Shown here: positions 1-64,000 of the stretch, one piece after another | Numbering within the stretch: the stretch's first letter is position 1 | How the letters are laid out: each line of letters begins with the position of its first letter | Assembly (NCBI GenBank): GCA_964427615.1 | Contig: CAYRUR010000001.1 | Coordinates: 219,241-283,240, forward strand | Direction of reading: 5' to 3' | Length of the DNA stretch: 64,000 bases | DNA from: an uncultured Gammaproteobacteria bacterium | Lineage (GTDB): Bacteria > Patescibacteriota > Microgenomatia > Levybacterales > GWA1-39-11 | Position numbers and translations under genes: made by a program | The notes under the pieces: model-generated | The model's input: the letters and a program-made list of their open reading frames with translations, nothing else | The model's database searches: none | What the model was told of the DNA's origin: nothing

Positions 1-2174
1 GCGGACTTGGTAAGGAGATTGGCATACGTGGCTGGTATGATACTATCTTGTATTCCAGCAACAGCTTCTGAGAAAGCATCTCCATTTTGATTAACCGGGT
101 TGCTGGAAGAAGGAAGTGATTGATTATTTGGTAAAGTATTTTCCTCGATAAACTCATCTTGGTACTCTGAATTATCACTTGGTGGAGGTGTAGAGTCATC
201 GGATCCTGTTGAATTTTCAGTTTGTGGAGGGGTGGAATCATCTGAGTCTGCTGAATCTGATTGTGTATCCAAGTGCTCATCTGAAGATGCAGAGGTGTCT
301 TGCTCTGTTCTTGCTGTGGTTCCACCAGTTGCTTGATTTGCCCCAGAAGTAGATTTTGTATCCTTTTGTTTATGTTGGCCAGGTGTTACTACATCGCCGA
401 CCAAACTGCCAAATACATTGATAACCGTTACTACTAGTTTGCCGCTTCCAACGATATTATTGTTTACGAAATTAACAAGGTTGGCAATAATGCGAGCATC
501 TCCGGTTGTAATACTTGAATTTCCTCCTGTGTTAAAGCTGGCATCATTTCCGCCAGTGTTTGCAGATAGATTCAAATTATTTTGAATTTGTGCGTTATTA
601 GATTGAGAAGTAGAATTATTATTTTCTTGACTGCTACTGGCAGTATTAGTAGAGCCTGCGCCATTGGAGTTGTTAGAGGCTGTTATAGAACCGTCTGCTC
701 CAACACTTACTTCTGTACCAGGGGAAGCTGCATAATTGGCTCCTTCTGGTGCTCCTAAGATTTTACCCACCCACTTACCTGCCTCATTTACAATTACTAG
801 CCACCATGTTCCACCATTTACATTTGAGTTTGCAATATTTAGTACATTTGCGGATACTTCTGTATCTCCTGTATTAACAGTGGAGTTGCCATCGGTATTG
901 TAGCTAGTAGTATTGTTGCCGGTAGTTGCATCCAGAATAAGGTTGTTATCAATGTCAGCTGTATTAAATTGATCAGTTGTAGTGGTGGTGGTTTGATTGC
1001 TGTTGGCAGTATTAGTAGAGCCAGCTCCATTATTGGTGTTGGAGGCCGCTGTGTTATTACAGGTGCTGCAAGCGTTATTAATAGCAGACTCTGGAATAAT
1101 AATATCTCCCACTAGGTTACCAAAAATATTGACCACCCCAAACACTACATTTCCTGAAATATTATTATTTACAAAGGTGAGCGCATTGGCAGCAACATTT
1201 GCATCACCGGTAGTAATACTTGAGTCACCATTTGTGTTGTAACTGGCTTTATTATTTCCAGAATCAGCACTTAAGGTAAGGTCGCTTCCAATAATGGCAT
1301 CATTGGTTTGGAAAGTATTCGTATTAGTGGTATTGTTGGTTTCAGCTGTGTTATCAGAAAATGCACCATTTCCAGAATTTTGAGTGCCAACTGTTGTTCC
1401 ATTACAACCTGAAATGCAGTTTGCGTTGAAATCTAAGACAATATCTCCATTATGGTCGTCGGTGATATTAAATTCAGAAATTGCAACACCAGAGACATTG
1501 GTATTTACAGCAGTTATAGCAGTTCCTGAAGTATTTGCATCACCACTGGTAACTGTTGCTGAACTGCCAGTATTAAAGGAGGCAGAATTATCTCCAGTTA
1601 CTGTCGCTTGGTTTAGGTCACTCTGTACATTGGCATCATTATTTTGTTCTGTGTCGGTATTGTTAGTAGTATTAGTTGATCCATGATTTTCAGAAAAAGC
1701 TCCATTGTCTTTATTAGTTACGGTTTGTTCTGATCCAGCATTATTATTAGGTTTTGCAGCAGCATTTGTATTACCAGTAGTAATGGTGGTGGCGCTGTTG
1801 TTGGCATCACCACTTGTAACATTTGCATTTCCTTCTTGTGTATTTGTCTGAGCATCTGGTGTTGGGTTTTGTTGTGCTGTTGGTTGGGTGAGTGCAGAAG
1901 AAGTATCAGTATTTGGTGTGTTATCAGTATCAGTAGAAGATTGAGTAGTAGATGTTGGGTTGTTTTCTGAGGTTGGTGTAGGGGTTGTAGGAGCAGAAGA
2001 GTCAGGGGTAGGACTGCTGGGAGCAGTGGGGGCTACTGGAGGTGTTGGAATAGATAGTTCTTGAGCGCTGATAGGTACAATACTTACTTGAGCAAAAAGA
2101 AGGAGTATAGTGAGAGCAAGAGCTACTGTTTGTTTTATTTTTTTAAGTTGTAGTTTTGGTGTCAATTGTTTCAT
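1..2174 (-). CDS. Secreted Asn/Thr/Gly/Asp-rich tandem-repeat surface protein, N-terminal part only; the C-terminus lies beyond the left window edge
   Basis: ATG (complement of 2172-2174) begins a minus-strand frame that I read by eye for >720 codons to position 1 with no stop noticed, so it runs off the window. The N-terminus MKQLTPKLQLKKIKQTVALALTILLLFAQVSIVPISAQ is signal-peptide-like. Repeats of about 90 aa carry the motifs NGAFSDN, (F/Y)NT.G.S.ITTGDAN and VNNNI.G...V.NIFG.LVGD. The ORF track shows only short antisense ORFs here. Confidence 0.62.
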   Translation of the reverse strand, partial: MKQLTPKLQLKKIKQTVALALTILLLFAQVSIVPISAQELSIPTPPVAPTAPSSPTPDSSAPTTPTPTSENNPTSTTQSSTDTDNTPNTDTSSALTQPTAQQNPTPDAQTNTQEGNANVTSGDANNSATTITTGNTNAAAKPNNNAGSEQTVTNKDNGAFSENHGSTNTTNNTDTEQNNDANVQSDLNQATVTGDNSASFNTGSSATVTSGDANTSGTAITAVNTNVSGVAISEFNITDDHNGDIVLDFNANCISGCNGTTVGTQNSGNGAFSDNTAETNNTTNTNTFQTNDAIIGSDLTLSADSGNNKASYNTNGDSSITTGDANVAANALTFVNNNISGNVVFGVVNIFGNLVGDIIIPESAINNACSTCNNTAASNTNNGAGSTNTANSNQTTTTTTDQFNTADIDNNLILDATTGNNTTSYNTDGNSTVNTGDTEVSANVLNIANSNVNGGTWWLVIVNEAGKWVGKILGAPEGANYAASPGTEVSVGADGSITASNNSNGAGSTNTASSSQENNNSTSQSNNAQIQNNLNLSANTGGNDASFNTGGNSSITTGDARIIANLVNFVNNNIVGSGKLVVTVINVFGSLVGDVVTPGQHKQKDTKSTSGANQATGGTTARTEQDTSASSDEHLDTQSDSADSDDSTPPQTENSTGSDDSTPPPSDNSEYQDEFIEENTLPNNQSLPSSSNPVNQNGDAFSEAVAGIQDSIIPATYANLLTKS

Positions 2175-2282
2175 ATATGTTTTGTATTATTTAGAATAAG
2201 TTCTTTTTTATTTTTTTGTGGGTGTTGTAGGGTAGATTATCGAAGTGCCAACAATCATACCCTACTTTTTTCCCACTTTTGT

Positions 2283-3503
2283 CTATACAAACAGCTTGAG
2301 ATGATCCAAAAGATCTTCTATATCGAAAGAAAACCCAATATGGTTATCTTTCAAGAAATCAAATGGATTATCTTCTCCAATGATGTTTGCGTTTGCAGTA
2401 TTCTGAATGCGAATACGTGAGTCTGCGTCACCGGTTTCAATTTCAGTGTCGCCTCTTGTATTGAAGCCTGCAAAGTTATCCCCAGTTTCTAGGTCTCTTA
2501 CATCGATGTCATTATCCAAGTCAGCATCGTTGTCCTGATCTAAATCAGTGGTATCATCGAGTGTAAGGTCAATAACGTTGAGAGACTCTGCTCCGTTGTC
2601 ATCAATCTTTGCTAAAGCATCAAATGCACATCCGCAGTCAACGTCTGCATGGTTAAAGTTGACCAAGTTATCAACTATGACCTCTGCATTTGCATCACCA
2701 GTTTCAATTTCAACATCGCCTCTTGTATTGAAGCTAGCTGTGTTGTCGCCAGTTTCTGCATCTACATCAACGTCATTGTCGATATCTGCATCATTATCTT
2801 GGTCTATCTCAGTATCTTGATCGAGATCAGCAGTGATGAAATTATCACTGAAGGCTCCATTATCAAGAATTTTTGCGCTGAAAGATCCGGATGAACGGTT
2901 ATGACCGTTTCCTATAGATGCACTGTTGGCATTGGCTATAGTGCGTAAGTTGACTTTTGTATTAGCATCACCAGTCTGGATGCTTACATCTCCCCGTGTG
3001 TTGAAGTCAGCGGTATTATTTCCCGTGTCTGCATCTACGTCAATGTCGTTGTCTACATCTGCATCATTGTCCTGATCTATGTCGATAGTGTTGTCATTCT
3101 CTATATCTACAACATTGTCTGAAAATGCTCCATTATCCTCAATGAGGACACTGCTGCCTTCTGACTTACAACAGTCAACCTTTGCTTTATTACTGTTTAG
3201 TACATTTTGTACATTAACAGAGGTGTTAGCATCTCCTGTCTTGATCTCTACATCTCCTCCGGTGTTAAAGCTGGCGCTATTGTTTCCTGTATTCGCATCG
3301 ACATCAATATTGTTATCTACATCGGCATCGTTGTTTTGCCGTATGGTAGTATCACTTGATTGGTTTATTGTTGCGAAGTTATCAGAAAATGCGCCATTTC
3401 CAGAAATCTCAGTGGTTGTACTTGCGAGTGCTGGGGCGCCCATAGAAAGTATGACTGCCCCTGCTGTCATTGCTGAAAAAAGTTGTTTTTTAAGATTTGT
3501 CAT
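2283..3503 (-). CDS. Secreted Asp/Asn-rich protein with four repeats of about 88 aa, paralog of the upstream repeat protein
   Basis: ORF 2283..3542. The internal ATG at 3503 is preceded by GGAGGTG (spacer about 11 nt) and followed by MTNLKKQLFSAMTAGAVILSMGAPALAS (signal peptide). There are four repeats NGAFSDN...DQDNDADVDNDIDVDA.TGNN.A.FNTRGDVEI.TGDAN. No LPXTG is present. Confidence 0.75.
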   Translation of the reverse strand: MTNLKKQLFSAMTAGAVILSMGAPALASTTTEISGNGAFSDNFATINQSSDTTIRQNNDADVDNNIDVDANTGNNSASFNTGGDVEIKTGDANTSVNVQNVLNSNKAKVDCCKSEGSSVLIEDNGAFSDNVVDIENDNTIDIDQDNDADVDNDIDVDADTGNNTADFNTRGDVSIQTGDANTKVNLRTIANANSASIGNGHNRSSGSFSAKILDNGAFSDNFITADLDQDTEIDQDNDADIDNDVDVDAETGDNTASFNTRGDVEIETGDANAEVIVDNLVNFNHADVDCGCAFDALAKIDDNGAESLNVIDLTLDDTTDLDQDNDADLDNDIDVRDLETGDNFAGFNTRGDTEIETGDADSRIRIQNTANANIIGEDNPFDFLKDNHIGFSFDIEDLLDHLKLFV

Positions 3504-3620
3504 ATGTTTAGTTTCACCTCCCTTCTTTTTCCTTTGATACAAATCAAAGTGTAATTTTTGTGCTAAAAGTTTTGCTTAACACAAGCACTTCTTTTTTTAC
3601 CGCTTTTGTTTCGTTATGTA

Positions 3621-3682
3621 TTCCGAAAACAAAAAACGGAGGCTTCTCAATCCAACTAGTGTTAGGTTGAAAAGCCTCCGTT
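3621..3682 (-). terminator. Intrinsic terminator: a 16-bp inverted repeat (one mismatch) with a 16-nt loop and a U-tract on the minus strand
   Basis: AACGGAGGCTTCTCAA (3635-3650) pairs with TTGAAAAGCCTCCGTT (3667-3682). The plus-strand A-run 3627-3636 reads as a U-run 3' of the hairpin on the minus strand. It lies downstream of the minus-strand gene 3986-4552. Confidence 0.6.
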
Positions 3683-3985
3683 CTCGGTAGGTTAATTACT
3701 TAATGTAGGGTTCTCTCGGCAGAAAGAATTAGTGACTTCCTTTTGAAAAATAGGTAGTTAATATATACAAACAGACTCTTTTATTGTCAATATACCTAGA
3801 CAGTATCTTACTTTTTTCTTACTCCTATCAGTGTTTATTTTTAAGCTGTATTGAAATTTCTTTTGAGCTGGATTTTGGTAGGAGGGAAGATAAAGATCAT
3901 TTTTTATTTGTTCTTTATAAGAGCAACTACTGTTATGGTTGTGGTTCTTTTGATTGTAGTTTTTTACAGAGAAAGTATCCATTAC

Positions 3986-4552
3986 TTATTTAAAGTTAAG
4001 TTGTATTTTTTGTTTGTTTCCGTTGATTTCTCCTATCTGTAAGACAAAGTGAGTATCAGTAATATTTACGGGAAAACCTACTCGAGTGTATTTTGTGGAA
4101 ATTGCCTGTACTTCTACAGGATCATTGTGTATTTCAGGGGCAAGCCATTCGGTCTCATTGTTATTTATTGCTAGCCTGATATAGTCTCTGCTATTAATTT
4201 GCAAGCCTTGGTCTAAGCTATTTATCATTTTGATATTAATAATCAGAAATTGTCTTCCGGCAGCAGCAGTTGCTTTTTGTCCTTTGACGATAATTTCATC
4301 CCTTAGTTCTGCGCTCTGAATAGTATAAGAAAAGGTTGCTATGTCCTCTCCGTCATTATTTTTTAAAGGAAAATTAAATGTTTTGTCGATTTTTTGAGTA
4401 GAAAGGGGTTTGCTGGTTGCAGCAGTAGTATTATTACCAGTTATTGGTAAAGAAGAAAGAGGGAAAAAAACTTGCAAAATCAAAAAGATGAAGATAGCAA
4501 CAAAAATGATGGGAAGAGTTATTTTAATTGTTTTTTTTGTATTGAAACTCAT
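3986..4552 (-). CDS. Membrane-anchored DUF4352-like (beta-sandwich) protein
   Basis: ORF 3986..4612. The likely start is the internal M (MSFNTKKTIKITLPIIFVAIFIFLILQVFF), an N-terminal TM anchor. The Thr/Ala-rich linker and the C-terminal domain resemble DUF4352 by eye. Confidence 0.45.
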   Translation of the reverse strand: MSFNTKKTIKITLPIIFVAIFIFLILQVFFPLSSLPITGNNTTAATSKPLSTQKIDKTFNFPLKNNDGEDIATFSYTIQSAELRDEIIVKGQKATAAAGRQFLIINIKMINSLDQGLQINSRDYIRLAINNNETEWLAPEIHNDPVEVQAISTKYTRVGFPVNITDTHFVLQIGEINGNKQKIQLNFK

Positions 4553-4831
4553 ATATGCTTTGTTGTTTTTAGTAAAAAAATAGCCGCTCCCTAGGATGGG
4601 TGCGGCAACCATTTATGCTTTTGATAGTAGCAAATAAAGAAAATAAATGTCAATAGAATTTTGTATTCTTTACCATTTTCTTACGAAGAGTAAAAGGTTA
4701 TCTTCTGTCTTTACTTTTACATGAGAAAAGAGCTGTTTACTATAGCAGGTGTTATTTGATGAGGAGTATACTTATAGTAATGTATGTGCTGATTTTTTCT
4801 CTTTTATTCCAGAAAGAAAAAGTATCTTTCC

Positions 4832-4861
4832 TTGACTTGCCTTCCTTTCTTCTGGTAGAAT
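4832..4861 (+). promoter_or_regulatory. Sigma-70-like promoter TTGACT-N18-TAGAAT upstream of nusA
   Basis: TTGACT 4832-4837 and TAGAAT 4856-4861. The same -10 hexamer occurs in the rpoB promoter. Confidence 0.5.
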
Positions 4862-4895
4862 AGGGAAGAAATTTAGGGATAGATAGAAAGTGTTT

Positions 4896-4929
4896 GGTGG
4901 GAGCAAGTTGTCAACCCACCTTATTTTTT
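4896..4929 (+). promoter_or_regulatory. Leader hairpin (GGTGGG/CCCACC stem, 13-nt loop) plus U-tract between the nusA promoter and the nusA start; putative attenuator
   Basis: GGTGGG 4896-4901 pairs with CCCACC 4915-4920, followed by TTATTTTTTA 4921-4930. Confidence 0.4.
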
Positions 4930-4953
4930 ACATATCCATCAAATACGAATATT

Positions 4954-5964
4954 ATGGCAGTTGTACAAAGAAGCGAATTTACATTAGCATTAAATCAGAT
5001 TGCCTCTGAGCGAGGGGTAGATCCTGAAGTGGTGTTGGACACCATGAAGAATGCAATTCTTGCTGCATATAGAAAAGATCATCCTATTGAAGAAGAGGAA
5101 GAAGAAAAATATGCAGTAGATCTCAACGAAGGTACAGGAGAGACTCGAATTCTTAAAGATGGAGAAGATGTAACACCTCCTGGATTTGGTCGTATTGCTA
5201 CTCAAACTGCAAAACAAGTCCTCTTGCAAAAAATTAGAGAAAAAGAAAAAGATGCAATCCTTGAGGAATATGAAAAAAGAGTTGGTACTGTCGTAAATGG
5301 TATGGTTTTGCGATTCCAGGGTCCTTTGATCATTGTGGATATTGGTAAAACTGAAGCAATTATGCCTCCTCAGCAAAAAATACACAATGAACAATACTAT
5401 CTAAATAAAAAAATTCCGGTATATATTGTTGAAATTACAGATGAGAAAAAGCGAGAAATTATTGTTTCCCGCAATCATCCAGGACTTATCGAAGGCCTTC
5501 TAAAAAGAGAAGTCCCAGAGGTTGCATCAGGCAATGTAACTATTAAGAAGATTGTCAGAGAAGCTGGAAGTAGAGCTAAAGTAGCAGTGTATTCAGAGCA
5601 ATCTGGTATTGATCCAGTAGGTAGCTGTGTGGGACAAAAAGGAGTACGTATTCAAGCAGTGATTGATGCGCTTGATGGTCTCGAAAAAATTGATGTTATT
5701 CAATGGAATCCTGATATTACTAGATTTATTGCAAATGCCCTTTCTCCAGCTAAGGATATTACCGTAAGTGTTAATCAAGACGAAAAGTTGGCAAAAGTAA
5801 AAGCTTCAAAAGAAGAGTTGCCATTGGTGATTGGTAGAGAAGGACAAAATGTAAGACTTGCTTCAAAATTAGTAGGCTATAACATTGAAGTTGAAGGGTA
5901 TGAAACTGATCCTGAACCTGTTCAGGAAACTGAAGCCGTTGAAGTTAACCAGGAAAAGGAGTAA
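4954..5964 (+). CDS. nusA: Transcription termination/antitermination factor NusA
   Basis: ORF 4894..5964 (TTG). The probable ATG start is at MAVVQRSEFTLALNQIASERGVDPEVV (NusA N-terminal domain). S1 and KH regions follow (VIGREGQNVRLASKL). Confidence 0.85.
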   Translation: MAVVQRSEFTLALNQIASERGVDPEVVLDTMKNAILAAYRKDHPIEEEEEEKYAVDLNEGTGETRILKDGEDVTPPGFGRIATQTAKQVLLQKIREKEKDAILEEYEKRVGTVVNGMVLRFQGPLIIVDIGKTEAIMPPQQKIHNEQYYLNKKIPVYIVEITDEKKREIIVSRNHPGLIEGLLKREVPEVASGNVTIKKIVREAGSRAKVAVYSEQSGIDPVGSCVGQKGVRIQAVIDALDGLEKIDVIQWNPDITRFIANALSPAKDITVSVNQDEKLAKVKASKEELPLVIGREGQNVRLASKLVGYNIEVEGYETDPEPVQETEAVEVNQEKE

Positions 5965-5999
5965 TACTATATGGAACAGATAGTATCTTATAGACTTTT

Positions 6000-7463
6000 A
6001 TGCCAGAACAAGAGATTACAACACAACTCTATCCACCTGTTGTCTCAGTCCTAGGTCATGTAGACCATGGGAAAACCTCCTTACTTGATAAAATCAGAAA
6101 AACTCATGTTACAGAACGAGAAAGCGGTGGAATTACCCAAAGCATTGGTGCTTCCCAAATTACCATAGATCATGAAGGCAAAAAAAGAACGATTACCTTT
6201 GTGGATACACCTGGACATTTGGCATTTGCCAATATGCGTTCTCAAGGGGTGAGTGCCTCAGATATTGTGCTTTTGGTAGTAGCAGCAGATGATGGGGTTA
6301 TGCCTCAGACAATCGAGTCTATCGAAAAAATCCAGGAATCCAACCTTCCCTATATTGTAGTTATTACCAAAATAGATGCAGAAGGAGCACAGGTAGAACG
6401 GGTAAAACAACAACTGCTTTCACGAGGTGTTTTGTTGGAAGGACTGGGAGGCTCTGTGCCTTTTATTGGTGTTTCATCCAAGACTGGACAAAATATCCAA
6501 GAGTTACTTGATTTAATAGTGCTTATCTATGATCTCTCGGCTGTAAATAAAGACAAAAACGCAGATTTTTTGGGAGTGGCCATTGAATCCAAAATTGATC
6601 CAAGACGTGGTCCTATCGCCTCAATTGTAGTCAAACAAGGAACTCTGAAAGTACGAGACATGGTTTATATTCAAGGCAAAGAGGTAGGTAAAGTGAGAGC
6701 CTTATTTGATACCCAAGCAAAAGGGGTAAAAGAGGCATATCCAGGTGATGCAGTAGAAATTTTAGGACTTTCAGAAGTATTGCCTATGGGAGATCTTGTC
6801 TATACGCGTCCAGTAGATACGCATCCACAAGTGGTAGAACAAGCGCTTATGCCTAAAAGACCCTCTTCTTTAGCTGAGTTTTTTGGTGAAGAGGAAGCAC
6901 GCTTGCTTTCGGTAGTTATTAGAACACAGACCAGTGGAGAACTTGAAGCAATTAAATCTTCCTTGCCTGAGGATGTAAAAGTAGTATTTGAAGGACAAGG
7001 AGATATTACAGTTTCAGATACTATGCTTGCTAAAGATTTTCAGGCTATTGTGCTTGGTTTTCATGTAGGTATTACCAAAGATGCTAAAGCTTTTGCTGAG
7101 ACAGAAAACGTTTTTTATAAAACCTACTCCATTATTTATGAATTATTAGATGAGGTAAATGATGTGCTGCTTGCGATGAAAGAAGAACCTGAGGTAAAGA
7201 TTTTAGGTAAGGCTAGTATTTTAGCTAGCTTTCCCTCTGATGAGGGTAGAATTATTGGTGCTCGAGTCATCGAAGGCAGAATTGCTTTAAATGATACCGT
7301 CACCATTACTCGTGAAGATGCAGAAATTGGTACAGCAAAAATTGTGATGTTGAAAAAAGGGAAAAACCCAGTAAAGGAAGTAGGCAAAGGTTCAGAATGC
7401 GGTATTTCGATTGATCCTTTTGTTGACTTTTCAGTAGGCGATATGCTATTATCCCATAGGTAA
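6000..7463 (+). CDS. infB: Translation initiation factor IF-2, compact 487-aa form lacking long N-terminal domains
   Basis: G-domain VVSVLGHVDHGKTSLLD and DTPGH motifs; IF-2 C-terminal beta-barrel region. Confidence 0.88.
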   Translation: MPEQEITTQLYPPVVSVLGHVDHGKTSLLDKIRKTHVTERESGGITQSIGASQITIDHEGKKRTITFVDTPGHLAFANMRSQGVSASDIVLLVVAADDGVMPQTIESIEKIQESNLPYIVVITKIDAEGAQVERVKQQLLSRGVLLEGLGGSVPFIGVSSKTGQNIQELLDLIVLIYDLSAVNKDKNADFLGVAIESKIDPRRGPIASIVVKQGTLKVRDMVYIQGKEVGKVRALFDTQAKGVKEAYPGDAVEILGLSEVLPMGDLVYTRPVDTHPQVVEQALMPKRPSSLAEFFGEEEARLLSVVIRTQTSGELEAIKSSLPEDVKVVFEGQGDITVSDTMLAKDFQAIVLGFHVGITKDAKAFAETENVFYKTYSIIYELLDEVNDVLLAMKEEPEVKILGKASILASFPSDEGRIIGARVIEGRIALNDTVTITREDAEIGTAKIVMLKKGKNPVKEVGKGSECGISIDPFVDFSVGDMLLSHR

Positions 7464-7478
7464 ATATTAGAGGGTAAT

Positions 7479-8405
7479 ATGGAAAATTCATTGTTTACGT
7501 CCAACAGACCTACGTTTGAAAAGCTGCTTTCAGCTGCAACAAGTATTGGGGTTGTGGTAGATCAATCTCACACTCTTGATATGATGGCAGCAGGCCTCTC
7601 ACTGTTTCTCTCACTGCAGTCTGCAGGCAAAAATGTGCAAATCATATCTAAAAAAGAACCCACAGTTGAGATCTCAAATTTGGTAGGCATCAATAAAGTA
7701 AAAAGCCAATTTGAAGGTAAAGCCAAAACCTTAACTATTGCACTCCCTTATAAAGAAGGAGAGATAGAAAAAGTCTCTTACAACATTGAGGGAGAAAAAT
7801 TAAATATTAACCTTTTTGCTATGCCCGATGCTTCTATTTCTTTTGCTGAATCTGATGTGCAGTATATAAGAAAAGGATCAGCTCCTGACCTTATTATTGC
7901 CGTGGGAGTTCCTCGACTGGAGTTTTTACAAAATATTGTGCAAATAAATGAAGATACAAAAATTGTTACTATTGGGACTAAGCAATTCAATAACCCGTAT
8001 GGAGATATCATGTATGTGAATAGTAACTTCTCTTCATTTTCTGAGATTGTGTGTGAGATGCTTAAATCTGTATCTTTGCCTATGGATGTAGATGTGGCTC
8101 AAAATTTGCTAGATGGGATTAGTTTTGCTACTAAGAATTTTTCTATTCCTCAAACTAGTGTGTTCGCTTTTGATGCTGCTGCAGTGCTTATGAGCCAAGG
8201 TGCAAGAAGAAAAGTTGAAAGACAGCCTCGAGAAGTAGCTTTTAGTCCAGAACCAAAAGAGCCAAAAAACGTGCAACCTGTACCAGTACAGCCAAAAGAA
8301 GAAGAAAAAGAAGAGGAAGTAACTATTACAGAAAAAAAAGAACAGAAAAAAATTCCTCATGATTGGTTTGTACCGAAAGTGTACAAAGGATCAAAGGACC
8401 AGTAG
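7479..8405 (+). CDS. DHH-family (NrnA-like) protein with degenerate catalytic motifs and a Glu/Lys-rich tail
   Basis: By-eye homology to B. subtilis NrnA. YVNSNFSSFSEIVCEML matches WVDTSASSVSEMIYELY, and LLDGISFATKNFSIPQTS matches IYAGIVGDTGRFLFPNTT. The DHH motif position reads KQF and the DxD motif is altered. No DHHA1 domain is present. Confidence 0.45.
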   Translation: MENSLFTSNRPTFEKLLSAATSIGVVVDQSHTLDMMAAGLSLFLSLQSAGKNVQIISKKEPTVEISNLVGINKVKSQFEGKAKTLTIALPYKEGEIEKVSYNIEGEKLNINLFAMPDASISFAESDVQYIRKGSAPDLIIAVGVPRLEFLQNIVQINEDTKIVTIGTKQFNNPYGDIMYVNSNFSSFSEIVCEMLKSVSLPMDVDVAQNLLDGISFATKNFSIPQTSVFAFDAAAVLMSQGARRKVERQPREVAFSPEPKEPKNVQPVPVQPKEEEKEEEVTITEKKEQKKIPHDWFVPKVYKGSKDQ

Positions 8406-8472
8406 ACTGAAAAAAGGAAATAGAAAAGCTCCTCGTTGAAAAATGATTGAGGTTTTGATAAAATAACACTCT

Positions 8473-8745
8473 ATGCCGCTTACGACAGAAGAAAAAAAAC
8501 AAATTATAGAACAAAATGCAGTTGCCAAAGGAGACACTGGCAGTCCTGAAGTACAGATTGCACTCCTTTCTAATAAAATAGAAAAATTGACTGATCACTT
8601 AAAGATCCACCAAAAAGATTCACACTCTCGCAGAGGTCTTTTGAATATGCTTTCCAAAAGAAGAAGGCTCTATAGCTTTTTAGTGAAAGTTGACCCAAAT
8701 AGAGCAAAGGAAATAGCAGGGAAAGTAGGAATGAGAACAGCATGA
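8473..8745 (+). CDS. rpsO: 30S ribosomal protein S15
   Basis: MPLTTEEKKQIIE...LTDHLKIHQKDSHSRRGLL is a typical S15 sequence. Confidence 0.92.
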   Translation: MPLTTEEKKQIIEQNAVAKGDTGSPEVQIALLSNKIEKLTDHLKIHQKDSHSRRGLLNMLSKRRRLYSFLVKVDPNRAKEIAGKVGMRTA

Positions 8746-10958
8746 AACAAATCTCCAAATCTTTAGAACTCAACGGTAAAACAATAACCCTCGAAACAGG
8801 TGTTTTAGCAGAACAAGCTTCAGCAAGTATCTTAGCCCGAATGGGAGATACCGTCGTTTTGTCCACAGTCGTAATGGGGAAAAATGATACTACCCTCAAT
8901 TATTTTCCGTTAAGCGTTGAATATGTAGAGCGTCTCTATGCTGGTGGTAGAATTAAAGGCAGCAGATGGGTAAAACGAGACGGTAGACCAACTGAGGATG
9001 CTATTTTGACCGGAAGAGTTATAGATCGCTCTATTCGCCCCCTTTTTCCTAAAGAATTAAAAAAAGATGTTCAGGTAGTTGTGACGGTGCTTTCAGTTGA
9101 CGGAGAGAATGATCCTGGAATTTTAGGAGTTGTAGCAACTTCTGCAGCACTTGCTGTTTCTAATGTTCCTTGGAATGGTCCTATTGGTACAGTGCGCGTT
9201 GGTATTATGGGTGATTCTGAAACAAGAGAAGTTGTAATTAATCCTCATGCAGCAGAATCTCAATTTTTAGATTTGGACATGATTGTTTCCTCTTCTGTTA
9301 AAGGAAATGTAATCATGATTGAGTCAGGCGCACGAGAGGTAAAAGAAGATAGTGCACTGGAAGCGATTAAAAAAGCAAAAGAGGCAAATCAACAAATTAT
9401 CGAGTTCATTCAAGAACTAGTAAAAGAAATTGGTCAGCCAAAAATAGCAGTTGCCAAAGACGAAAGTCTTGAAGAAGCAGTAATGCTGGTTGAGAAAAGT
9501 TATAAAGACAAAATTGAAAAAATTGTTGAAGAAGGCGTAAATAAAGAAGTTGGTGGACAGTTAGATGAAATCGCTTCAGAAATTAGTGAAATTGAGGAAA
9601 GCATTGAAGACAAAAAGAAAATAAAAGAAGCTGTTGAATATGTTTTCAAAAAAACAATCCGAGAGAGAATCCTAAGAGACAAGAAAAGACCTGATGGAAG
9701 AGGTATTGATGAAATTAGACCTATTTTTGCTCGGGTTGGTGTACTTCCTAGAACTCATGGTTCTGGCATTTTTACCCGTGGACAGACACAAGCTTTAAGT
9801 GTGGCTACGCTTGGTTCTCCGGCAATGGAACAATTAATAGATGGTCCTGAAGGAGAAGAGACAAAGCGTTACATGCATCACTACTTTTTCCCACCTTACT
9901 CAGTAGGTGAAACAGGAAGAATTGGTTTTCCTTCACGCCGTGAGATAGGACATGGTGCATTGGCAGAAAGAGCATTGGTAGCCGTGCTCCCTTCTGAAAA
10001 AGATTTCCCTTATGCTATTCAAGTAGTGTCAGAAGTTATGTCTTCTAATGGATCTAGCTCTATGGCTTCTACTTGTGGTTCTACTCTTGCTTTGATGGAC
10101 GCAGGAGTTCCGCTTAAAAATCCAGTGGCAGGTATTGCGATTGGTCTTATGACAAAAGGAGATGACTATTCCGTACTAACTGATATTATCGGACTTGAAG
10201 ATTTCTCAGGAGATATGGACTTTAAAGTTGCCGGAACAAAAGAAGGTATTACTGCCATTCAATTAGATGTAAAGATTGACGGCTTAACTGATGAGATGAT
10301 TGTTGAGACTTTGGAAAAAGCTAAGAAGGCACGCTTGTTCATTTTGGACAAAATGCTGGCAGTTATTTCTGAGTCACGCAAAGAAGTTTCTCAATATGCT
10401 CCTAAGATTAAGACAGTTCAGATTAATCCTGAGAAAATTGGAGAAGTTATTGGTAGCGGTGGTAAGACGATTCGCCAAATTAGCAGCACAACAGGTGCCA
10501 CTGTCGATGTAGAAGAAGATGGAACTGTAACCCTTACCTCTATTGATGAAGCAGCAGTTGAGAAAGCAGCACATTGGATTGAGACGCTTACTAAAGAAGT
10601 ACAACCGGGTGAAGTTTTTGAAGGAACAGTCAAAAGAATTTTATCATTCGGAGCATTTGTAGAATTAGTTCCTGGAAAAGAAGGTATGGTACACGTCTCA
10701 GAAATGGCTGATGAATATGTACAAAATCCTGAAGATGTTGTGCAAATTGGCCAACAGGTAAAGGTACGAGTAAAAGAAGTAGATGATCAGGGAAGAATTA
10801 ACCTTTCTATGCGATTTGGAACAGCCGCAGAAGATGTTGAAAAAAAACAAAGCCGTGAAAGAGAAAGAGGCGGTAGAAGAGAGATGGCTGGAGCAGGAAG
10901 AGTAAAAGATAATTGGCCACGCAGAGATAATGGCAACCGCAGACCTCCTCGCCGTTAA
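8742..10958 (+). CDS. pnp: Polynucleotide phosphorylase
   Basis: Two RNase PH domains, KH and S1 motifs, and an R/G-rich C-terminal tail. It overlaps rpsO by 4 nt (ATGA). Confidence 0.92.
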   Translation: MKQISKSLELNGKTITLETGVLAEQASASILARMGDTVVLSTVVMGKNDTTLNYFPLSVEYVERLYAGGRIKGSRWVKRDGRPTEDAILTGRVIDRSIRPLFPKELKKDVQVVVTVLSVDGENDPGILGVVATSAALAVSNVPWNGPIGTVRVGIMGDSETREVVINPHAAESQFLDLDMIVSSSVKGNVIMIESGAREVKEDSALEAIKKAKEANQQIIEFIQELVKEIGQPKIAVAKDESLEEAVMLVEKSYKDKIEKIVEEGVNKEVGGQLDEIASEISEIEESIEDKKKIKEAVEYVFKKTIRERILRDKKRPDGRGIDEIRPIFARVGVLPRTHGSGIFTRGQTQALSVATLGSPAMEQLIDGPEGEETKRYMHHYFFPPYSVGETGRIGFPSRREIGHGALAERALVAVLPSEKDFPYAIQVVSEVMSSNGSSSMASTCGSTLALMDAGVPLKNPVAGIAIGLMTKGDDYSVLTDIIGLEDFSGDMDFKVAGTKEGITAIQLDVKIDGLTDEMIVETLEKAKKARLFILDKMLAVISESRKEVSQYAPKIKTVQINPEKIGEVIGSGGKTIRQISSTTGATVDVEEDGTVTLTSIDEAAVEKAAHWIETLTKEVQPGEVFEGTVKRILSFGAFVELVPGKEGMVHVSEMADEYVQNPEDVVQIGQQVKVRVKEVDDQGRINLSMRFGTAAEDVEKKQSRERERGGRREMAGAGRVKDNWPRRDNGNRRPPRR

Positions 10959-11141
10959 ATTGCTCTTTTTAGCATAATTCTATTTAGGCTCAGGCATGAT
11001 TATTAAGATCTTTTGCATTTGTTACTGAAACTTCTTTTATATATCTACCAGTGAACTGATTGAAAAAGAATGAATTTTGTTTTTTTGCCTTTTTTCAAGC
11101 AAGAAGTTTATCTGTCGATCTTTTAATGCTATAATTTTTAT

Positions 11142-12275
11142 ATGGACTCAAACACTGCTTCCTCAGAAGAAAATACTACTCACGCTCAGCAACAAGATGT
11201 GGTACAGCCATCATCTTCAGCAGCAACACGTGTAGATATACAAATTCAGAAGTTAGAAGAAAAGATAAAAAATGCTACTCTGCCTCCTGACCTCCTTGAA
11301 AAATCCCAAAGTATGGTGGAGCGTTTGAAGCTGATTTCCCGAGAAAGCAGTTTTTTTATTGAGTATGACAGTACTGCTCGTTATATTGATTGGATGACAG
11401 CGCTTCCTTGGGAAAATGCTTCTCAGGATATTTTGGATTTAAATCATGCCAAGCAGGTGTTTGAAAAACACCATTACGGGATGAAGGATGTAAAGGAGAA
11501 AGTAATGGAGTATTTATCTATTATGATTTTAAATAAAGCACGGGGAGAAGAATTTGCTAGAGCACCTATTATTTCACTTGTAGGACTAGTAGGTACTGGT
11601 AAAACAACCGTTGCTTACTCTATTGCTGAGGCATTGGGCAGAAAAATTGAGAGAATTCCTTTTGGAGGTATGGGATCTGCCAAACAATTAAGAGGTCAAT
11701 CACGCTTTTCGCCTGATGCAGAGCCAGGACTGGTGATGAAAGCTATCAGAAGAGCGGGTACTAAAAATCCGGTTATTCTGCTTGATGAAATTGATAGAGT
11801 GAGTGCTGATGCTAGAGCAGATATTATGGGTGTGTTAGTAGAAATGCTAGATCCTGGACAAAATAAATTTTTTACTGATCATTTTATTGATTATCCATTT
11901 GATTTATCTCATGTGCTTTTTATTGCTACATCCAATAATACAAAAGACATTTCAACAGCAGTACTTGATAGACTTGAGATCATTCAAATGCCTTCCTATA
12001 ATGACGATGAGAAGACAGTAATTGCCAAAAATTACATTTTCCCCAAAGTTTTAAAAGAGTCAGGACTCACAGAACGTGATATAGTAATAGATGATAATGT
12101 ATGGCCAGAGATTGTGCGTCCTCTTGGATATGACTCAGGAATTAGAAGTTTGGGTAGGACTATTCAAGGAATGGTAAGAAGAATTGCGTTATATACACTT
12201 GAGGGACGTATTCCTCAGGGGAAAGGATTTCGGGTAACAGTGCAAAACGTGAAACAACTGGTACCACAATGGTAA
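11142..12275 (+). CDS. Lon-like AAA+ ATPase module without the S16 protease domain and without most of the Lon N-domain
   Basis: Walker A is GLVGTGKTT and Walker B is ILLDEIDRV. Sensor-1 is FIATSNN and the Arg finger is LDRLEIIQM. The Lon-specific stretch HHYGMKDVKEKVMEYLSI is present. The ORF stops 19 nt before rnj with no protease domain downstream. TATAAT lies 6 nt before the ATG. Confidence 0.75.
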   Translation: MDSNTASSEENTTHAQQQDVVQPSSSAATRVDIQIQKLEEKIKNATLPPDLLEKSQSMVERLKLISRESSFFIEYDSTARYIDWMTALPWENASQDILDLNHAKQVFEKHHYGMKDVKEKVMEYLSIMILNKARGEEFARAPIISLVGLVGTGKTTVAYSIAEALGRKIERIPFGGMGSAKQLRGQSRFSPDAEPGLVMKAIRRAGTKNPVILLDEIDRVSADARADIMGVLVEMLDPGQNKFFTDHFIDYPFDLSHVLFIATSNNTKDISTAVLDRLEIIQMPSYNDDEKTVIAKNYIFPKVLKESGLTERDIVIDDNVWPEIVRPLGYDSGIRSLGRTIQGMVRRIALYTLEGRIPQGKGFRVTVQNVKQLVPQW

Positions 12276-12293
12276 AATAGGTAAAATAAGCAT

Positions 12294-13943
12294 ATGGAGA
12301 AAAAAGTATCACTTATTCCAATCGGCGGTATTGGAGATGTAACCAAAAATATGTATGTGTATGAGTATCAGGACGAGATACTCATTGTGGATTGTGGCAT
12401 TGGATTTGCTGATGAGTCCATGATTGGCGTTGATTTGCTTATTCCGGATATTACCTACTTAAAACAAACAAAGAAAAAGATCGTAGGTATGATACTTTCT
12501 CATGGCCATGAGGACCATATTGGAGCTATCCCTTGGATTCTACCTCAGCTGCCAGCCTTTCCTATCTACGGTTCAACACTTACTGCAGCTTTTGCCAATG
12601 AAAAAATAAAGGAATTTAATATCAATAGAAAGGTAGAGGAAATGGAATTTTGTAAAGAAATTACCGTAGGCTCATTTAAGGTAACTCCGGTAAGAGTCAC
12701 TCACTCTATTCTTGATGCTGCGAATCTTTTTATTAAGACCCCTGCAGGCAATTTTTATCATGGCAGTGATTTTAAATTCGATTTTACTCCAGTAGATGGA
12801 AAGCAAACAGATATTCGCAAGATTGCACAAATGGGAGAAGAAGGCATTATGTGTGCCTTGATAGATAGTCTTGGGAGTGAAAAAAGTGGACTTTCTCTAT
12901 CAGAAAAGAGCTTATCTGAAAGTTTTGAGGAAGAGTTTCAAAAGACAAAAGGCAAAATTTTTGTTTCTACCTATTCTTCTAATATTTCTCGGTTTAACCA
13001 AGCAATTGATTTAGCTAAAAAATACAATCGCAAAGTAATGCTCATGGGACGTTCATTTTTGCGCTCTCGAGATGTTGGTAGAAGACTGGGATACATGGAT
13101 TTTCCTGAGACTATGGAATTAAAACCTCATCAAGTCAAGAATATTCCTGCCAATCAAGTACTCATTTTAGTTGCCGGAAGCCAAGCACAGATTTCCTCAG
13201 CTTTGGTGCGCATTGCCAATGATAATGACCGTGATATCACTATTAACAAAGGAGATACTGTTATTTTCTCCTCTGATCCAATTCCAGGAAATGAAGAAAG
13301 TATTAACGCGTTGATTGATACCATTTCTAAAAAACAGGCCAGAGTCAGATATAGTCAAAGTGAAGATGATTATCATGTGTCAGGACATGGATCTCAAGCG
13401 GATATCAAACTGATGATTTCTCTTACGAATGCACAATACCTCTTACCAATTGGTGGACAGTATAGACACATGGTAGGATTTCGGGAGATTGCTGAAAGTA
13501 TGGGATATGAGGAAAATCAGGTTATTATTCCTGAAAATGGCAGTGAGATAGTGTTCACACAGGGGAAGTATAGTGTGGGCAGAAAAATTCCAGTTGCCTC
13601 GGTTATGCTAGATCAAATTACAGGCCAGGAAATGGATAATTATGTAGTCAGAGACAGGATGAAAATTGCACAAGAAGGAATTGCTATCATCATCGTTGAG
13701 ATCCATGAGCAAACAGGAAAAATTCTTTCAGAGCCAGATATTATAACTAAAGGATTTACGTTGAATAACAAAAAAAGATATGTTCAAGGGCTTTATGCAA
13801 TTTTAAGACAAACATTTGGTGAGAGAAAAGATAAGGTAAATAACTGGGGATACTATAAAAAAATTATTGAAGAACGGGGTGAAGAACTGTTTTTTAAGGA
13901 GGGGAAAGAGCCTCTGGTTGTGCCAGTCATCATTGAATCATAA
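12294..13943 (+). CDS. rnj: Ribonuclease J (metallo-beta-lactamase/beta-CASP)
   Basis: HGHEDHIG motif and the RNase J-type N-terminus KVSLIPIGGIGDVTKNM. Confidence 0.88.
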   Translation: MEKKVSLIPIGGIGDVTKNMYVYEYQDEILIVDCGIGFADESMIGVDLLIPDITYLKQTKKKIVGMILSHGHEDHIGAIPWILPQLPAFPIYGSTLTAAFANEKIKEFNINRKVEEMEFCKEITVGSFKVTPVRVTHSILDAANLFIKTPAGNFYHGSDFKFDFTPVDGKQTDIRKIAQMGEEGIMCALIDSLGSEKSGLSLSEKSLSESFEEEFQKTKGKIFVSTYSSNISRFNQAIDLAKKYNRKVMLMGRSFLRSRDVGRRLGYMDFPETMELKPHQVKNIPANQVLILVAGSQAQISSALVRIANDNDRDITINKGDTVIFSSDPIPGNEESINALIDTISKKQARVRYSQSEDDYHVSGHGSQADIKLMISLTNAQYLLPIGGQYRHMVGFREIAESMGYEENQVIIPENGSEIVFTQGKYSVGRKIPVASVMLDQITGQEMDNYVVRDRMKIAQEGIAIIIVEIHEQTGKILSEPDIITKGFTLNNKKRYVQGLYAILRQTFGERKDKVNNWGYYKKIIEERGEELFFKEGKEPLVVPVIIES

Positions 13944-14009
13944 TTAGATAGTGCTTCTCGTGATTTTACCATACAGAGTTGATAATAGTGTATAATTCTT
14001 CATATTGCT

Positions 14010-16136
14010 ATGGCACGAAAGAAATACAAAAAAAGAAAAGGAGGAGTAAAGTTAAAGAAAAATACTGTTTACACTCTTTTTTCTGTTGGATTATTATTTT
14101 TAGGGGTTTTTCTTCTGGCTTCTTACACACAAAATGGACCTTTGCTTGCTACTGCTCACAGCTACTTATCTTACTTTTTTGGTCCCCTTTCTTTTTTGGT
14201 GCCTATTAACTTTATTCTTATTGCGTTGATGTTGACTAGGTTAAAGTCTCGTTTTGCTCAGCCGACATTGTCTATTGGTTTTCTTTTTTTCTCAGCATGT
14301 TTTATTTCGCTTCTTGGTTCAGGAGTGGCAGGACAGATGATGAAGGATAATCTGGTCGCATTTTTAGGAGGCGCTTTAGCTGTTATTTTTCTGATTTTAG
14401 GAACATTTCTTGGGATTATTGTTTTTTTAAATATTTCGTTACAGCAACTCTTTCAAGGAATTATGGTTGCTTCTCAGGACTTAGCACATGTGTTTAAGAC
14501 GCGCATTGTGCCTCTTTTTAAAGTCCAAAAAGTAAATCTTCCAGATCCTAAGCAAATTACCATTAAAGGCTTGCCACAAGAGATGCCTGCCTCCAGTCCT
14601 AAAGTCAATGAAAGACGTCCTGAAGTGCCTAAACAAGATCCAAAGAAGGCAGAAATATCTGATGAATTAGTATTAAATCAGCCGTTGGAGATGGGAGTCT
14701 GGGAGTACCCTCCTTTAGCCTTACTGTCTGATCAGGCAGATAAAAAAGCAGAGCGAGGAGATGTAAAAGCTACTGCTAGCACAATAGAAAAAACGCTGCA
14801 AAGCTTTGGAATAAAAGCTCGGGTAGTAGAAATTAATTTAGGACCTTCGGTTACTCAGTATGCTATAGAAATTGCGTTAGGAACTAAGCTCTCTAAAATT
14901 ACTGGTCTTGCCAATGATTTGGCTTTGGCAACAGAAGCACCAACCGGTCAGGTCAGAATTGAGGCGCCAATTCCAGGAAGAAGTTTGGTAGGTATTGAAA
15001 TTCCTAATAGGTCTCTTGAAGTAGTATCTCTCAAAACACTGCTTGCTTCCTCTCAGATGCAGAAGAACAAATCAAAACTAGCTATTCCACTGGGTCTTGA
15101 TGTAGCGGGTAATCCGGTGATTGCTGATATTACCAAAATGCCTCACGTACTTATTGCCGGTACCACCGGGTCTGGTAAATCTGTGTCCATGAATACATTT
15201 ATTTCCTCTATCTTATTTAGAGCTTCTCCATCAGAGGTTAAGATGATTATGATTGATCCTAAGCGCGTGGAGCTTACCGGATATAATGATATTCCTCATC
15301 TGCTTACTCCTGTGGTGGTAGAAGCAGATAAAAGCGTTTCAGCACTTAAGTGGGCATTAAAAGAGATGGACAAGCGGTATACAAAATTTGCAGAGGCAGG
15401 AGTACGTAATCTCGACTCCTATAACGAACTTTCAGGATTTCAAGCAATTCCTTACATTGTTATTTTTATTGATGAATTTGCAGATTTGATGGCGCTTGCT
15501 CCAGCCGAGGTGGAGGATTCCATTACCAGACTTGCCCAAATGGCTCGTGCTACTGGTATTCATTTAGTACTGGCAACCCAAAGACCATCAGTAGATGTTA
15601 TTACTGGTCTTATTAAAGCCAATGTGCCGTGTCGTATGGCTTTTAGCGTTTCTTCTATGGTAGATAGTAAGGTAGTGTTGGATGCACCGGGAGCAGAAAA
15701 ACTGTTGGGCAAAGGTGATATGTTGTATATTCCTCCGGATCAAGCAAAACCTACCCGTATTCAAGGCTGTTTTGTCTCAGAACAAGACACAAAACGGTTA
15801 GTAAACTTTATTAAAGCACGTGGTATTCCGGTACAGTACACAACAGAAGTAGTAGAGCAAGAAGTACATATTAAAGGAAGAGGGGCTTCTGGGAGTGCAA
15901 CAGCCAGTGGAACAGACTCAGATAAGGATGAGTTATTTGCCGAAGCAGTACGTATTGTGTGTCAGTATGATAGAGCGTCTTCGTCTCTTTTGCAAAGAAA
16001 GCTTTCTATTGGGTTTAACCGTGCTGCTCGTATTATGGAACAACTGGAACAGTTTGGTGTAGTAAGTCCTGGAGATGGTTCCAAGCCTCGTGATGTTATT
16101 ATTACCAACCCCGACGAGTTTTTAAGCCAAGTGTAG
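14010..16136 (+). CDS. ftsK: DNA translocase FtsK/SpoIIIE
   Basis: N-terminal TM segments. Walker A is GTTGSGKS, followed by DPKRVEL and Walker B FIDEFADL. A C-terminal winged-helix gamma domain is present. Confidence 0.9.
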   Translation: MARKKYKKRKGGVKLKKNTVYTLFSVGLLFLGVFLLASYTQNGPLLATAHSYLSYFFGPLSFLVPINFILIALMLTRLKSRFAQPTLSIGFLFFSACFISLLGSGVAGQMMKDNLVAFLGGALAVIFLILGTFLGIIVFLNISLQQLFQGIMVASQDLAHVFKTRIVPLFKVQKVNLPDPKQITIKGLPQEMPASSPKVNERRPEVPKQDPKKAEISDELVLNQPLEMGVWEYPPLALLSDQADKKAERGDVKATASTIEKTLQSFGIKARVVEINLGPSVTQYAIEIALGTKLSKITGLANDLALATEAPTGQVRIEAPIPGRSLVGIEIPNRSLEVVSLKTLLASSQMQKNKSKLAIPLGLDVAGNPVIADITKMPHVLIAGTTGSGKSVSMNTFISSILFRASPSEVKMIMIDPKRVELTGYNDIPHLLTPVVVEADKSVSALKWALKEMDKRYTKFAEAGVRNLDSYNELSGFQAIPYIVIFIDEFADLMALAPAEVEDSITRLAQMARATGIHLVLATQRPSVDVITGLIKANVPCRMAFSVSSMVDSKVVLDAPGAEKLLGKGDMLYIPPDQAKPTRIQGCFVSEQDTKRLVNFIKARGIPVQYTTEVVEQEVHIKGRGASGSATASGTDSDKDELFAEAVRIVCQYDRASSSLLQRKLSIGFNRAARIMEQLEQFGVVSPGDGSKPRDVIITNPDEFLSQV

Positions 16137-16143
16137 TATTTTT

Positions 16144-16770
16144 ATGAGAAAAATCAGTGAAATCCTCAAAAATGAGAGAAAGGCACAAAATCTTGCTCTT
16201 GAAGATGTTGAGAAAACTACCAAAATAAAAAAAGAGTTTTTGAGGGCTATTGAGGAAGGAAAATTTCATCAGCTTCCTTCAGAATCCTATGCTTTAGGCT
16301 TTGTTAAAAATTATGCTAGTTTTTTAGGAGTTAATTCACCTGAAGTGGTGCCACTCTTCAGAAGAGAGTATAAAGCAGAAAAAGTTGAAGTCATTCCTCA
16401 TTACACTAAAAATCAACCTAAAAAAAGACAGAAATTTTATTTTTCCTATAAAACAATTTTGGCAGGAGTTGGTGCTTTTATTTTACTCGGATATATTCTT
16501 TTTCAGTTCCACTCTTTTTTTGTGGGGCCAAAATTGAGCATAGATGCGCCGCAAGAAGGGGCAGTAGTAAAGGACAATATCGTAGAAGTAAAGGGAAAAA
16601 CGGATCCCTATGCTACGGTTCTGGTAGAAGGAGAGGAAGTATATGTGCAAATTGATGGCACCTTTCAAAAGTCTTTGTATTTATTCTCAGGAGAAAAGAA
16701 CATAAAGATAGTTGCAAAAGATAGGAACGGCAAACAAACCACTGCACAAGTTTCAGTACAAGTTCAGTAG
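16144..16770 (+). CDS. rodZ: RodZ-like HTH (XRE) cytoskeleton protein with a TM segment and a DUF4115-like C-terminus
   Basis: N-terminal HTH LRAIEEGKFHQLPSESYALGFVKNYASFLGV; TM helix ILAGVGAFILLGYILF. Confidence 0.6.
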   Translation: MRKISEILKNERKAQNLALEDVEKTTKIKKEFLRAIEEGKFHQLPSESYALGFVKNYASFLGVNSPEVVPLFRREYKAEKVEVIPHYTKNQPKKRQKFYFSYKTILAGVGAFILLGYILFQFHSFFVGPKLSIDAPQEGAVVKDNIVEVKGKTDPYATVLVEGEEVYVQIDGTFQKSLYLFSGEKNIKIVAKDRNGKQTTAQVSVQVQ

Positions 16771-16846
16771 TCAGAGGGGATAAAGGTAACGTCTTAGGAT
16801 TGCTATATTGACACATTCCTCCTCAGAGTGGTAGGCTATAAGGTAC

Positions 16847-17110
16847 ATGGTAGATGCTGTCCAAGTAGTGCTGATGGTGGTAATCATCTTGCTTTCAGTA
16901 CTGCTTACCGTTTTAGGTATACAAGTTTTTGTGATTCTCCGAGAGTTAAGAGCTACTGTTCAGAGAGTAAACAGGATTTTAGATAATGCTGAATATATCA
17001 CTGAAAGTATTTCTCAACCTATGAATTTTCTCTCTACTTTCTTTGCAAGCACTCAGTCCTTATCGACTATCGCTAAGTTATTTTCCAAAAAGAAAACGCA
17101 TGGCTCATAA
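16847..17110 (+). CDS. DUF948 (YtxG-like) small membrane protein
   Basis: N-terminal TM helix followed by an amphipathic region; it is followed by a ytxH-like gene as in Firmicutes. Confidence 0.5.
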   Translation: MVDAVQVVLMVVIILLSVLLTVLGIQVFVILRELRATVQRVNRILDNAEYITESISQPMNFLSTFFASTQSLSTIAKLFSKKKTHGS

Positions 17111-17378
17111 TAACTCTTCTAAACATGCTGGACACGGTGGTGGGGGTTCCTTTGGTCTTGGAGTACTGATAGGAGCAGGATTGGTATTACTTCTTACTAC
17201 AGAGAAAGGCAGAAAAATTTTAAAAGAAGTATCAGAAGAAGGACTTTCAAAGATTGGAGAGTTTTTGGAAGAAGGGGTGGAAGGGATTGAAGATGCAGGT
17301 GAGATGTCCCCAGAAGATGAACTAGAAGAAGACCCTCAACCAAAAAGAAAAAGACTGTTTAGAGGCATTCGCCGTTAA
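17100..17378 (+). CDS. YtxH-like protein
   Basis: Glycine zipper GGGGSFGLGVLIGAGLVLLLT followed by EKGRKILKEV, the YtxH N-terminal signature. It overlaps the upstream gene by 11 nt. Confidence 0.55.
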   Translation: MAHNNSSKHAGHGGGGSFGLGVLIGAGLVLLLTTEKGRKILKEVSEEGLSKIGEFLEEGVEGIEDAGEMSPEDELEEDPQPKRKRLFRGIRR

Positions 17379-17426
17379 TTACTTCTCCTTTCCTCAAAAC
17401 GCTTTGTATATTATAATGGCAGTTAC

Positions 17427-18371
17427 ATGAAGAATGTTGTTGTTGTGGGTGGTGGAACGGGTGTTTTTACGGTTCTTTCAGGATTACGCAATCATCCCTA
17501 TAATCTAAAAGCTATTGTTTCTATGGCTGATAATGGAGGTTCTACCGGCCAATTGCGAGAAGAGTTTGGAGTTCTACCTCCAGGAGACATAAGACGTGCG
17601 CTTATCGCCCTTTCTCACACTGATAATAAAATTCTTTCTCAATTATTTAATTATCGTTTTGATGAGGGGACGTTAAAAGGGCATAGTATGGGGAATCTGC
17701 TTTTAACAGCTTTGGAGCGTATTACAGGAAGTTTTGAAAGTGCAGTAAAGGAGGCAGTAAAAATCCTCAATGTAAAGGGAGAAGTTATTCCAGTAACATT
17801 GCAGAGTACACAACTATGTGCAGAACTGGAAAATGGAAAAATAGTAAGAGGTGAGACCAATATTGATATTCCCAAACATGATGGCAGTCTTAAAATAAAG
17901 CGCATCTTTTTAGATCCGGTGGTATCTGCAAATGAAGAGGCGCTTGAAGTTATTAGAACAGCAGATGTTATTATTTTAGGACCTGGAGATGTGTACACTT
18001 CTATTATGCCTAACTTATCAGTCAAAGGTATTACTGATGCTATTAAAAAATCAAAAGCAAAAGTGGTGTATGTGGTCAATATCATGACTAAATTTGGGGA
18101 AACGTATGCCTTTAAAGCCTCTGACTTTGTAAACGTGATAGAACAAGAATTGGGTAAAGGAGTAATTGATTATGTGGTAGTAAATACCCAAAAATCACCA
18201 GATGATATTCTAAAGAAATATGAAGCTGAGAAAGATAGGCCAGTTATTTTTGACAAAGAAAATTTTACTGATTCAATCCAGGTAATTACTGGTAATTTTT
18301 TAAGAAAAGGACAGTTCTTACGCCATGATCCGCATAAGCTAGCAGAAGCTCTTTCCTCGATTATTCAATAA
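17427..18371 (+). CDS. YvcK/CofD-family (UPF0052) gluconeogenesis factor-like protein
   Basis: VVGGGTG...MADNGGSTGQLR motifs. Confidence 0.82.
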   Translation: MKNVVVVGGGTGVFTVLSGLRNHPYNLKAIVSMADNGGSTGQLREEFGVLPPGDIRRALIALSHTDNKILSQLFNYRFDEGTLKGHSMGNLLLTALERITGSFESAVKEAVKILNVKGEVIPVTLQSTQLCAELENGKIVRGETNIDIPKHDGSLKIKRIFLDPVVSANEEALEVIRTADVIILGPGDVYTSIMPNLSVKGITDAIKKSKAKVVYVVNIMTKFGETYAFKASDFVNVIEQELGKGVIDYVVVNTQKSPDDILKKYEAEKDRPVIFDKENFTDSIQVITGNFLRKGQFLRHDPHKLAEALSSIIQ

Positions 18372-18792
18372 TAGTAATTCCTACATGGTGCAAAGGGTTA
18401 AATTCCTGTTTTTGCAGATTTTGAATGGGAAGAAAAAGAGGTATAGGAGCATTTTTCCACTCGAACCATTCTAAGTTCTCACATTTTTCTGGTTCCATAA
18501 CTTTTGCTTCTCCTTCATCATAATCACAGAGCATAAAAATAGTAATGTAATGCTTTCCTTCCTGCTCAAAAATATCATTCGTAATACTCCCAAAACGAAT
18601 ATTTTTTACTTTCAAAGATGTTTCTTCAAATACTTCTCTTTGTGCACAACTTTCTAGTGTCTCTCCAAACTCTAAATGTCCTCCAGGAAGTCCCCATGTT
18701 CCTTTGCCATGAGATCCTTTTCTTTTTAAGAATAATAGTTGGTTATCTTTTATTACAAAAACTCCAACTCCTATACGAGGGTGCTGGTTCAT
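18361..18792 (-). CDS. NUDIX hydrolase
   Basis: Nudix box GGHLEFGETLESCAQREVFEETSL. Confidence 0.85.
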   Translation of the reverse strand: MNQHPRIGVGVFVIKDNQLLFLKRKGSHGKGTWGLPGGHLEFGETLESCAQREVFEETSLKVKNIRFGSITNDIFEQEGKHYITIFMLCDYDEGEAKVMEPEKCENLEWFEWKNAPIPLFLPIQNLQKQEFNPLHHVGITIIE

Positions 18793-18800
18793 AGCTTTTA

Positions 18801-19478
18801 TTATATACGATGCTGCAATAGTTGAGGCAGGCTTTCTAAGGAAGGGAGGATGTACTCTTCTTTTAGTCCATACTGCTGAAATTCATTCTTTAACGTGAAT
18901 CCGGAAGTAACCGCTATAAAGGCCAGTCCTCTCGATTTTGCAGCCAGAAAATCATTTAGTCCATCACCTACGTATATCACTTCTTTTCCAGTAATATTTC
19001 GTTTCAACAACTGTTCTAGAGCTATATCAAACACTTTAGGGTTTGGTTTGTGAACAGGGGTGTCCTCGCTTCCATGAATAAATACGTACTGGTCTGATAA
19101 CTCGGGAAGATAAGTTTTGATAGTGTCCTGAATGGTTATTCTAGGGCTAGAACTTAATACTCCTAGTAAGTAGCCTTGTGTTTTTAGAGTCAATACTGTT
19201 TGAAGAGTATATGAGAATGGTTGAGGAATAAATTTTGTTTTTCTTTGAAATAGAAGAAAATCGGTTGTCAATAAATGTCCGTCTTCTTTTTCCCATAATC
19301 CTGATAGTATCCCTTGAACAGGTTTCCCCCAGTGTTGTTTTAATTGTTCTAGGCTAATCGGTGGGAGTGATTTCTTTTGGGCATAGTTGTTGAAAAGGTC
19401 AAAGCAAGTATGAAATGTAGACACTTTTGTATCATCCCAATCAAAAATAATTGCTTTTATGGAGGAAAGATTATTCAT
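18801..19478 (-). CDS. HAD-superfamily phosphatase
   Basis: Motif I IIFDWDDT; a downstream GDGLND-type motif (VGDGLNDFLAA). Confidence 0.75.
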   Translation of the reverse strand: MNNLSSIKAIIFDWDDTKVSTFHTCFDLFNNYAQKKSLPPISLEQLKQHWGKPVQGILSGLWEKEDGHLLTTDFLLFQRKTKFIPQPFSYTLQTVLTLKTQGYLLGVLSSSPRITIQDTIKTYLPELSDQYVFIHGSEDTPVHKPNPKVFDIALEQLLKRNITGKEVIYVGDGLNDFLAAKSRGLAFIAVTSGFTLKNEFQQYGLKEEYILPSLESLPQLLQHRI

Positions 19479-19588
19479 GGAGTGAGTATATCAGAACTGG
19501 CAAAGGTGTAAAAGCTTAAAGTGCATTATTCATAAGTATTTTTGGGAAAGTTCTTTCAAAAAATAGTTTTGCTTTTAAGTTGATTATC

Positions 19589-20212
19589 TTATATGCCGAT
19601 CATGAATCCGTTTGCTACAACTTCTCTAATTTTTGACTGGAAATCCTCTCTACGTCCTTCATTTTGTATTACTACGTCTGCTTGTGCTAATGCTTCATTT
19701 ACAGACTCACGTTCTAGTTCTTCGTATCTTAAAAGCTCTTCGAGGGTTACATTGTCCTCAGGTCTATCTGCTCTTGCACGTAGAAGACGTATCTCTGGTA
19801 AGGCTTTAATACCAATAAGTAAAGAATTAGGAAGTTCTTTAATTTCTCTTGCGACCCCTGGTGTTCTGATACCATCAAAAATTACTCCTGTGATATTAGT
19901 TTGAGGATCTCTGTATGCCCTTCCTAGTTCTTCCATGGCTCTTTTTAATAAATAGTTTTCTCCAAATTGTTCTCGTAGTTTCAAGTAAGTATTCCAATAA
20001 TCTTCACGTCTTGTAAGCGTAATACCACGCTGTTGAGCATATTCTCTAACAACATTTGATAAAGGAAAGCTCCTAAAACCAAATTCACGTTTCAGTGTTT
20101 CAGAAGCAAGTCCTTTGCCAGTACGGCTAAATCCTATAAGCCCAACTTTAGGAAGTTGTAAAGGAAGTTCATTTCCATATTTTGCCTCCCGTCCATATCT
20201 ATTTTCAATCAT
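19589..20212 (-). CDS. P-loop NMP-kinase-like protein (adenylate/dNMP kinase fold)
   Basis: Walker A-like GFSRTGKG; FDGIRTPGVAREI resembles the adenylate-kinase DGFPRT motif. Confidence 0.35.
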   Translation of the reverse strand: MIENRYGREAKYGNELPLQLPKVGLIGFSRTGKGLASETLKREFGFRSFPLSNVVREYAQQRGITLTRREDYWNTYLKLREQFGENYLLKRAMEELGRAYRDPQTNITGVIFDGIRTPGVAREIKELPNSLLIGIKALPEIRLLRARADRPEDNVTLEELLRYEELERESVNEALAQADVVIQNEGRREDFQSKIREVVANGFMIGI

Positions 20213-20353
20213 AGAGATATTATAGTGTTTTTGTGCAGCAATTTCAAACTATAGGACTTAAAAATGCGTTAATCAACACGATTACAGGAGAATACAGAAG
20301 GCGGACTTGTAGAATGTTGAGTTAATTTTATTCAGAGAAGAATACTATGCTTC

Positions 20354-21994
20354 TTACGATTTAATAACGTAGCGTTGGGCGAAGGCTTTGGTTACGCCTA
20401 CTTTTTTATGGGGATTAAAGATGTTGTTGGGGTCAAAGATGTGTTTTACTTCCTCAAAAATTTTATATACTTTTTCACCAAATTGTTCTTTTAAGTAGGG
20501 GCTTCTCATGAGGCCGTCATTGTGTTCTGCGGATAAAGAACCATGGTATTTGAGTACCAAATCATAGACTTTATCGGTTACTGGGTAAATTTTTGCTCTT
20601 TCTTTAGGGTCTTTAAGATTCATGAGTGGAATGATGTGCAAATTCCCGTCTCCTAAATGGCCAGAGATGGTATAGAACAGTTTTGAAGCATCCATAATTT
20701 TAGTCAGCTCTGGCAAAAACCCAGGTAAATACTCGGGTCTGACAATAATATCATCTACAAAAGGCGTAGATTTTTTATTCTTTATTTTTTCTCTTAAGAG
20801 CTTGAAAGTATCTCGACGTAATTTCCAGTATTTATTGGCTTCCAACTTTGTCCTAACTTTATGTCCGATCATTTCATGCTTTTTAACAAGAGCATCCAGA
20901 GTTTTCATTTTCTCCTGTAACTCTTCTGTGTCATCTCCTTCAAATTCTACTAAGGTAATAAGTTTTGGCATGCCATGCCTCATAATCAGGAGTGTCTCAG
21001 GAAGAAAGAGTCTTGCAGTATTTATAAGTCCACCTGCTCCAATAATGCTAGCCATTTCTCGAGCATAACGCATGTAAATTTTAAAGGTATGATCATCTGT
21101 AATTTCAAGTGTGGTAGGCTTGAGTGCTAAAACGTCTTGGACAAAATGCGGAAGGTTTTTAAGATCTTTCATAAAGACCACATACAACCTTTCATATTTT
21201 GGTTTAGGTAGAATTTTCAATTCTGCTTTGGTTACAAATCCTAAGGTACCTTGTGCTCCACAAATCAATTGGGTTAGATCCAATGTTTTGCCATCCCAGG
21301 CATCCCAGATGTTATATCCACTCGAATTTTTAGAAACAATTGGACGAGACTTTTGAATAAGGTCGTAATTTTTACTGAGCAGTTCATGTATGTTGCGGTA
21401 TAGTTCTCCTTCAAAATCTTTTTGGCTTAGTTTTTTCTCTAGTGTTTTTCCTGAAACTTTTGAGATATGGTATTGTTTCCCGTCAGATAAAAGCACATCA
21501 AGTCCGAGTACATAATTATTTGTTTTGCCATACTGCAATGTTTTTTCTCCTCCTGAATTGTTATTCACAATACCCCCGAGAGCACATAAGTCCTTTGAAG
21601 CAGGGTATGTTGGATACATAAGACCTTTTTCATTGAGTACTTTTTCAAGATCTCTATAATATACACCTGGTTCGACGACGACTGAGTCATCGTTTACTTC
21701 TACGATATTGTTAAAATGCTTTGTAAAATCAAGCACAATAGAATCAGTCAAAGGTCCGCCACTCATGTCAGTGCCCGCAGAACGAGCAGTCAAAGAGAGG
21801 TTTGGTTGTTCTTTTTTGTGTGTATTTACATAATTGATAAGGGAGGAGATATCTTCTACGTCTTTTGGAGCTACAGCAGCTTCTGGTGTGATTTCAAAAA
21901 TGCTGGTGTCATGTGCATATTTTTGTTTAGCTTCTTCACCTACGATAACTTCTCCTTTAATAACTGTTTGTAGTTTTTGTTCTAAATTATTCAT
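20354..21994 (-). CDS. FAD-linked oxidase (GlcD/D-lactate dehydrogenase family, PCMH-type FAD-binding)
   Basis: SAGTDMSGGP and ALGGIVNNNSGG FAD-binding signatures. Confidence 0.7.
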   Translation of the reverse strand: MNNLEQKLQTVIKGEVIVGEEAKQKYAHDTSIFEITPEAAVAPKDVEDISSLINYVNTHKKEQPNLSLTARSAGTDMSGGPLTDSIVLDFTKHFNNIVEVNDDSVVVEPGVYYRDLEKVLNEKGLMYPTYPASKDLCALGGIVNNNSGGEKTLQYGKTNNYVLGLDVLLSDGKQYHISKVSGKTLEKKLSQKDFEGELYRNIHELLSKNYDLIQKSRPIVSKNSSGYNIWDAWDGKTLDLTQLICGAQGTLGFVTKAELKILPKPKYERLYVVFMKDLKNLPHFVQDVLALKPTTLEITDDHTFKIYMRYAREMASIIGAGGLINTARLFLPETLLIMRHGMPKLITLVEFEGDDTEELQEKMKTLDALVKKHEMIGHKVRTKLEANKYWKLRRDTFKLLREKIKNKKSTPFVDDIIVRPEYLPGFLPELTKIMDASKLFYTISGHLGDGNLHIIPLMNLKDPKERAKIYPVTDKVYDLVLKYHGSLSAEHNDGLMRSPYLKEQFGEKVYKIFEEVKHIFDPNNIFNPHKKVGVTKAFAQRYVIKS

Positions 21995-22989
21995 TTGCCT
22001 ACCTTTCTTCTAATTACTTTTTTGACAGCTTTTTTAATAGCGTCTTTATCCAGACCATAGGCTTTTATGAGTTCGTCAGCAGAACCTGTCTCACCAAAAG
22101 TATCTTGCAGACCTATAAATTCCATAGGTACTGGGTGCGTTTTTGCTAAGTACTCAGCAATTGCTCCGCCCAGTCCTCCGCTGACTTGATGATCTTCAAC
22201 GGTTACTACTGCAGGAGCTTGAGCAACGAGTTTGGTAATTGAATTTTCATCAAGTGGTTTGATACTGGCAACATTGGCAACTAGTACCTGAATGCCTTCA
22301 TCATGTAATTCATCAGCTGCCAGAAGCGCATGATAGAGTAAGTGTCCAGTAGCAAAGATAACTGCTTTTGGATTATGTGAGATCCAGTAGGTTTGGATCT
22401 TACCTAATTGAAAAGGTGTTTGTGGAGTGGTGATAATAGGTGTGTTATCTCTGGTGAATCGTAAATAAAATGGGCCATAGGTCTGGCCACTGGCAATTGT
22501 TGCTTTGCGAGCCTCATGCACATCTGTTGGAACAACTACTTGGATGTTTGGCCAGCAACGGGTAGAGGCAATATCTTCTGTAGCTTGGTGGGTTGCGCCA
22601 TCTGGACCAGTAACAATCCCTGAGTGATGTCCGGCGACTTTTACATCTGCATTGTTATATACGATAGTAGTGCGAATTGTCTCCCAATTTTTACCAGGAG
22701 AAAAAGTAGCATAAGAAGAAATAAAAGCTGTTTTTCCAGATGCAGCAAGTCCTGCAGCCACTGCTGCCATATTTTGTTCGGCAACTCCACATTCAATAAA
22801 GCGCTCCGGATATTTTTTAGCAAATGTCTCATTGCGAGTTGATTCTGAAAGATCTGCAGTGAGCGCAACTACATTTGGGTTGAGTGCTCCCAGTTCTACG
22901 AGTCCTTCCCCAAATCCATTGCGAGTGGGTTTCTTTTCAACATCTTTGTTGAATACATTTTTATTTAAGTGTAAATCAGGATTTAACAT
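21991..22989 (-). CDS. Transketolase C-terminal subunit (pyrimidine-binding and C-terminal domains)
   Basis: ECGVAEQNMAAVAAGLA...GPDGATHQATEDIA motifs. Confidence 0.88.
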   Translation of the reverse strand: MLNPDLHLNKNVFNKDVEKKPTRNGFGEGLVELGALNPNVVALTADLSESTRNETFAKKYPERFIECGVAEQNMAAVAAGLAASGKTAFISSYATFSPGKNWETIRTTIVYNNADVKVAGHHSGIVTGPDGATHQATEDIASTRCWPNIQVVVPTDVHEARKATIASGQTYGPFYLRFTRDNTPIITTPQTPFQLGKIQTYWISHNPKAVIFATGHLLYHALLAADELHDEGIQVLVANVASIKPLDENSITKLVAQAPAVVTVEDHQVSGGLGGAIAEYLAKTHPVPMEFIGLQDTFGETGSADELIKAYGLDKDAIKKAVKKVIRRKVGK

Positions 22990-23009
22990 GATTATTAATT
23001 TAAAAGTTA

Positions 23010-23100
23010 AAACTCAAAAATCAAAAGTACAATTAAAAAGTAAAAATTTTTAGTTTAAATTTCATTTACTTTTGACTTTTGCATTTTGAATTTTGAATTT
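23010..23100. repeat. AT-rich imperfect palindrome between the two transketolase subunit genes, related to a copy at 61711-61765
   Basis: Left arm AAACTCAAAAATCAAAAGTACAATT; right arm CTTTTGACTTTTGCATTTTGAATTTTGAATTT (reverse complement AAATTCAAAATTCAAAATGCAAAAGTCAAAAG). Confidence 0.45.
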
Positions 23101-23103
23101 TTT

Positions 23104-23967
23104 TCATTCGTGTTCACTTACGATTTTTCCTCTCAGTGTTCTTAATTCCTTGAGTGCTATTTTGGCTTCTTCTTGGTTCGGTGGTTTGCCATGCCAAGTG
23201 TAATCCTTTTCCATAAAGCTTACTCCTTTACCAGGTATAGTATTGGCGATAATAACGGTTGGTCTCTCAGAAGTAGCTTTAGCTTCTCTTACTGCGTCAA
23301 CTATCATACGAATATTGTGTCCGTCTATCTCAATAACTTTCCAGTTAAAAGCTTCGTATTTATACCGCACAGGCTCTAGAGGCATAACATCCTCGGTAGT
23401 ACCATCTATCTGGATGTAATTACGGTCTATGATAACGGTGAGGTTATCTAATTTGTATTTTGATGCAAACTGTATTGCTTCCCAGGTGTTTCCTTCTTGA
23501 TGTTCACCATCTGAGGTAAGGCAGTAGATGTGATGCTTTTTTTTATCCATCTTTGCTGCTAAGGCCATTCCGCAGGCTTGCGAAAGTCCTTCTCCTAAAG
23601 GCCCTGATGTGGTTTCTATGCCTGGTAATGCACCTCTATGAGGATGCCCTTGTAGTCTACTGCCAAATTTTCGTAGTGTTTTTAATTCTGTTGTAGGAAA
23701 ATAGCCTGCCAAGGCTAAAGTTGCGTACTGCACAGGACAAATGTGTCCATTGGAAAGAACTAGTCGGTCTCTGTCTTCCCAATCAGGGTTTTTTGGGTCA
23801 TGACGCAAAATATGAAAATAAAAAGCAGTAAATACATCTGTCATACCTAATGGTCCAGCAGAGTGGCCAGAGCGTGCTTCCAGAAGAGATTCAATAATAA
23901 GTTGTCTGATTTTATTGGCTTTTTCTTCTAAATCTTGGAGTTTTTCTTCGTGTAGTTCATCTAGCAT
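23104..23967 (-). CDS. Transketolase N-terminal subunit (TPP-binding)
   Basis: SGHSAGPLGMTDV...LSNGH...GEDGPTHQ-type motifs, here LTSDGEHQEG. Confidence 0.88.
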   Translation of the reverse strand: MLDELHEEKLQDLEEKANKIRQLIIESLLEARSGHSAGPLGMTDVFTAFYFHILRHDPKNPDWEDRDRLVLSNGHICPVQYATLALAGYFPTTELKTLRKFGSRLQGHPHRGALPGIETTSGPLGEGLSQACGMALAAKMDKKKHHIYCLTSDGEHQEGNTWEAIQFASKYKLDNLTVIIDRNYIQIDGTTEDVMPLEPVRYKYEAFNWKVIEIDGHNIRMIVDAVREAKATSERPTVIIANTIPGKGVSFMEKDYTWHGKPPNQEEAKIALKELRTLRGKIVSEHE

Positions 23968-24021
23968 AATCTCAGTATAGCAGGAATAGGTAATTGTTTT
24001 AAAGCATTCTGTTATGAGTAA

Positions 24022-25302
24022 TTATTTTTTGAGTACAATCATGAGATCTGATACATTTGAAGCCAAACGTCCTGTTTTGAGTCCTGTCTCTACTGCTTCA
24101 AAAAAATGAAAAGCATCATTATTCTGCAAATATGCTTTATAATTCAGTCCTTTTTTTCCTGCTGTTTCTAAGAGGTCTGATGAACCAAGCGCCCCTGCAA
24201 AAGCACTGTTATCCCAGCCGTCTGAGGCAAAAGAGGCTATAAGATCACCTGGTTGTAAATGTGGCAGTGCTGCTAGAACGAGTTGTTGATTACGTCCTCC
24301 TTCTCCTTGTCCGGTAACATGCACTGTTGTTTCTCCTCCCACTAAAAGGATGGTACCAGCTTTTGCTGCTTCTAACAGTTGTTTTCCCACCTCATTTGCA
24401 TCTCCTTGCAGGCTATCTGAATAAATAGTAGCAGTATATCCTTGTTCTGTTGCATGCTGCTGCATAGCCTCAAGTGCGGTAACATTTGAAAGCATTAAGA
24501 TATTTGAGACATGTTCAAAAAAAGAAGCATCTTTTGGTGTTTCGGTAAGATGTTCTAGGATAGGTTCTAATTGTTCTTGTAAATGGTATTTGGCAATAAT
24601 CGCTTTTGCATCTTCAATAGTCGTGGTATCTTTAACAGTCGGACCCGAGGCAATAAATGAAAGATCATTGCCAGGTACATCTGAGAAAATAAGACTGGCA
24701 ACTGTTGCTGGATACAGTATTTTTGCAAGTCCTCCACCTTTTACTGTTGAAAGATGTTTTCTTACTGTATTCATCTCAATAATATCTGCTCCCGATTTTA
24801 GTAACGCTTTATTGACATTAATTTTTTCCTCAAGCGTTATTCCGTCTACGGGTTGTACTAACATGGCAGATCCGCCGCCGCAAATGACAACGAGTACTAA
24901 ATCTTTTTCAGTAAGTGATCCCAGTTCTTGAGTAATTTTTTGAGTGAACTGATAATTACCTTCAGAAGGAAGGGGATGAGTGCCTTGGGTAAACTCTATT
25001 TTTGTAAAATCTTCAGGATTTGTGTCAATTACAAATCCTTTGGTAAGTTTTTCTGCCAGTGTTTGTTCTGTTTTTTTTGCAATACCAGCAGATCCTTTTC
25101 CAAACCCTAGTAAATACACATGCTCAAATTGAGAAAGATTATACTGTTTATCTTTAATTATTAGAATGTCTTCTTTGAGTTTGATATTGGAGGCTATAGC
25201 ATTCTCTGGTTGAATAGCATTATAGGCAGTTTCAATAAGGTCCAGGAAAATTCTTTTTTCTTCTGAAGTGGCGAGGCGATTGTAGTTTTGAATGAAGGTC
25301 AT
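24022..25302 (-). CDS. Glycerate 2-kinase (MOFRL family)
   Basis: DUF4147 and MOFRL regions (VVICGGGSAMLV...LLVGGETTVHVTGQGEGGRNQ). Start chosen at the internal ATG 25302 (MTFIQNYN), with TACAAT 6 nt upstream. ORF-track start is 25485. Confidence 0.75.
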   Translation of the reverse strand: MTFIQNYNRLATSEEKRIFLDLIETAYNAIQPENAIASNIKLKEDILIIKDKQYNLSQFEHVYLLGFGKGSAGIAKKTEQTLAEKLTKGFVIDTNPEDFTKIEFTQGTHPLPSEGNYQFTQKITQELGSLTEKDLVLVVICGGGSAMLVQPVDGITLEEKINVNKALLKSGADIIEMNTVRKHLSTVKGGGLAKILYPATVASLIFSDVPGNDLSFIASGPTVKDTTTIEDAKAIIAKYHLQEQLEPILEHLTETPKDASFFEHVSNILMLSNVTALEAMQQHATEQGYTATIYSDSLQGDANEVGKQLLEAAKAGTILLVGGETTVHVTGQGEGGRNQQLVLAALPHLQPGDLIASFASDGWDNSAFAGALGSSDLLETAGKKGLNYKAYLQNNDAFHFFEAVETGLKTGRLASNVSDLMIVLKK

Positions 25303-25427
25303 ATGCTCATTGTAAGCATAAAGAGACAGAGTATGCAACTTGTTACCTAAAAATTTCGTTTGGTGTTTATTTTCCTGATGAAAGTAGTATCTCGTCTGAT
25401 GCATAAAAAATGGTATAATTTTTGCCA

Positions 25428-26048
25428 ATGGATAAAAAAGAAAAAGCCTTACATATTGCCCAAACATTACAAAAACTCTACCCAAATCCCCACACTCCCT
25501 TGCATCACACGAGTCCTTGGGAATTGTATGTGGCAGTAGTACTTTCAGCTCAAAACACGGATAAGGGAGTAAATAATGTTACGCAAGACCTTTTTAAAAA
25601 ATATAAAACACTTGATGATTATTGCAAAGCCTCTTATGAGGAGTTTGATAAAGATATTAGTAAGATTAACTTTCACAAGAATAAAGCCAAATCTATCAAA
25701 GGTGCAGCTGATATCATAGCAGAACAGTATGGTGGAAAACTGCCCCAGACAATGGAAGAATTAGTAAAATTGCCAGGAGTTGGCAGAAAAACAGCCAATG
25801 TGATTTTGCAAGAAGCATTTGGAAAAACAGAAGGGATTGTAGTTGATACGCATGTAAAGCGTCTGGCTAACTTATTTGGATTAACCAACAGTCAAGATCC
25901 TGAAAAAATAGAACAAGACTTAATACAGCTTTTGCCAAAAGAGATGTGGCATAATTTTGCGCTAGGTCTTATTCTCTATGGTCGTGAATACTGCCCTGCC
26001 CGGTGTAAGCATGTAGATTGTCCATTAAGAGAACAGATTCTTCACTAA
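25428..26048 (+). CDS. nth: Endonuclease III
   Basis: HhH-GPD motif LVKLPGVGRKTANVIL; C-terminal Cys cluster CPARCKHVDCP. The ATG is the third codon of the ORF-track frame, and TATAAT lies about 9 nt upstream. Confidence 0.82.
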   Translation: MDKKEKALHIAQTLQKLYPNPHTPLHHTSPWELYVAVVLSAQNTDKGVNNVTQDLFKKYKTLDDYCKASYEEFDKDISKINFHKNKAKSIKGAADIIAEQYGGKLPQTMEELVKLPGVGRKTANVILQEAFGKTEGIVVDTHVKRLANLFGLTNSQDPEKIEQDLIQLLPKEMWHNFALGLILYGREYCPARCKHVDCPLREQILH

Positions 26049-26085
26049 GTTCTGCTATAATACGAATACATTTGAACTAAGACTT

Positions 26086-27939
26086 ATGCTACACGCACCA
26101 GATATTATCGAAAAGTATATTACGTTTTTTAAAGCAAGAGGACATACACAAATCCCTAATGCTTCTTTAGTGCCTGAGAATGACCCCACCACGCTTTTTA
26201 CTAGTAGTGGTATGCAACCACTCGTGCCGTACCTTTTGGGAGAGACACATCCCGCGGGAAAACGTTTGGTAAATGTACAAAATTCTTTTAGAGCGCAAGA
26301 TATCGATGAGATAGGAGACAACAGACACACTACTTTTTTCCGTATGTTAGGCAACTGGTCTTTGGGTGACTACTTTAAAAAAGAGCAGATTCCCTGGTTT
26401 TGGGAATTTTTGACAAAAGAATTAGGACTTCCGAAAGAAAAATTATATGTAACCGTTTTTGAAGGAAATGAAGATATCCCAAAAGATGAGGAAACAGCAG
26501 GCATCTGGAAAGACATTTTTACCAAAGAAGGACTTAATCCAGATGAACACATCTTTTTTTATGGTGTAGAGAAAAACTGGTGGTCTCGCTCAGGTGTGCC
26601 TGCTAACATGCCTGAAGGTGAGCCAGGTGGTCCTGATACAGAAGTGTTTTTTGATTTTGGGACTCCACATGACAAAAAGTTTGGTGAACAATGTCATGTC
26701 AATTGTGACTGTGGCAGGTTTATGGAAATCGGTAACAGTGTTTTTATGCAGTACAAGAAAACAAAAGATGGTTTTGTGCCTCTTCCTCAACAAAACGTTG
26801 ATTTTGGAGGAGGGCTTGAAAGGTTATTGGCGGCTTCTCAGAACTCTCCAGATGTTTTTATGACAACGCTTTTAAATCCTATTATTGAAACCATAGCCAA
26901 AGAAACAGGTAAAGAATACAGCCAAAAAGCTAAGCAAATGAGAATTGTAACAGACCATTTCTTAGCAGCGATTTTTATTATTGCCAATAAGGTGCGTCCT
27001 TCTAACAAAGAGCAAGGATATATTTTGCGAAGACTTATCAGACGTGGTCTGGATAATTTTTATGAGCTTGAAGGACAACGGATAGAGCCTATTCTGGAAG
27101 CAATTGTTGAGCAATACAAAAAAACAGATACTTATTTAGAAGAAAAATATGCAGAAATAAAACTAACGATTTTGGAAGAGGAGCAAACGTATAAAAAAGC
27201 AATCAGTGGAGCACGCAAATACATAGAAAGAAAATATAGAAAAAGAAAAGAAATTGAAGATATTAAGGGTAAAAATGAAACAGATGCTCTAAAAGGAATA
27301 GAAGAAATTACTGCAGATGATGCTTTTGTATTGTACACCACCCACGGACTTTCTCCTTCTCAGATTAAAAGTTTGGGGTATACATTTGATGATCAGGCAT
27401 TTGCAGAAAAGATGAAAGCCCATCAGCAAGTTTCTAAAAAAGGCGCAACGCAAAAATTTAAAGGAGGACTGGCTGATACGCAAGAAAGGACTATCATGGG
27501 GCACACTGCTACGCATTTGCTTCACAAAGCCTTACGGGACATGTTTGGGGAAAAAGTGCACCAGACAGGCTCCAATATTACTACAGAGCGGGTGCGTTTT
27601 GATTTTGCGTTTGATAGAAAATTGACCCCTGAGGAGTTAAAAGAAATAGAGCATACGGTAAATCAAAAAATAAAAGAAAATTTGCCTGTTTATTATTTGT
27701 TGCTTCCATTGGCAGAAGCACGCAAGCTCAATGCGATTGGTCTTTTTAACGAAAAATATGAGGATACCGTCAAAATATATTGTATTGGAGGATCACCGGA
27801 GCATCCTGAAGAAGCATACTCCAAAGAATTTTGTGGCGGACCCCATGTTGAATTTACAGGAAAAATAAATTCCTTTACAATAGTAAAAGAAGAGGGACTC
27901 GGAAAAGGTGTCCGTCGTCTATATGCAACTGTCGCATAA
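26086..27939 (+). CDS. alaS: Alanyl-tRNA synthetase, short 617-aa form without a C-Ala domain
   Basis: Catalytic domain with FTSSGMQP and HTTFFRMLGNWSLGDYFK motifs; editing-domain motifs HTATHLLH and CGGPHV. Confidence 0.85.
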   Translation: MLHAPDIIEKYITFFKARGHTQIPNASLVPENDPTTLFTSSGMQPLVPYLLGETHPAGKRLVNVQNSFRAQDIDEIGDNRHTTFFRMLGNWSLGDYFKKEQIPWFWEFLTKELGLPKEKLYVTVFEGNEDIPKDEETAGIWKDIFTKEGLNPDEHIFFYGVEKNWWSRSGVPANMPEGEPGGPDTEVFFDFGTPHDKKFGEQCHVNCDCGRFMEIGNSVFMQYKKTKDGFVPLPQQNVDFGGGLERLLAASQNSPDVFMTTLLNPIIETIAKETGKEYSQKAKQMRIVTDHFLAAIFIIANKVRPSNKEQGYILRRLIRRGLDNFYELEGQRIEPILEAIVEQYKKTDTYLEEKYAEIKLTILEEEQTYKKAISGARKYIERKYRKRKEIEDIKGKNETDALKGIEEITADDAFVLYTTHGLSPSQIKSLGYTFDDQAFAEKMKAHQQVSKKGATQKFKGGLADTQERTIMGHTATHLLHKALRDMFGEKVHQTGSNITTERVRFDFAFDRKLTPEELKEIEHTVNQKIKENLPVYYLLLPLAEARKLNAIGLFNEKYEDTVKIYCIGGSPEHPEEAYSKEFCGGPHVEFTGKINSFTIVKEEGLGKGVRRLYATVA

Positions 27940-30165
27940 ATGAATATTCTGCCCTTTCTGAAAAAAACAAAAGAAGAAAGAGAATACTTTCTTGCACTTA
28001 TTCTGAAGCAAAACAGAATCGGTGCTATTCTCTTTGAAAAGACTGCAAAAGGACTTGATGTGCTTACCTCCTCTGATCAGGAGCAGAAAAATCTGCAAAG
28101 CTTAACCGATGAGGAGCTTATTGAAGCATCTGATGCAGTTATTTCCACTGTTGAGAAAAGCCTTCCTCCTCACATAGATCTTAAAAAAACCATTTTTGCT
28201 ATTCCGTATACCTGGCAAGATGAAGGAAAAATAAAACCTGAAAACCTGACAAGATTGAAGAAAGTGTGTCAGGAATTAGATCTTACACCAGTTGGTTTTA
28301 TTGTCTCTATTGAAGCTATGATTCATGCCCTGCAGCAGAAGGAGGGAGCCTCTTTATCTGCTCTGTTTGTGGAAGTAGAGAAAAAAGAGGTTCATGTTTT
28401 CTTAGTAAAGAACGGAAAAATACTGCAAGTTAAAAATGGAGAATGGCAAAGCTCTGTGGTGGATACCGTAGAAAAACTACTAAAAGATATAGAAGAAGTT
28501 GAGGTGCTTCCTCCCCGTATTTTTTTGCAAGATGATAAAGAAAGTCATGCTATCCAGCAATCATTTTTGCATCACAGTTGGCCAGCAGACCTCCCCTTTT
28601 TACATGTTCCACAGGTGATTGTGTTTGAAAAAGGGTTTGAAAACGAGGCACTGATTCATGGTGTAGCCTCTCAAATGGGAGTTGAGATGTCTTTTGCCAA
28701 ACAAGACACTCAGCCTGCTGAGGAAGAAAGTGTAGAAAATGCAATTGAGCCAGTCGAAGAGCTTGAACATATTGATAAACAAGCCAATTTTTATAAAGAA
28801 GTAGATGTGCGATTTGAGAAAGCTCCGGTTGAAGAGGAAAAGGAAGATAAGCCTGAAGCTTCTTTTGCGCAGGAAAGCAGCAGTGTGCCTACCCATGCTT
28901 TACCCTTAGCAGAAGAAACCTCAGAGAAAAAAGAATCTTTCCTAAAAAAGATACGGACATTAGCTATCGTGGGAAGTCTTAAAGAAAAAATGAGTAGTAT
29001 CTCTCTTCCTTCCTTTTTAGGTGGGTCGAATATGCGTCTTAAAATTGGAGGAGGTATAGCAGTAGGCATACTTCTATTAGTAGCTTTTGTGTATTCCTAC
29101 TATGCCTTTATAACTCGAGCGGAGATTGTGCTTTTTTTGGATAAAAGAATGGTAACAGAAGAAGTGCCGGTAACCTTTTCTACAGAAGATGAGACCTCTG
29201 TAGAAGATGCAGTTATTCGTCTTGCTACTACCTCTCAAGAACTGGAAGGCTCAGCCAAACAAAAAACAACCGGTAAAAAAGAAACGGGTGAAAAAGCAAA
29301 GGGAGAAGTGACTATTTATAACAAGACTGATGAACCGCAAACAATTGAAAAAGGAACTATCCTTAGTTCTTCAAATGATTTAGAATTTGAGACATTAGAT
29401 GAGGTAAAAGTTGCCTCGACCAGTTCTTTTTCTACTTCATTTTCGAGTAGTAAAGTAAGTGTCGAAGCAAGAAAATTAGGCAAAGAATACAATCTCCCTT
29501 CTGCTACTAACTTTACGGTTGAGTCTTTTTCTTCCTCAGAGGTGTTTGCGAAAAATGACTCTGCTTTTTCAGGAGGTTCTAAAAAAGAATTAAAAGTAGT
29601 GTCTGAAAAAGATTTAGCAGATCTTGAAGAAGCTATTGAAAAGCAATTGAGTGAGAAGGTATCGTCTTCTTTATCAAGTGGTGAAAGTGGCGATACAGTT
29701 ATTCCTGCTATTCTTGCGACAGAATTTGTAGAGAAAAAATTCAGTAAAAAAGAAGGAGAAGAAGCAGAGGAAGTATCTCTATCAGCAAAACTGGCCTTTG
29801 AAATTGGAAGATATAACGAAGAAGATTTAGAAAGCTTTGCCCAAGAACTAACCAATGAATCTATTCCAGAGGGGTATACCTATGTAAAAGATGAATCGCG
29901 TATTCAAATAGAAGATGTAGAAGTAACAGAAGGTGCGATGAATGGGGTTTTGGCTGTGGAGGCAGTGTATGTACCTGCACTTGAAGTAGACACTTTAGCA
30001 AAAGACCAGCAAAGAAAGAGTAAAAAAGAGGTAGAAAAGCAATTACAGGAGCTAAAAGGTGTGTCTGATGTTACCGTAATTTTGAAAAACCAGTTGCCAT
30101 TGTTGCCTGCATTGCTTCCTTTTAATGCCAAGCATATTATCATTCAAACGAAAGCTCATGAGTAA
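27940..30165 (+). CDS. Bitopic membrane protein: N-terminal cytoplasmic domain of about 350 aa, one TM helix, and a Ser/Glu/Lys-rich exodomain
   Basis: Its start abuts the alaS stop. The TM helix is GGGIAVGILLLVAFVYSYYAFI. The N-terminal domain has a weak actin-like (FtsA/PilM-like) appearance, which is speculative. Confidence 0.55.
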   Translation: MNILPFLKKTKEEREYFLALILKQNRIGAILFEKTAKGLDVLTSSDQEQKNLQSLTDEELIEASDAVISTVEKSLPPHIDLKKTIFAIPYTWQDEGKIKPENLTRLKKVCQELDLTPVGFIVSIEAMIHALQQKEGASLSALFVEVEKKEVHVFLVKNGKILQVKNGEWQSSVVDTVEKLLKDIEEVEVLPPRIFLQDDKESHAIQQSFLHHSWPADLPFLHVPQVIVFEKGFENEALIHGVASQMGVEMSFAKQDTQPAEEESVENAIEPVEELEHIDKQANFYKEVDVRFEKAPVEEEKEDKPEASFAQESSSVPTHALPLAEETSEKKESFLKKIRTLAIVGSLKEKMSSISLPSFLGGSNMRLKIGGGIAVGILLLVAFVYSYYAFITRAEIVLFLDKRMVTEEVPVTFSTEDETSVEDAVIRLATTSQELEGSAKQKTTGKKETGEKAKGEVTIYNKTDEPQTIEKGTILSSSNDLEFETLDEVKVASTSSFSTSFSSSKVSVEARKLGKEYNLPSATNFTVESFSSSEVFAKNDSAFSGGSKKELKVVSEKDLADLEEAIEKQLSEKVSSSLSSGESGDTVIPAILATEFVEKKFSKKEGEEAEEVSLSAKLAFEIGRYNEEDLESFAQELTNESIPEGYTYVKDESRIQIEDVEVTEGAMNGVLAVEAVYVPALEVDTLAKDQQRKSKKEVEKQLQELKGVSDVTVILKNQLPLLPALLPFNAKHIIIQTKAHE

Positions 30166-30883
30166 GCACTACTACAAAAAAGTACCAAATCCAAAACAGA
30201 AAAAAATGGTCAGGATGGTTGGTTTATCCTTCTTGGGCGTAGGTGCTCTTTCATTTATTTATTTTCTCTTTCCTATTATTTCCTACAGTCTTTTTCTTTC
30301 TCCTGCTTTTGCTTCAGGAGATATAGAAGCTCCTATCCCTCGCTATCTAGTGGCCACAGAAGATAATAGATTTACTACTCTTATCAAGCAAGGTATTGCT
30401 TCTTTAACTTCAGATTATATTGATGCTCGTAACTGGTATCCCCAAATTGCAGTGGAAAAAGAGAAAAAAACAGAAGTAAAGCAATACTCACTTGCTATTC
30501 CTAAGCTACAGATTGAAAATGCTATAGTCTCTACAGTTGATTATGATCTTTCAAAAAATCTTGTTCATTATTACGGTCCAGCTAGCCCAGTAGAAAAAGG
30601 GACGTCTGTAATTTTTGGCCATTCTACACTTCCTCAGTGGTTTGACCCTACCAACTACAAAGCTATTTTTGCTACCTTACATACGATAGAAATAGGAGAT
30701 GATTTAGTGGTTACCGTAGATGGGAAAGCATATACCTTCAAAGTTTTCTCAGTTACCGTAACAACACCTGAAGATGTGAATATTTTTTCTCAATCCTATG
30801 ATAATAGTTATATAACCTTAGTTACCTGTACACCACCTGGTACTACTTGGAAGCGACTTATCGTGAGAGCAAGTCTACAATAA
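30158..30883 (+). CDS. Sortase (transpeptidase) with an N-terminal TM anchor
   Basis: Catalytic His in VIFGHSTLP, TLVTCTPP with the catalytic Cys, and a conserved Arg in KRLIVRA. The ATG overlaps the upstream stop by 8 nt. Confidence 0.8.
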   Translation: MSKHYYKKVPNPKQKKMVRMVGLSFLGVGALSFIYFLFPIISYSLFLSPAFASGDIEAPIPRYLVATEDNRFTTLIKQGIASLTSDYIDARNWYPQIAVEKEKKTEVKQYSLAIPKLQIENAIVSTVDYDLSKNLVHYYGPASPVEKGTSVIFGHSTLPQWFDPTNYKAIFATLHTIEIGDDLVVTVDGKAYTFKVFSVTVTTPEDVNIFSQSYDNSYITLVTCTPPGTTWKRLIVRASLQ

Positions 30884-30884
30884 T

Positions 30885-31118
30885 ATGGAACAGCAAGAAA
30901 ACGCACCATCAAATGCTCGTGATTACTTTTTAGAAGCAGAGGATGAGAAACCATCTGTTTACCGTCAAAAGACAGATACTCTTTTGGGACTTGGTAACTA
31001 TGCTTTTAAGCAATCATTGCCTTTTTTTTACCGAGCATTGAACATAAGTATCTTTTATGTGATAAGATTTATAAAGGCCTCTATAGAACTTATTATCCAA
31101 CAGATACGATTTAAGTAA
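30885..31118 (+). CDS. Hypothetical small protein
   Basis: 77-aa ORF packed tightly between the sortase gene and the phosphorylase gene. Confidence 0.3.
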   Translation: MEQQENAPSNARDYFLEAEDEKPSVYRQKTDTLLGLGNYAFKQSLPFFYRALNISIFYVIRFIKASIELIIQQIRFK

Positions 31119-31120
31119 GT

Positions 31121-32407
31121 ATGGAAGAAAAGCAAAAAGTTGCACTTGAAGCAATACAAAAAAAATTATTGGGAAAAAAGCTGACTTACAAAGAAATCTA
31201 TGCCATCATGGACCAAATTGCTGAAGATAGGCTAGGTGATATCCTTACAACTTACTTTGTGGCATCTGGTTACTCAAATGGATTTACCGATGAAGAGATC
31301 TACTATCTAACAAAGGCGATGATCGAGACTGGAGAAACCTTGGAGTTTGAGGGCACTGTAGCTGATAAACACTCAATTGGAGGCAGTCCTGGAACCAGAA
31401 CTACGATGATTGTGGTTCCCATCATTGCTGCAGCTGGTTTTAAAATTCCAAAGAGTTCCTCGCGTGCTATTACCACCCCAGCAGGTACTGCAGACGTAAT
31501 GGAAGTATTGGCAAACGTTACGTTTTCAAAAGAGAAAATACACAAGATTGTTGAAAAAACAAATGGTTGTATTGTCTGGGGAGGAAGTTTTAAAATCGCT
31601 CCTGCTGATGATGAGATTATTCGTATTGAAGAGCCATTGATGTTTGAGAGTTTTGATAAGATTTTAGTCTCTATCATGGCCAAAAAAATTGCATTTGGCT
31701 CTACCCATGTGGTGATTGATCTTCCCTATGGCAAAACTATGAAAGTACATAGAAGAGAAGATGCAGAGGTCTTGCGCAAGAAATTCGAGTTTTTAGCTGA
31801 CAAATTCAATATTGCGATGAAGGTTTTGGTGCACAAAATAGATGAACCAGCTGGAAGAGGTGTAGGACCGCTTTTAGAAGCGCGCGAGGTACTTTGGGTC
31901 TTAGAACAACATGAGAAAAGATCACAGGACCTAGAAGAGAAGTCCATCCAATTGGCCAAAGAGTTACTTGATCTGTGTTTGCAGGATGCAAAGAAAGAAG
32001 TACAACAAGAAATTGCCGAAAGGTATGTGGATACAGAGGACTGGGCTCGACACCTGTTGTCATCCGGAGCAGCACATACTAAAATGATGGAAATTATTGG
32101 AGCTCAGGGAGGAGATCCTAAGGTAAAGTCCTCAGACCTGAAGCTTGATAAATTTGCGTATGATGTAGAACATGAAGGGCCTTCCGGAGTAATTACGCAT
32201 GTGCATAACAAAAATGTCTCTTTAACCGCCAAAATTTTAGGAGCACCTGAGGATAAAAAAGCTGGTATCTTTTTACATAAAAAAGTGGGTGATAGGGTTA
32301 AAAGAGGTGAAGTATTATGTACTTTGTATGCACAGACAAAGTACAAATTAAAAGAAACAGTGGACTCTTTGGAGATTCTTCCCCTTTTTTCCATTGAAAA
32401 AGGATAA
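31121..32407 (+). CDS. Thymidine/AMP phosphorylase family (glycosyltransferase family 3) enzyme
   Basis: ADKHSIGGSPGTRTTMIVVPIIAAAG...TTPAGTADVMEVL matches the pyrimidine-nucleoside phosphorylase signature. Confidence 0.8.
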   Translation: MEEKQKVALEAIQKKLLGKKLTYKEIYAIMDQIAEDRLGDILTTYFVASGYSNGFTDEEIYYLTKAMIETGETLEFEGTVADKHSIGGSPGTRTTMIVVPIIAAAGFKIPKSSSRAITTPAGTADVMEVLANVTFSKEKIHKIVEKTNGCIVWGGSFKIAPADDEIIRIEEPLMFESFDKILVSIMAKKIAFGSTHVVIDLPYGKTMKVHRREDAEVLRKKFEFLADKFNIAMKVLVHKIDEPAGRGVGPLLEAREVLWVLEQHEKRSQDLEEKSIQLAKELLDLCLQDAKKEVQQEIAERYVDTEDWARHLLSSGAAHTKMMEIIGAQGGDPKVKSSDLKLDKFAYDVEHEGPSGVITHVHNKNVSLTAKILGAPEDKKAGIFLHKKVGDRVKRGEVLCTLYAQTKYKLKETVDSLEILPLFSIEKG

Positions 32408-32428
32408 AAAGGATATGTACATAACCAC

Positions 32429-33385
32429 ATGAAAAAAATAATTATTGTATCTACAGTTATTCTTCTGAGCATTGTTGCAGGATTACTGTGGTGGAACAGA
32501 GGAATGGCTGCAGTGAATACGCAAGACAAGCACGAAGAGGTATTTGTTATTCGTAAAGGTGCAGGACTACGTGAGATAGCCAATGATTTAAAAGAAAAAG
32601 GACTGATTGTGGATCCTACTGTTTTTTTCCTATACGTTAAGAAAGAAGGAAAAGATACCGAAATTCAGTATGGGAGTTTTCGCCTTTCTCCTTCTATGAG
32701 TGCCAAAGAAATTGCCGAAAATCTCACACATGGAACCTTTGATATGTGGGTGACTTTTAAAGAAGGTATTCGGGCTGAGGAAGTGGCAGATATTCTGCAG
32801 CAAGAGTTTCCTCAATTTGAACCCAGTTGGAGGACAGAGCTTATTAAAGAGGAAGGATTTCTTTTTCCTGATACGTATTTAGTGCCAAAAGACGCTACAG
32901 TGGAGACAATCATACAGGTTATGAAAGACAATTTCTATAAAAGGACTGTGGAGTTAGGCTTAGAGAAAGATTCAGCAGAGGAAAAAAATGCAGTAATTAT
33001 TGCCTCACTGATAGAAAGAGAAGCCAGATATGATAATGATATGGGACTGGTCTCATCAGTAATTCACAACCGTTTAGCAGATGGCATGTCTCTTGATATT
33101 GACGCTACTCTGCAGTATGCAATAGGTAAAGGGCACAAAGGGGGTACATGGTGGAAAATACCAGAAGGGGTTGATACGAAATTGGAGTCTCCTTACAATA
33201 CCTATAGAAATCCAGGTCTTCCGCCCACCCCTATTTCCAATCCAGGCTTAAGAGCATTAAAAGCCGCTGTTAATCCAGCAGAAAGTGAATATTATTTTTA
33301 TGTATCAGATGAAAACGGACATCTTCATTTTGCCAAAACCTTAGCGGAACACAATCAAAATATTGAAAAGTACTTGAATAACTAA
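32429..33385 (+). CDS. mltG: Endolytic murein transglycosylase MltG (YceG family)
   Basis: N-terminal TM; LIEREARYDNDMGLVSSVIHNRL and YNTYRNPGLPPTPISNPG motifs. Confidence 0.85.
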   Translation: MKKIIIVSTVILLSIVAGLLWWNRGMAAVNTQDKHEEVFVIRKGAGLREIANDLKEKGLIVDPTVFFLYVKKEGKDTEIQYGSFRLSPSMSAKEIAENLTHGTFDMWVTFKEGIRAEEVADILQQEFPQFEPSWRTELIKEEGFLFPDTYLVPKDATVETIIQVMKDNFYKRTVELGLEKDSAEEKNAVIIASLIEREARYDNDMGLVSSVIHNRLADGMSLDIDATLQYAIGKGHKGGTWWKIPEGVDTKLESPYNTYRNPGLPPTPISNPGLRALKAAVNPAESEYYFYVSDENGHLHFAKTLAEHNQNIEKYLNN

Positions 33386-33405
33386 AAGAATAAACAATTT
33401 GGGTA

Positions 33406-33434
33406 TTGACAAACTTTTCGTATGTAAGTAGAAT
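33406..33434 (+). promoter_or_regulatory. Consensus promoter TTGACA-N17-TAGAAT for rpoBC
   Basis: TTGACA 33406-33411, 17-nt spacer, TAGAAT 33429-33434. Confidence 0.6.
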
Positions 33435-33446
33435 ATGAGTTACGAA

Positions 33447-33480
33447 AATAAGGGTGTATGGTGCCCTTATTATTTTGTTG
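33447..33480 (+). promoter_or_regulatory. rpoB leader hairpin (AATAAGGG/CCCTTATT, 9-nt loop) plus ATTTTGTTG U-rich tract; putative attenuator
   Basis: Perfect 8-bp stem 33447-33454 with 33464-33471, followed by a U-rich run about 30 nt before the rpoB ATG. Confidence 0.45.
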
Positions 33481-33511
33481 TATTAAAGAGTCTCGTCCTT
33501 ATTAGTTCCAG

Positions 33512-36500
33512 ATGGCTAAAACACAAATAATAGAAAGACAATTTTGGGGTAACGATTACAAGAATATTCCTCCTTTGGATTTGCTTGGGATTCAGAAGAA
33601 ATCCTATGAGTGGTTTATTGAGGAAGGAATAAGGGAAGTACTCAATGAAATTTCCCCTATTGAAGATTTTACCGGTAAAAACTGGGAATTGTCTTTGCAT
33701 GGTTATTCCCTCGGCGAGCCAAAGATTTCTGAAGAATATGCAGTAGCAAAAGGTCTCACTTACTTTTCCCCTCTTACTGTTGAAGCCACACTTATGAATA
33801 AAAGAAGTGGTAAGCGGGTAACTCAAGAAGTTTTCTTGGGCGAAGTACCAAAAATGACTGAGAGAGGTACTTTTATTGTTAACGGTATTGAAAGAGTTAT
33901 TATTAACCAAATTGGAAGATCCCCAGGTGTATTTTTCACCGCTACAGAAGATCCTATTACTGGCAAAACCTTATACACTGCTGAGATGAGACCAGTACAT
34001 GGGTCTTGGTTAGAATTCTCAACCACTCGCAACGATATGGTTGTAGTAAGAATTGATAGAAGAAAGAAATTCTTAACCAGCATTTTCCTTAAAGCACTAG
34101 GTATTGATACCAATGAGCAAATTGCAGAAAAATTTGAAGGTATTGAAGGCGCAGATACATTTATCAAAAATACGCTTGAAAAAGATGATACCAAAGGCCA
34201 GACTGATGCCTTGATTGAGATCTTCAAAAAAATGAATCCAGGAGAGCCAATCGTGCTGGACACCATTCGGGAAAATTTCAGATCTCTTTTCTTTGACAGA
34301 AGAAGATATGATCTTTCTCGTGTAGGTAGATACAAAGTAAATAAAAAACTAAATAGACTTCCTAACTTTACTCCTTCAGAAGAACTTACTCTTACTCTTG
34401 ATGACGTTATTGGAGTTATTTCCTATCTTGTAGAACTAACACAAGGCAAAGGAAAAATGGATGACATCGATCACTTAGCAAACCGTAGAATTCGTAGCGT
34501 AGGAGAATTGGTTCAGACAACTGCTTTCAGAGTTGGTGCACTTCGACTTGAGAGAATTGTCAAAGAAAAGATGTCTTTGGCTTCCACTGAGGAAGAGTTC
34601 TCTCCTACTCATTTTATTAATGCCCATCCTATTATTGCAGCCACTAATGAATTCTTTAGAACTTCACAACTTTCATCTATTTTAGATCAAATCAATCCAC
34701 TCTCAGAAATTGACAACTTAAGAAGACTTACCGTTATGGGTACTGGTGGTATTTCACGAGAAAGAGCATCCTTCTCTATTCGTGATATTAATGCTTCTCA
34801 GTATAGCCGTATTTGTCCCGTAAGATCACCTGAAGGTCCTAATATTGGACTCGTAACCTACCTTTCTCTATATACCAGAGTAAATGAGTATGGCTTCTTA
34901 GAAGCACCATACCGCAAAGTTGTGAAAGAAGGAACTGGAAAAAATGTCAAAATGCGCGTTACTGATGAAGTTGTGTATCTAGATGCAGAGGAAGAAGCAG
35001 AGCACTACATCACTCATGCTGATATTACTTTGGATGAGAATGGATATATTGTGGACGATGTGATTCCTGCTAGATACAATACTCAATATCTTGAGACAGA
35101 AAAAGACAAGATTGAGTATATTGATGTTGTGCCACGACAGGTAATTGGAACTTCAGCTTCACTTATTCCATTTATTGACCATGACGAAGCCAACCGTGCA
35201 CTCATGGGTACTCACATGCAATGTCAAGCTGTACCGCTTATTAAAAGTGAAAGCCCAGTTGTGGGAACGGGTATGGAAGGAGCAGTTTCAGCAGCTATGG
35301 GACGTGTTGTCCGAGCTCCATTTGAAGGAGAAGTAGAATATGTTGATGCAGAAAGGTTGACATTAAAAGGAGCAAATGGTGAAAAGGCAAGTTACACTAT
35401 TGAGAAATTCAAGAGAACTTCCCAAAATACCTTCTTTAGTCAAAGAGCTGTAGTATCAGCAGGTCAAAAGGTAAAGAAGGGAGATCTTTTAGTTGATGGA
35501 CCTTCATCAGAGAATGGAGAGCTTGCTCTTGGAAAGAATTTGTTAATTGCCTACGCTTCCTTTGACGGTCTAGGATATGAGGATGCTATTGTTATCTCAG
35601 ATAGATTGGTCAAAGATGATGTATTGAGCTCAGTGCATATTGAAAAATACGAAGCAACTGTAGTTGATACCAAGCTTGGTCCAGAAGAAACCACTCGTGA
35701 TATTCCTAATGTTGCAGAAGATGAACTGGCGAATCTAGATGAAGAAGGAATTGTTGTCATTGGATCAGAAGTTGGTCCAGGTGATATTCTGATTGGAAAG
35801 ATCGCTCCAAAAGGTGAAACAGAACTGACTGCTGAGGAAAGATTGTTGCGTGCTATTTTTGGAGAAAAAGCACGAGAAGTACGAGATACCTCTTTGAGAA
35901 TGCCACACGGTGAGCGCGGAACCGTAATTAGCGTGCAAGTACTTGATAGAGCAAAGGGTGACGAATTAGAGCCAGGCGCTTTGAAGAGAATGATTGTAGA
36001 GGTTGCTCAATTAAGACACGTAGTAGTAGGAGACAAGCTTGCCGGACGACACGGAAACAAGGGTGTTATCTCCAAAATTGTTCCTCAATCTGATATGCCA
36101 TATCTTGAGGATGGAACACCAGTTGATATTATTATTTCCCCAATTTCTGTGCTTGGTCGTATGAATTTGGGACAGCTTTTGGAAGCACATTTGGGATGGG
36201 CTGCTTACAAATTAGGACACAAAGTTGCACTTCCAGCATTTGAAAAAGTTTCAGAAGAGAGAATTTTTGATACCTTAGAGAAAGCAGACATTCCACTTTC
36301 AGGAAAAGTAAAATTGTTTGATGCCAGAACCGGTGAGGCTTATGAAAATGATGTAGTGGTGGGTATTTCCTACATCTTGAAGCTTATTCACATGGTAGAG
36401 GACAAGACTCATGCTCGTAGCACTGGTCCATACTCACTCGTTACCCAACAACCTTTGGGAGGTAAAGCACAAATGGGTGGTCAAAGACTTGGAGAGATGG

Positions 36501-36964
36501 AGGTCTGGGCATTGGAAGCACACAGAGCTGCATACACCTTGCAGGAAATGCTTACTATTAAATCTGATGATATCTCAGGACGTGCAAAGGCTTTTGAAGC
36601 AATTGTTAAGGGTGTTGATATCCCAACACCAAAAGTACCAGAGTCATTTAAAGTACTTATCAGAGAGTTGCAGTCACTAGGTCTTAATATTGTACCAACT
36701 GGTTTGGCAGAACAAATGGAAGAAGTTGTGGAAACAGAAGAGGAATTAGAGCAAGAAGGAGAGGTCAGAGAACAAGCTGAAGAGTTAAAAGAAGCCTTAG
36801 AAAGAGATGAAGAGCTTTCTACAGAAGAAAATGTACAACGAGTAGATGATGATACGTTTGAAGGAGAAATACTGCATGCAGAAGGCGAAAAAACAGAAAA
36901 GACAGCTATTGAAGAAACAACAGAAGGAATAACAGGGGAAGGAGAAGAAGAACCAAAGGAGTAA
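33512..36964 (+). CDS. rpoB: DNA-directed RNA polymerase subunit beta
   Basis: 1150 aa with canonical beta motifs and an acidic C-terminal tail. Confidence 0.95.
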   Translation: MAKTQIIERQFWGNDYKNIPPLDLLGIQKKSYEWFIEEGIREVLNEISPIEDFTGKNWELSLHGYSLGEPKISEEYAVAKGLTYFSPLTVEATLMNKRSGKRVTQEVFLGEVPKMTERGTFIVNGIERVIINQIGRSPGVFFTATEDPITGKTLYTAEMRPVHGSWLEFSTTRNDMVVVRIDRRKKFLTSIFLKALGIDTNEQIAEKFEGIEGADTFIKNTLEKDDTKGQTDALIEIFKKMNPGEPIVLDTIRENFRSLFFDRRRYDLSRVGRYKVNKKLNRLPNFTPSEELTLTLDDVIGVISYLVELTQGKGKMDDIDHLANRRIRSVGELVQTTAFRVGALRLERIVKEKMSLASTEEEFSPTHFINAHPIIAATNEFFRTSQLSSILDQINPLSEIDNLRRLTVMGTGGISRERASFSIRDINASQYSRICPVRSPEGPNIGLVTYLSLYTRVNEYGFLEAPYRKVVKEGTGKNVKMRVTDEVVYLDAEEEAEHYITHADITLDENGYIVDDVIPARYNTQYLETEKDKIEYIDVVPRQVIGTSASLIPFIDHDEANRALMGTHMQCQAVPLIKSESPVVGTGMEGAVSAAMGRVVRAPFEGEVEYVDAERLTLKGANGEKASYTIEKFKRTSQNTFFSQRAVVSAGQKVKKGDLLVDGPSSENGELALGKNLLIAYASFDGLGYEDAIVISDRLVKDDVLSSVHIEKYEATVVDTKLGPEETTRDIPNVAEDELANLDEEGIVVIGSEVGPGDILIGKIAPKGETELTAEERLLRAIFGEKAREVRDTSLRMPHGERGTVISVQVLDRAKGDELEPGALKRMIVEVAQLRHVVVGDKLAGRHGNKGVISKIVPQSDMPYLEDGTPVDIIISPISVLGRMNLGQLLEAHLGWAAYKLGHKVALPAFEKVSEERIFDTLEKADIPLSGKVKLFDARTGEAYENDVVVGISYILKLIHMVEDKTHARSTGPYSLVTQQPLGGKAQMGGQRLGEMEVWALEAHRAAYTLQEMLTIKSDDISGRAKAFEAIVKGVDIPTPKVPESFKVLIRELQSLGLNIVPTGLAEQMEEVVETEEELEQEGEVREQAEELKEALERDEELSTEENVQRVDDDTFEGEILHAEGEKTEKTAIEETTEGITGEGEEEPKE

Positions 36965-36999
36965 GGCTTGTAAAAATGCTTACTTTTCTTTATACTTAG

Positions 37000-39900
37000 G
37001 TGCTTATGGATACAAGAAAAAAGAACAACAATAATAAAAAATTCGATGTTATTAACGTCGCTGGATTTTCAGGACTAAAAATTCTAGTTGCTGATTCCAA
37101 AGACATCATGGATTGGTCTTATGGAGAAGTTACCAAGCCAGAGACTATCAATTACAGAACCTTTAGACCAGAAAAAGATGGACTTTTTGATGAAAGAATC
37201 TTTGGTCCAACCAGAGACTTTGAATGCTACTGTGGTAAATACAAGAGAATCCGCTACAAGGGTATTATTTGTGACAGATGTGGTGTTGAGGTTACCTACT
37301 CTCGAGTAAGAAGAGAGCGCATGGGTCATATTAAGCTTGCATCTCCAGTAATTCACGTGTGGTTTTCTAAAGGTACTCCTTCAAGACTTTCTACTTTACT
37401 TGATGTCCCTCAAAAAGACCTCGAATCAGTTATTTATTTTGCCAGCTACTTAGTAACTGGTGTTAATGAGGAGAAAAGAAAAGAAGCACAGCAAAAACTT
37501 GAGGATATCAAAAATAGAAGAATTGATGAACTTAAAAAGCAGGTAGAGACAGAAAAAGCATCACTTGAGACTGAAGAGCAAGAAAAATTAAAAGACGTTG
37601 AAAAAACAGTAAAGACAGAGCAGAGAGAATTAGTTGTAGATGAGGTCGCCAGACAATACAGACAAAAAAGAGTAGTCCTTGATAAAAGACTTGATACCGA
37701 AACAAAGAGAATCGAGGAAATTGTAGGACGAGTAGGTGATATTATTAATAACTTGCGCGTATGGCACGTACTTTCAGAAGAAGAATACGTACGTCTTGTT
37801 GAGTACGACATTCCAATTTTCTTTGATGTAGAGACAGGTGCGGCAGCAATCTCACAAGCTGTAGACGCCTTGGATATTCCAAAATTGGTTGGTCATTTGC
37901 GTGAAGAAATTGGCAAGTCAAGCGGTCAAAGACAATTAAAGCTTCTGAAAAGATTGCATCTTATTGAAGCAATTAATAAATCTGGATTTAAACCATCTTC
38001 TTTGGTGTTAAATGTCCTTCCAGTACTTCCACCAGATCTTCGTCCAATGGTACAGCTCAATGGTGGTAGATTTGCAACCTCTGATTTAAATGATCTTTAC
38101 AGAAGAGTTATTAACAGAAATAATCGTTTGCATCACCTTATTTCTCTTGGTGCTCCTGAAATTATTCTGCGCAATGAGAAAAGAATGTTACAGGAAGCAG
38201 TTGACTACTTGATTGATACTTCTATCAGAAAGACCGGATCTAGCAGCCAGCAGAGACAATTCAAATCCTTGTCAGATGTTCTTAGAGGAAAACAAGGTCG
38301 ATTCAGAAAGAATCTTCTTGGAAAGCGTGTAGATTACTCTGGTCGTTCAGTAATTATTGTAGGTCCAGAACTTGCATTGAATCAGTGTGGTATTCCAAAA
38401 GAAATGGCATTAGAGTTGTTTAAGCCGTTTGTCATTAGAGAAGTTATTGCACGAGGATACACCACACCAAATGCAAAAGCCGCAAAGAGATATATTGAGA
38501 AAAGATCTCCTGAAGTATTTGATATTCTTGAGGAAATCATTGAAAATCATCCAGTGTTATTGAACCGTGCTCCTACTCTGCACAAACTCGGTATTCAGGC
38601 ATTTTACCCAGTATTGGTAGAAGGATCTGCTATTAGATTGCATCCTTGTGTATGTTCTGGTTATAACGCAGACTTTGATGGAGACCAAATGGCTATTCAC
38701 GTACCACTCTCCAAAGATGCTCAAAAAGAAGCAGAAGAGCTTATGATGCCGGTACACAACCTCTTGAAACCCGCAGATGGTAGCCCTGTCACTTTGCCAA
38801 ACAAAGAAATGGCTCTCGGTTCTTACTACCTTACTAGCATAGATGAAAGACTGAGAAAAGAAAATCTTCCTGTTTTTGCTGATGAGCAAGAAGCACATTT
38901 GGCATACTCTTTGAAGAAGATTTCCCTAAGACAGCCTATCAAAGTAAAGATAAATGGTGAAATCCTTGAAACCACGATGGGAAGAATCATCTTCAACGAA
39001 AAACTTCCTCAAGGAATGGCCTTTATTAATGATAGTGTTAGAGCAAAGTCCATTACCAAGATTATTACTAAAGCAATGGTTGAATATCCAGAAGAGGAAG
39101 TTGCCAGAACTATTGACGCTATTAAGGAAATTGGATTCTGGTCAGCAACTATTTCAGGTATTTCAGTTTCTACCTTTGATTTGAAGATGTATCCAGAGAA
39201 AGAAGGGCTTTTGAAAGAAGCTGATAAGAAGGTAAAAGAAATTGAAGAAGAGTATCAAAACGGTCTTATTACCCAAGCAGAGCAAAAGAGACTTGCTAAC
39301 AATGTTTGGATGGATCTGACTGAGAGAATGGCAAATCTTACTTGGGATTTGTTTGAGAAGCATGATATGGTAAATATTATTGCTGAATCAGGAGGAGCTC
39401 GTGCAGGAAAAGACCAGATCAAGCAGATGGCTGCTATGAGAGGATTGATGTACGATCCATTGGGAAGAATCGTAGAGCTGCCGGTTAAATCTAACTTCCG
39501 TGAAGGTCTTTCTATTTTCGAGTACGTTAACTCAGCAAGAGGTTCACGCAAAGGATTGACTGACTCAGCACTCAGAACTGCTGATGCAGGATACTTGACC
39601 AGAAGATTGGTTGATGTAGCTCATGATGCTATTATTAGAGAGGAAGAATGTGGTAGTGAAGAAGGTTTAACTGTCAATGTCGCAGACAAAGATAACAAAG
39701 ATTACATCAATAACATGATCTTAGGCCGCGTAGTCTTGTCTGATATCAAGAGCAAAGATTCCAAGAAAGTATTGGTAAAGAAAGGTGATATTGTAGATCA
39801 CAATGCAGTAGAAGAGGTAATTGCTGATAAGAGTATTACTGAAGTTGAGATTAGAACTCCTTTGTACTGCAAACTGAAGTATGGTATTTGTGCAAACTGC

Positions 39901-40755
39901 TATGGTTGGGATCTTTCTTCCTACAAGAAGGCTGATATTGGTACCCCAGTTGGAGTTTTGGCAGCCCAGTCTATTGGTGAGCCAGGAACTCAGCTTACCA
40001 TGCGTGTAAAGCACTTTGGAGGAGTTGTTATGTCAGACGTTACGCAAGGTTTGCCAAGAGTAGAAGAACTTTTTGAAGTCAGAAGACCAAAGAACCTTGC
40101 TCCAATTGCTGAAATTAGTGGTAAAGTAGAGGTGTCCGAAGTTGAAGATGGTATTGTTATCCGAGTAAGAAATACAAAGGTAAAACCAGCAGAAGAGAGA
40201 GAATACTTTGTACCAAAGACAGCAACTGTATTGGTTGAGGAAGGTGAGACTGTAGTAGCAGGAACTCAGCTTTGCGAAGGATATTTGGACCCAAGAGATG
40301 TTTTGAAAGTTGGTGGATTACAAGCTGCTCAAGAGTATCTTACCAAAGAAGTACAAAAGGTGTATGAGTCACAAGGTATTTCTATTCACTACAAACATTT
40401 TGAGACAATAGTACAAAAGATGTCTGATAAGGTTATGATTGTGTCTCCAGGAGATACATCTCTCTTACCAGGAGAATTAGTGAGCAAGACCAGTTTTGAA
40501 AATGAGAACGCAAATGTTATCTCAGAAGGTGGAGAACCTGCAACTGCACGAGAGACTATCTTGGGTGTTACCAAAGCAGCACTGGTTACTGACTCATGGC
40601 TTTCAGCAGCTTCTTTCCAAGAGACTACTCAGGTACTGACAGAGGCAGCACTTGAAGGAAGAGAAGATGATCTTATTGGTTTGAAAGAAAATGTTATTGT
40701 TGGAAGACTCATCCCTGTCCGCGAGGAGTTCATTGAAAGTGGACAGCCTGCCTAA
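37000..40755 (+). CDS. rpoC: DNA-directed RNA polymerase subunit beta'
   Basis: Zn-binding CxxC...CxxC N-terminus; NADFDGDQM catalytic motif. Confidence 0.95.
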
Positions 40756-40778
40756 TTTATAGTAAAATACCCTACGTT

Positions 40779-41195
40779 ATGCCAACACTTAATCAACTGG
40801 TAAAAAAAGGAAGACAAAAGAAAATAAAGAAGGTCAAAGCGACTGGTCTACGTTCTATCTTTAATGCTAAAGATAGAAGTTATAAAGAGAATGCTTCTCC
40901 ACAGAAAAGAGGAGTAGTTACACTTGTGCGTACAATGACGCCAAAAAAACCAAACTCAGCTTTGCGAAAAGTTGCCAGAGTAAAGCTTTCCAACCGTGAA
41001 GAAGTTACTGCCTATATTCAAGGTATTGGTCATAATCTTGCAGAACACGGTATCGTGTTGGTAAGAGGAGGAAGAGTAAAAGACTTACCATCTGTTAAAT
41101 ATCACTTAGTTAGAGGTAAATTTGATCTTGCCGGTGTTGAAGGAAGAACAACTTCACGCAGTAAGTATGGCGCAAAAAGGCCACAAGCAAAATAA
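40779..41195 (+). CDS. rpsL: 30S ribosomal protein S12
   Basis: [14 protein letters not shown]...[11 protein letters not shown]. Confidence 0.95.
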
Positions 41196-41210
41196 AAGGA
41201 GAAATATACT

Positions 41211-41693
41211 ATGCCAAGAGGTGGAAAAAACATAAAAAGAAGAACAGTTGAAGAAGACCCAATGTATGGGAGTGTCTTAGTTTCAAAATTCATTAACAGA
41301 CTGATGGTTGATGGAAAGAAGACAACTGCACAACGGGTAGTGTACGGTGCATTTGAACTTCTGAAAGAACAAGGACATGCTGATCCCTTGGATGTGTTTG
41401 AAACAGCCCTTGATAATGTAGGACCTCAGCAAGAAGTAAGAGCTAAAAGAATTGGTGGAGCAGCCTATCAGGTACCTACAGAGGTTAGAGGTAATCGACG
41501 TATGTCTTTGGCTATTCGCTGGATTTTAGAAGCTGCAAAGAAAAGATCAGATGCTGAGTACAAAACAATGGCTGCAAAACTCGCTGCAGAATTTTTAGCT
41601 GCAAAAAATAGCGAAGGTGAGGCAATTCGCAAGAAAGAAATCGCTCACAAAATGGCAGAATCTAACAAAGCGTTTGCTCACTTCAGATGGTAA
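41211..41693 (+). CDS. rpsG: 30S ribosomal protein S7
   Basis: Typical S7 sequence; RBS AAGGAG upstream. Confidence 0.93.
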   Translation: MPRGGKNIKRRTVEEDPMYGSVLVSKFINRLMVDGKKTTAQRVVYGAFELLKEQGHADPLDVFETALDNVGPQQEVRAKRIGGAAYQVPTEVRGNRRMSLAIRWILEAAKKRSDAEYKTMAAKLAAEFLAAKNSEGEAIRKKEIAHKMAESNKAFAHFRW

Positions 41694-41724
41694 GCTAAGC
41701 TTGTTAGTTAATTCCTCTTTAGAA

Positions 41725-41748
41725 GTCGCCTTCAGGCGATTTTTTTAT
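41725..41748 (+). terminator. Intrinsic terminator after rpsG (TCGCC-TTCA-GGCGA hairpin plus T7)
   Basis: Hairpin 41726-41739 followed by TTTTTTT. It overlaps the stop codon of the convergent minus-strand gene. Confidence 0.55.
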
Positions 41749-42452
41749 ATCTCAATAATAGCATATGGTTTTTTAGGGTTTAATTTATGCATGACTGGAT
41801 ATGAGACATTGTAAACCGCAATACCTCTGGGTGTTTTTCCCTTATGTGTACCGTGATGAGCATGTCCATGGAAAACAGCAAAAGCAGCAGAACGGTCTAT
41901 GGGGTCTACCAGTCGGGATGAGCCTAAAAAAGGATATATCTCTTTTGCTTCACCTTCAAGAGTGTCTGTGATAGGCGCATAATGGAGTACTACTATTTTT
42001 TTCGTTGTTTCGAGTTTTGATAATGCAGTCTCCAGCCTCAATGACTCATTTACCGATACTGCTACAAAATCTTTGACTGCTTTTTCTCCCCATGACTGTA
42101 GAATGTGATTCTCAAATCCTCCTGCAAATCCTTTGATTCCGGCAAAACCTATATCTTTTACTACCTGTTCTTCTCCGTCCAGTACTATGGCATGATTTTT
42201 GGCTAGTATTTGTTTTATTTTTTCTTCTTGTCCTGCCTCATAATCATGATTGCCGAGTACTGCTAGGACAGGAATAGTAAGCGGGTAGATAATTTGAGCG
42301 AGAACCTCTGCTTCTTCTATAGTTCCTCTATCAGTTAAGTCTCCACACAGGAGTATCAGATCAGACTCAGCCGCCATGTGTGAGAAAAGCTCTCCGTGAT
42401 CTGTATCACTTATCCTGCCAATATGTAAATCAGCCACTGCTGCTATTTTCAT
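41745..42452 (-). CDS. Calcineurin-like metallophosphoesterase
   Basis: AAVADLHIG, GDLTDRG and GNHDYE motifs. Confidence 0.8.
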   Translation of the reverse strand: MKIAAVADLHIGRISDTDHGELFSHMAAESDLILLCGDLTDRGTIEEAEVLAQIIYPLTIPVLAVLGNHDYEAGQEEKIKQILAKNHAIVLDGEEQVVKDIGFAGIKGFAGGFENHILQSWGEKAVKDFVAVSVNESLRLETALSKLETTKKIVVLHYAPITDTLEGEAKEIYPFLGSSRLVDPIDRSAAFAVFHGHAHHGTHKGKTPRGIAVYNVSYPVMHKLNPKKPYAIIEI

Positions 42453-42545
42453 CCGTACAGATATATTACTTATGGTAGATGAAGGGATAGTAAAAAAAGT
42501 GTAAGAAGGGAGTTAAGGAATATGTACTTGCTTGCTAGTTGAAGA

Positions 42546-43244
42546 TTACTCAATGCTGATGCTTAAAATTTTATCTCCTATTTCAATTTTCTCAACTACA
42601 TCCATACCTTCTGTAACTTCCCCAAAGTTAGTGTACTGCTTGTTAAGCCAACTGGCATCTTTTTTGGTAATAAAAAATTGGGCATCATTGGAAACTGCGA
42701 TATCACTGCCTCGGGCAATTCCTACAGATCCTTTTACAAAAGCATGGTCATTGAGTTCTGTTCTCATTTTGCCTCCTCCTGTGCCATCACCCTTGGGATC
42801 TCCACCTTGAATAACCCAATCCTCTACACGATGAAAAGTGAGGTCTTGATAAAAGCCACTTGCAGCTTTGTTGGCGAAGTTAGCAACGGTTTGGGGTGCG
42901 TCATTACTAAATAATTGGATAGTAATATCTCCTTTTGTTGTTTTGATAACTGCTTTTTCTACTGTTGCCACTGGTTGACTATTCTGAGGCACAGATTGTT
43001 GAGGTTGTTGCTGCATTTGCTGTTGTTGGGCAGGAGCGGCTTGCTGCTGTTGCGGGTTGATAAAGGACTGATTTTGATTTCCATTCAAGAGTAATGATTT
43101 ATTATCAATGGTAGGTGATGGACCGTAATTGGTAAGAGAAGGTGCAGTTGAAGATGTGTTGTTTTGATTGAGAAAAAATACCAGAGCAACAATTGCGATA
43201 ATAACAATGGAGAAAATAGTAAAATTAAGACCACTACTATTCAT
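42546..43244 (-). CDS. Cyclophilin-type peptidyl-prolyl isomerase with an N-terminal TM and a Gln-rich linker
   Basis: FHRV..WVIQGGDP...GGG cyclophilin core; the linker is QQQQAAPAQQQQMQQQPQQ. Confidence 0.85.
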   Translation of the reverse strand: MNSSGLNFTIFSIVIIAIVALVFFLNQNNTSSTAPSLTNYGPSPTIDNKSLLLNGNQNQSFINPQQQQAAPAQQQQMQQQPQQSVPQNSQPVATVEKAVIKTTKGDITIQLFSNDAPQTVANFANKAASGFYQDLTFHRVEDWVIQGGDPKGDGTGGGKMRTELNDHAFVKGSVGIARGSDIAVSNDAQFFITKKDASWLNKQYTNFGEVTEGMDVVEKIEIGDKILSISIE

Positions 43245-43282
43245 AATGCGTTTTTGATTATACCAAATAATTACAATAAGCG

Positions 43283-44383
43283 TTATAACTTGATAAGGTC
43301 TTTGGAAGATATAGTAAGAATTCTAATACCTTTTTTCGTATACAATATCGTGTCTTCAATGCGTATACCTGCCAAGTTGGGTACATAAATACCTGGTTCT
43401 ACGGTAACAACCATGTTGTCCTTAAGCGTACCCTCAGCGTGAGGAGAAAGGGCTGGTGACTCATGCACGTCTATCCCTATGCTATGTCCTAACCCATGCG
43501 CAAAAGGTTCAAAATTATGATTCTGAATGATGTTAAAAGCGTATTGATGGACTGCAGATAACTGCAAGTTTTCAGAAGCTTGATCTTGCATCATTTGTAG
43601 GGTGGCTTCTTGAGCAGTGCGAGTCGCATGATACATTTCTTGTACCTGTGGCGAGGTATTACCAAAAAAAACCGTTCTACTCATATCAGCGCAATAGTTA
43701 TGTACCTTTGCTCCAAAATCAAAGAGAATAACACCATCTGCTGCTTCTAGTGCTTTTTGTCCTGTATGGTGATGTGGGATAGCTGCGTGTGAGCCAAAAG
43801 CAACAATAGAGGGGAAGGCAAGATCTGCTCCTTCTTTTTTGATAAAGTATTCAAGTTCTAGTGCCAATTCATACTCTTTGACTCCTTCTTTGGTAAAAGG
43901 AAGAATATGCTCAAATGCTTTGTCAGTAAGTTGTGAGGCTTGAGTGATGTACTCTATTTCTTCCTCATCTTTTATCATACGCAGTGTTTCAACAGATGTT
44001 TTGATACTTGCTAGTTTTATGCCTGAAAGACTTTTTTTCAGTTCCAAATACTCCCAAAGCAGCATATCTTTTCCTTCAAATCCGAGCATCTTTACGTGTT
44101 CTTTATGCAAAATGCTGCCAATTTCTGCAAACAGATCGTACTTTGCTTTTATTTCAACTACCTGTATGGCTGGATTTGTGATTGCATCTGAATAGCGCTT
44201 GTCAGTAAAAAGGTATATTTGGTTTTCAGTGACTAGCAAGAACCCATCTCGTTCTGCTCCTAAAAATAAATCTATGCTGGTAAGGTAAAAAATATTACTA
44301 GGGTTGGTAATAAAGACTGCTTGTATATCCTGAGGCGCAAAAGTATCACGTAGTTTTCTAATCCGCTCTTTTTTCATACTCAT
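43283..44383 (-). CDS. M24-family Xaa-Pro aminopeptidase
   Basis: HGLGHSIGIDVHE metal-binding motif; the pita-bread fold order is D...D...H...E...E. Confidence 0.85.
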   Translation of the reverse strand: MSMKKERIRKLRDTFAPQDIQAVFITNPSNIFYLTSIDLFLGAERDGFLLVTENQIYLFTDKRYSDAITNPAIQVVEIKAKYDLFAEIGSILHKEHVKMLGFEGKDMLLWEYLELKKSLSGIKLASIKTSVETLRMIKDEEEIEYITQASQLTDKAFEHILPFTKEGVKEYELALELEYFIKKEGADLAFPSIVAFGSHAAIPHHHTGQKALEAADGVILFDFGAKVHNYCADMSRTVFFGNTSPQVQEMYHATRTAQEATLQMMQDQASENLQLSAVHQYAFNIIQNHNFEPFAHGLGHSIGIDVHESPALSPHAEGTLKDNMVVTVEPGIYVPNLAGIRIEDTILYTKKGIRILTISSKDLIKL

Positions 44384-44448
44384 ATGCTTTTTTTATTTTA
44401 GCACACGGGTATGAAGGCTTAGAACTAACTAAATGCTATACTTGCAGG

Positions 44449-44510
44449 TTTACAAATATCTCTCTATGAGGTAAAATAGCTAAGTCTTCTTAAAAAGACG
44501 TGTTTTTTTA
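44449..44510 (+). promoter_or_regulatory. Putative fusA promoter TTTACA-N17-TAAAAT followed by a weak hairpin plus T-tract in the leader
   Basis: TTTACA 44449-44454, TAAAAT 44472-44477, hairpin GTCTT/AAGAC 44484-44499, then TGTTTTTTTATTGTTTT. Confidence 0.35.
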
Positions 44511-44525
44511 TTGTTTTAAAAATAT

Positions 44526-46637
44526 ATGGCTGACAAAAATAATAGACTCTATCCATTAGATAAAATTAGAAACATTGGAATCATTGCTCACATTGATTCC
44601 GGTAAAACGACCACCACTGAGCGTATTCTCTACTACACTGGTAGAAGTTACAAGATTGGAGATATTGATGAAGGAAATACAGTCATGGACTGGATGGATC
44701 AGGAAAGAGAGCGTGGTATTACTATTGTTTCTGCTGCTACTACCACCTTCTGGAAAGATACCCGTATTAACATTATTGATACTCCCGGACACGTAGACTT
44801 TACCGCAGAAGTAGAACGCTCTTTGCGTATTCTTGATGGTGCTGTAACTGTACTTGATGCAGAAGAAGGAGTACAGTCTCAATCTGAAACTGTGTGGAGA
44901 CAAGCTGATAAATATAACGTTCCTCGTCTTTGTTTTGTCAACAAAATGGACAAGATTGGCGCAGACTTCTTAAAGACTGTCAAGAGTATTGAGGAGAGAC
45001 TCGGTGCAAATCCTGTTATTATGGTGCTTCCTATTGGTGCTGAAAGTGATTTTGTGGGAGTATTTGACCTTCTAAATATGAAATCTATTGTGTGGAGTGG
45101 TGAGGATTTGGGAGCGAAATTCACTGTTTCTGATGATATTCCAGCAGGTATGGAAGCCCAAATTGAAGAGTACAGAAATAAGATGATTGAAAAGATTGCA
45201 GAGACAGATGATGCACTTCTTGAAAAATATTTCAGTGGAGAAGAAATTTCCAATGAAGAGTTACAGCAGGCACTCAGAAGCGCAACTATTGCTTATAAAG
45301 TTGTACCTATTTATGCAGGATCATCTTTGAGAAATAAAGGAGTACAGCCTCTACTTGATGCAGTAGTAAGTTATCTTCCGTCTCCTGCAGACTTAAAAGA
45401 AGTGAAAGGACTACATCCAAGAACTGGTGAGGAAGAGACTCGACAGCTTATTTTGGAAGAGCCTCTTTCAGCATTTGCTTTTAAAGTACAGGTAGATCCT
45501 CATGTAGGTAAAATTACGTATCTAAGAATTTATTCAGGAAAACTTGAATCAGGATCTTATGCGTATAATAGCTCTAAAGATACTAAAGAGCGAGTGGGAC
45601 GACTGCTTTTGATGCACGCTAACCAAAGAGAAGAAATTAAAGAAGCCTATGCTGGTGAAATTGTTGCTGTTGTAGGACTCAAAGAAACCGTTACTGGAGA
45701 CACGCTTTGTGATCAGGACCATCCTATTGTTTTAGAGCAAATTACCTTCCCAGAACCTGTTATTTCTCTTGCTATTGAGCCAAAAACAAAATCAGATCAG
45801 GAAAAATTAGGTGCAGCCATGAAAAGGTTGATGGAGGAAGATCCTACCTTTACTGTAAAAACAGATCATGATACTGCTCAGACTATTATTTCCGGTGTAG
45901 GAGAATTGCAATTGGATATTATGGTAGAGCGTATGAAGAGAGAATTTGGAGTGGAGGCAAATGTAGGTGCTCCACAAGTGGCTTATAAAGAGACTATCAC
46001 TGGTAGTGCAGAAGCAGAAGGAAAATACATCAGACAAACCGGAGGACGTGGTCAGTATGGACATTGTATGATTCGCATTGAGCCAAAAGGCCGTGGTGAA
46101 GGGTATGAATTTGTTGATGCTATTAAAGGTGGAGCAATTCCAAGTGAGTTTATCAAATCAGTACAAAATGGTATCAAAGAAGCAATGGAAAATGGTGTGC
46201 TTCTCGGGTATCAGCTTACTGACTTGAAGGTTACTTTGTACGATGGATCATTCCATGAGGTTGACTCTTCTGATATCGCCTTTAAGATTGCTGGAAGCCA
46301 GGCATTACAGTCTGGTGCACGCAAAGCACAACTTACCCTTTTGGAGCCTATTATGAAGGTAGAAGTAACCACTCCTGAAGAATTTATGGGAGATGTTATT
46401 GGTGATCTTTCCTCCAAGAGAGCACAAATCCTGGGTACTGAGGAAAGAGGAAATGCTCGCATTATTAAAGCCATGGTACCATTGGCAGAACTTACGGGAT
46501 ACGCTACTTCACTACGTTCTATTACGCAGGGACGAGCCACTCCTTACGTTGAGCCTTCTCATTATGAGGAAGTACCAAAGAATATTATTGATCAAATGCT
46601 TTCAAAATCTACCTTCTCAGGAAGAATTGAAGCTTAG
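44526..46637 (+). CDS. fusA: Elongation factor G
   Basis: AHIDSGKTT and DTPGHVDF motifs; full five-domain length. Confidence 0.95.
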
Positions 46638-46676
46638 AATCCCCTATATTCTGTAATTATTATCCTTATATCCCTT

Positions 46677-47246
46677 ATGTCATCAAGATCTACTGAAAGA
46701 GGAGAAAATGTTATTTCTTTTCCTGTCTCCCATACAAGAGATGTTTCTACCCCTCGTGATTTACCAGAAGGACACATAGCAGAGGTTATCCCTTTCCCCA
46801 CTGATGAAAAACAAGAATCAATGGCTCTTGCAGAGGAAATTGCAAAAGAATTGAAAGCAATGTATGTAGGAGAGGAAGATGAGGATGGTAGAGTAAAAAA
46901 ACACAGATTTGTATTTCACAGGTTACCTGTAATAAGAGATGGAGAAGTAGCATATTCATATCTTGATATTGATGTGTTAGCAAACAGTGTATTTTTTTCT
47001 GCACAGGATGGATTAAGAATAGAGGTTAATGGGGTAACAGAAATAAAGGTGCGTAAAAATTGTGTTGATTTTAATAAACAAGATGAGTCAGGAGTAACTA
47101 GATTGCACATAAACAGTAATGGAAATGCTAGTTTGAGCCAATCATCAAATATGGTTGTTTTACTTGAAAACTTAGAAACACGCCCTGAAGGATCAGAAGA
47201 AGCATTAAGCAATTTATTGCAGTTCCACCGTGAAGATGGAGAATAG
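46677..47246 (+). CDS. Hypothetical protein
   Basis: 189-aa ORF between fusA and aclB with no recognisable motif. Confidence 0.35.
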   Translation: MSSRSTERGENVISFPVSHTRDVSTPRDLPEGHIAEVIPFPTDEKQESMALAEEIAKELKAMYVGEEDEDGRVKKHRFVFHRLPVIRDGEVAYSYLDIDVLANSVFFSAQDGLRIEVNGVTEIKVRKNCVDFNKQDESGVTRLHINSNGNASLSQSSNMVVLLENLETRPEGSEEALSNLLQFHREDGE

Positions 47247-47292
47247 ATTCGATTGCATTCATTCTTCTCTTTACCTATAATGTACTCACTGT

Positions 47293-48474
47293 ATGGCTCG
47301 CAAAAAAATCTCTGAATACGCAGCAAAGAACTTATTGTACCGTTTTTTAGACACTCCTTATACTGGTATTAGTATCCACTCATCACAAGATTTAGAAAAA
47401 ATACAAACCCTCTCAACTGAGAAAACATATGTCGTAAAAGTTGATGAAGGGGTAAAGGGAAGGTTTAAGAAAGGGTTGGTGTTACTTGATGTTACCAAAG
47501 AGGACATACCTGCATCCATAAAAAAATTAGAAGAAAAAGGATATACCCAGTTTTTAGTTGAAGAGTTTTACCATTATAAGGCAGAAGAAGAGCATTATTT
47601 AGCAATTGAAAGAGTACGAGAGGGATACAAATTGCTGTATTCTGAAAAAGGTGGCATTGCCATTGAGGAACATGTAGCAGCAGTACAAGAAAAGATTTTC
47701 ACTACCAAAGAAGGAATAGAATCTGTTGCTACAGAATTACATCTGGATCCTTTACTGTTGCTCAATATTTTGGAGGTTTTTGATGCGTATTACTTCTCCT
47801 TTTTAGAAATAAATCCTTTTATTAAAAAAGACAACCGCTTTATTCCTGTTGACCTAGCAGTAGAAGTAGACAGTGCAGGTGCATTTTTTGTGCAGAACGG
47901 CTGGAAGCAAGAGGATATGGTGGAAGAAGGAAAAGACAAAACAAAAGAGGAAAAAAATATTGATATGCTCTCTTCCAAAAGCCAGGCTTCTTTTAAATTG
48001 AATATGTTGCATACAGATGGTTCTCTTTTTATGCTCTTATCAGGTGGGGGAGCAAGCCTGGTAGTAGCAGATGAGGCATATAATTTAGGTTTTGGCAAAG
48101 AAGTAGCAAATTATGGCGAATATAGTGGCAATCCAACAGAAGAGGAGACATATATTTACACGAAAAATTTGTTACAGCTTTTACTACAATCAAGCGCAAA
48201 ACAAAAAATGCTGATAATAGCAGGGGGAGTGGCCAATTTTACGGATGTAAGGATTACGTTTAGGGGTATTATAAAAGCACTGGATGAAGTAAAAGAAACC
48301 TTGCAACAAGAAGAGGTAAAAGTATATGTAAGACGAGGTGGACCTAACCAAGAAGAAGGTTTGGCAATGATGAAAGAATTCTTAACAAAAGAACAGCTGT
48401 ATGGACAGGTAAGTGGTCCTGAAATTGTCTTAACAGATGTTGTTAAAAATGCAGTTGCGTTACTTGAAAAATAA
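47293..48474 (+). CDS. aclB: ATP-citrate lyase beta (small, ATP-grasp) subunit
   Basis: By-eye alignment to human ACLY N-terminus. MARKKISEYAAKNLLYRFL matches MSAKAISEQTGKELLYKFI. SGGGASLVVADE...ANYGEYSGNP and IIAGGVANFTDV...VRRGGPNQEEGL also match. Confidence 0.85.
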   Translation: MARKKISEYAAKNLLYRFLDTPYTGISIHSSQDLEKIQTLSTEKTYVVKVDEGVKGRFKKGLVLLDVTKEDIPASIKKLEEKGYTQFLVEEFYHYKAEEEHYLAIERVREGYKLLYSEKGGIAIEEHVAAVQEKIFTTKEGIESVATELHLDPLLLLNILEVFDAYYFSFLEINPFIKKDNRFIPVDLAVEVDSAGAFFVQNGWKQEDMVEEGKDKTKEEKNIDMLSSKSQASFKLNMLHTDGSLFMLLSGGGASLVVADEAYNLGFGKEVANYGEYSGNPTEEETYIYTKNLLQLLLQSSAKQKMLIIAGGVANFTDVRITFRGIIKALDEVKETLQQEEVKVYVRRGGPNQEEGLAMMKEFLTKEQLYGQVSGPEIVLTDVVKNAVALLEK

Positions 48475-48476
48475 CT

Positions 48477-50261
48477 ATGCTTACGATATCAAATATTAGA
48501 AAAACAGCGCACACCATACTCTGTATTGGTAGTCATCCAGGCATTATTCAGTCTATGCTGGATTTTGACTATTTAGCTGGTAAAAAAGAGCCAAGTGTAG
48601 TTGCTATTCTTGCAGCAGGAAGAAATTCTGAAAAGTATTTCTTTGGCAAAAGGGAAATACTCCTACCAGTGTATCACTCATTGCAAGCAATTCCAGAAGA
48701 GGTAAAACAGCACATTACCCTCTTTTTAAATCTGTCCTCTGCCAGAAGAGTGCTTTCTAGCACCCAAGATGTACTAGAACAGCTTCCAAACATACAGGGA
48801 GGAGCAATTTTTGCAGAAGATGTGCCTGAAAAACACTCACTAGATCTTTATCAAATAACTCGAGAAAAAGGAGTTTTTATAGTGGGTCCGGCAAGTGTGG
48901 GACTGCTTATTCCAGGAGTACTCAAGTTAGGTGCAGTTGGTGGGGTCGATATGCGGCAGTTAGTCGATTCACATTTATTTACTTCCGGAAGTGTGGCAGT
49001 ATTTTCAGCCTCCGGTGGGATGACGAATGAATTAATTCGTATTGTAACGCAGCAAGGAAAGCGCCTTTCTTTTGCTCTTGCTTTTGGAGGAGATAGATTT
49101 CCCATTACGAGTCCAGAGGACGCACTGCTTGCAGCTGAGCAAGATCCTGACACTGATACTATCTGCTACTTTGGAGAATTAGGAGGAACAGATGAGTATG
49201 TTATTGCTCAATTGTTGCATGAGAAAAAAATAACCAAAAAAGTCATTTGTTATATTGCTGGTGTTATTGCGGACCTTTTTGAAACTCCTCCCCAATTTGG
49301 ACACGCCAAAGCCATGGCAAAAGACAAACAGGAAAGCGCACAAGAAAAGAGAAAAATCTTACAAGAAGCAGGAGCTATTGTGCCTGAGTCTTTCACTGCA
49401 TTTGTAGAAGAGATAAAAAAGCTTCCTACAATCTCCTATAAAGAAGTAGATGTAACCGAAAAAATGCAGGCGATAAGAAGTCGAAAAAAAGCTCTTTTTT
49501 CCTCTTCTATCTCAGGTGATAAAGACGGACAAGCACAGATACTAGGTATTGATTTACTTACTTTTGCTAAAAGCCATTCGTTTGCTGCTACTGTTGCCTC
49601 TCTTTTTCTGGGACGGGAAGTCCAGTCAAAAGAAGTGGAAGACTTTATTGATTTTATCCTCCGCTTGTTAGTGGATCATGGGCCGTATCAATCAGGAGCA
49701 GTGAATACCATGATTACTGCTCGTGCGGGAAAGGACTTGCCATCAGCACTTGCATCAGGCATTTTAACGATTGGACCTCGTTTTGGCGGAGCAGTAAATC
49801 AGGCAGCTTTGAATTGGCTGAAAGGTGCAGAGAGTAAAAAATCGGTTATAGAATTTGTGGAGGACTTTGCTAGAAGAAAGGAATATATTTCAGGCATTGG
49901 ACATAAAAAATACAGAATTGACTTTCCAGATCCAAGGGTTGAGGAAATCTTAAAATTTACAGATGGTCTCAAAGAGAAAAAGTACGTGCAATTTGCACAA
50001 TCAGTAGAAAAAGTTACCGCAACCAAAAAAGGTAATTTGATTTTAAATGTTGATGGTGCCATTGCAGCAGTTTTGCTGGACTTATTGAGCGAAAAAGAGG
50101 GGATGAATGAGCAAGAGCTACAAAAATTGGCAGAACATGAATTCTTTAATGCACTCTTTATTGCTTCCCGTTCTATTGGTTTTATTGCTCACTATTTGGA
50201 TCAAAAAAGGCTTGATGAAGGGTTATTTAGATTATCAGAAGATGATGTGCTAGGAGTTTAA
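48477..50261 (+). CDS. aclA: ATP-citrate lyase alpha (large) subunit: CoA-binding/phospho-His domain plus a citrate-synthase-like domain
   Basis: [28 protein letters not shown] and the phospho-His motif QFGHAKA are present. The C-terminal domain [43 protein letters not shown] is near-identical to the ACLY stretch [54 protein letters not shown] also matches. Confidence 0.88.
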   Translation: [594 protein letters not shown]

Positions 50262-50273
50262 AAAGCGAAAGGT

Positions 50274-50843
50274 ATGAAACCAGGGGACATAGTTTTTCAA
50301 GGAAAATCGAAGAAAGGAACAGAGTTTGTGATTGGTTATCCTACTAATGAAGATATCCCAGCCATGCACTCCTATATTAATAATCTCTCACAAGAAAGAA
50401 CGTTTGTAACTTTTCAAGGAGAGGAAATTACGCTTGAGCAAGAAGAAGAGTTTGTGCAGGGTTTTCAGCAAAGGATGGAAAATAAAACAGGCGTGTTGCT
50501 GGTTGTGAAGACAGAAGATAGTATCATTGGTGTTGCAAGTATTGATTTGAATGAAGGGATTTTTTCTCATGTAGGATCATTAGCAGTATCAATTGCTAAA
50601 GGACATAGGGGAGAGGGAATTGGGAGTACACTGATGGAAAAAGTTATTTCTGAAGCAGAGAAGAATCTTTCTGCATTAAAGATAATAACGTTAAGAGTTA
50701 ACGGTAATAATATCGTAGCCTATGACTTGTATAAAAATAAATTTGGTTTTCAAGAAGCTGGAAGGATTCCAAAAGGTGTATTTCATAAAAACGAGTATGT
50801 AGATGAAGTGTATATGTATAAGTTTACAAACGCATTTCAGTAA
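50274..50843 (+). CDS. GNAT-family N-acetyltransferase
   Basis: HRGEGIGSTLMEKV acetyl-CoA-binding motif. Confidence 0.75.
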   Translation: MKPGDIVFQGKSKKGTEFVIGYPTNEDIPAMHSYINNLSQERTFVTFQGEEITLEQEEEFVQGFQQRMENKTGVLLVVKTEDSIIGVASIDLNEGIFSHVGSLAVSIAKGHRGEGIGSTLMEKVISEAEKNLSALKIITLRVNGNNIVAYDLYKNKFGFQEAGRIPKGVFHKNEYVDEVYMYKFTNAFQ

Positions 50844-51514
50844 TGGATGAAATTGAAAAATTAAAAAGCACATTACAAAAGAAAAATATAAAAGGGTTAG
50901 CACTGGATATTGATGAAACACTGTCAGGAACAGTAATCCATTGGATGCACCAGATGTTATTAGACTTAGGTAATCCTGAAAATCTTACTCCTGCTCAAAT
51001 AATTAAAAAATACAGATACCCAGAGAATGTTCCTTATTGGCAAACGGAAAAAGGTTATCAATGGATAGAAGAAAAAAGAAGAGACAATGCTATGCAGATT
51101 GATATACCTCTTGTAGAAAATGCAAATCATGTGGTAGAAAAAATAAATGCAATGATTCCTATAGTTGCTTATATTACTGCTCGTCCAATATCCATCAAGG
51201 AAGGGACAAAAAAATGGCTTCAAAAACACAACTTTCCACTTGCTCCTCTGATTATGGCTCCTGATGAAATATTGGTTGAAGGGAGAAGTGAATGGAAAGC
51301 GCAAGTAATGCAGTATCTTTATCCAGAAGTCCTTGGAATAGTTGATGATAATCCTGGATTTCTCAAGTTCCTTCCTCATGATTATAAAGGAATAGTTTTT
51401 CTCTATAACAATGACGAATACAATAATTCAGTACATACTGTTATTCCTTGTCCTAGGTGGGAAGATGTGTATTTACAGGCGCAGAGTATGTGTAAACCCC
51501 ATGAAACTCAGTAA
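50843..51514 (+). CDS. HAD-superfamily hydrolase
   Basis: LALDIDETL motif I. Confidence 0.6.
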   Translation: MDEIEKLKSTLQKKNIKGLALDIDETLSGTVIHWMHQMLLDLGNPENLTPAQIIKKYRYPENVPYWQTEKGYQWIEEKRRDNAMQIDIPLVENANHVVEKINAMIPIVAYITARPISIKEGTKKWLQKHNFPLAPLIMAPDEILVEGRSEWKAQVMQYLYPEVLGIVDDNPGFLKFLPHDYKGIVFLYNNDEYNNSVHTVIPCPRWEDVYLQAQSMCKPHETQ

Positions 51515-51547
51515 AGCATTTAGAGTTGAGGTATAATAAGACATAGT

Positions 51548-51835
51548 ATGGGTGCTGAGGATGAACTGGGAAAGGAGTATTTAATACATCGACTACCGGT
51601 TGATGCAAAAATAAAGAGAAGAGAGGGTGATGCAGTAACGACTCATCGGGAAGTAGCAGGAGCAATTGATGTTCACTTGTCTCAGTCTCCAGAAGAAAAA
51701 TTAGATGAGATTAATAGGAAGAGAAAAAACATTGAAAAAATATTCAAACAAATGCATACTGATGCAGAGGTTACTTGTGAAGTAATCTATCCTCGATCAA
51801 CAGGAAAGAATGAGGTAGTAGAAGATGATAGTTAA
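51548..51835 (+). CDS. Hypothetical small protein
   Basis: 95-aa ORF overlapping the murB start by 11 nt. Confidence 0.3.
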   Translation: MGAEDELGKEYLIHRLPVDAKIKRREGDAVTTHREVAGAIDVHLSQSPEEKLDEINRKRKNIEKIFKQMHTDAEVTCEVIYPRSTGKNEVVEDDS

Positions 51836-52799
51836 AGAAAATGTAGATTTATCAGAAATACTGTGGTACAAAATTGGCGGGAAAGCACGCTACGTATTGG
51901 AGTGTGAAAATAAAGAGGATGTACTGGATGCAGTCAACTTTATTTTTGAGAACAATATTGAACAGTATTTTGTCGTAGGCTGGGGTTCAAATCTTATTTT
52001 TCCTGATGAAGCATACGATGGAGCAATTATTTACCTGAAGCACGGAGATGATGGTTCTATGTATGTTACAAATGATCATTTCATTGATTGTTATGCAGGG
52101 AATTCTTTGGATAGTCTTATCAATTTTTCATTTAAAAACCACTTAGTGGGTCTTGAGTGGGCAGGTGGATTACCTGGAACAGTTGGCGCAGGAGTCAGAG
52201 GTAATGTGGGTGCTTTTGGCGGAGAAATACAAGACCTATTTGTGGAAGCAGAAGTTTTGGAGGTAACAGATGCAGGCGCAACAGTCAGAAAAATTACTAA
52301 AAATGATATGCATTTTGCATATAGAAGTAGTCTGGTAAAGCAAAGAGGAAATATGATAGTGCTCTCAGCACTTTTTGATTTTACACAGGCCACTCCTTCA
52401 CAAGTTCAGGAAGCAAGAGATATCTATCAGCAAAATATAAAGTACAGAAAAACAAATCATCCGTTGGAATTTCCTAACTGTGGTTCAGTCTTTAAAAATA
52501 TCCATGAAAAAGAAAAAGTAGAAAAAATACTTGCCGTAATGCCTGAGATAGAGGAAAAAGTAAAAAATAACTGGCATGGAAAGGTATCTATGGGGTATCT
52601 GATTCACAAATTAGGACTTACCGGATATAAAGTAGGAGATGCTCAAGTCAGTGAAAAACATAATAACTTTATTGTAAATGTGGGACATGCGAAAGCAGAG
52701 GATGTGAGAAAAATTATTACCAATATTCAGAAAAAGTTTCAGGATACGTTTGGTTTTGCTCCAGAGGTAGAGGTAGAAATTGTAAAGCTGAATAAATAA
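51825..52799 (+). CDS. murB: UDP-N-acetylenolpyruvoylglucosamine reductase
   Basis: FAD-binding PCMH region YKIGGKARY...VGWGSNLIF and GLEWAGGLPGTVGAGVRGN. Confidence 0.85.
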   Translation: MIVKENVDLSEILWYKIGGKARYVLECENKEDVLDAVNFIFENNIEQYFVVGWGSNLIFPDEAYDGAIIYLKHGDDGSMYVTNDHFIDCYAGNSLDSLINFSFKNHLVGLEWAGGLPGTVGAGVRGNVGAFGGEIQDLFVEAEVLEVTDAGATVRKITKNDMHFAYRSSLVKQRGNMIVLSALFDFTQATPSQVQEARDIYQQNIKYRKTNHPLEFPNCGSVFKNIHEKEKVEKILAVMPEIEEKVKNNWHGKVSMGYLIHKLGLTGYKVGDAQVSEKHNNFIVNVGHAKAEDVRKIITNIQKKFQDTFGFAPEVEVEIVKLNK

Positions 52800-52828
52800 A
52801 AATATCAGTAACCTACAAGAGTAACTAT

Positions 52829-54037
52829 ATGGATAATGATATTGAAAGTAAAGTAAAAAACTTTGGAAGAGGTAGTGAAAAGAAACTTTCTTTACCAGGA
52901 GGTAATGAGCCGCAGACAAAACAATTTGAGGAGAGATTGAAAGATGTATCTTCACAGGAAACTTTTCCTCCGGAAAATGAAATTGATGCCGTACGGGCAA
53001 AGATTCATACACTGACGGGACAAAAGGACGACGAAGGAAGTTTAGGACAAAATGTTGATGTAGCAACTGGTGATGTGCTTGAGGATAGAAATGAAGAGGA
53101 GAGATTTACCCGAAGAAAAGCTATGGAAAAAGGACTTAAACTTGGATTGGGTGGAATTGCTTGGGCAGCTGGAATTAATGCCTTGAATTGGATCCGAGGA
53201 AACAATGATAGAAGAGGTCCCTTTGAACGGACACCAGAAAGAATGCCATACACCGCAGAACAAGTACCCGATGTTGAAATGGAAAGGATACCACAACGAG
53301 ATATGTCTTTTTATAATCTTTTATTTCCCAATTTAGAAAATCTAGGAGAAGAAGCACAAGATGCGTTGGCGACAGAAGTAGAAAAATACAGAAATGATTA
53401 CTTACAAAAAGAACGTGTTGTGATTGATGAAATCATAAGTAAAAGAGATCCTGTAATTCAGGAAGTGGTTGAAAACATAAAAGGTATTGATGACGAAAGA
53501 AAAGTATTTTTGAGAAAAGCATTAGGAGGGATTATTTTTGCAGAGTCTAGAAATGTTGAAAATCCTTCCGAGGATGAGGATGTTGTGGGATTGTGTCAGG
53601 TAAAGACTGGCACTGCTGGTCTTTCAAGGGAAGCATTGCTTCATCCAGAAACAAATATCAAAGCTGCAGCAGAGTATTTAAACACATTGTGTAATACCAT
53701 ACCAGACCGTGCATTAGCTTTGTGGGCATATAATATTGGGGAAGGAAATATTGCATATTTTATGGGGAACTATTTAAACGCATTAGACTCTAAAACTCCA
53801 GAAATGATAGAAGATATACAAGAGATGCTAGATAAAAATAGTGAAGCACGAGTAAATTTGATTGAAAAGTATATTAACAATGGGATGGTAGATTTTTATA
53901 CGCTTGTGTCTTCTTCAACTGTTGATAATGTAATAAAATCAGAAATTGATGAAGAGGAAACGTCAGGATATGTATATCGAGTTGCCGGAGCAGCTTTAGC
54001 AGCAGAACAGCGAACAGCAGAAATGAAGTTAGGATAA
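52829..54037 (+). CDS. Membrane-anchored lytic transglycosylase (SLT domain)
   Basis: Hydrophobic helix GLKLGLGGIAWAAGINALNWI. SLT motif AESRNVENPSEDEDVVGLCQVKTGTA with catalytic Glu in ES, plus AYNIGEGN. Confidence 0.7.
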   Translation: MDNDIESKVKNFGRGSEKKLSLPGGNEPQTKQFEERLKDVSSQETFPPENEIDAVRAKIHTLTGQKDDEGSLGQNVDVATGDVLEDRNEEERFTRRKAMEKGLKLGLGGIAWAAGINALNWIRGNNDRRGPFERTPERMPYTAEQVPDVEMERIPQRDMSFYNLLFPNLENLGEEAQDALATEVEKYRNDYLQKERVVIDEIISKRDPVIQEVVENIKGIDDERKVFLRKALGGIIFAESRNVENPSEDEDVVGLCQVKTGTAGLSREALLHPETNIKAAAEYLNTLCNTIPDRALALWAYNIGEGNIAYFMGNYLNALDSKTPEMIEDIQEMLDKNSEARVNLIEKYINNGMVDFYTLVSSSTVDNVIKSEIDEEETSGYVYRVAGAALAAEQRTAEMKLG

Positions 54038-54056
54038 ATAAAGAATCCCTTTTTTC

Positions 54057-54299
54057 TTATCGACCTGAGATGTTTCCTCTGTCTCCTCTTCGTAATGCTT
54101 TTCTATGACCATGCCCTGGTTTTGTTTCCTGAGGTTGTTTCTGTGGAATAAAGGCTTCTTGTCCTTCTTGCAGAGTTTCTTCTGGCTCTACTATAAATAA
54201 ACCCCTTCCATCCTTTCGATATGAAAATGGCATAATGCGACTTTCTTTTGGCATATAACGTAAATAAATAGAAGGGCAGGGGAAATTTTTAGTATACAA
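54057..54299 (-). CDS. Hypothetical small basic protein
   Basis: 80-aa ORF overlapping the ICMT-like gene by 11 nt. Confidence 0.25.
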   Translation of the reverse strand: MYTKNFPCPSIYLRYMPKESRIMPFSYRKDGRGLFIVEPEETLQEGQEAFIPQKQPQETKPGHGHRKALRRGDRGNISGR

Positions 54300-54735
54300 A
54301 AGGAATCAGGCTTGCTGTTTTTTGTATATACTCATGATACTGTTTGGCAAAGTGTGCTTTGAGCAAATCTTCCTCAAATTGGACTTTTATATAAAGATCT
54401 ACTACCAAAATAACAAAAGCCGCAAATCTACCAAAGGTAAAGAAGTTAAGTAATAGTGCAAGAGCAATCAAGATTACTCCTGTATACATCGGATGGCGGA
54501 TATATTTATATGGTCCGGTAGTAATAAGGGTACTTCCTTTTCCTGGTTGAGGAGTGATTTGAAAGGTGGTAGTTCTCATATGCCAAAAAGCCCAGAAAAT
54601 AAGGAAAAACCCCAGGCTCATGATAAGGAGGGTAACAGGGTTTTGAGGGACAACAACTCCGCTTAAGAATAAATACAGCAGGACAAAAAATTGGATACCA
54701 ACCAGAATGAGTGATTTAGGATCATTTGAAAGCAT
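54289..54735 (-). CDS. ICMT/PEMT-family membrane methyltransferase
   Basis: Multi-TM protein with a YKYIRHPMYTG...EE motif. Confidence 0.75.
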   Translation of the reverse strand: MLSNDPKSLILVGIQFFVLLYLFLSGVVVPQNPVTLLIMSLGFFLIFWAFWHMRTTTFQITPQPGKGSTLITTGPYKYIRHPMYTGVILIALALLLNFFTFGRFAAFVILVVDLYIKVQFEEDLLKAHFAKQYHEYIQKTASLIPFVY

Positions 54736-54781
54736 ATATTTATTATATAGAGGTAATAAGTTTTTTACAAACGTAAGTTGA

Positions 54782-57397
54782 TTACTTTAAATAAAACGTC
54801 TCTCCATCGGAGATCTTGGATTTGGGTTTGTTCTTGTCCTCAGTTTGTTTTGACTGTTTTTCTTGATTTTTATCATGTGGTTTTTTATCGGTATATTGTT
54901 TTTGCTGAGCTTGATGATGTTGTACATTTTTATGGTCTTTTGATTGTTTTTTTTCAGAAGAAGGATTGTGTTGTGGATGCTGTTTTGCAGTCTGTTGAGT
55001 TGGTTGGCCTTGTTTTGCCTGTGCTTTTTCTTCTTGCTTTTGGGCAGGATGATTTGTTGGTTGTCCGGCTGAATGGTGGGGTTTTTCCTGTTGTTTGACT
55101 GGAGTTTTTACCTCTTGGTTTTTGACAGAAGCAGTAACTGATAAGTCAGATTGTTTTTGCTGTGGTAGATTACTTGGTGCTCTTTGCTCTTGTTTAGGTG
55201 CTGGCCCGTCATATTTTTTATATTCAGGTTTTTCTACTACTAAAGGAGTTATCGTTTTATAATATCTTTCCTGAGATCCTTTTAAGACTTTTGGCCTATT
55301 TTGGTTACGACTATTAGGTAACGGCAAAGTTTGAGCCAAAAATGGAGAGCTTGTCATACCATCAATAGAGAGTCTGGTAATAATTTGATGCCTTCCAAGT
55401 GCGAGAATATCCTCTGCCTGGTATCTTTCTCCAAATTCTTTGGCTAAAATATCTAAATCCTCAGCTCCCACTAAAAAGGTCATGAGTGTGCCGACATTTC
55501 CAAAAATAGCACTTTTCAGTTCCGGTGGAAGTTGAGCCATGTACTGATTAGCAAGTGTTAAATTTAGACGATACTTGCGTGCCTCAGATAAGATTTTAAT
55601 AAAGGAGGTAGTGGCAAAGTTCTGGAACTCGTCAACATAGAGAAAGAAGTCCTTACGTTCTGCTTCAGGTATATACACACGATTCATGGCCGCCAATTGT
55701 AGTTTGGTAATAGTCATAGCACCTAGCAATGCAGAGTTATCTTCTCCCATTTTTCCTTGTGAAAGGTTGAAAAGCAGGATTTTTCTGTTGTTCATAATGT
55801 CTTCCAGATCAATAGTTGATTTAGGGTGTCCTACGATATTGCGGATAACATTGGAGGATAAAAATTGTCCTACTTTATTTAAAATTGGAGAGGTTGATTC
55901 TGTCATCATACGGTCATTCATTTTATTGAACTCATCCAGCCAGAAGGCTTTGATGACAGGATCAGTAACATATGTTTCTACAACTCTAGTGCGATATTTG
56001 TCATCTGTTAGAATGCGTGGTACGAGCATAAGTGTAGCATTGGGAATTTCAAGTAAAGTTAGAATAGTATTGCGTAAAATATACTCCAGTCGCGGTCCCC
56101 AAGAGTTTCCGTATAATTTATAGAAAATCGCTACGATACCGGAGGCAATCAGATCTTTTTGTGAAAGATCTTCATCCAATGGATTTAAATGAAATGATTT
56201 GCCTGTTCCTTCTGTGGGACTCAGATATACTACATCATTAATGCGATATGAAGGAATATAATCTAGGATTGTTTCACATAAATCTCCGTGAGGATCAATA
56301 ACTGCCAGTCCTTCACCATTTCTAATATCGTTGATTACCATATTAGCAATAAGCGTTGATTTTCCGACACCTGTTTTTCCGATGATATAGGTGTGTTTTC
56401 TCCTATCAATACGCTTCATACCAAAAGTAGAGAGGGTATTGCGAAAATAGGTTTTTGCAAAAAAATTAATTTCTTTTTTTCCTTCTGCATCAAGTCCTAA
56501 AGCAATGGGGAGGTCTTCTGGAGCATCAGAAAAAATTGTTTTTGCCCAGGAGATGTTGTGGATAGTTGAAAGTTGTTTGCCAGGAAAATGGAAAAGGGTA
56601 GCAATCTCTGAAAGATTTAGTATTTGGCCTGTAGGGATAAAAGATCCGCTACGGGTGATAAAAGCAGTATGTAGCTTGTCCTTTTGCCATAGATAAGGTT
56701 TTTTAAGCGACAGGCTGTTTCCGCTTGCGTTATTAAAGCCTGAAAAAGCAGTGGCGATTTGCAAAAAGAGGTCTTTATTAGGGCTTTTGACAAAGAGGCG
56801 GATACCTACCTTAAAACCATGTTGTCCTATTTTTTCACCAATCACCGCTGCATGAGGATTGGTAGAAGTAGTGCCGTCTGCGTTGGTGGTCTTTTTTTCC
56901 ATTTGTGCTCTTCCACTTGACTGCCAACTATTGCCAATTGGGACCAATAAATACTGAATGACCACCTGATCTTCTTGGGTAAGCTTTGATAACAAGCCTA
57001 ATAGTGAGGAAAGAGGGTCTACTTCCTTAAAATCAGTATATGTTTTTAAGGGGAGCAGATGTGATTGGTTGAGTGTAAGTTGTCCTTCGCGGATAGGAGC
57101 AGTAGGTTGGAGAACATACTTTAGGTAGTCTTCTTGCAAATGTCTTATTTGGGAATGTGGGTACTGTGAGTAAATCTGGCTTTCAATAAAGGGGGCAAGT
57201 GCTTTTGGGAGGACAACATAAAAATAAATAGTCTGGTCAAAAACAGCAATTTCAAAACTGATAGGAATGCCCTTTTTGATGAAAAAATAATGGGTTTTGC
57301 GCAGATTGGTAAGACTGGCTAACAACTGTACCATTACTTCCGGAGTTTCTTCACCAGTGCGTGGTGTTTTTATCTCTAAAATAGCCTTTTCTTCCAT
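54782..57397 (-). CDS. VirD4/TraG/TraD-like type IV coupling protein ATPase, soluble, with a long Gln/Lys-rich disordered tail
   Basis: Walker A is GKTGVGKST, followed about 20 aa later by VIDPHGD and then NPLD. Walker B is FLYVDEFQNF, and RLNLTLANQYMAQL is the T4CP Q-motif. No N-terminal TM helices. SD AGAGGT upstream. Confidence 0.7.
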   Translation of the reverse strand: MEEKAILEIKTPRTGEETPEVMVQLLASLTNLRKTHYFFIKKGIPISFEIAVFDQTIYFYVVLPKALAPFIESQIYSQYPHSQIRHLQEDYLKYVLQPTAPIREGQLTLNQSHLLPLKTYTDFKEVDPLSSLLGLLSKLTQEDQVVIQYLLVPIGNSWQSSGRAQMEKKTTNADGTTSTNPHAAVIGEKIGQHGFKVGIRLFVKSPNKDLFLQIATAFSGFNNASGNSLSLKKPYLWQKDKLHTAFITRSGSFIPTGQILNLSEIATLFHFPGKQLSTIHNISWAKTIFSDAPEDLPIALGLDAEGKKEINFFAKTYFRNTLSTFGMKRIDRRKHTYIIGKTGVGKSTLIANMVINDIRNGEGLAVIDPHGDLCETILDYIPSYRINDVVYLSPTEGTGKSFHLNPLDEDLSQKDLIASGIVAIFYKLYGNSWGPRLEYILRNTILTLLEIPNATLMLVPRILTDDKYRTRVVETYVTDPVIKAFWLDEFNKMNDRMMTESTSPILNKVGQFLSSNVIRNIVGHPKSTIDLEDIMNNRKILLFNLSQGKMGEDNSALLGAMTITKLQLAAMNRVYIPEAERKDFFLYVDEFQNFATTSFIKILSEARKYRLNLTLANQYMAQLPPELKSAIFGNVGTLMTFLVGAEDLDILAKEFGERYQAEDILALGRHQIITRLSIDGMTSSPFLAQTLPLPNSRNQNRPKVLKGSQERYYKTITPLVVEKPEYKKYDGPAPKQEQRAPSNLPQQKQSDLSVTASVKNQEVKTPVKQQEKPHHSAGQPTNHPAQKQEEKAQAKQGQPTQQTAKQHPQHNPSSEKKQSKDHKNVQHHQAQQKQYTDKKPHDKNQEKQSKQTEDKNKPKSKISDGETFYLK

Positions 57398-57487
57398 GTG
57401 ATTTTTACCTCTAAATTATACCAGACAAAGGGGGAAATAAAAACGGAAAGAAGAATATACATGAGACATGATATAATAGTAACATAT

Positions 57488-57925
57488 ATGAAATTAGAAC
57501 CAGGCATGACAGCTCCTCTTTTTACTGCAAAAGACCAAAACGGAGAAGAACATAGCTTGCAAGATTACAGAGGTAAAAAAGTTTTTCTTTATTTTTATCC
57601 AAAAGACGATACTCCCGGATGTACTAAAGAAGCTTGTGGAGTACGGGATAATTTCCAGGAGATAGCAAAAGAGGTGGTAGTGTTAGGGGTCAGCAAAGAT
57701 AGTGTAGCAAGCCATAAACATTTTGCAGAAAAATATCACCTTCCTTTCACACTTCTCTCAGATGAGAAGGGAGAGATTCTTGAAAAATACGGCACAGACG
57801 GCACGTTTTTTCCTAAAAGAACCTCATTTATTATTTCTGAGGATGGAGTGATTGAAAAAGTATATGAAAAAGTAAAACCAGAAGAACATGCCACGGAGAT
57901 TCTTCAAGACCTGGCAGCCCTCTAA
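57488..57925 (+). CDS. bcp: Bcp-type peroxiredoxin (thiol peroxidase)
   Basis: FYPKDDTPGCTKEAC motif. Start chosen at MKLEPGM, with TATAAT about 10 nt upstream. ORF-track start is 57398. Confidence 0.82.
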   Translation: MKLEPGMTAPLFTAKDQNGEEHSLQDYRGKKVFLYFYPKDDTPGCTKEACGVRDNFQEIAKEVVVLGVSKDSVASHKHFAEKYHLPFTLLSDEKGEILEKYGTDGTFFPKRTSFIISEDGVIEKVYEKVKPEEHATEILQDLAAL

Positions 57926-57977
57926 TTTCCTCACAGGGGTTGCAAATTATTTTTCATTTTGTCATCATTAAAGAATA

Positions 57978-58751
57978 ATGAACCGTTTTTCCGCACTTCT
58001 GAATACAAAAGCAGTTATAACGTATTTGGCAATTGTCTTGATTACTTTAGTAGGACTGTTTAGTATTCAGTATTTTCATATTGCTTACCCTCTAGAGGTT
58101 AACACCAAGCAAGTCTCAGGAGAACTGGCAGTAGTTGGAGAGGGAAAGGTGGAGATAGTGCCTGATAAAGCAACACTCAATGCAGGTATTACGGTCAACA
58201 ATGCAAAGACTGTTGAAGAGGCACGTAACCAAATGAGTACTATTCATAACAAAATAGTGGAAGCAGTTAAAAAATTAGGAGTAGACGCCAAAGACATGCA
58301 GACCTCTAGCTACTCTGTTAATCCCAACTATAGTTACGAGCAGGGAGGAAGCAACACGATTACCGGATACAACGCTGATGCTTCTGTAACCATAAGCGTA
58401 AAAGAGGTAGCAAAAGTACCTCAAATCATTGATGCGGTTACCACTGCTGGAGCAAATTATGTGCATAACAATGGGTTTAGTGTAGAAAATCCCGAAAAAT
58501 ATCGAGAACAAGCTCGCGAAAAAGCCATTCAAAATGGCCGAGAACAAGCACAAAAATTAGCGAACACATTAGGAATTCGTTTGGGGAAAGTAGTCAATAT
58601 TGTTGAATCTTCTCCAAATACGTCTGCTTCGCCAGTTATGCTGCGGGAATTGGCTGCTCCAGGTGGAGGAGTTCCTGATGCTTCTCTCAGTGTAGAACCA
58701 GGAACTCAGACTATCACCTCTGTAGTTACTCTTTACTTTGAAAAGAGATAA
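57978..58751 (+). CDS. SIMPL/DUF541-domain protein
   Basis: N-terminal TM; VGEGKVEIVPDKA and GYNADASVTISV motifs typical of SIMPL. Confidence 0.78.
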   Translation: MNRFSALLNTKAVITYLAIVLITLVGLFSIQYFHIAYPLEVNTKQVSGELAVVGEGKVEIVPDKATLNAGITVNNAKTVEEARNQMSTIHNKIVEAVKKLGVDAKDMQTSSYSVNPNYSYEQGGSNTITGYNADASVTISVKEVAKVPQIIDAVTTAGANYVHNNGFSVENPEKYREQAREKAIQNGREQAQKLANTLGIRLGKVVNIVESSPNTSASPVMLRELAAPGGGVPDASLSVEPGTQTITSVVTLYFEKR

Positions 58752-58973
58752 TTTTTCCTCTCCTATAATATTTGCAGAGTAATTAAAAAAGTGATAATTG
58801 CTTGACATTTATTTTGGCTGGTTTTATAGTAGGAGCACATTCGTAAGAGATTCGTAAGAGTAAACTTTATGTCCGTATTTAGCCCTCATTTTATTGTGCC
58901 TACAACTGGTTCCTTGCTTTCACCCTACTATTCTCTTTCTATCAAACACAATCGCAGGACAACTAAAATCATT

Positions 58974-59372
58974 ATGAAAATGTTTACGCAGTCCGTAACT
59001 ACGGAAGATTTTCCCCACACATTTTCTATTTTACAAAGTGCTTTTCCTCAAGTATTTAATACCCAATGTTTTAATGAGTTTAACCTTCCCTTTTCTGAAG
59101 AGGTAAAAAAAACAGAGCTAGGTCATTTATTCGAGCATATTTTGATTGAGATGTTGTATTTACTAAAAATAGAGCAAGGACAGATAAATCCGTGTGTAAA
59201 AGGGTATACGGATTGGGACTGGGTACGCGAAGAGCAAGGCACTTTTCGTATTACTATCAATTCAGGGCGTGAGGATATGGATCTTTTTCGCGAGGCGGTT
59301 CAGGAAGCCTTAGTTATTATGGAGTATATTATGAGAAAAGGAGAAAGATTAGGTCAGCGTGTAGTCTCCTAA
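58974..59372 (+). CDS. Hypothetical protein
   Basis: Inner ATG of ORF 58869..59372. A hairpin plus U-tract lies just downstream, at 59378-59410. Confidence 0.35.
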   Translation: MKMFTQSVTTEDFPHTFSILQSAFPQVFNTQCFNEFNLPFSEEVKKTELGHLFEHILIEMLYLLKIEQGQINPCVKGYTDWDWVREEQGTFRITINSGREDMDLFREAVQEALVIMEYIMRKGERLGQRVVS

Positions 59373-59377
59373 AAGAA

Positions 59378-59410
59378 AAACAGATGGATGTTACTCCACC
59401 TGTTTTTCTT
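59378..59410 (+). terminator. Intrinsic terminator (AAACAGATGG/CCACCTGTTT stem with one mismatch, followed by TTCTTCTG)
   Basis: Stem 59378-59387 with 59396-59405; a U-rich run follows. Confidence 0.5.
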
Positions 59411-59748
59411 CTGCCTTATTGATGTAAATATTTCGTATTTACATCTTGTATCCTGCCCTATTTTTAGTGAGAGATATGCCGCCCGTTTTCTCTCTCACTG
59501 CCGCATTATGTAATTGTCCAGAGGCTTTTTCTTGCCTTTGATTTTTTAATAGAAGCGACTATGGTGTCCGCTTCTCTTTACTGCTTAAGTAAAGTATGGA
59601 TCTATCTTAAAGCGATACTGTTAAGATAAAACATGAAGAGCGTAAGACGCGGGTAAGAAGAGCTTGTTTTCTCTTTTTGAAAGGTAAAATCCCCTGTGCT
59701 TTTATGGTGTTTGTTTTTTATAATAAGTAAGTAAGGAAGGAAGAGCTT

Positions 59749-60414
59749 ATGGATAAACGCTTTATTATCATAGATTTTGATAGCACCTTTGTATCTGTCG
59801 AATCACTGGACGAATTAGCGGCTATTGTCTTGGCTGATAATCCTAAAAAGTTACGTATCCAAGAGGAGATAGAGAACATAACCAAAAAAGGCATGAATGG
59901 TCAAATTTCTTTTCAGGAGTCTTTAGAGCAACGCATGCGTTTGTTTGCACCCACAGTATCACATATTGAACAACTGGTAATATTACTTAAGCAGAAAGTA
60001 ACCCCTTCTATTGCCAGACACAGAGCATTTTTTCAAAAGTTTGCTTCTGATATTTATGTTATCTCAGGAGGTTTTAAAGACTTTATTGTGCCGGTGGTAA
60101 GTGAATATGGTATCCCAGAAAAAAATGTATTGGCCAATACCTTTGTATATGATCAACATGGGAATATTGTCGGGTATGACACAGCAAATTTCCTTGCCCA
60201 AGACAAAGGAAAGATAAAGCAGTTGCAAGCGTTGCATCTTTCAGGGGATATCTGCGTAATTGGAGATGGCTACACTGATTATGAGATGAAAGAGTCAGGC
60301 ATAGCTTCTACTTTTTATGCTTTTTGTGAGAATGTAGACCGAGAGATAGTAAGAAAAAAAGCTGATATTTGTGTAAAGGATTTTGATACTTTTCTCTACC
60401 ATTTCAATCCTTAA
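59749..60414 (+). CDS. SerB-like HAD phosphatase (phosphoserine phosphatase family)
   Basis: IIDFDSTF motif I and VIGDGYTD motif IV. SD AGGAAGG upstream. Confidence 0.72.
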   Translation: MDKRFIIIDFDSTFVSVESLDELAAIVLADNPKKLRIQEEIENITKKGMNGQISFQESLEQRMRLFAPTVSHIEQLVILLKQKVTPSIARHRAFFQKFASDIYVISGGFKDFIVPVVSEYGIPEKNVLANTFVYDQHGNIVGYDTANFLAQDKGKIKQLQALHLSGDICVIGDGYTDYEMKESGIASTFYAFCENVDREIVRKKADICVKDFDTFLYHFNP

Positions 60415-60488
60415 TAGGCTTAGGTAGGGAATATAAAAACAGATTTGATTATTGTTAGTTGTCTGGTAGAATAAAGACCATATCCGCT

Positions 60489-61637
60489 ATGAACAATCTC
60501 ATTAAATGTACTCATTGTGGCAAAGAAATAGAAATCTCCCAAGCCTTGCGTCATCAAATTGAAGAGCAAGTCCTCTCTGTTGAAAGAAGTAAACATAAAG
60601 AAGAACTGGAAGTAATTCGCAAAGAAGCAGAAGAAAAAGCCAGGCAAAAAATCTTGGATGAAGTAGATCTCAAGCTTAAAGATGCAGAAAATGAAAAAAA
60701 AGAGCTGCGTGAGCAAAATAAAATGATGCAAGAACAGCTTTTAGAGCTGAATAAACTCATCCGAGAACTGCGCAACAAAGATGAGCAGCGAGAGCTTGAG
60801 ATGCAGAAAAAAATCCAGGCAGAGCAGGAAAAAATAAAAGAAGAGATTGTAAAGCAATACTCTAGCGAATATAAGCTCAAAGAATTAGAAAAAGAAAAAG
60901 TGATCTCCGATTTACGTAAAGCATTGGAAGATGCGCAGCGCAAAGCAAATCAAGGCTCTCAGCAGTTGCAAGGAGAGGTGCAAGAGTTGGATCTGGAAGA
61001 AAATCTAAAAGAGACTTTTCCTCAGGATGATATTTTGCCTGTTGGAAAAGGCGTAACTGGTGCTGATATTCAGCAAATAGTAAAATCCAAAAATGGAAGG
61101 ATTTGTGGGGTAATTTTGTGGGAGTCCAAACGTACAAAAGCCTGGTCTGATGAATGGGTTGAAAAGCTAAAGGCCGATATGAGGAGCGAGAAAGCAAGTG
61201 CAGGTATTATTATCAGCAGTGTTTTGCCCAAAGATATAGAGAATGGAATTGGTTTTAAAAATGGGATTGCAGTCTGTTCATATCCTTTTGCTATTCCAGT
61301 CGCTAAAATGCTGCGTGATAAGCTGATTGAAGTAGCATACCAAAAATTCCTATCCCAAAATAAAGATAACAAATCAGAGATGATTTATGAGTATATAACA
61401 GGTCATGAATTCAGGCAGCAAGTAGAAGCATTAGCAGAAGTATACAATGAGCAGGTTATCCAAATTACCAAAGAACGAGCAGCCTTTGAGCGCATCTGGA
61501 AATCCAGAGAGCAGCAAGCACGCAAAATTTTAATAAGCAGCGCCAATATTTACGGTAGTATGCAAGGCATAGTCGGAGGCAGCATGCCTCAGATAAAAGC
61601 CTTGGATGTACTAGAATTGGAAGCTCCGGGGAAATGA
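60489..61637 (+). CDS. DUF2130-like protein: Cys-containing N-terminus, a long coiled coil, and a C-terminal PD-(D/E)xK-like domain
   Basis: CTHCGKEIE at the N-terminus; an E/K-rich heptad region; then GVTGADIQQIV...GVILWESKRTKAWSDEWVEKLK (D...E.K). Confidence 0.6.
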   Translation: MNNLIKCTHCGKEIEISQALRHQIEEQVLSVERSKHKEELEVIRKEAEEKARQKILDEVDLKLKDAENEKKELREQNKMMQEQLLELNKLIRELRNKDEQRELEMQKKIQAEQEKIKEEIVKQYSSEYKLKELEKEKVISDLRKALEDAQRKANQGSQQLQGEVQELDLEENLKETFPQDDILPVGKGVTGADIQQIVKSKNGRICGVILWESKRTKAWSDEWVEKLKADMRSEKASAGIIISSVLPKDIENGIGFKNGIAVCSYPFAIPVAKMLRDKLIEVAYQKFLSQNKDNKSEMIYEYITGHEFRQQVEALAEVYNEQVIQITKERAAFERIWKSREQQARKILISSANIYGSMQGIVGGSMPQIKALDVLELEAPGK

Positions 61638-61659
61638 GAATTGAGCGCTTAGCGTATAG

Positions 61660-61960
61660 AGTTTAGAAAATAGTATTAAGTATTAAGAAGTAAGAATTAA
61701 GTATAATTCCAAATTCAAAAATCAAAAGGCAAAATGCAAAAATGCAACTCAAAAGTAAAAAGTTTATGGAGCAAATGGACTTTTCTACCCTGTCATCCTG
61801 AACTTGATTCAGGATCCAAAAGAAGACATAGATTCCAAATTAAATTTGGAATGACATTTATTTATAGCTCCCCCTAAATCCTAACCGTTTGTTTTCTGCT
61901 CTCTGTTCACTGTTTTCTCTCTTAATTCCTAATTCATAATTCTTAATTCTACCTCTCAAA
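61660..61960. repeat. Intergenic element of about 300 bp flanked by inverted ATTAAG/CTTAAT-rich repeats, containing hairpins and a copy of the dispersed AT-rich repeat
   Basis: Left arm 61672-61706 AGTATTAAGTATTAAGAAGTAAGAATTAAG. Right arm 61916-61953 CTTAATTCCTAATTCATAATTCTTAATTC. Internal hairpins are ATCCTGAA-CTTGA-TTCAGGAT and TTCCAAAT-TAAATTTGGAA. Confidence 0.4.
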
Positions 61961-62026
61961 CTCGTTAACTTTTTAACTTGCAACCCATTAACTTACTCTT
62001 CCCCCAACATTGATTAAAACTCCTAA

Positions 62027-62614
62027 ATGATTTATACTGCCATAGTTGCCATGAAGAGAGCCCTATTTTTTGCTGCCGGTCTTCTGATTATTGCTATAGT
62101 TGTCATACTTGGATTTTTCCTATTTGATCGTTCTGAAAATACTCGAGGCTTGTCACTCACCCAAAAAAAAGAAGCTGCTGTGGAAGAAAAAGATTTTTCA
62201 AAAGAGTTACAACAAGCATTGGTAGGAGAGGGATCTTTACAATGTGAATTTATGGATGAGAGAGGCAATAAGGGCGTTGCATATGTTAAAAATGGAATGG
62301 TGAGAGCAGATGTTACTGACACAAAAAACGGAGAAGTAGATGTAATTTTCAAAGAAAATACCTCTTGGATATGGGTTGCCAAAACAAAGAAAGGATTTAA
62401 ATTCAGCGTCCCTCAGATGGAAGACGAGGAAGCTTCAAAAAGTAATTACTTAAATCAAAATATTGGATATGAAAAAGAAAAGGTTATTGCCGATATCCAG
62501 CAGTATAAAAAGAGTTGCAAACAACAACCTATTGCTGATGACATTTTTACTCCACCTGCAGATGTTAGCTTTAAAGAAATGAGTATGCCCTCTTCTCTTA
62601 AAAACATACAGTAA
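62027..62614 (+). CDS. Hypothetical membrane-anchored protein
   Basis: N-terminal TM LFFAAGLLIIAIVVILGFFLF. Confidence 0.45.
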   Translation: MIYTAIVAMKRALFFAAGLLIIAIVVILGFFLFDRSENTRGLSLTQKKEAAVEEKDFSKELQQALVGEGSLQCEFMDERGNKGVAYVKNGMVRADVTDTKNGEVDVIFKENTSWIWVAKTKKGFKFSVPQMEDEEASKSNYLNQNIGYEKEKVIADIQQYKKSCKQQPIADDIFTPPADVSFKEMSMPSSLKNIQ

Positions 62615-63177
62615 GGTCTAGCGTCTTGCTATTTTACATTTTTTCTCACTTATTTATTATCAATTTTTAAAGTTTCTTTGTTATTAAAAGCGTAAAAAAG
62701 AAGTGTGAAGCAGAGCGGTAGTAATGGAGAAGAACATGATGAAGATATGTATATTGAGGAGTATCCCCAACTCTGGAATTTAAATATAGAAGAAGTTGTC
62801 GGACATAATTTAGAAAGCTCGGGAAGAGAAGAAGTGAATAAGCTCTTAAAAGAAGGATGGATTTTACTGTATATTTATACCTTACTCTACAAAGATGAAT
62901 CAGAAGAAGGCGTGGTTTGGAGGCAGCGTCCTATGGCAATTTTAGGTAGACCCGCTAGCCCAATGAGGGATTAGTTTCCTCTTTTTTTTATTTTTTTTCT
63001 TTCACAATTCTTAACTCATTTTAATTGTGTAATTGCTTGGGAGAGTATATAATAGGGATTCTTGTGTCAATAAAATGGAGGATTCCTTATCAATGCGAGG
63101 TTTTTTATCTGTTTTAATGACCAAGCTCTTTTACAAGACGCCGGAGTAGCATATTGGATTTTGGGGCCAGATTTTAA

Positions 63178-63206
63178 AAAACAACAGGTGATGTTGTTTT
63201 TTAAGA
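63178..63206 (+). terminator. Weak AU-rich hairpin plus T-tract (ACAACA-GGTGA-TGTTGT TTTTT)
   Basis: 63181-63202. It could end a small transcript from a TATAAT near 63046. Confidence 0.35.
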
Positions 63207-63260
63207 CCGGGTCTCAAGATCGTTGAGATCCGTAGTGGGGACACACGGAAGGGATACACT

Positions 63261-63752
63261 GTGGGGACAGCCGTATTAGAGGTTCCTCAGATTGAGGAGC
63301 AGGTGAAGGGAAGTACTTTTCTTGCGTCTGTCATCAAAGCAGAGATAAAGCAAGGAGAGGTAAGATACTACTTCATCATCGCCCTACCGTCGGAATTAGA
63401 TTTGGCTAAGAGAGCCGAATCGTTCCCCCTGGAAATTCCAGGTAAATTCCTAAGATTTCTTCAGTGTACCTCGTATGGGGTGGTAATTCTGGATAAGAAA
63501 GATATCGGGATGAGGCAGTGGAATAAGCATACTCCAATGATTGTTCCAACTGTTGATTCTCTCTTGTTCACTTCCAGGGAAGAGGTGATGAGGCTAGAAT
63601 CTTTCTCCTCCGGACTGCTGGGGCTTACCTTGGATGGGAAATCTGAGGTATGTGAATCAGTAGAGGTAAGACAGTCTGGTGATTGTCTTATCGTCTGGAC
63701 ATACCAAGAAGGGGGTTATTGCACAGTCAAAACGATTACTCTGAAGGGATAA
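63261..63752 (+). CDS. Hypothetical protein (GTG start) in a compositionally GC-richer segment
   Basis: 163-aa ORF; local GC is visibly higher than in the rest of the window. Confidence 0.3.
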   Translation: MGTAVLEVPQIEEQVKGSTFLASVIKAEIKQGEVRYYFIIALPSELDLAKRAESFPLEIPGKFLRFLQCTSYGVVILDKKDIGMRQWNKHTPMIVPTVDSLLFTSREEVMRLESFSSGLLGLTLDGKSEVCESVEVRQSGDCLIVWTYQEGGYCTVKTITLKG

Positions 63753-63900
63753 AGGGATTGGGGAGTATTGTAGTGAAGCATAGTCATGCATGTTCTGCTT
63801 CACTTCCTGCACGGTGCAGGAACTCCTCTAGATGCCACCTTTTGCTCATTCCGGCGTCTTTATACTGCATTTTTCCTCTGGATTCTCTATAATGAGCATA

Positions 63901-64000
63901 TGGATCTGCTCTCATTGTTTCTCAAATTGCTTATTTCATTTGCTCTTGGTGCTGTGGTGGGACTGGAAAGGCAGGTTGGACATAGACCAGATGAGACACT
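63901..64000 (+). CDS. MgtC/SapB-family membrane protein, N-terminal fragment; continues beyond the window
   Basis: MDLLSLFLKLLISFALGAVVGLERQVGHRPDET matches the MgtC N-terminal signature (G..IG.ER). Confidence 0.55.

Follow-up and report, generated by a model that had tools for sequence, protein, structure and literature searches.

The chaplins of Streptomyces are secreted paralogues which share one domain. They comprise the long, sortase-anchored ChpA-C and the short, free ChpD-H, and the anchorless members are thought to assemble on the sortase-anchored ones at the cell surface. At the level of the message, base-pairing between the 5'UTR and the 3'UTR of one bacterial mRNA is known from Staphylococcus aureus icaR and Bacillus subtilis hbs. 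A large part of bacterial diversity is accounted for by the CPR bacteria (Patescibacteria), almost none of which have been cultured; the molecular make-up of their cell surface, which forms their interface with the presumed hosts, is largely unknown.

Here we present an analysis of two genes, A and B, which lie at one end of a 64,000-nucleotide stretch of DNA (the window) from a Microgenomates (CPR) genome, and of the operon to which they belong. This operon, conserved throughout the sampled Microgenomates candidate phyla (at least seven) and carrying no annotation at all, supplies a defined group of candidate envelope proteins that can be put to the test. Its repeat family, of some 3,000 cluster representatives, is missing from Pfam and NCBIfam.

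Genes A and B

The features of the locus are collected in Table 1. The ATG of gene A occupies bases 3503-3501 and its TAG stop bases 2285-2283 of the minus strand. Public gene calls begin the gene at a TTG, giving 419 aa; this start is probably wrong because the homologues of gene A align from MTNxKKQ. The protein has a pI of about 4.05 (87 Asp plus Glu versus 20 Lys plus Arg), and the acidity of A proteins as a whole is conserved, the median net charge being -56. Also conserved are the Cys motifs CC (residues 111-112) and CGC (290-292), and an acidic/aromatic C-terminal tail. None of 70 A proteins carries an LPxTG motif.

Gene B starts at base 2174 and runs for 724 codons down to base 3 with zero stops, which bears out the open frame given by the initial annotation; the full contig yields 769 aa. 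That annotation had taken the gene of at least 720 aa for the upstream one, but it is the downstream one, and it is its C-terminus that leaves the window. The order within the protein is signal peptide (residues 1-38), Pro/Thr-rich spacer to about residue 150, four repeats, and an acidic, Ser/Thr/Pro-rich stalk. The final 45 residues lie outside the window; they begin the membrane-anchor region with INLAW, a conserved motif, and continue with a TM helix and then a basic tail. Among B proteins INLAW occurs in 59 of 70 and a TM-like C-terminus in 67 of 70, and B is predicted to be membrane-anchored through this segment.

Signal peptides had been claimed for both genes and, on inspection, appear to be present: the N-termini are Sec-like, with a basic n-region, a hydrophobic core, and ALA↓S and SAQ↓E, the signal peptide of A covering residues 1-27. 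The repeat length of approximately 88-90 aa, reported for both, holds for one of them. In gene A the TG(D/N)N.A.FNT cores stand at residues 72, 160, 251 and 340, giving four repeats with a period of 88-91 aa, and 88 is the main autocorrelation peak among 51 homologues. The four full repeats of gene B have their cores at residues 193, 305, 418 and 540; its period is therefore 112-122 aa and not 88-90. Every gene B unit has an additional hydrophobic hairpin after the repeat and an N/T-rich linker, and a degenerate fifth half-unit is found near residue 121.

Table 1. Features of the gene A-gene B region (positions are those of the window)
Feature	Position	Strand	Remarks
Gene B	1..2174	-	First 724 of 769 aa; C-terminus runs off the window
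Gene B repeat 4	414..674	-	aa 501-587
Gene B repeat 3	780..1040	-	aa 379-465
Gene B repeat 2	1119..1379	-	aa 266-352
Gene B repeat 1	1455..1715	-	aa 154-240
3' stem-loop	2205..2278	-	Directly after the A stop, in the A-B intergenic region
Gene A	2283..3503	-	406 aa; secreted, anchorless, very acidic; more than 840 homologues of ~410 aa
Gene A repeat 4	2364..2606	-	aa 300-380
Gene A repeat 3	2628..2870	-	aa 212-292
Gene A repeat 2	2904..3143	-	aa 121-200
Gene A repeat 1	3174..3407	-	aa 33-110
Gene A RBS	3514..3522	-	GGGAGGTGA / GGGAGGUGA; AGGAGGUGA kept in relatives
GAAGUGC element	3585..3591	-	A 5' leader; complements the core of the 3' hairpin loop exactly
5' leader hairpin	3631..3686	-	AACGGAGGC...GCCUCCGUUUUUU; terminator-like, with U-tract
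Syntenic upstream gene	3986..4552	-	188 aa; N-terminal TM helix; weak DUF4352-like domain

Organization of the operon

The paralogy of the two secreted proteins, as initially annotated, is confirmed (BLASTP with composition adjustment, E 9e-26, all four repeats in register), but there are three in tandem and not two: a third, C, lies downstream of gene B just outside the window and is followed by a sortase gene. A check for an LPXTG or S-layer anchor had been proposed for the end of gene B; gene B has neither, INLAW, TM helix and basic tail standing there instead, and it is C that carries the LPXTG motif. In this genome C ends ...TLPVTG-SFYLLLMIFANLMIFMWGLYL-RYHSGRSPTKFA, in which a hydrophobic stretch and then a basic tail come after LPVTG. 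The neighbouring sortase matches, and passes, both TIGR01076 and PF04203, and the His, Cys (in a TLxTC-like LQTCTP) and Arg are visible by inspection. C is the predicted substrate of this sortase, by which it would be cleaved.

Related loci were searched for with a 7-sequence alignment. In about 70 Microgenomates loci the genes run in the order TM/DUF4352-like protein, small DUF2292 protein, A, B, C and sortase, often with a D gene encoded on the other strand. Among the 81 loci scored for synteny, from at least seven candidate phyla, A and B occur together in 70, with C in 66, with the sortase as well in 53 and with D in 31; contig ends account for most of the shortfall. Of the complete proteins at the C position (n=59), 44 have LPxTG, nine a GLSxTSG-like pattern plus a hydrophobic segment, and six neither; two of these six show the closely related GLAAT(S/A)G, and three are D-type proteins in loci of different gene order. 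D is a basic paralogue (median pI 8.97) with no anchor. The operon shows a clear split of labour between a predicted covalent anchor (C), a predicted membrane anchor (B) and free subunits.

The 188-aa TM/DUF4352-like gene precedes A in nearly all related loci. The DUF2292 gene is lacking in the genome studied here, with no remnant at 3501-4000, and no D gene is present within the 64 kb; therefore both are either dispensable or encoded elsewhere. A 74-aa ORF on the public contig (3758-3982) is without homologue or family and shares part of its span with the promoter and leader, so that it is probably spurious.

The repeat family and its predicted fold

Repeats 1 and 4 of gene A match one another with an E of 2e-15, and 16 columns are invariant across the eight repeats of A and B. 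N, Q, G, T and A are the residues which do not vary. At E<=1e-3 the family numbers 3107 cluster representatives, in two main size classes which match A and B. The architecture is fixed, with four repeats in about 410 aa (A) or about 750 aa (B), at 45-55% identity across candidate phyla.

The initial annotation could place the repeat in no named family, and this stands: sequence searches of Pfam, NCBIfam and PDB gave no match for A or B. No Pfam or NCBIfam domain was found in A, B or C, hence no SLH, CWB2 or similar S-layer anchoring module. With C and the genes upstream of A included, the same searches returned only the sortase, the weak DUF4352 and, in relatives, DUF2292. We found no description of the family in the literature on sortases, LPXTG proteins, S-layers or beta-solenoids of Gottesmanbacteria, CPR or Patescibacteria. 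One preprint reports S-layer proteins in Patescibacteria, its main text giving no identifiers. A and B are real members of an unnamed, uncharacterised family of secreted Asn/Asp/Thr/Gly-rich repeat proteins, the function of which we infer below.

AlphaFold models of A and B are of moderate confidence (pLDDT 66-70) and both belong to the beta-solenoid fold class, with parts of gene B disordered. They resemble SufD, RTX proteins, FapC and CsgA at the fold level only (5-15% identity), and Foldseek gave no significant match in PDB (best E 0.065). According to the models the 88-aa repeat would form about four rungs of approximately 22 residues each; Asn has a periodicity of 22 inside the unit. An ice-binding role, which is suggested by the Thr/Asn-rich flat solenoid faces, especially those of D, was set aside because nothing links these lineages, most of which derive from groundwater, with ice, and because the anchoring logic of the operon points elsewhere.

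RNA elements of the gene A message

The message of gene A contains two unannotated RNA elements backed by covariation. The 3' stem-loop has a middle stem, GUAGGGU/ACCCUAC, a variable inner stem and the loop GGCACUUC, the core of which (GCACUUC) corresponds to bases 2248-2242. Its 3' flank is A-rich and a U-tract is absent. The element folds with an MFE of -30.5 (z -6.1), and z falls below -3 after A in 96% of 70 loci as against 4% after B. Compensatory changes are seen in 15 of 16 pairs. Within the window the covariance model has a single match, of 47 bits; in each locus it again finds one, and this invariably lies after A. RNAalifold returned no structure from the intergenic regions as aligned by MAFFT without editing, the alignment being gappy; the support consists of the hand-drawn structure, the pair counts and the covariance model. 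This 3' structure is conserved and previously undescribed.

The second element is a structured leader of about 160-250 nt, the hairpin of which is preceded in relatives by the conserved GCUGACCGCAAACGGAGGCUU. The GAAGUGC of the leader and the GCACUUC of the 3' loop are conserved, complementary over 7 nt and covarying, which has the appearance of a long-range pairing between the 5' and 3' regions of the A mRNA. For regulation of this type, by pairing inside one mRNA, bacteria provide few examples. Rfam at gathering thresholds gave no hits in the 64 kb, and for bases 2100-4000, which take in the A 3' hairpin and leader, only two sub-threshold chance hits.

Proposed function and alternatives

A and B belong to a set of three or four paralogues encoded by a conserved Microgenomates surface operon, and we think it somewhat probable that this set forms a multi-paralogue fibre or coat. 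All paralogues would be exported by Sec. Since C carries the sorting signal (LPxTG, hydrophobic segment, basic tail) and the sortase adjoins it, C would be fixed covalently to the wall. B would be held in the membrane by its C-terminal anchor, behind the long disordered stalk. The highly acidic A and the basic D, both without an anchor, would join the anchored paralogues non-covalently, probably by end-to-end contacts between solenoids, by charge complementarity or by both, and the Asp-rich faces of A may bind divalent cations. The product would be a surface fibre or coat with A as its major free subunit. At the RNA level, the 3' stem-loop would set A apart from B, C and the sortase, and the pairing of its loop with the 5' leader most likely serves to stabilise the message of A or to insulate it, as a result of which A would be made in excess. 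It is solely this RNA architecture, leader and 3' hairpin, which suggests that A is abundant and hence the major subunit, and co-assembly of the paralogues into one structure we purely infer.

The strong sequence conservation argues for a structural role, though a conserved ligand-binding role would be compatible with it. The proteins could, in principle, be independent, monomeric, rod-like adhesins directed at a host cell, mineral or polysaccharide, with C wall-anchored, B membrane-anchored and A a soluble or loosely bound, lectin-like factor, without any co-assembly. This is unlikely in our opinion: adhesins usually vary fast in length and sequence whereas the architecture and identity described above are well maintained, and there is no obvious role in such a scheme for a free, extremely acidic and a free, basic paralogue. 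A Gram-positive-type pilus of subunits polymerised covalently by the sortase would account for a sortase gene beside several secreted paralogues, and the sortase of this genome, although below every class cut-off, has its best score with the class C (pilin) model (76 bits; cut-off 160 bits). However, for the sortases of two relatives class E is the best match, LPxTG is borne by C and not by A or B, the predicted fold is a beta-solenoid and not CnaB or Ig-like, and no pilin motif was identified; we regard a pilus as very improbable.

From D.D.D spacing the initial annotation had suggested a Ca-binding beta-roll or a solenoid surface array, such as an S-layer or adhesin. Extended to a calcium-dependent, RTX-like beta-roll which crystallises as an S-layer, as does Caulobacter RsaA, with Ca2+ bound by the Asp-rich faces of A, this appears quite improbable, and the annotation's Ca-binding beta-roll found no support. 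The RTX nonapeptide GGxGxDxUx has no matches (regex GG.G.D in gene A), Pfam gives no HemolysinCabind (PF00353) hit in A or B at E<=1, the operon has no T1SS genes and the signal peptides are of Sec and not of type I secretion. At the D.D.D positions B, C, D and many A homologues have Asn or some other residue, and the structural matches, RTX included, are those of fold only. One might ask if the repeats are an artefact of composition in low-complexity DNA, or if these are no real genes; the composition is indeed rich in N, T, S and G, and parts of gene B are modelled as disordered. The conservation data already refute such a view: the frames are intact and of considerable length, with a strong RBS, and there are thousands of homologues with conserved length and invariant columns, and synteny across candidate phyla.

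The multi-paralogue fibre or coat may be taken further. It is possible, though we offer it tentatively and with some doubt, that a lineage-wide envelope structure of the Microgenomates is built from this new beta-solenoid family, that acidic A and basic D co-polymerise on both wall-linked C and membrane-anchored B, and that a new cis-RNA system, in which an attenuator-like leader and the 7-nt 5'-3' pairing close the A mRNA, sets the output of the major subunit.

Comparison with described systems

The likeness to the chaplins is one of system logic only, namely anchored together with anchorless secreted paralogues. Chaplins have one hydrophobic domain of about 40 aa, and the present proteins have 88-aa solenoid repeats; Pfam gave no hit to the chaplin domain (DUF320). 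The chaplins are hydrophobic whereas A is extremely acidic, and B is TM-anchored here. In assembly logic the anchored and free subunits of the A-B-C operon can also be likened to CsgB and CsgA of curli. The Foldseek values for CsgA/CsgB and for Pseudomonas FapC (E 0.065-0.069) are not significant, A and B have no Pfam hit to the Curlin repeat (Curlin_rpt, PF07012), and their repeat unit consists, unlike that of curli and FapC, of four non-identical rungs. Curli and Fap employ an outer-membrane channel, CsgG or FapF, as opposed to a monoderm arrangement with Sec and sortase here; the operon contains no csgG- or fapF-like genes.

RTX proteins (CyaA block V, the RsaA S-layer, MpAFP/MpIBP region IV) are defined by a nonapeptide absent from A and B and by a T1SS signal and genes; the family described here has a Sec signal peptide, a period of 88 aa and rungs of about 22 aa. 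The LPXTG beta-solenoid adhesins of Firmicutes, such as the L. reuteri SRRP binding region (5nxk) and S. pneumoniae PfbA, are single large proteins with zero sequence similarity to A and B, and in the present operon the sorting signal is on C alone. As in icaR and hbs, a short complementary stretch joins the 3' region of the A message to its 5' leader. Unlike in those messages, a hairpin loop of 8 nt serves as the 3' partner in the A mRNA; its 5' partner is situated 40-100 nt ahead of the start codon, off the Shine-Dalgarno sequence.

Genes A and B

The paralogous genes A and B lie on the minus strand (see table of features). For gene A the ORF list, like the public call (P0001), starts from a TTG at 3542, 39 nt upstream of the ATG, giving a 419-aa product. 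Since 50 A homologues align from MTNxKKQ, the ATG, which is also preceded by a ribosome binding site, is the likely start. The initial annotation had described the gene running off the window as the upstream one; by the direction of transcription it is B, the downstream gene, and the portion that leaves is its C-terminus. Its 1-2174 frame is open on translation, and so contains no stop codon that would cast doubt on the gene.

Features of the window and of related loci. Positions are those of the window except where a locus (L002, L003) is named
Feature	Position	Strand	Description
Gene A	ATG 3503 to TAG 2285-2283	minus	406 aa
Ribosome binding site of A		minus	GGGAGGTGA, 10 nt upstream of ATG
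Gene B	start 2174	minus	open for 724 codons to window edge
Stem-loop after A	2278-2205	minus	starts 4 bases past A stop codon
Leader element GAAGUGC	3591-3585	minus	exact complement of loop core GCACUUC (2242-2248, minus)
Leader element AACGGAGG	3686-3631	minus	window copy
Promoter-like sequence	~3790-3762		TTGACA-N17-TATATA
Called ORF	3758-3982		74 aa, probably spurious
Gene D	L002:12755-13354 and 30 other loci	minus	~200 aa, CGC between its two repeats, anchorless
DUF2292 gene (examples)	L002:7528-7731, L003:7529-7687		
Ligase_CoA protein	48477-50261, with 47293-48474	plus	594 aa
Baseplate_J-like protein	27940-30165	plus	741 aa
Transglycosylase/TrwB-like region	52829-57397		402 aa and 871 aa

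Protein A has four repeat units with cores from aa 72, 160, 251 and 340 and a period of 88-91 aa, in keeping with the ~88-90 aa initially proposed. That figure does not hold for B, the four units of which (aa 193, 305, 418 and 540) have a period of 112-122 aa because each carries an extra hydrophobic hairpin (e.g. VVFGVVNIFGNLVGDIIIP) and N/T-rich linkers. An alignment of all eight units spans ~80 columns, of which 16 are invariant, and gives the pattern NG.(F/G)S.N ... Q.N.A ... (T/S)G.N.(A/T)..NT.G ... (T/S)GD ... N.N. With compositional adjustment on, A matches B at E 9e-26 with all four units in register, and repeat 1 of A matches its repeat 4 at E 2e-15; the similarity is well above a composition effect. 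The eight-unit profile found no additional copies in the remaining 60 kb of the window.

Conserved cysteine motifs terminate particular repeats in every paralogue class. The types are CC (A aa 111-112), CGC (A aa 290-292), CxxxC and CxxC, those of B being at aa 253/257 and 369/372; such motifs could form disulfides or bind metal.

Family and taxonomic distribution

Searches of A and B against Pfam-A, NCBIfam and all PDB chain sequences (phmmer) gave no match at cut-offs as loose as E<=1 or E<=10; no characterised domain was matched and the repeat family is, as originally stated, an unrecognised one. Among the scored candidates >840 proteins matched A and 706 matched B, nearly all of them "hypothetical" and none with a precomputed Pfam domain. 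A single-repeat profile identified 3107 cluster representatives at E<=1e-3 and 2025 at E<=1e-10 (1.84 billion searched), the commonest size classes being ~410 aa with four units and ~750 aa with four to five, which correspond to A and B. The named matches are to Candidatus Gottesman-, Davies-, Levy-, Roizman-, Ames-, Woese- and Curtissbacteria (Microgenomates group, CPR). Full-text literature searches returned no description of the protein family, the operon or the RNA.

Of the related MAG contigs (L004-L081), about half bear the title "uncultured Gammaproteobacteria bacterium" and single ones "Nanoarchaeia" or "Saccharibacteria". The Microgenomates operon is the same in all of them, which suggests that the titles are placeholders or binning/labelling errors.

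Predicted fold

AlphaFold2, run on 51-sequence alignments, gave all-beta models for A (pLDDT 70, pTM 0.64) and for the core of B (pLDDT 66, pTM 0.64), the conserved halves of the B unit scoring 80-92 and the N/T-rich linkers <50. FapC (72 aa at 1.5 A) and an RTX-like adhesin domain (77 aa at 2.4 A) are among the structural matches of the models, as are DUF4097-type "putative adhesins", TBCC/CAP beta-helices, CsgA and RsaA. The matches share 3-18% sequence identity with the models, those named 5-16%, and Foldseek found no significant match, its best being FapC and CsgA at E ~0.07. Judged from the models, the matches indicate fold class and not homology, and to that extent they agree with the solenoid first suggested. 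The 88-aa unit shows periodicity of Asn at lag 22 and of Asp at lag 2, which would fit four rungs of ~22 residues in which Asn forms ladders and an acidic strand face points outward. The accompanying proposal of a Ca-binding beta-roll gained no support from motif tests, the canonical RTX nonapeptide being absent.

Operon organization and anchors

A 36-kb Logan contig (L001) encodes an exact copy of protein A and does not differ from the window in the 3.6 kb compared. Here B is 769 aa long, its last 45 aa ending ...AEKDITINLAWLLLLTPLIPLFIAGKRIKKNRSLVKQTS; the C-terminus has a conserved motif followed by a TM helix and a basic tail, without LPXTG. B is followed by C, a paralogue of 391 aa with three repeats, ending in TLPVTG, a hydrophobic stretch and RYHSGRSPTKFA, a canonical sorting signal. 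Thus A and B are tandem paralogues as claimed, in a set of three rather than two, and the type of anchor looked for on the gene leaving the window is found on C. After C comes a 173-aa sortase (PF04203, E 2e-23) which passed TIGR01076 and fell under all class-specific cut-offs.

To sample synteny one genome per species was scanned, yielding 78 loci in which ORFs were classed by self-built profiles. The order is near-invariant: TM/DUF4352-like protein, DUF2292 small protein, A, B, C, sortase. A and B occur together in 70 loci, with C in 66 and also with the sortase in 53, the shortfalls being mostly due to contig ends. Just past the sortase, on the opposite strand, 31 loci carry D, a two-repeat paralogue of 200 aa which is a conserved, unannotated family in its own right; none was seen near the operon in the window's genome. 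The DUF2292 protein (YGSVEIYVQ..VTQITVRNIKKT) is encoded immediately 5' of the A leader in 74 of 81 related loci, and its constant place beside a structured leader raises the idea of a candidate regulator. The corresponding part of the window (3543-3985) has neither the gene nor a remnant.

None of 70 A proteins has LPxTG; their conserved C-terminus is an acidic/aromatic tail (..FDF.FSFDL.DLL..LGL). Among 70 B proteins INLAW, the motif near the C-terminus, is present in 59 and a TM-like C-terminus in 67. LPxTG occurs in 44 of 59 complete C-position proteins (LPATG 18, LPVTG 12, others), and a GLSxTSG-like pattern followed by a hydrophobic segment in nine; the six matching neither include two with the closely related GLAAT(S/A)G and three of D type in differently ordered loci. 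Median net charges are -56 for A (13% Asp), -37 for B and -15 for C, while D is basic (median pI 8.97).

RNA elements flanking gene A

The stem-loop after A has an MFE of -30.5 kcal/mol (z -6.1). For the 90 nt following A in 70 loci the median z is -6.06, with 96% < -3, versus 0.07 after B. When the 70 regions are aligned and a 16-pair structure is drawn on them by hand, pairs form in 85% of cells, compared with 41-48% when partners are slid; 15 of the 16 pairs show compensatory changes, double-change cells number 171 against 50 in shuffles, and G-U pairs are frequent, consistent with the sense strand. The covariance model has one match in the 64-kb window (47 bits, E 1.5e-9; runner-up 17.5 bits) and, in 1.16 Mb of related loci, one per locus in 61 loci, always directly 3' of A. 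The 8-nt loop NGCACUUC is near-invariant. As the 3' flank is A-rich, without a U-tract, this is not a canonical intrinsic terminator; the hairpin could stabilise the 3' end of the mRNA or be a site of RNase III-type processing.

The leader of A is also conserved, the order in relatives being GCUGACCGCAAACGGAGGCUU, hairpin, GCCUCCGUUUUUU, and AACGGAGG lies ~160 nt 5' of the ATG in 50 of 63 leaders. It resembles a terminator or attenuator. Downstream, 33 of 58 loci (9.4 expected) have an AAACGG that could re-pair with CCGUUUU of the 3' arm. A promoter-like sequence is also listed in the table.

The GAAGUGC 7-mer is present in 32 of 63 leaders (shuffles: mean 0.7, maximum 4), and its core AGUGC, found in 40, is always 40-100 nt 5' of the ATG. 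Seven or more contiguous leader-loop pairs can form in 46 of 53 loci versus 3-5 of 53 in controls. With both cores anchored independently, the flanking position is G:C in 32, G:U in 7, A:U in 3, U:A in 1 and G:A in 3 (permutation p 0.0016). In one locus a GCACCUU loop occurs together with AGGUGCA in the leader, and covariation between element and loop comprises A:U, U:A and C:G swaps and G:U wobbles. Complementarity and covariation together suggest direct 5'-3' pairing within the A mRNA as the simplest explanation. No Rfam family matches the hairpin or the leader.

Other features of the window

The 594-aa protein combines Ligase_CoA with a Citrate_synt C-terminal domain, an architecture like that of the ATP-citrate lyase alpha subunit and unexpected for a metabolically reduced CPR genome. 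The Baseplate_J-like domain protein is encoded immediately 3' of a short alanyl-tRNA synthetase (617 aa), and IF-2 is likewise a short form (487 aa). A region in which GC skew is raised contains an SLT lytic transglycosylase gene and, near it, the gene for a TrwB-like type IV coupling protein; this may be a conjugative or T4SS-like module. Rfam at gathering thresholds gave no matches in the 64-kb window; hence no tRNA, rRNA or known riboswitch was detected.

Interpretation and comparison with known systems

We regard A and B as members of a conserved, unannotated surface operon of Microgenomates that is linked to a sortase and has candidate RNA control elements of its own. [quoted passage not shown] We infer that the anchorless paralogues assemble onto the anchored ones to give a surface fibre or coat, of which A would be the major subunit. 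They may form an S-layer or act as adhesins, as first suggested; their constant architecture and an identity of 45-55% between candidate phyla speak for a structural function over that of a fast-evolving adhesin.

The systems closest in logic are the chaplins, in which long forms are sortase-anchored and short forms are free, and curli, with CsgB plus CsgA, although the defining domain of neither was found in A or B.

Follow-up and report, generated by a model that had tools for sequence, protein, structure and literature searches.

In this Candidatus Levybacteria genome (Candidate Phyla Radiation [CPR], ~38% GC), the genes nusA, rpoB, and fusA are each preceded by a predicted promoter, an RNA hairpin, and a U-rich run, arranged in that order on the coding strand. 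These elements are probably intrinsic (Rho-independent) terminators in the 5' leader that act as transcription attenuators, a reading to which we assign a probability of about 0.65 from sequence and comparative analysis. As a description of anatomy, leader terminators on core genes are well supported by the sequences, and by analogy the elements are most likely premature-stop valves such as model bacteria are known to have at nusA and rpoB. To our knowledge, almost nothing is known of gene regulation in the CPR, and a literature search for intrinsic terminators in Patescibacteria found no paper; the comparative evidence suggests that leader termination acts on genes of the transcription and translation machinery in at least one CPR lineage.

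The window analyzed here is the whole 64-kb stretch of DNA from this genome, in which a −10 box lies 5 to 12 nt before the start of 22 of 50 genes, so that many are near-leaderless, and only 7 of 50 have a Shine-Dalgarno (SD) core. The nusA, rpoB, and fusA genes, whose identities were confirmed with NCBIfam, are exceptional against this near-leaderless, SD-poor background in having long leaders, and none of the three leaders (0/3) has an SD. Both nusA and fusA are located in divergent intergenic regions. The nusA leader is organized as follows:

4832-4861, + strand: predicted nusA promoter, TTGACT-N18-TAGAAT (10/12 sigma-70 match, with TG)
4832-4837, + strand: −35 hexamer TTGACT
4853-4854, + strand: TG of the extended −10, inside the 18-nt spacer
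4856-4861, + strand: −10 hexamer TAGAAT
~4867-4869, + strand: predicted nusA transcription start site (TSS), from the promoter position
4896-4920, + strand: leader hairpin, GGTGGG (4896-4901), 13-nt loop, CCCACC (4915-4920)
4921-4929, + strand: U-tract UUAUUUUUU, directly abutting the hairpin
~4927-4930, + strand: predicted termination point, from the U-tract position
4954-5964, + strand: nusA coding sequence, 336 aa (NCBIfam TIGR01953, 305.6 bits)

The nusA stem has 6 bp, all but one of them G-C (dG about −10 to −11.1 kcal/mol), and an A-rich stretch at 4884-4893 can pair with the U-tract and lengthen the helix; against shuffled sequences the core hairpin has a z of −1.3 and the extended fold −3.8. 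With its short stem, large 13-nt loop, and a tail (TTATTTTTT) of 8 U in 9 interrupted by one A, the terminator is arguably suboptimal in this genome. The U-tract ends 24 nt before ATG 4954, where the lead gene of a nusA-infB-(ORF)-rpsO-pnp cluster begins, and the GGTGG...CCACC pattern occurs once in the 64 kb (0.23 expected). The mechanically assigned open reading frame starts at TTG 4894, but this is rejected as the nusA start in favor of ATG 4954; the in-frame TTG is also not the start of a leader peptide or an N-terminal extension of NusA, as the spacing in relatives does not keep to multiples of three, and NusA alignments begin at the ATG. SD sequestration by the hairpin is likewise rejected, since GGUGG does not constitute an SD and, in most orthologs, the ATG is too distant, and no suitable −10 is present between the U-run and the ATG for a second, near-leaderless promoter.

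The rpoB leader shares the architecture:

33406-33434, + strand: predicted rpoB promoter, TTGACA-N17-TAGAAT (11/12, the best sigma-70 match in that part of the window)
~33441, + strand: predicted rpoB TSS, from the promoter position
33447-33471, + strand: leader hairpin, AAUAAGGGU, 7-nt loop, GCCCUUAUU (9 bp, dG about −10.2)
33472-33481, + strand: U-rich tail AUUUUGUUGU, weak in the window genome
33512-36964, + strand: rpoB coding sequence, starting at ATG 33512 (NCBIfam)

The rpoB core hairpin has a z of −2.3 relative to shuffles, and an A-run 5' of it (CGAAAAU) is able to pair with the U-run that follows the hairpin. The gene upstream is mltG, and downstream are rpoC (37000-40755), rpsL, rpsG, and a canonical terminator at 41721-41744. 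Three minus-strand genes separate rpsL-rpsG from fusA, which is therefore a transcription unit of its own and has the weakest hairpin of the three:

44449-44477, + strand: predicted fusA promoter, TTTACA-N17-TAAAAT
44484-44499, + strand: leader hairpin, GUCUU, 6-nt loop, AAGAC (5 bp, 2 G-C, dG −2.4 to −3.9)
44503-44509, + strand: U7 tract, separated from the hairpin by 3 nt (GTG) and from the ATG by 16 nt
44526-46637, + strand: fusA (EF-G) coding sequence, starting at ATG 44526 (NCBIfam)

The original prediction had placed a promoter, a hairpin, and a U-tract before nusA and rpoB and possibly fusA, and all three arrangements are present in the sequence. Its nusA hexamers, spacer, and GGTGGG/CCCACC stem are correct, although the U9 is instead UUAUUUUUU, with 8 U in 9; at rpoB the promoter and hairpin stand, with a stem of 9 rather than 8 bp and a poor U-tract in the window; and fusA is, as proposed, a weaker version (5-bp hairpin, z −0.6, T7). 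The weak points in the window are thus the rpoB tail AUUUUGUUGU and the fusA hairpin, which is not significant on its own. Promoter-like hexamers are also no commoner in the window than in shuffles. The single-genome evidence is therefore modest, and it is conservation in relatives that sets the finding apart from chance.

A GGUGG(G)...(C)CCACC hairpin followed by a T-run is present in 35 relatives, giving 36 of 81 sequences with the window included, although such counts overstate the statistical weight because related sequences are not independent. Each of these loci has a single copy, invariably before nusA, and no other copy exists in the 169 loci compared (~1.1 Mb). A cTTGACT-N14-cTGnTAnAAT promoter is found in 30 of these 35 relatives, and those 30 keep the order promoter, hairpin, ATG. 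In relatives a T5-9 run abuts the (extended) stem without a gap; many orthologs have 7- to 10-bp stems, 4- to 6-nt loops, and a clean U6-9, and with a dG of −9 to −16 they have the look of fairly good terminators, unlike the suboptimal ones typical of NusA-dependent B. subtilis sites. Folding of the 32 nt that precede the T-run is stronger than in shuffles (mean z −3.2, n = 35). The distance from the −10 to the hairpin varies from 10 to 67 nt (10 to 15 nt in L001 to L003, L022, L029, and L030), and the sequence between them is not conserved.

The nusA helix is also supported by covariation, with 87% of cells paired versus 42 to 64% in slid registers, and a covariation score of 0.214 versus 0.115 in shuffles, none of 500 of which reach it. 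The core is essentially invariant and the flanking pairs covary: among the 35 sequences the successive core pairs are G-C in 35; G-C in 33 and A-U in 2; U-A in 33 and U-G in 2; G-C in 34; and G-C in 35, while the loops and the flanks are free to vary, as is the outer pair next to the core. Two lineages have changed stems, to GAUGGG/CCCAUC (L014/L020) and to CCCGCC (L003/L037). The GGTGG...CCACC form is not a generic terminator of this lineage, since the window has a single copy and the 169 loci have it before nusA alone, nor is it a tRNA or minihelix relic (CCACCA), as an A follows CCACC in only about one-third of the sequences and the loops are unrelated. In the sequences compared, the element is limited to one Levybacteria subclade and is not deeply conserved; in 43 of 80 relatives' loci, those of more distant Levybacteria, nusA is near-leaderless and has no hairpin.

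At rpoB, essentially all of the ~29 close relatives have a TTGACA-N17-TATAnAT promoter, a hairpin of varying sequence, and a T6-9 run, in comparison with which the window tail, ATTTTGTTGT, makes a poor U-tract. In 27 relatives the TTGACA box lies 17 nt 5' of an almost invariant TATA(n)AT. Of the rpoB leaders folded, 19 of 27 have a dG of −8 or below, versus 4.7% of background T≥6 runs, and folding of the 32 nt that precede the T-run again surpasses that of shuffles (mean z −2.9, n = 27). The stems have only a GGGUA/UACC core in common, the sequence drifting while the pairing is kept. Alignment with MAFFT and RNAalifold shifted the hairpin arms relative to each other, so that no more than a 5-bp core emerged, and each ortholog was therefore folded on its own and compared with shuffles and with a genome background. 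The promoter lies 5 to 25 nt before the hairpin, the −10-to-hairpin distance in relatives is about 15 to 30 nt, and the 30 to 50 nt that separate the U-run from the AUG include further conserved sequence. The hairpin is not the mltG terminator: other genes lie upstream of rpoB in some relatives, the hairpin stays, and it is always downstream of the rpoB promoter, such that the element tracks the gene and not its neighbor. A TAGAAT lies 9 nt before the rpoB ATG in some relatives and is absent from the window and many others, and a second, near-leaderless rpoB promoter is thus rejected. Distant rpoB loci of other lineages have only sporadic hairpins and serve as a negative control rather than as evidence of deep conservation.

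At fusA, 9 of 11 relatives have a hairpin and a T6-8 run just before the ATG, and 2 of 11 are without them; the promoters are TTTACA-N17-TGnTAnAnT, or at least have an extended −10, with 6 to 30 nt from the −10 to the hairpin. The ortholog hairpins occupy the same place but are much stronger than that in the window (dG −7 to −11) and are of unrelated sequence; that of L167 is AU-rich, with a dG of −22. A suggestive co-occurrence of the nusA and fusA elements comes from only three genomes: both are present in L169 and neither in L168, and L167 carries the AU-rich fusA hairpin without the nusA one. Leader control is therefore dispensable, as the nusA element is absent in distant Levybacteria and the fusA element in 2 of 11 relatives.

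The predicted recurrence thus holds for the architecture, with 35 nusA, ~29 rpoB, and 9 of 11 fusA relatives carrying a hairpin and U-tract, so that the refuting condition named in the original prediction, a lack of hairpin conservation, does not hold, and the covariation analysis proposed there supports the nusA helix. It does not extend to a common sequence motif, and the lack of one among the nusA, rpoB, and fusA elements points to convergent architecture. The shared anatomy, on the sense strand, is a stem of 5 to 11 bp, a loop of 3 to 13 nt, and a stem-to-T-run gap of 0 to 3 nt; many of the pairs in the rpoB and fusA stems are G·U, which would be C·A on the opposite strand. Together with the folding relative to shuffles and the nusA covariation, this indicates that selection maintains the structure. 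Orthologous nusA and rpoB hairpins have a dG of −8 to −16 kcal/mol, and the window hairpins (−11.1 for nusA and −10.2 for rpoB) compare with −11.7 kcal/mol for the 3' terminator after rpsG (41721-41744). The leader elements are therefore like the genome's own 3' terminators in anatomy and stability range, but unlike them they lie between a promoter and an essential coding sequence, a position at which complete termination would be lethal. The hairpin lies 10 to 67 nt from the promoter and 0 to 53 nt, rarely more than 100, from the ATG, whereas the adjacency of hairpin and U-run is fixed; this combination of free outer distances and fixed adjacency fits termination, and not a translation or 5'-end element.

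Under the preferred reading, a strong, near-consensus sigma-70-type promoter would fire, and after ~5 to 60 nt the nascent RNA would fold into a G+C-rich hairpin directly before the U-run, where part of the polymerases would release. Only read-through transcripts would then encode NusA (and IF-2), the RNA polymerase beta and beta' subunits, or EF-G. The sequences show the anatomy of the elements, their position, strand, conservation, and covariation; from these we infer that termination occurs in the leaders, that it is partial, and that some factor modulates it. No sensor domain or mutually exclusive antiterminator was found in the leaders, and several orthologs leave no room for one; with ~3 to 10 nt from start to hairpin in several orthologs and no conserved alternative pairing, read-through is probably set by an agent that acts on the elongation complex. 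For nusA the likeliest agent would be NusA itself, stimulating hairpin-dependent termination in a negative autoregulation as in Bacillus subtilis, and for rpoB and fusA the likely inputs would be polymerase activity or elongation rate, the level of NusA or NusG, or the nucleoside triphosphate (NTP) supply. The fairly strong nusA hairpins of the relatives imply that these essential genes would need very strong promoters or some antitermination input.

Precedents for leader termination at nusA and rpoB in model bacteria were correctly stated in the original prediction. NusA-stimulated leader termination autoregulates nusA in B. subtilis (Mondal et al. 2016, as related in the review PMC12288461), and that review describes the NusA-dependent class as suboptimal terminators with a weak hairpin and/or an interrupted U-tract. 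The Levybacteria nusA leader resembles that of B. subtilis, as far as the latter is described there, in having a terminator-like hairpin and U-run between the promoter and nusA, with no need for ligand sensing or an alternative structure, and in encoding a product that in B. subtilis itself promotes hairpin-dependent termination, such that autoregulation may by analogy be possible. It differs, within the same account, in having no sequence similarity to the B. subtilis leader or Rfam family in common with it, no rimP/ylxS before nusA, an invariant GGUGG/CCACC core, a stem that appears fairly strong and not suboptimal, and a distribution restricted to one subclade.

At rpoB, a partial terminator responds to RNA polymerase activity in Escherichia coli and Pseudomonas aeruginosa (PMC4324240). 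Like this rplL-rpoB attenuator (P26 in P. aeruginosa), the Levybacteria element is a hairpin and U-run immediately 5' of rpoB, and by analogy it is a plausible means of coupling beta/beta' synthesis to polymerase performance. Unlike it, the Levybacteria gene has no rplJL upstream and follows mltG or other genes, the hairpin is preceded by a dedicated near-consensus promoter, and there is no sequence relationship. In E. coli, the terminators that lie before nusA in the metY-rpsO operon are modulated by Csp proteins (PMC9765468, citing Bae et al. 2000), and that operon shares with Levybacteria the nusA, infB, rpsO, pnp neighborhood and a terminator, putative in Levybacteria, before nusA, through which read-through would govern nusA expression; by contrast, neither a tRNA gene nor rimP precedes nusA in the window. 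A role for cold-shock proteins at the Levybacteria leader would be pure conjecture by analogy. The best reading is that the Levybacteria leader attenuators are of independent origin with respect to those of B. subtilis and of E. coli and Pseudomonas; they would then represent another origin of nusA and rpoB attenuators and would support termination-based self-limiting control as a recurrent solution.

An alternative that we consider unlikely is a post-transcriptional role with little or no termination, in which the 5' hairpin guards the few leadered and highly expressed mRNAs of a mostly leaderless organism from 5'-end-dependent decay and the U-rich stretch is an SD-independent (S1-type) ribosome landing site. 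It would account for the lack of an SD in the three leaders, where SD cores are rare in any case (7/50), for an AUG only 3 to 25 nt after the U-run in many orthologs, and for a hairpin ~3 to 4 nt from the predicted 5' end at nusA in L022, L029, and L030. However, a hairpin within a few nucleotides of the 5' end, as expected of a 5'-terminal stabilizer, is found in a minority of orthologs, and neither the TSS-to-hairpin distance (~3 to 60 nt) nor the U-run-to-AUG distance (0 to 53 nt, up to 233 nt) is constrained. What stays fixed is instead the pure U-run right against the stem, a feature that a stabilizer or an A/U-rich enhancer could do without, and at rpoB other conserved sequence intervenes in the 30 to 50 nt between U-run and AUG. 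Such a role is nonetheless compatible with termination, as read-through transcripts keep the hairpin.

The invariant GGUGG/CCACC core of nusA is not explained by termination alone. It is possible, but quite unlikely, that this hairpin is mainly a sequence-specific protein site, for NusA through its S1/KH domains, a cold-shock-domain protein, or another RNA-binding regulator, with the terminator as output device; binding would stabilize or melt the stem, and read-through would report the activity of that protein rather than general elongation kinetics. We know of no NusA or Csp recognition motif that resembles GGUGG/CCACC. The five core pairs are nonetheless essentially invariant in 35 sequences in which loops, flanks, and the outer pair vary, the rpoB and fusA stems drift at comparable divergence, such that pairing alone fails to explain the nusA conservation, and no copy of the motif occurs outside the nusA leader in ~1.1 Mb; CspA, CspC, and CspE also antiterminate upstream of nusA in E. 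coli (PMC9765468). Against this, short G+C stems may stay fixed if every compensatory intermediate is deleterious, and two lineages (L014/L020 and L003/L037) have in fact changed the stem. Whatever its role, this gene-specific RNA motif could become a covariance model for annotating Levybacteria genomes.

It is very unlikely that the elements are separate small-RNA genes of ~35 to 65 nt, with the downstream genes using other, unrecognized starts near the ATG. A promoter followed by a terminator within 60 nt is small-RNA gene anatomy, and relatives without the nusA hairpin have a promoter right at the ATG, but the start-to-hairpin stretch is unconserved in sequence and length (3 to 60 nt), which leaves no seed region. 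There is no TAnnnT box at the right distance from the window nusA ATG, and orthologs with 3 to 8 nt from U-run to ATG have no room for a second promoter. An Rfam scan of the whole 64-kb window at the gathering score gave no matches to riboswitch, T-box, ribosomal-protein leader, or other families. Permissive scans, which covered the nusA and rpoB leaders and two other structured spacers, gave chance-level matches only; at the two leaders every match was far below the gathering score, and the weak similarities were only to terminator-bearing small RNAs (Spot 42, E 0.036, and others). Chance, or a DNA palindrome serving as operator for a dimeric DNA-binding repressor, would fit the chance-level frequency of promoter-like hexamers and the nonsignificant fusA hairpin in the window alone, but is extremely improbable, as conservation across dozens of genomes excludes chance, and the nusA half-site spacing of 4 to 13 nt or more among relatives and the use of G·U pairs fit an RNA helix rather than an operator.

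A broader extension of leader attenuation is tentative and unlikely: Levybacteria may have a small 'attenuon' of minimal, antiterminator-free leader terminators before nusA-infB, rpoBC, fusA, and sometimes tuf, with a single global variable setting read-through and the nusA GGUGG/CCACC stem as the recognition element for the master factor. The variable could be NusA/NusG occupancy of the polymerase, or a UTP/NTP supply that sets elongation speed over the U-run, in an organism with a tiny genome, mostly leaderless mRNAs, and few recognizable regulators. If true, it would provide growth-rate control in a symbiont that relies on imported nucleotides.

A possible fourth example in the window is divergent from nusA and spans 4574-4653:

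4653-4624, − strand: TTGACA-N18-(TGc)TACTAT
4606-4583, − strand: hairpin GCCGCACCC...GGGAGCGGC (dG −15.5)
4582-4574, − strand: tail UAUUUUUUU

The gene codes for a hypothetical membrane protein, of which no homolog is present beside nusA in the relatives, and it starts either at ATG 4552, with the hairpin in the leader, or at ATG 4612, with the hairpin inside the coding sequence. The same leader architecture is also present before tuf in two relatives. With these examples the set is neither exactly nusA, rpoB, and fusA nor strictly 'core operons'.

The leaders of nusA, rpoB, and fusA are each organized as a predicted promoter followed by a terminator-like hairpin and a T-run, and all three layouts are found where the original prediction placed them. 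The window (G+C ∼38%, with no tRNA genes) codes for the proteins listed here (NCBIfam), and the nearest relatives of NusA, RpoB, and EF-G are all Candidatus Levybacteria/Levyibacteriota MAGs (Microgenomates, CPR).

Genes and leader features of the window
4574-4653, minus strand: fourth candidate leader, TTGACA-N18-(TGc)TACTAT, hairpin 4606-4583 (dG -15.5 kcal/mol, z -2.6), UAUUUUUUU; hypothetical membrane protein gene
4832-4861: predicted nusA promoter, TTGACT-N18-TAGAAT, extended -10 TG
4896-4920: nusA hairpin, GGTGGG / 13-nt loop / CCCACC
4921-4929: nusA tail, TTATTTTTT, then 24 nt to the ATG at 4954
4954-5964: NusA
6000-7463: IF-2
8473-8745: S15
8742-10958: PNPase
32429-33385: MltG
33406-33434: predicted rpoB promoter, TTGACA-N17-TAGAAT
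33447-33471: rpoB hairpin, 9 bp, then a poor tail, ATTTTGTTGT
33512-36964: RpoB
37000-40755: RpoC
44449-44477: predicted fusA promoter, TTTACA-N17-TAAAAT
44484-44499: weak fusA hairpin, 5 bp, then GTG, then T7
44526-46637: EF-G (fusA)
Also in the window: S12 and S7; Xaa-Pro peptidase (minus strand)

The nusA promoter and hairpin are as claimed, but the tail is TTATTTTTT rather than U9; similarly, the rpoB stem has 9 bp rather than 8 and its U-tract is poor, and fusA is, as proposed, a weaker version. The case from single-genome statistics is thin, with promoter-like sites as frequent in the window as in shuffles and core hairpin folding scores against shuffled sequence (z) of -1.3 (nusA), -2.3 (rpoB), and -0.6 (fusA) in the window alone; an extended nusA fold (z -3.8) is the sole standout among these leader folds.

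Comparison with relatives, whose sequences are related and not independent samples, is more informative for nusA. Among 80 nusA loci retrieved, 35 have the hairpin, 43 do not, and 2 are truncated where the gene begins. The 35, mostly with NusA at least ∼68% identical, share GGTGG(G), a 4- to 14-nt loop, (C)CCACC, and a T-run, preceded by a conserved cTTGACT-N14-cTGnTAnAAT promoter. The GGTGG...CCACC pattern occurs exactly once per ∼7-kb locus, always immediately 5' of nusA, and with a T-run it was not found away from the nusA leader in 169 loci (∼1.1 Mb). In the 35-sequence alignment, 87% of helix cells are paired, versus 42 to 64% in slid registers, and the covariation check called for by the original prediction gives a score of 0.214 versus 0.115 in shuffles, with 0/500 shuffles reaching 0.214. 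All five pairs of the core hardly vary, and the pair adjoining the core on its outer side takes five forms (U-A 12, A-U 5, C-G 4, G-U 3, and G-C 1). In the 32 nt leading up to the T-run, folding is stronger than in shuffles (mean z -3.2). In two loci, L014 and L020, the stem is compensated (GAUGGG/CCCAUC), the leader is far longer, with ∼104 nt past the stem and a second hairpin, and, unlike in other orthologs, a genuine SD (AAGGAG) precedes the ATG.

The 43 loci without the hairpin (more distant Levybacteria among L034 to L080, mostly with NusA 60 to 67% identical) have a conserved TTGAAGC-N-(T)CTGGTATACT promoter; the TTGAAGC...TGGTATACT sequence ends ∼10 nt ahead of the ATG, suggesting a near-leaderless nusA that cannot be under leader-termination control. 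Conservation of the nusA hairpin thus holds in 35/80 loci but is specific to one subclade.

The rpoB hairpin and T-run are kept in essentially all of ∼33 close loci from a metagenome scan (72 to 82% identical over the N-terminal 400 aa), in the order TTGACA-N17-TATA(n)AT, an A-rich stretch, hairpin, T6-9, 30 to 50 nt, and ATG. Stem sequences vary (GAUGGGG/CCCUGUC, GAGGAGGUA/UACCUUUCCUC, AGCAGGGUAU/AUACCUGCU, and GGGGGUAAGC/GCUUGCCUUC) around a G-rich 5' arm and a GGGUA...UACC core, and the many G.U pairs mark the element as an RNA structure of this strand. In 19 of 27 unique rpoB leaders, a hairpin of dG ≤ -8 kcal/mol abuts the T-run; across the T≥6 runs of the same genomes, a background that includes true terminators, the share is 4.7%. 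Mean z is -2.9. The element is kept whether mltG or another gene lies upstream, and it therefore belongs to rpoB; rpoB loci of unrelated lineages have only sporadic hairpins. Many relatives (L082, L086, L087, L102, L103, L110, L111, L114, and others) also have cTTCTAGAATTTATTTCyG directly 5' of the rpoB ATG. This sequence includes a palindrome, TTCTAGAA, and in some relatives also a TAGAAT box at a distance of 9 nt from the ATG, and 33492-33511 is a degenerate version; a second promoter, a binding site, and a translation signal are candidates for these 20 nt.

For fusA, 9 of 11 relatives have a (TTTACA-N17-)TGnTAnAnT promoter followed by a hairpin and T6-8 that lie 0 to 26 nt 5' of the ATG, L166 and L168 being the exceptions; the weak fusA hairpin of the window is thus a feeble member of a structurally conserved class. 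The stems are unrelated in sequence (AAUGCC/GGCAUU, GAGUCCC/GGGAUUC, CUCCC/GGGAG, GAACCC/GGGUUC, AAAUUCGC/GCGAAUUU, and CGUUCGA/UCGAGCG), and that of L167 is long and AU-rich (-22 kcal/mol).

A strict scan of 869 kb on both strands (strong promoter, hairpin of dG ≤ -7 kcal/mol with T≥6, then ORF start) matches only these three leaders and 4653-4574 (minus strand), divergent from nusA. The site is a possible fourth leader terminator, here on a gene outside the core set whose start codon is ambiguous: with ATG 4612 the hairpin lies inside the CDS, and with ATG 4552 (MSFNTKK...) in the leader. Two relatives have the same layout before tuf (EF-Tu; L167:13592-13637 and L168:18990-19035), with TTGACG-N17-TGnTA..., a hairpin (dG -11.4 and -6.5 kcal/mol; z -4.9 and -3.0, respectively), UAUUUUUU(U), and 5 to 8 nt to the ATG; both lack the nusA hairpin. 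The layout is therefore uncommon and enriched on expression-machinery genes but is not exclusive to them. The picture of co-occurrence of the nusA and fusA elements across genomes is drawn from three genomes.

These leaders stand out against their genomic background. A TAnnnT box ends 5 to 12 nt 5' of the start codon in 22/50 genes (13.4 ± 2.9 in shuffles) and an SD core is present in only 7/50; many transcription units are thus leaderless or near-leaderless, and the organism seems to depend mostly on mRNAs of this kind. Near-ATG boxes are of the TAnAAT/TATACT type (e.g., 11142, 17427, 18801-, 19589-, 23104-, 47293, and 54289-), and the rpsL and rpsO promoters are near-leaderless. The predicted leaders of nusA (∼86 nt), rpoB (∼71 nt), and fusA (∼42 nt) depart from this pattern. 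Use of canonical intrinsic terminators is evident from the genuine 3' terminator that follows rpsG (41721-41744, -11.7 kcal/mol), and the leader hairpins are within its range of strength.

We infer promoters, start sites, termination, and regulation from sequence, and favor, at a probability of about 65%, intrinsic terminators that serve to attenuate transcription in the leader, where factors or kinetics at the level of the elongation complex would determine read-through; for nusA, NusA feedback would be the natural hypothesis. Some ortholog hairpins start ∼3 to 10 nt past the predicted start, which leaves no room for a sensor domain or antiterminator, and Rfam gives no match at gathering score, with permissive matches all far below. 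The main rival, a post-transcriptional role as mRNA stabilizer or SD-independent ribosome landing site, is unlikely, as spacing to the 5' end (for nusA, 10 to 67 nt from -10 to hairpin) and to the AUG (for nusA, 11 to 53 nt from the stem, with five cases of 104 to 233 nt) is unconstrained and a pure U-run always abuts the stem. The two roles could still be compatible in transcripts that read through. Another rival, which we consider quite improbable, has to do with the signal and not with the device itself. The GGUGG/CCACC core of the nusA stem is invariant, whereas the stems of rpoB and fusA change freely between similarly divergent relatives, which suggests a sequence-specific binder. An sRNA gene, a DNA operator, and chance are disfavored.

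Precedents in model bacteria are documented, as the original prediction held. In E. coli and P. aeruginosa, rpoB is preceded by a partial terminator that passes more transcription when RNAP performance drops (PMC4324240), and in the metY-rpsO operon of E. coli, CspA, CspC, and CspE lower termination ahead of nusA (PMC9765468). The finding is real but ordinary in kind, attenuators in nusA and rpoB leaders being known already, in a lineage new for leader attenuators and apparently of independent origin; for Patescibacteria, we found no paper on intrinsic terminators. The sequence-invariant nusA stem is worth follow-up, as is the way several expression-machinery genes share this design while many genes of the genome are near-leaderless.

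Other structured sites are present in the window. The minus strand at 3630-3790 has a promoter-like TTGACA-N17-TATATA and then ∼130 nt that end in a very strong hairpin (3680-3637, dG -28 kcal/mol) and T6, ∼90 nt ahead of ORF 2283-3542; a small RNA gene and a long structured leader are both conceivable, and its best Rfam match is not meaningful (a plant microRNA precursor, 27 bits versus a gathering score of 54). Hairpins with T-runs in long spacers, without Rfam matches, lie at 59519-59540, ∼200 nt 5' of a SerB-like phosphatase gene (59749), and at 63040-63260, where two follow a promoter-like site before a GTG at 63261. AT-rich palindromic blocks of AAAGTT/AACTTT-like units recur between genes (22990-23103 and 61638-62026), and are inserted in the nusA leaders of L006, L047, L054, and L062; at L167:9912-10003, one block forms the -22 kcal/mol hairpin followed by U6 directly before fusA. 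The blocks may belong to one family of repeats found between genes.

Follow-up and report, generated by a model that had tools for sequence, protein, structure and literature searches.

The window analysed here, 64 kb of a Levybacteria-like genome from the candidate phyla radiation (CPR), carries 51 genes at a GC content of 38%. rRNA is absent from it, and scans of the whole 64-kb window for tRNAs and Rfam families gave no match, so that no leader RNAs or riboswitches explain the upstream regions. What recurs there is a -10-like hexamer, taken as TAnnnT with at least five of six matches to TATAAT and placed 4–13 nt before an ATG, which is found at 20 of the 51 genes (39%, or about 40%), the start codon being ATG in all 20 cases. 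An earlier note had listed nine such genes and read them as probable leaderless mRNAs; all nine are in the sequence, but the rodZ-like case is weak, the coordinate of the lon-like case and the spacings of nth and rodZ-like are off, and at least 11 genes were missed (NUDIX, HAD, AAA_18, transketolase-N, PEMT, rpsL, the ambiguous rpoC, PPIase, pepP, ACL-beta and hyp95).

Hexamer-bearing and Shine-Dalgarno-led genes

Spacings of 6–8 nt occur on both strands. On the forward strand, rpsO (8436..8475) has TTGAAA, 17 nt, TGATAAAAT (8459–8464), 8 nt and ATG 8473, its first possible start after the in-frame stop. The gene for a Lon-like AAA+ protein (11130..11144) has TGCTATAAT 6 nt before ATG 11142, an arrangement of the leaderless type whose spacing is kept in orthologues; motif and spacing are those first noted (TATAAT, 6 nt), but the hexamer lies at 11130–11135, about 9 nt from the 11121 given for it. 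In rnj (12273..12296, forward), TAAAAT at 12282–12287 stands 6 nt before ATG 12294. An alternative -10 of rnj, TGgTAAAAT (12273–12278), is the better equipped of the two, with TG and a -35, and sits at a spacing of 15, which counts against the leaderless reading. The forward-strand gene nth (25414..25430) begins at ATG 25428, shared by the public call of 206 aa, and its hexamer TGGTATAAT (25414–25419) is present as the TATAAT first described, at a spacing of 8 rather than about 9 nt. It is divergent from the MOFRL glycerate 2-kinase gene on the reverse strand (25300..25314), where TACAAT (25309–25314) lies 6 nt before ATG 25302. The glycerate 2-kinase profile matches the MOFRL protein from residue 4, over profile positions 2–409 of 410, which supports this start, and the public call, at 460 aa, is probably overlong, apparently by 34 residues. 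Further reverse-strand genes with short spacings are NUDIX (18790..18805; TATAAT, 7 nt, ATG 18792), whose hexamer overlaps the HAD stop codon, a HAD hydrolase (19476..19512; TTTACA, 16 nt, TGATATACT, 6 nt, ATG 19478), an AAA_18 kinase-like gene with an 11/12 match to the sigma-70 consensus (20210..20247; TTGAAA, 17 nt, TATAAT, 6 nt, ATG 20212), the transketolase N-terminal subunit (23965..24003; TTTAAA, 18 nt, TGCTATACT, 6 nt, ATG 23967) and a PEMT/ICMT-like methyltransferase (54733..54747; TATAAT, 6 nt, ATG 54735).

Spacings of 9–13 nt are found on the forward strand at ftsK, of the short-leader type (13991..14012; TATAAT at 13991–13996, 13 nt, ATG 14010), yvcK/CofD (17412..17429; TATAAT at 17412–17417, 9 nt, ATG 17427), rpsL, within the 23-nt gap after rpoC (40763..40781; TAAAAT, 10 nt, ATG 40779), the ATP-citrate-lyase-like beta subunit, ACL-beta (47276..47295; TATAAT, 11 nt, ATG 47293), a hypothetical 95-aa gene, hyp95 (51532..51550; TATAAT, 10 nt, ATG 51548), and bcp (AhpC/TSA; 57472..57490; TGATATAAT at 57472–57477, 10 nt, ATG 57488), in which the AhpC-TSA domain begins 5 residues past the ATG. 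On the reverse strand they are found at the cyclophilin PPIase (43242..43262; TGGTATAAT, 12 nt, ATG 43244) and a pepP-like M24 peptidase (44381..44400; TGCTAAAAT, 11 nt, ATG 44383). The earlier descriptions of rpsO, rnj, MOFRL, yvcK-like, ftsK and bcp hold in both motif (TAAAAT for rpsO, TATAAT for bcp) and spacing. At rpoC (36991..37008, forward), TATACT stands 9 nt before ATG 37006, and the case is ambiguous, with an alternative start at GTG 37000, AGGTG in between and a likely co-transcription with rpoB. The rodZ-like gene (16134..16146, forward) does have TAGTAT, but 4 nt rather than 5 nt before ATG 16144, and is downgraded to doubtful, as the hexamer matches the consensus at 4 of 6 positions, contains the ftsK stop codon and is not conserved in orthologues. 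An acyltransferase-like gene (4610..4653, reverse; TTGACA, 18 nt, (TGC)TACTAT, 11 nt, ATG 4612) has a hexamer with 4/6 matches and falls outside the range 8440–57490 of the earlier note. Four starts (MOFRL, nth, rpoC and bcp) were picked with the motif already known; those of MOFRL, nth and bcp are backed by Pfam/NCBIfam boundaries, and public gene calls agree with the nth and bcp starts and differ for MOFRL.

SD motifs in the window mainly precede operon-internal or leadered genes (rpsG, murB, yceG, T4CP and serB-like), and the hexamer is accordingly no general ribosome-binding site (RBS). The four clear SDs reported earlier were recovered: AAGGAG 9 nt before ATG 41211 of the operon-internal, SD-led rpsG (41196..41213, forward); GAGGT within the 17 nt that separate TGGTATAAT from ATG 57397 of T4CP (57395..57420, reverse), a contrasting short leader with SD; AAGGAAGG at the serB-like HAD gene; and GGGAGGTG ahead of the start of the gene at 2283–3503 (repeat protein 2). 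About 20 genes of the window lack both an SD and a -10 close by.

Spacing, promoter elements and conservation

The recurrence of the hexamer before ATG is real and well over chance. At 49 starts, 19 hexamers were observed against 4.7±2.0 expected from 2000 dinucleotide shuffles (maximum 12); 7 genes have it at exactly 6 nt against 0.52 expected (maximum 4), and 10 of the 51 genes (20%) at 5–8 nt against 2.0±1.4, which places a Pribnow box about 6–8 nt from the start above chance. Among the remaining 2,002 ATGs of the window the hexamer precedes only 4.3% (Fisher p = 4e-13). The earlier note had named hexamer frequencies no higher than expected for AT-rich DNA as an outcome against its claim; the frequencies are higher, and hexamers of the same composition are flat. 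Of 50 extended -10 sites (TGnTAnnnT), 8 lie within 13 nt of a start, 0.28 being expected, and aligning the upstream regions on the hexamer brings out TG at -15/-14 as well as TTG at a distance of 17 nt upstream. A generic sigma-70 promoter scan of positions 8000–27999 returned 52 promoter-like sites against 52.7 in shuffles, so that a general surplus of such sequence is rejected and the signal lies only in where the sites stand with respect to the ATG. Terminators in the same interval numbered 17 against 13.8 in shuffles, with none above chance between genes.

In 70-odd related Patescibacteria loci, which all surround yvcK and of which some are near-duplicates of each other, the pooled set of about 1,100 genes has a sharp spacing peak, 2 nt wide, at 6–7 nt. 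Three Gracilibacteria loci (L049, L052 and L059) were kept in the pooled spacing histograms and, because of their different genetic code, left out of the TG/-35, permutation, promoter-first and SD analyses. In the pooled loci, TG of the extended -10 accompanies 37% of start-proximal and 5.7% of other hexamers (p = 3e-24), TTG at a 16–18 nt spacer 23% and 7% (p = 3e-8), and exact TATAAT occurs 37 times at spacings of 5–8 nt against 5.0 expected, other A3T3 permutations being flat. An SD-like motif precedes 9% of genes with spacings of 5–8 nt and 2% of those with 9–13 nt, compared with 24% of others (p = 6e-5), and SD-bearing genes make up about 21% by a 4-mer criterion. The comparison of -10-to-ATG spacing with SD presence that had been proposed earlier, run on the window and the related loci, thus gives a 6–7 nt peak with SD depleted. 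A scan independent of gene callers, looking for TGnTAnnnT followed by the ATG of an ORF that is 100 codons or longer, found ATG 19, 17 and 7 times at spacings of 6, 7 and 8 nt, 2–5 times at 9–12 nt and 0–3 times in most other bins; at 6–8 nt the starts were ATG 43 times, GTG 0 times and TTG once. Among orthologues, lon-like genes (L006, L007) retain TATACT 6 nt before ATG over differing spacer bases, rnj (L005) has TATAAT at 6 nt, ftsK has spacings of 6 (L007) and 8 nt (L008) or an SD, GGAG, instead (L009, L019), yvcK has 7–12 nt in L005, L006, L007 and L009 and 6–8 nt in Saccharimonadia (L064, L072), and alaS has 9–10 nt in five relatives. The signal is weaker in Parcubacteria-labelled loci, and loci labelled archaeal among the relatives have no 6–7 nt peak.

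Since the starts derive from ORFs, and the public call for MOFRL differs, the start codons might be mis-assigned, with true starts further downstream and normal leaders spanning the supposed first codons. This is barely credible: profiles begin 1–20 residues from the ATG (metallophos, NUDIX, CofD, HAD, S15 and AhpC-TSA), the glycerate kinase match takes in nearly all of its profile, orthologue N-termini are conserved (M-K-K-V-V-V-I-G-G-G-T-G in yvcK, for example), in 16 of the 20 genes no possible start lies between the in-frame stop and the ATG, and the 6–7 nt peak persists in the pooled loci under a neutral first-ATG rule.

The hexamers could also be no promoters at all, being either AT-rich or stop-derived sequence or an A/U-rich non-SD RBS like that of Bacteroidetes 'group B', carried by polycistronic mRNAs from distant promoters. 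The GC content of 38%, the equality of promoter-like sites with shuffles, the upstream stop codons included in two hexamers (NUDIX and rodZ-like), the lack of above-chance terminators between genes and the roughly 20 genes with neither SD nor nearby -10 would all suit such a view. It is nonetheless very unlikely, as hexamers of the same composition are not enriched, properly spaced TG (extended -10) and TTG (-35) elements occur alongside the TAnnnT hexamers, the peak is only 2 nt wide, operon-internal genes carry SD-like motifs instead, and divergent genes (MOFRL/nth, pepP and bcp) are beyond the reach of an upstream operon promoter. An AT-rich control genome, Bacillus phage SPbeta (GC 35%, 95 genes), has no peak and 4 hexamers at 4–13 nt, with SD-like motifs in 61% of its genes. 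AT-richness as the only cause is rejected by the A3T3 permutation test and this control, and a stop-codon origin of the hexamers by its restriction to the two cases mentioned.

Leaderless initiation as the preferred reading

The hexamers are in all likelihood the -10 boxes of promoters of the usual sigma-70 type, often accompanied by an extended -10 (TG) and, some 17 nt upstream, a -35 of the TTG type, and set so that transcripts would begin on, or a few bases from, the A of the ATG. In 49 bacteria, transcription starts are centred 7 bp downstream of the -10 (PMC12641261), and with a spacing peak at 6–7 nt the usual start falls on the A of ATG. The rule is more variable in N. lyticus, the sole CPR species examined, possibly owing to less accurate mapping of transcription start sites (TSS) (PMC12641261), and the +1 positions given here follow from a rule varying by a few bases. 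The best reading, to which we give a probability of roughly 80%, is that leaderless mRNAs (10 genes, spacings of 6–8 nt) and near-leaderless mRNAs (10 genes, spacings of 9–13 nt) are mixed with SD-led initiation. RNA polymerase starting at its normal distance of about 7 nt past the -10 would produce truly leaderless mRNAs with a 5'-AUG from lon-like, rnj, rpsO, nth, MOFRL, NUDIX, HAD, AAA_18, transketolase-N and PEMT. From the ten genes with longer spacings it would produce 5' UTRs of about 2–7 nt, too short for an SD; this half of the cases probably has leaders of 2–7 nt rather than zero and would not be strictly leaderless. Translation would proceed without SD/anti-SD pairing, initiator tRNA and the 5'-terminal AUG being recognised directly, for which the route in other bacteria is 70S/IF2-dependent. 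SD-led initiation would be retained at operon-internal genes (rpsG, murB, pnp and yceG) and leadered genes (T4CP, serB-like HAD and the 2283–3503 gene), in agreement with the earlier claim of mixed initiation modes.

Motif position, promoter features, ATG restriction, SD depletion and conservation can be read directly from the DNA, and every prediction of the leaderless reading that was put to the test at this level is borne out. From these features we infer the transcription start positions and the translation mode of the mRNAs. The earlier suggestion of probable leaderless mRNAs gains support from the spacing peak, the promoter elements, the use of ATG only, the SD depletion, the conserved spacing and the phage control. 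Many promoters occupy gaps of 8–70 nt or lie within the 3' end of the gene before them, and most genes thus apparently have a promoter of their own. In several cases the preceding gap exceeds 100 nt or the gene is divergent from its neighbour; NUDIX, rnj and rpsL lie in same-strand gaps of 8–23 nt, and given hexamers in such very short gaps, two of them with the upstream stop codon, read-through polycistronic transcripts may coexist.

These small gaps also bear on an improbable alternative, in which the promoters are real and have come to lie close to ATG as a side effect of genome compaction, with leaders of 1–7 nt, the ordinary 30S mode of initiation on 5' ends that are unstructured and lack an SD, and no selection for a 5'-terminal AUG. 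Spacings of 9–13 nt in 10 of the 20 cases, intergenic gaps mostly of 8–70 nt, a continuum reaching spacings of 16–27 nt (DUF2130, T4CP and alaS) and the steady 9–10 nt of alaS orthologues are compatible with it. Compaction would not, however, account for the sharp mode at 6–7 nt, in place of a smooth continuum, in the window and about 1,100 related genes, or for a -10 that stays at 6–11 nt despite a spacer of 110–183 nt (lon-like, HAD, AAA_18, MOFRL/nth and pepP), and the restriction to ATG at 6–8 nt is expected if the 5'-terminal AUG is the initiation signal.

Possible lineage-wide meaning and known systems

We consider it somewhat better than an even chance that leaderless, AUG-only initiation is no peculiarity of this contig but a major mode across Patescibacteria, with Microgenomates/Levybacteria and Saccharimonadia as the minimum range. 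In the article texts searched, no report of leaderless genes in Patescibacteria/CPR (including Saccharibacteria, Parcubacteria and Microgenomates) was found beyond incidental mentions, and the text of a preprint on the N. lyticus transcriptome contains no TSS or UTR passages. The architecture itself is known ('group C' or 'TA-led', in Actinobacteria and Deinococcus-Thermus), no paper having been found for the candidate phyla radiation, and leaderless initiation is already well understood, so that no new mechanism is added. If lineage-wide, the pattern would place the CPR beside Actinobacteria and Deinococcus-Thermus as a third large group of bacteria in which leaderless mRNAs are pervasive, and bring a major alternative initiation mode to a radiation that is very large, almost uncultured and has unusually small ribosomes. 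The CPR translation apparatus has a short bS1, often lacks bS21 and has lost the anti-SD in some Parcubacteria (PMC9297842), and the leaderless mode could be connected with this reduction. A large share of genes would be closed to regulation through the 5' UTR, such as riboswitches or sRNA targeting, and the pattern would be a data point in the debate on whether leaderless initiation is ancestral. On the practical side, SD-trained gene callers can misplace CPR start codons, as the overlong MOFRL call suggests, and for the newly tractable Saccharibacteria one could design promoter and start-codon cassettes that lack a 5' UTR.

The closest likeness is to Actinobacteria and Deinococcus-Thermus (M. 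tuberculosis, M. smegmatis, C. glutamicum, S. coelicolor and D. deserti), which likewise have a Pribnow box 6–8 nt before the start codon, in their case that of first-in-operon genes, and no SD there, RBS-type signals being kept for internal and leadered genes. Such genes form group C of GeneMarkS-2, with the Pribnow box 6–8 nt from the start (PMC6028130), and the TA-led genes of Zheng et al. (PMC3160421); they amount to about 20–40% of genes or operons (PMC6028130; PMC3160421), compared with 20% (spacings of 5–8 nt) or 39% (4–13 nt) in the window. The present host differs in belonging to the Patescibacteria/CPR (Levybacteria-like) and in a GC content of 38% rather than 60–70%, and its hexamers are near-consensus TATAAT, often with a TG extension. 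It also has a sizeable second class at 9–13 nt and promoters packed into gaps of 8–70 nt. Mycobacteria, as Shell et al. reportedly found in 2015, use GUG too, whereas only ATG is seen here.

Archaeal leaderless genes (group D of GeneMarkS-2) share the fixed promoter–start distance, the absence of an SD and the coexistence of two start models in a single genome, but their TATA box/BRE lies about 22–26 nt upstream (PMC6028130), whereas the element here is a bacterial -10 at 6–8 nt with a -35 and an extended -10. Group B of the Bacteroidetes is alike in being AT-rich with few SD-bearing genes (about 21% here), and its motif is a non-promoter one found before all genes, operon-internal ones included (PMC6028130). 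That pattern is absent here, internal genes having GGAG-type SDs and the hexamer carrying promoter features. Transcripts of lambda cI from PRM and of Tn1721 tetR begin at the A of AUG, and their translation needs the 5'-terminal AUG. These two are rare exceptions in their SD-using genomes, whereas the leaderless arrangement proposed here would be a major mode.

Position and promoter character of the -10-like hexamers

The starts of the roughly 51 genes in this window (GC 38%) are most likely a mixture of leaderless and near-leaderless ones alongside Shine-Dalgarno (SD)-led ones, with start positions and translation route predicted from the sequence. A -10-like hexamer, defined as TAnnnT matching TATAAT in at least 5/6 positions, lies d = 4-13 bases upstream of the ATG in 20/51 genes, at d = 5-8 in 10 and at d = 6 in 7. 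When the 40 nt upstream of 49 of the 51 starts were subjected to 2000 dinucleotide shuffles, the 19 hexamers observed at d = 4-13 compared with an expected 4.7±2.0 (maximum 12), the expectation being 2.0±1.4 for d = 5-8 and 0.52 (maximum 4) for d = 6. Other ATGs in the window (n = 2,002) carry a hexamer at d = 4-13 in 4.3% of instances (Fisher p = 4e-13). Counting from the promoter first, 8/50 TGnTAnnnT sites have a gene start at most 13 nt downstream (0.28 expected), and a neutral ORF caller that takes the first ATG and is blind to the motif gave 9/52 and 18/52 genes. Overall, a generic promoter scan counted about as many promoter-like sites as in shuffles (52 vs 52.7); the signal is positional. 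The SD-using Bacillus phage SPbeta (100 kb, GC 35%) served as control: SD-like motifs precede 61% of its 95 genes, just 4 of which have a hexamer at d = 4-13, and the peak is absent.

Alignment of the window cases on the hexamer places TG at -15/-14 in about 10/25 and, 17 nt upstream, a block of T-T-G columns, the best promoters being near consensus (AAA_18 TTGAAA-17-TATAAT, rpsO TTGAAA-17-TGATAAAAT and HAD TTTACA-16-TGATATACT). For the 121 start-proximal hexamers of the pooled related loci, TG is found in 37% vs 5.7% of other hexamers (p = 3e-24), and TTG across a spacer of 16-18 nt in 23% vs 7% (p = 3e-8). Exact TATAAT occurs 37 times at d = 5-8 vs 5.0 expected, while the remaining 19 A3T3 permutations are flat, save for the one-base-shifted ATAATT. 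One 14-mer, TTGACATTTATTTT, comprising a -35 box and spacer, recurs exactly at two otherwise unrelated promoters, 4640-4653 (-) and 58802-58815 (+), with 3 occurrences at no more than 1 mismatch vs 0.17 expected. Downstream of the second of these, a TTGACA-17-TATAGT promoter (58802-58830), ATTCGTAAGAG is tandemly duplicated (x2, 58839-58860, +) in the ~38-nt leader of a 167-aa gene at 58869.

Gene context and start-codon assignment

The window encodes nusA, a short infB, rpsO, pnp, a Lon-like AAA+ module, rnj, ftsK, a rodZ-like gene, yvcK/CofD, a split transketolase, MOFRL glycerate kinase, nth, alaS, rpoB, rpoC, rpsL, rpsG, fusA, ATP-citrate-lyase-like subunits, murB, T4CP and bcp; tRNA and Rfam scans found no tRNA or Rfam family in the 64 kb. 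The yvcK protein shares 63-69% identity with proteins of Candidatus Levybacteria MAGs, its remaining matches being almost all from Patescibacteria/CPR, and the assemblies of Logan runs SRR7082966 and SRR7082976 contain the same organism. Similarity of the Lon-like protein (11142-12275, +) to Lon is confined to the AAA+ module (profile positions 254-566 of 795), the N-terminal and protease domains being absent, and the infB product (6000-7463, +), at only 487 aa, runs from the G domain to the C-terminus without the long N-terminal region usual in bacterial IF2. Two adjoining genes at 47293-50261 (+) resemble ATP-citrate lyase subunits, the first a beta-like subunit with citrate-binding and ATP-grasp domains, the second joining a CoA-ligase to a C-terminal domain of the citryl-CoA lyase/citrate synthase type. 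At 27940-30883 (+) the gene for a 741-aa protein bearing a Baseplate_J-like domain shares 41 nt with a sortase gene, and an 871-aa TraD/TrwB-like type IV coupling protein lies at 54782-57397 (-). The N- and C-terminal transketolase subunit genes (21991-23967, -) are split, 114 nt apart, the former with a leaderless-type promoter and the latter with neither SD nor clear -10.

The gap upstream of the case genes ranges from 8 to 183 nt. Even in long gaps (lon-like 183, pepP 142, AAA_18 141, MOFRL/nth 125, HAD 110) the -10 is kept 6-11 nt from the ATG, so its position is not explained by lack of space; where gaps are short (rpsL 23, rnj 18, NUDIX 8), the -35 falls within the upstream gene. SD motifs are found at operon-internal rpsG, murB, pnp, yceG, hyp308 and the FAD-oxidase gene as well as at leadered T4CP, the serB-like HAD gene and the gene at 2283-3503, and about 20 genes have neither SD nor nearby -10. 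Extended -10 elements lie ~92 nt upstream of the nusA ATG at 4954 (TGGTAGAAT at 4856) and ~83 nt upstream of the fusA start at 44526 (TGCTATACT at 44437), implying long leaders for both genes that would be SD-less. The str operon is itself broken (40779-46637), rpsL-rpsG being separated from fusA by three minus-strand genes encoding a metallophosphoesterase, a cyclophilin and pepP.

The earlier note had listed nine genes with the pattern, and inspection of a 60-nt upstream stretch for each long ORF recovered it at 9/9, with at least 11 further cases. Some details required correction: the lon-like hexamer is at 11130-11135 rather than 11121, the nth spacing is 8 rather than ~9, and the rodZ-like TAGTAT, though present, has a spacing of 4, matches the consensus at just 4/6 positions and contains the ftsK stop codon. 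In 16/20 genes an in-frame stop is followed by the ATG as first possible start, and family profiles begin a few residues from the proposed ATG; coding regions therefore cannot extend upstream. The MOFRL ORF has its first start at TTG 25485 and its Pfam domain from ORF residue 82. Since the 426-aa form from ATG 25302 (TACAAT-6-ATG) spans positions 2-409 of 410 of the glycerate 2-kinase NCBIfam profile, the public call of 460 aa (24022-25404, -; 16596-17978 in the related locus L001) is probably 34 residues too long, apparently a misplaced start attributable to SD absence. For bcp (ORF 57398-57925, AhpC-TSA from ORF residue 36), ATG 57488 is identical to the public gene call.

Conservation and turnover in related loci

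The pooled related loci all surround yvcK and include some near-duplicates. In Levybacteria-like loci (117 genes) hexamers peak at d = 6 (10) and d = 7 (6), and in other Patescibacteria-type loci (980 genes) 37 and 33 fall at these distances, against ~6 in each of the other bins; no hexamers come from the three non-CPR loci in the spacing histogram. When the loci are split by group, those that are Levybacteria-like, from Saccharimonadia or from unclassified Patescibacteria show a clear peak, those labelled Parcubacteria a weak one and those labelled as archaeal none. In a scan independent of the gene caller, the ATG that followed TGnTAnnnT opened an ORF of 100 codons or more in 19 cases at d = 6, 17 at d = 7 and 7 at d = 8, with 2-5 at d = 9-12 and mostly 0-3 at other distances, while GTG occurred 0 times and TTG once at d = 6-8. 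That starts are limited to ATG is consistent with a 5'-terminal AUG being recognised. In the pooled loci SD-like motifs precede 9% of genes with d = 5-8 and 2% of those with d = 9-13, vs 24% of genes outside these two classes (p = 6e-5), and pyrimidines at -1 show modest enrichment.

The 6-nt spacing of the lon-like gene is kept in related loci L006 and L007 (TGCTATACT-gaatgt-ATG and TTATACT-gtttgc-ATG; TGCTATAAT-ttttat-ATG in the window). Orthologues of rnj (L005, L017) have d = 5-6, those of rpsO (L005, L007) d = 5-7, those of alaS in five relatives d = 9-10 and those of yvcK in eight relatives, Saccharimonadia among them, d = 6-12. In ftsK, a promoter-proximal ATG (d = 6, 8 or 13; L007, L008 and the window at 13991-14012) is replaced by a GGAG SD in L009 and L019, so that initiation mode, as predicted from these upstream regions, turns over among closely related Levybacteria, as Zheng et al. 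have also described (PMC3160421).

Predicted initiation modes and known leaderless systems

Transcription starts are centred 7 bp after the -10 across 49 bacteria (PMC12641261), and with a 6-nt spacer the A of the ATG would therefore be the +1 position. Ten genes (d = 6-8) would thus yield leaderless mRNAs beginning with 5'-AUG and 10 further genes (d = 9-13) leaders of 2-7 nt, too short for an SD. Translation of both classes would proceed independently of SD pairing, which internal and leadered genes would use. The leaderless interpretation of the earlier note is supported at the sequence level by the spacing peak, promoter features, ATG restriction and SD depletion.

Tsurumaki et al. described bS1 as short in CPR and the anti-SD as lost from some Parcubacteria, and did not report leaderless genes (PMC9297842). 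Literature searches on leaderless genes in Patescibacteria, the candidate phyla radiation, Saccharibacteria, Parcubacteria and Microgenomates, which did not extend to the GeneMarkS-2 supplementary tables, returned incidental mentions only. The architecture is already known; its likely lineage-wide extent in CPR, as judged from these loci, is of moderate interest. GeneMarkS-2 group C, in which the Pribnow box lies 6-8 nt from the start in 25-50% of operons, chiefly comprises Actinobacteria and Deinococcus-Thermus (PMC6028130), and Zheng et al. termed the same genes TA-led. The window has this group C architecture, in contrast to the archaeal type with its TATA box at about -26 and the non-SD type of Bacteroidetes, whose non-promoter motif stands before every gene.

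Follow-up and report, generated by a model that had tools for sequence, protein, structure and literature searches.

A stand-alone, protease-less ATPase family derived from LonA in Patescibacteria

The stand-alone Lon ATPase family described here is a real and undescribed offshoot of a well-known enzyme, Lon ranking among the most conserved proteases of quality control. Its representative in the window, that is, in the whole 64-kb stretch of DNA that was analysed, encodes a 377-aa protein that consists of the AAA+ module of LonA (helical bundle, alpha/beta core and lid) without the N domain and without the S16 protease. The family arose once and has been maintained across the Patescibacteria (CPR bacteria), and no description of it was found in the full-text literature on Lon in Patescibacteria/CPR or on Lon without its protease. 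The features of the gene, its product and its neighbours are listed in Table 1.

Table 1. Positions in the window of the ATPase gene, its encoded features and the adjoining genes, with the basis of each assignment.
Feature	Position	Strand	Basis
Polynucleotide phosphorylase (pnp), upstream neighbour	8742..10958	+	Pfam RNase_PH, KH, S1
Protease-less LonA-derived AAA+ ATPase gene, complete	11142..12275	+	ORF (ATG to TAA), 377 aa plus stop
Variable low-complexity N-terminal tail, residues 1-33, predicted disordered	11142..11240	+	pLDDT <50 at residues 1-24
LonA-type helical bundle before the AAA+ core, residues 34-133	11241..11540	+	Alignment to 7yph
Walker A / P-loop, G148-L-V-G-T-G-K-T155	11583..11606	+	Sequence
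Pore-loop 1, residues 184-196, R-G-Q-S-R-F-S-P-D-A-E-P-G	11691..11729	+	Column counts
Walker B, V211-I-L-L-D-E216	11772..11789	+	D215 and E216 invariant in family and LonA
Pore-loop 2, residues 221-229, S-A-D-A-R-A-D-I-M	11802..11828	+	Canonical S-x-D-[FYW]-R-G-D-P
Sensor-1 N265 (11934-11936) to trans-acting Arg finger R277 (11970-11972)	11934..11972	+	
Lon-type lid (small alpha-helical AAA+ subdomain), residues 286-356	11997..12209	+	Pfam Lon_lid 305-356
Sensor-2 R335	12144-12146	+	Within lid; G333, R335, L337 invariant
Conserved C-terminal tail, residues 357-377 (...F-R-V-T-V-Q-N-V-K-Q-L-V-P-Q-W)	12210..12272	+	
RNase J (rnj), downstream neighbour	12294..13943	+	Pfam Lactamase_B, RNase_J_b_CASP, RNase_J_C

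As regards domain composition, Pfam places AAA at residues 146-282 and Lon_lid at residues 305-356, and neither LON_substr_bdg (PF02190) nor Lon_C (PF05362) matches the protein, even at E<=0.1. The NCBIfam lon model TIGR00763 aligns over profile positions 254-566 of 795 only and scores 314.1 bits, below its curated equivalog cut-off of 608 bits; the other NCBIfam models are far weaker, with ClpA, the next-best Clp-type model, reaching 25 bits and RuvB 12.8-14 bits. Among solved structures, the best matches are LonA proteases, such as Meiothermus taiwanensis Lon (7yph residues 245-562, E=1e-73), and the AAA+ core aligns to LonA contiguously, with no insertion. The AlphaFold2 monomer model (pLDDT 89) was matched by Foldseek to the AAA+ modules of LONP1, YpLon, MtaLon and EcLon, with TM ~0.8 and probability 1.00.

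At the N-terminus, a tail (residues 1-33) whose length differs among homologues replaces the substrate-binding N domain of ~240 residues present in LonA. The helical bundle that follows corresponds to M. taiwanensis Lon residues ~245 to ~343; its helices span residues 25-44, 49-64, 71-87, 100-110 and 115-133 in the model, and its conserved residues are P48, P89, W90, H111, G113 and K118. At the opposite end, the C-terminal tail stops exactly where LonA has the linker between the lid and the protease. An earlier note, made from the DNA letters, had described the product as a Lon AAA+ module with no S16 domain or N-domain, and this description is borne out by Pfam, by the restricted stretch of TIGR00763 that is matched and by tblastn of the window. 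The same note set the architecture apart from LonA, LonB and LonC, a position upheld by the missing S16 domain, the intact ATPase motifs and the uninterrupted AAA+ core.

The motifs required for ATP hydrolysis are retained in full. Walker A, Walker B, sensor-1, the Arg finger and sensor-2 are all invariant in the 120 family members compared (120/120), the first four of them having been read as intact in the earlier note. Within Walker A, this invariance comprises G148, G151, G153, K154 and T155, and the family signature GL.G.GKT stands against the GPPGVGKT of LonA, with L149 at the canonical Pro position. The residues N265, D276 and R277 are shared without exception by the family (120/120) and by LonA (40/40). 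Judged by its motifs, the protein is predicted to be a catalytically competent AAA+ ATPase of the HCLR clade.

The extent of the protein is as constant as its motifs across the family. The 120 closest database homologues are 347-477 aa long, share 62-78% identity with it and include none with PF05362, and the ORFs of 69 distinct Patescibacteria loci (340-472 aa, two of them cut by a contig end) all end at the same lid/protease junction, the complete ones within a few residues of the position of the lid-to-protease linker. When compared phylogenetically with Lon AAA+ modules, as had been proposed, the core family forms a single clade in 100/100 neighbour-joining bootstraps, and its mean internal identity (56%) is about equal to that of canonical LonA modules (58%). 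What had been put forward as a single stand-alone Lon-derived ATPase is, in this light, a conserved monophyletic Patescibacteria family with a constant stop at a domain boundary. P0157 (548 aa, 44% identity) was considered as a protease-bearing missing link and rejected, since its C-terminal 190 residues form a low-complexity tail of Ser and Asn that BLAST did not match to Lon_C.

The S16 domain was searched for by tblastn with three S16 domains and is absent from all frames of the window (best E-value 1.3), as well as from the surrounding ±10 kb in all 71 CPR loci; in the positive control, S16 was recovered directly downstream in 13/13 canonical Lon loci. A frameshifted or hidden protease domain downstream is ruled out by the absence of S16 from every frame of the window, and with it the objection that error correction would restore a protease in frame. 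A paralogous or full-length lon in the window is ruled out too, because tblastn of the query matches only itself, and no second Lon-like match occurred in any CPR locus fetched. The identical 377-aa protein recurs on further contigs, a separate Logan assembly of SRR7082976 among them, which argues against a sequencing error.

That the gene might nevertheless be a pseudogene, a frameshift or an assembly artefact of an ordinary full-length lon has next to no probability, and the comparative data have already refuted it. All that speaks for such an origin is the prior expectation that Lon always has a protease domain, together with the name 'ATP-dependent Lon protease' that JGI gives to homologues. 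Against it, 69 distinct loci, drawn from many CPR classes, have the stop at the same position, homologues persist at 62-78% identity, the 85-sequence family alignment has 35 invariant columns and the protein recurs unchanged in the separate assembly mentioned above; conservation across the family is too high for a pseudogene fragment. In addition, rnj begins 18 nt after the stop codon, with no S16-like sequence in any frame. The close spacing had been noticed before and stands, although the 19 nt then given is the start coordinate minus the stop coordinate, the spacer itself being 18 nt.

At the level of the aligned residues, both substrate-translocating pore loops are systematically remodelled in the family. 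Canonical Lon proteins have R-G-H-R-R-T-Y-[VI]-G-A-M-P-G in pore-loop 1, and the position of the Tyr, which is aromatic in 42/42 of them, is aromatic in 26/78 family members, with F189-S190 in the query in place of Tyr-[Ile/Val]. The canonical G-A-M-P-G is replaced by a conserved acidic motif, [DE]-A-E-P-G, with an acidic residue at position 192 in 68/78 family members and E194 in 75/78. In pore-loop 2, A224 takes the place of an aromatic residue (Trp431 in M. taiwanensis Lon), and the position is aromatic in 0/78 family members versus 31/42 canonical sequences. In MtaLon, Tyr397 and Trp431 contact the substrate and are needed for degradation (PMC8503904). The family module as a whole is mildly acidic, with a mean pI of 6.5 and a net charge of -2.4, compared with a pI of 8.0 and a charge of +2.8 for LonA. 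Because the pore loops are so systematically remodelled, the classical options in which an unfoldase feeds a peptidase are weakened.

The explanation that is preferred here, albeit tentatively, is that of an oligomeric ATPase that would remodel proteins without proteolysis and without classical threading by aromatic paddles, a function that we infer from the features described above. Since the Arg finger works in trans, between neighbouring subunits, the working form is expected to be oligomeric, and the ATPase ring would probably be hexameric. Such a ring may serve as an ATP-driven protein remodeller or chaperone, in which the known chaperone side of Lon would have been kept as a separate activity within a minimal proteostasis network. 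Its pore, deprived of the aromatic paddles and provided with conserved acidic residues, would probably not thread substrates in the classical manner of Lon, and would more likely grip or release a narrower, perhaps basic, set of clients. The word 'chaperone' stays a loose label, since pore loops remodelled in this way speak against threading as a means of unfolding. LonA hexamers depend largely on their protease and N domains for stability, and an isolated AAA+ module without a partner may assemble poorly. The conserved C-terminal tail could dock a partner encoded elsewhere, and, against a role as a protein remodeller, the commonest neighbours of the gene are RNA-turnover genes (pnp and rnj) and not chaperone genes.

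A docked partner is central to another proposal, in which the protein would supply the ATPase of a two-component protease whose second component is either a split-off S16 or an unrelated self-compartmentalised peptidase encoded elsewhere. This is rather unlikely. The ATPase motifs, all of them intact, would suit such a motor, and so would a polypeptide that ends exactly at the lid/protease linker in a strongly conserved tail, with N369 in 130/131 and W377 in 121/131 sequences at positions that are variable in LonA. The Saccharibacteria/Dojkabacteria subgroup conserves a distinct '...DQGPLS' end of its own. Docking might perhaps proceed through the tail, and the pair would be analogous to HslU-HslV or ClpX-ClpP; the C-terminal tails of HslU activate HslV. 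However, split genes are usually adjacent, and no S16 was found in the 64-kb window or within ±10 kb of the 71 CPR loci, so that the separate peptidase partner suggested in the earlier note is excluded for that neighbourhood. Furthermore, the ten most recurrent neighbour clusters contain no peptidase according to Pfam, the lost pore-loop aromatics would make the ring ill-suited to feeding a degradation chamber, and a terminal aromatic residue is not universal across the family.

The genomic context, usually pnp-[gene]-rnj-ftsK, brings in a further possibility, namely an accessory ATPase of RNA turnover that would act with PNPase and RNase J in the remodelling or recycling of RNP substrates or in the regulation of the nucleases. 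This would account for the fixed place of the gene between pnp and rnj, yet it is unlikely. In its favour, Microgenomates, WWE3 and one Saccharibacteria-labelled locus share the order nusA-infB-(DHH)-rpsO-pnp-[gene]-rnj-ftsK, which is retained down to ~45% identity. Among 69 distinct CPR loci, pnp lies upstream in 42, rnj downstream in 47 and both in 37; rnj is within 200 nt of the family gene in 25 loci, and in one locus (L003) the called rnj starts 7 nt before the stop of the family gene. Canonical lon, in contrast, adjoins pnp or rnj in 0/13 loci. On the other hand, the whole block is collinear, and the adjacency may reflect nothing more than inheritance of gene order. The family gene and rnj are often separated by one to three unrelated genes, such as that for uracil-DNA glycosylase, and 17/69 loci have neither pnp nor rnj as a neighbour and adjoin groESL or a VirB4-like gene instead. 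The mildly acidic module, with acidic residues gained in the pore, would also be unfavourable to RNA binding.

Other features of the surroundings were examined as well. In seven loci the family gene is divergent and adjoins groES-groEL, which is a hint of proteostasis. CIRCE, as a sign of HrcA heat-shock control, was sought by fuzzy matching in the 400 nt preceding each of 71 family genes; there was one weak match (4 mismatches) and none in the window, so that such control gains no support. A promoter and terminator scan of positions 10800-14200 returned counts at shuffle level, and an Rfam scan of the whole window found no family at its gathering score. An anti-phage defence ATPase (e.g. BREX BrxL) was rejected, the best PADLOC match, DolB at 39.5 bits, reflecting generic AAA+ similarity, and a defence-island context was ruled out, the neighbourhood consisting of housekeeping genes. 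A 7.3-kb contig that reaches ~5.5 kb past the end of the window encodes MgtC and RecQ.

The position of the gene between nusA/infB/pnp and ftsK, with ftsK as a recurrent downstream neighbour, could also be read as pointing to a nucleic-acid-binding or regulatory ATPase that would have kept the DNA binding of Lon and would have a chromosome or transcription role. The ATPase region of LonA binds DNA, and the HCLR clade to which Lon belongs also includes the DNA motor RuvB. Such a role is, however, quite improbable: the module is more acidic than the AAA+ module of canonical LonA, with additional Asp and Glu in its pore loops, every top family match is to Lon, with RuvB trailing at the low scores given above, and no DNA-binding domain was detected in the 377-aa protein by Pfam.

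A bolder and doubtful version is that Patescibacteria, whose proteostasis networks are minimal, turned Lon into a protease-free ATPase with an acid-lined, paddle-less channel, which would be a mode of action not known from any Lon. In one option, this ATPase would remodel basic RNA-binding or ribosomal proteins and would be coupled to the RNA-decay genes for PNPase and RNase J; in the other, it would be an activator that docks by its C-terminal tail onto an unrelated peptidase.

An ATPase-only lineage with a rewired pore represents a natural separation-of-function variant that is both conserved and widespread. It allows a direct test of what the Lon motor does in the absence of proteolysis, a matter relevant to the chaperone activity long discussed for Lon, and a test of how much drift in pore-loop chemistry a working AAA+ ring tolerates. 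Genome annotation is affected as well: some pipelines label the family 'ATP-dependent Lon protease', and reconstructions of metabolism and proteostasis in CPR bacteria may on that account assign these proteins a protease that they do not encode.

With respect to known systems, the closest is LonA (endopeptidase La; MEROPS S16), represented by the Lon proteins of M. taiwanensis, E. coli and Mesoplasma florum and by human LONP1, with ~37-45% identity to the family module. Both share the helical bundle, the AAA+ core, the Lon lid, Walker A and B of the same type, sensor-1, the Arg finger and sensor-2, and the region before sensor-1, 'F.DH[FY][IL]D.P.DLS', is kept in the family. Unlike LonA, the family has neither the N-terminal substrate-binding domain with its long connecting helix nor the S16 Ser-Lys protease domain; its P-loop is GL.G.GKT, its pore aromatics are not conserved, [DE]-A-E-P-G is fixed and the module is more acidic. 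In HslU-HslV and ClpX-ClpP the ATPase is likewise a polypeptide of its own from the same AAA+ clade, and HslU likewise has a conserved C-terminal tail, whereas the family resembles Lon by sequence (25 bits with the ClpA model against 314 with lon), shows no S16 within ±10 kb and no peptidase in its ten most recurrent neighbour clusters, and does not conserve the pore aromatics. Tandem-AAA+ Lon proteins, with two to three modules and one Lon_C (P0121, Candidatus Dependentiae), show that the LonA module is evolutionarily mobile there too, although they keep a C-terminal S16, unlike the CPR family; an origin of the stand-alone protein as the split-off first ring of such a Lon was rejected, because the tandem modules are placed outside the clade of the family and do not carry its pore signature.

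Finally, the current classification (PMC9569914) holds that a protease domain accompanies the ATPase domain in every Lon. The altered architectures that it recognises all keep S16: LonC has a degenerate ATPase, LonB carries a membrane-anchor insertion in the AAA+ module and LonBA is a hybrid (PMC9569914), the last of them also devoid of the long N domain. In LonC, for instance that of Meiothermus taiwanensis, ATPase activity has been lost and proteolysis kept (PMC3391209, PMC13069640). The family presented here is the mirror image of LonC, with the ATPase retained and the protease lost.

An earlier note on this DNA had described a stand-alone Lon-derived ATPase carrying neither the S16 protease domain (Lon_C, PF05362) nor the N domain of Lon, and the present analysis supports both the finding and its interpretation. 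The reading frame lies where the note had placed it and ends just before rnj, although the spacer is 18 nt and not 19. In its product (the query), Pfam locates the AAA core at residues 146-282 and the Lon-specific lid at 305-356, and reports neither a LON N-terminal domain nor S16 even at E<=0.1. The query scores 314 bits against the NCBIfam Lon equivalog TIGR00763, about half the 608-bit cut-off, with the match confined to profile positions 254-566 of 795, and the solved structures that match it best are all LonA proteases (e.g., M. taiwanensis Lon residues 245-562, E=1e-73). An AlphaFold2 model based on 85 family sequences, of high confidence (pLDDT 89, pTM 0.83) except in a disordered 24-residue N-terminal tail, superposes with a TM of ~0.8 on the AAA+ modules of LONP1 and of Y. 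pestis, M. taiwanensis and E. coli Lon. Judged by these domain, profile and structure matches and by the predicted fold, the query corresponds to LonA from the helical bundle through the lid, with no further part. Pfam and NCBIfam hold no model specific to the family, that is, the query and its CPR (Patescibacteria) homologues.

Features of the window discussed in the text
Feature	Position	Strand	Remarks
Polynucleotide phosphorylase (pnp)	8742-10958	+	ends 183 nt upstream of the family gene
Family gene	11142-12275	+	ATG to TAA, 377 aa
RNase J (rnj)	start 12294		18-nt spacer after the family gene stop
Protein with Baseplate_J-like domain	27940-30165	+	741 aa
Adjacent pair resembling the two subunits of ATP-citrate lyase or citryl-CoA synthetase	47293-48474 and 48477-50261	+	one gene with citrate-binding domain and ATP-grasp, the other with CoA-ligase and citrate-synthase C-terminal domain
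SLT lytic transglycosylase	52829-54037	+	
TrwB/VirD4-like coupling ATPase	54782-57397	-	870 aa

Of the frameshift that the note had wished to see checked there is no trace, since tblastn with three different S16 domains gave no match in the 64-kb window, whichever frame was read. No second copy of the query was found there by tblastn, GC content is uniform (~38%), and an identical protein is encoded on other contigs, including a separate assembly. Among the 120 closest clusters from a 5.8-billion-protein set (62-78% identity, 347-477 aa), PF05362 occurs in 0/120. Where named, these are called 'AAA family ATPase' (Levybacteria, Woesebacteria, 'Patescibacteria group') or, by JGI, 'ATP-dependent Lon protease'. 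The latter name is borne by the protease-less homologues P0010, P0011, P0030, P0061, P0071, P0080 and P0104, and function tables that rely on such names may count Lon protease too often in CPR genomes.

A scan of one genome per GTDB species, from which the best 80 of >565 relatives were kept, yielded 67 CPR loci among those 80, with record titles covering Levy-, Woese-, Shapiro-, Ames-, Roizman-, Davies-, Gottesmanbacteria, WWE3, Dojka-, Nomura- and Saccharibacteria. Taxon names here are record titles, many of them mislabelled: loci L006-L008, L013-L018, L021, L023, L025, L031-L033, L036 and others have Microgenomates-type gene order and proteins under titles such as 'uncultured Gammaproteobacteria', 'Pseudomonadales' and 'Candidatus Methanoperedens', and appear to be MAG records that were wrongly labelled or binned. 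Save in two loci cut by a contig end, every CPR reading frame is 340-472 aa long and stops at the same position, the lid/protease linker. S16 was detected by tblastn within +-10 kb of 0/71 CPR loci; as a positive control, the same search placed it directly after the AAA+ module in 13/13 canonical Lon loci of the scan. In a neighbour-joining tree (a simple distance method; 251 columns) built, as the note had suggested, with Lon AAA+ modules for comparison (42 from canonical LonA, the others from tandem-AAA+ Lon proteins), the 73 core members group together as a single clade in 100/100 bootstraps; members of the family share 56% identity on average, close to the 58% among canonical modules. The family is a single, old and selectively maintained truncation of Lon. 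Given the missing S16, the shared stop, the conserved homologues and the identical protein in a separate assembly, the chance of a pseudogene or artefact is negligible.

The ATPase motifs do not vary among the close members (120/120): G148/G151/G153/K154/T155 of Walker A, D215/E216 of Walker B, N265 as sensor-1 and R277 as the trans-acting Arg finger, all motifs that the note had judged intact, and also R335 as sensor-2. Every residue needed for ATP binding and hydrolysis is kept, and the catalytic apparatus is complete. The family is marked by a P-loop of the form GL.G.GKT, versus the canonical GPPGVGKT, and by 'RPLG[YF]D.G[IV]R' near sensor-2. Both channel-lining, substrate-moving loops of Lon differ in the family. 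Pore-loop 1 reads R-G-H-R-R-T-Y-[VI]-G-A-M-P-G in canonical LonA, R-G-x-[ST]-[RK]-x-x-x-[DE]-[AS]-E-P-G in the family and RGQSRFSPDAEPG in the query; its Tyr position is aromatic in 26/78 family members versus 42/42 canonical modules, position 192 is acidic in 68/78 and E194 is found in 75/78. Pore-loop 2 reads D-[FYW]-R-G-D-P in canonical LonA and [DE]-A-R-A-D-I-M in the family, with the aromatic in 31/42 and 0/78, respectively. The M. taiwanensis Lon residues Tyr397 and Trp431 touch the translocating polypeptide, and degradation needs both (PMC8503904). The family pore is remodelled and partly acidic. Overall, the family modules are mildly acidic, with a mean pI of 6.5 and a net charge of -2.4, against 8.0 and +2.8 for the canonical modules, which are basic.

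Since the Arg finger completes the active site of a neighbouring subunit, the protein would act in oligomeric form, the simplest being a hexameric ring like that of Lon. Such a ring might be the ATPase of a two-component protease whose peptidase is encoded at a distance, and the well-conserved C-terminal tail (N369 in 130/131 sequences; among the closer members, W377 as the last residue in 121/131) is consistent with this; the arrangement is nevertheless unlikely, as the pore aromatics are lost and no peptidase is adjacent, none occurring when the ten neighbour clusters that recur most were scanned against Pfam. Because no protease lies nearby and the threading residues are not conserved, the most economical reading, held tentatively, is that of an ATP-driven remodeller or chaperone that acts independently of any protease and would engage its clients, possibly basic proteins, otherwise than Lon does.

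In a divergent Saccharibacteria/Dojkabacteria/Nomurabacteria subgroup (L059, L060, L061, L064, L066, L067; also P0144, P0143, P0145, P0147, P0157), the P-loop is GLQGVGKTS. At the six loci a conserved extreme C-terminus, '...DQGPLS', replaces W377, and the gene adjoins those for a VirB4/TraG-like ATPase and a PrgI-family protein; some subgroup members have long low-complexity N- or C-terminal extensions.

In Microgenomates, in WWE3 and at one locus labelled Saccharibacteria, the family gene is part of a block of housekeeping genes in collinear order, nusA-infB-(DHH protein)-rpsO-pnp-[family gene]-rnj-ftsK-HTH. Both flanking genes, pnp upstream and rnj downstream, occur at 37 of 69 distinct CPR loci; 10 have rnj only, 5 pnp only and 17 neither. 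This synteny would suit an accessory of PNPase/RNase J RNA decay; such a role is nonetheless distinctly unlikely, for the whole block is collinear and the module acidic. Moreover, rnj lies <=200 nt away in 25 loci but elsewhere one to three unrelated genes, e.g. for uracil-DNA glycosylase, intervene, and alternative contexts exist: at seven loci (L022, L024, L025, L040, L049, L052, L068; two titled Roizmanbacteria), divergent groES-groEL (groEL only in L025) replaces the pnp/rnj flanks. A nucleic-acid-binding or regulatory role is very improbable. No CIRCE operator was found in the intergenic region shared with groES-groEL or elsewhere searched, nor any Rfam family or informative promoter/terminator signal. 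Directly upstream of this ATPase with its acidified pore, PNPase ends in a basic, Arg-rich tail of ~45 residues (...RERERGGRREMAGAGRVKDNWPRRDNGNRRPPRR). Elsewhere in the window, the lyase-like pair is surprising given the sparse metabolism of a CPR genome, and the Baseplate_J-like protein, transglycosylase and coupling ATPase may form part of a secretion or DNA-transfer system or of a phage-tail-like apparatus.

The protein descends from the LonA motor and would work like it. Of the features of a Lon protease, the query has the AAA+ module only, and departs in protease domain, N domain, curated score and pore loops. A full-text search of open-access papers and bioRxiv returned no description of the family. 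It is characteristic of Patescibacteria and consists of Lon ATPases that lack the protease and have a remodelled pore; it would be of greater interest if it proves to replace Lon there or to act in RNA decay. Outside the window, a sizeable class of tandem Lon-type proteins (P0121, P0122, P0123, P0125 and ~30 further representative clusters) carries two or three AAA+ modules and then a single S16 domain, as in the 1113-aa P0121 of Candidatus Dependentiae (three AAA modules and Lon_C), but lacks the pore signature of the CPR family. We know of no description of such 'double-ring' Lon proteases. The architecture is unusual, as the note had held, in that the LonA, LonB, LonC and LonBA classes are all defined as having a protease domain after the ATPase (PMC9569914). 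LonC, which keeps the protease with an inactive ATPase (PMC3391209, PMC13069640), is the mirror image of the family, in which the ATPase is kept and the protease is gone.
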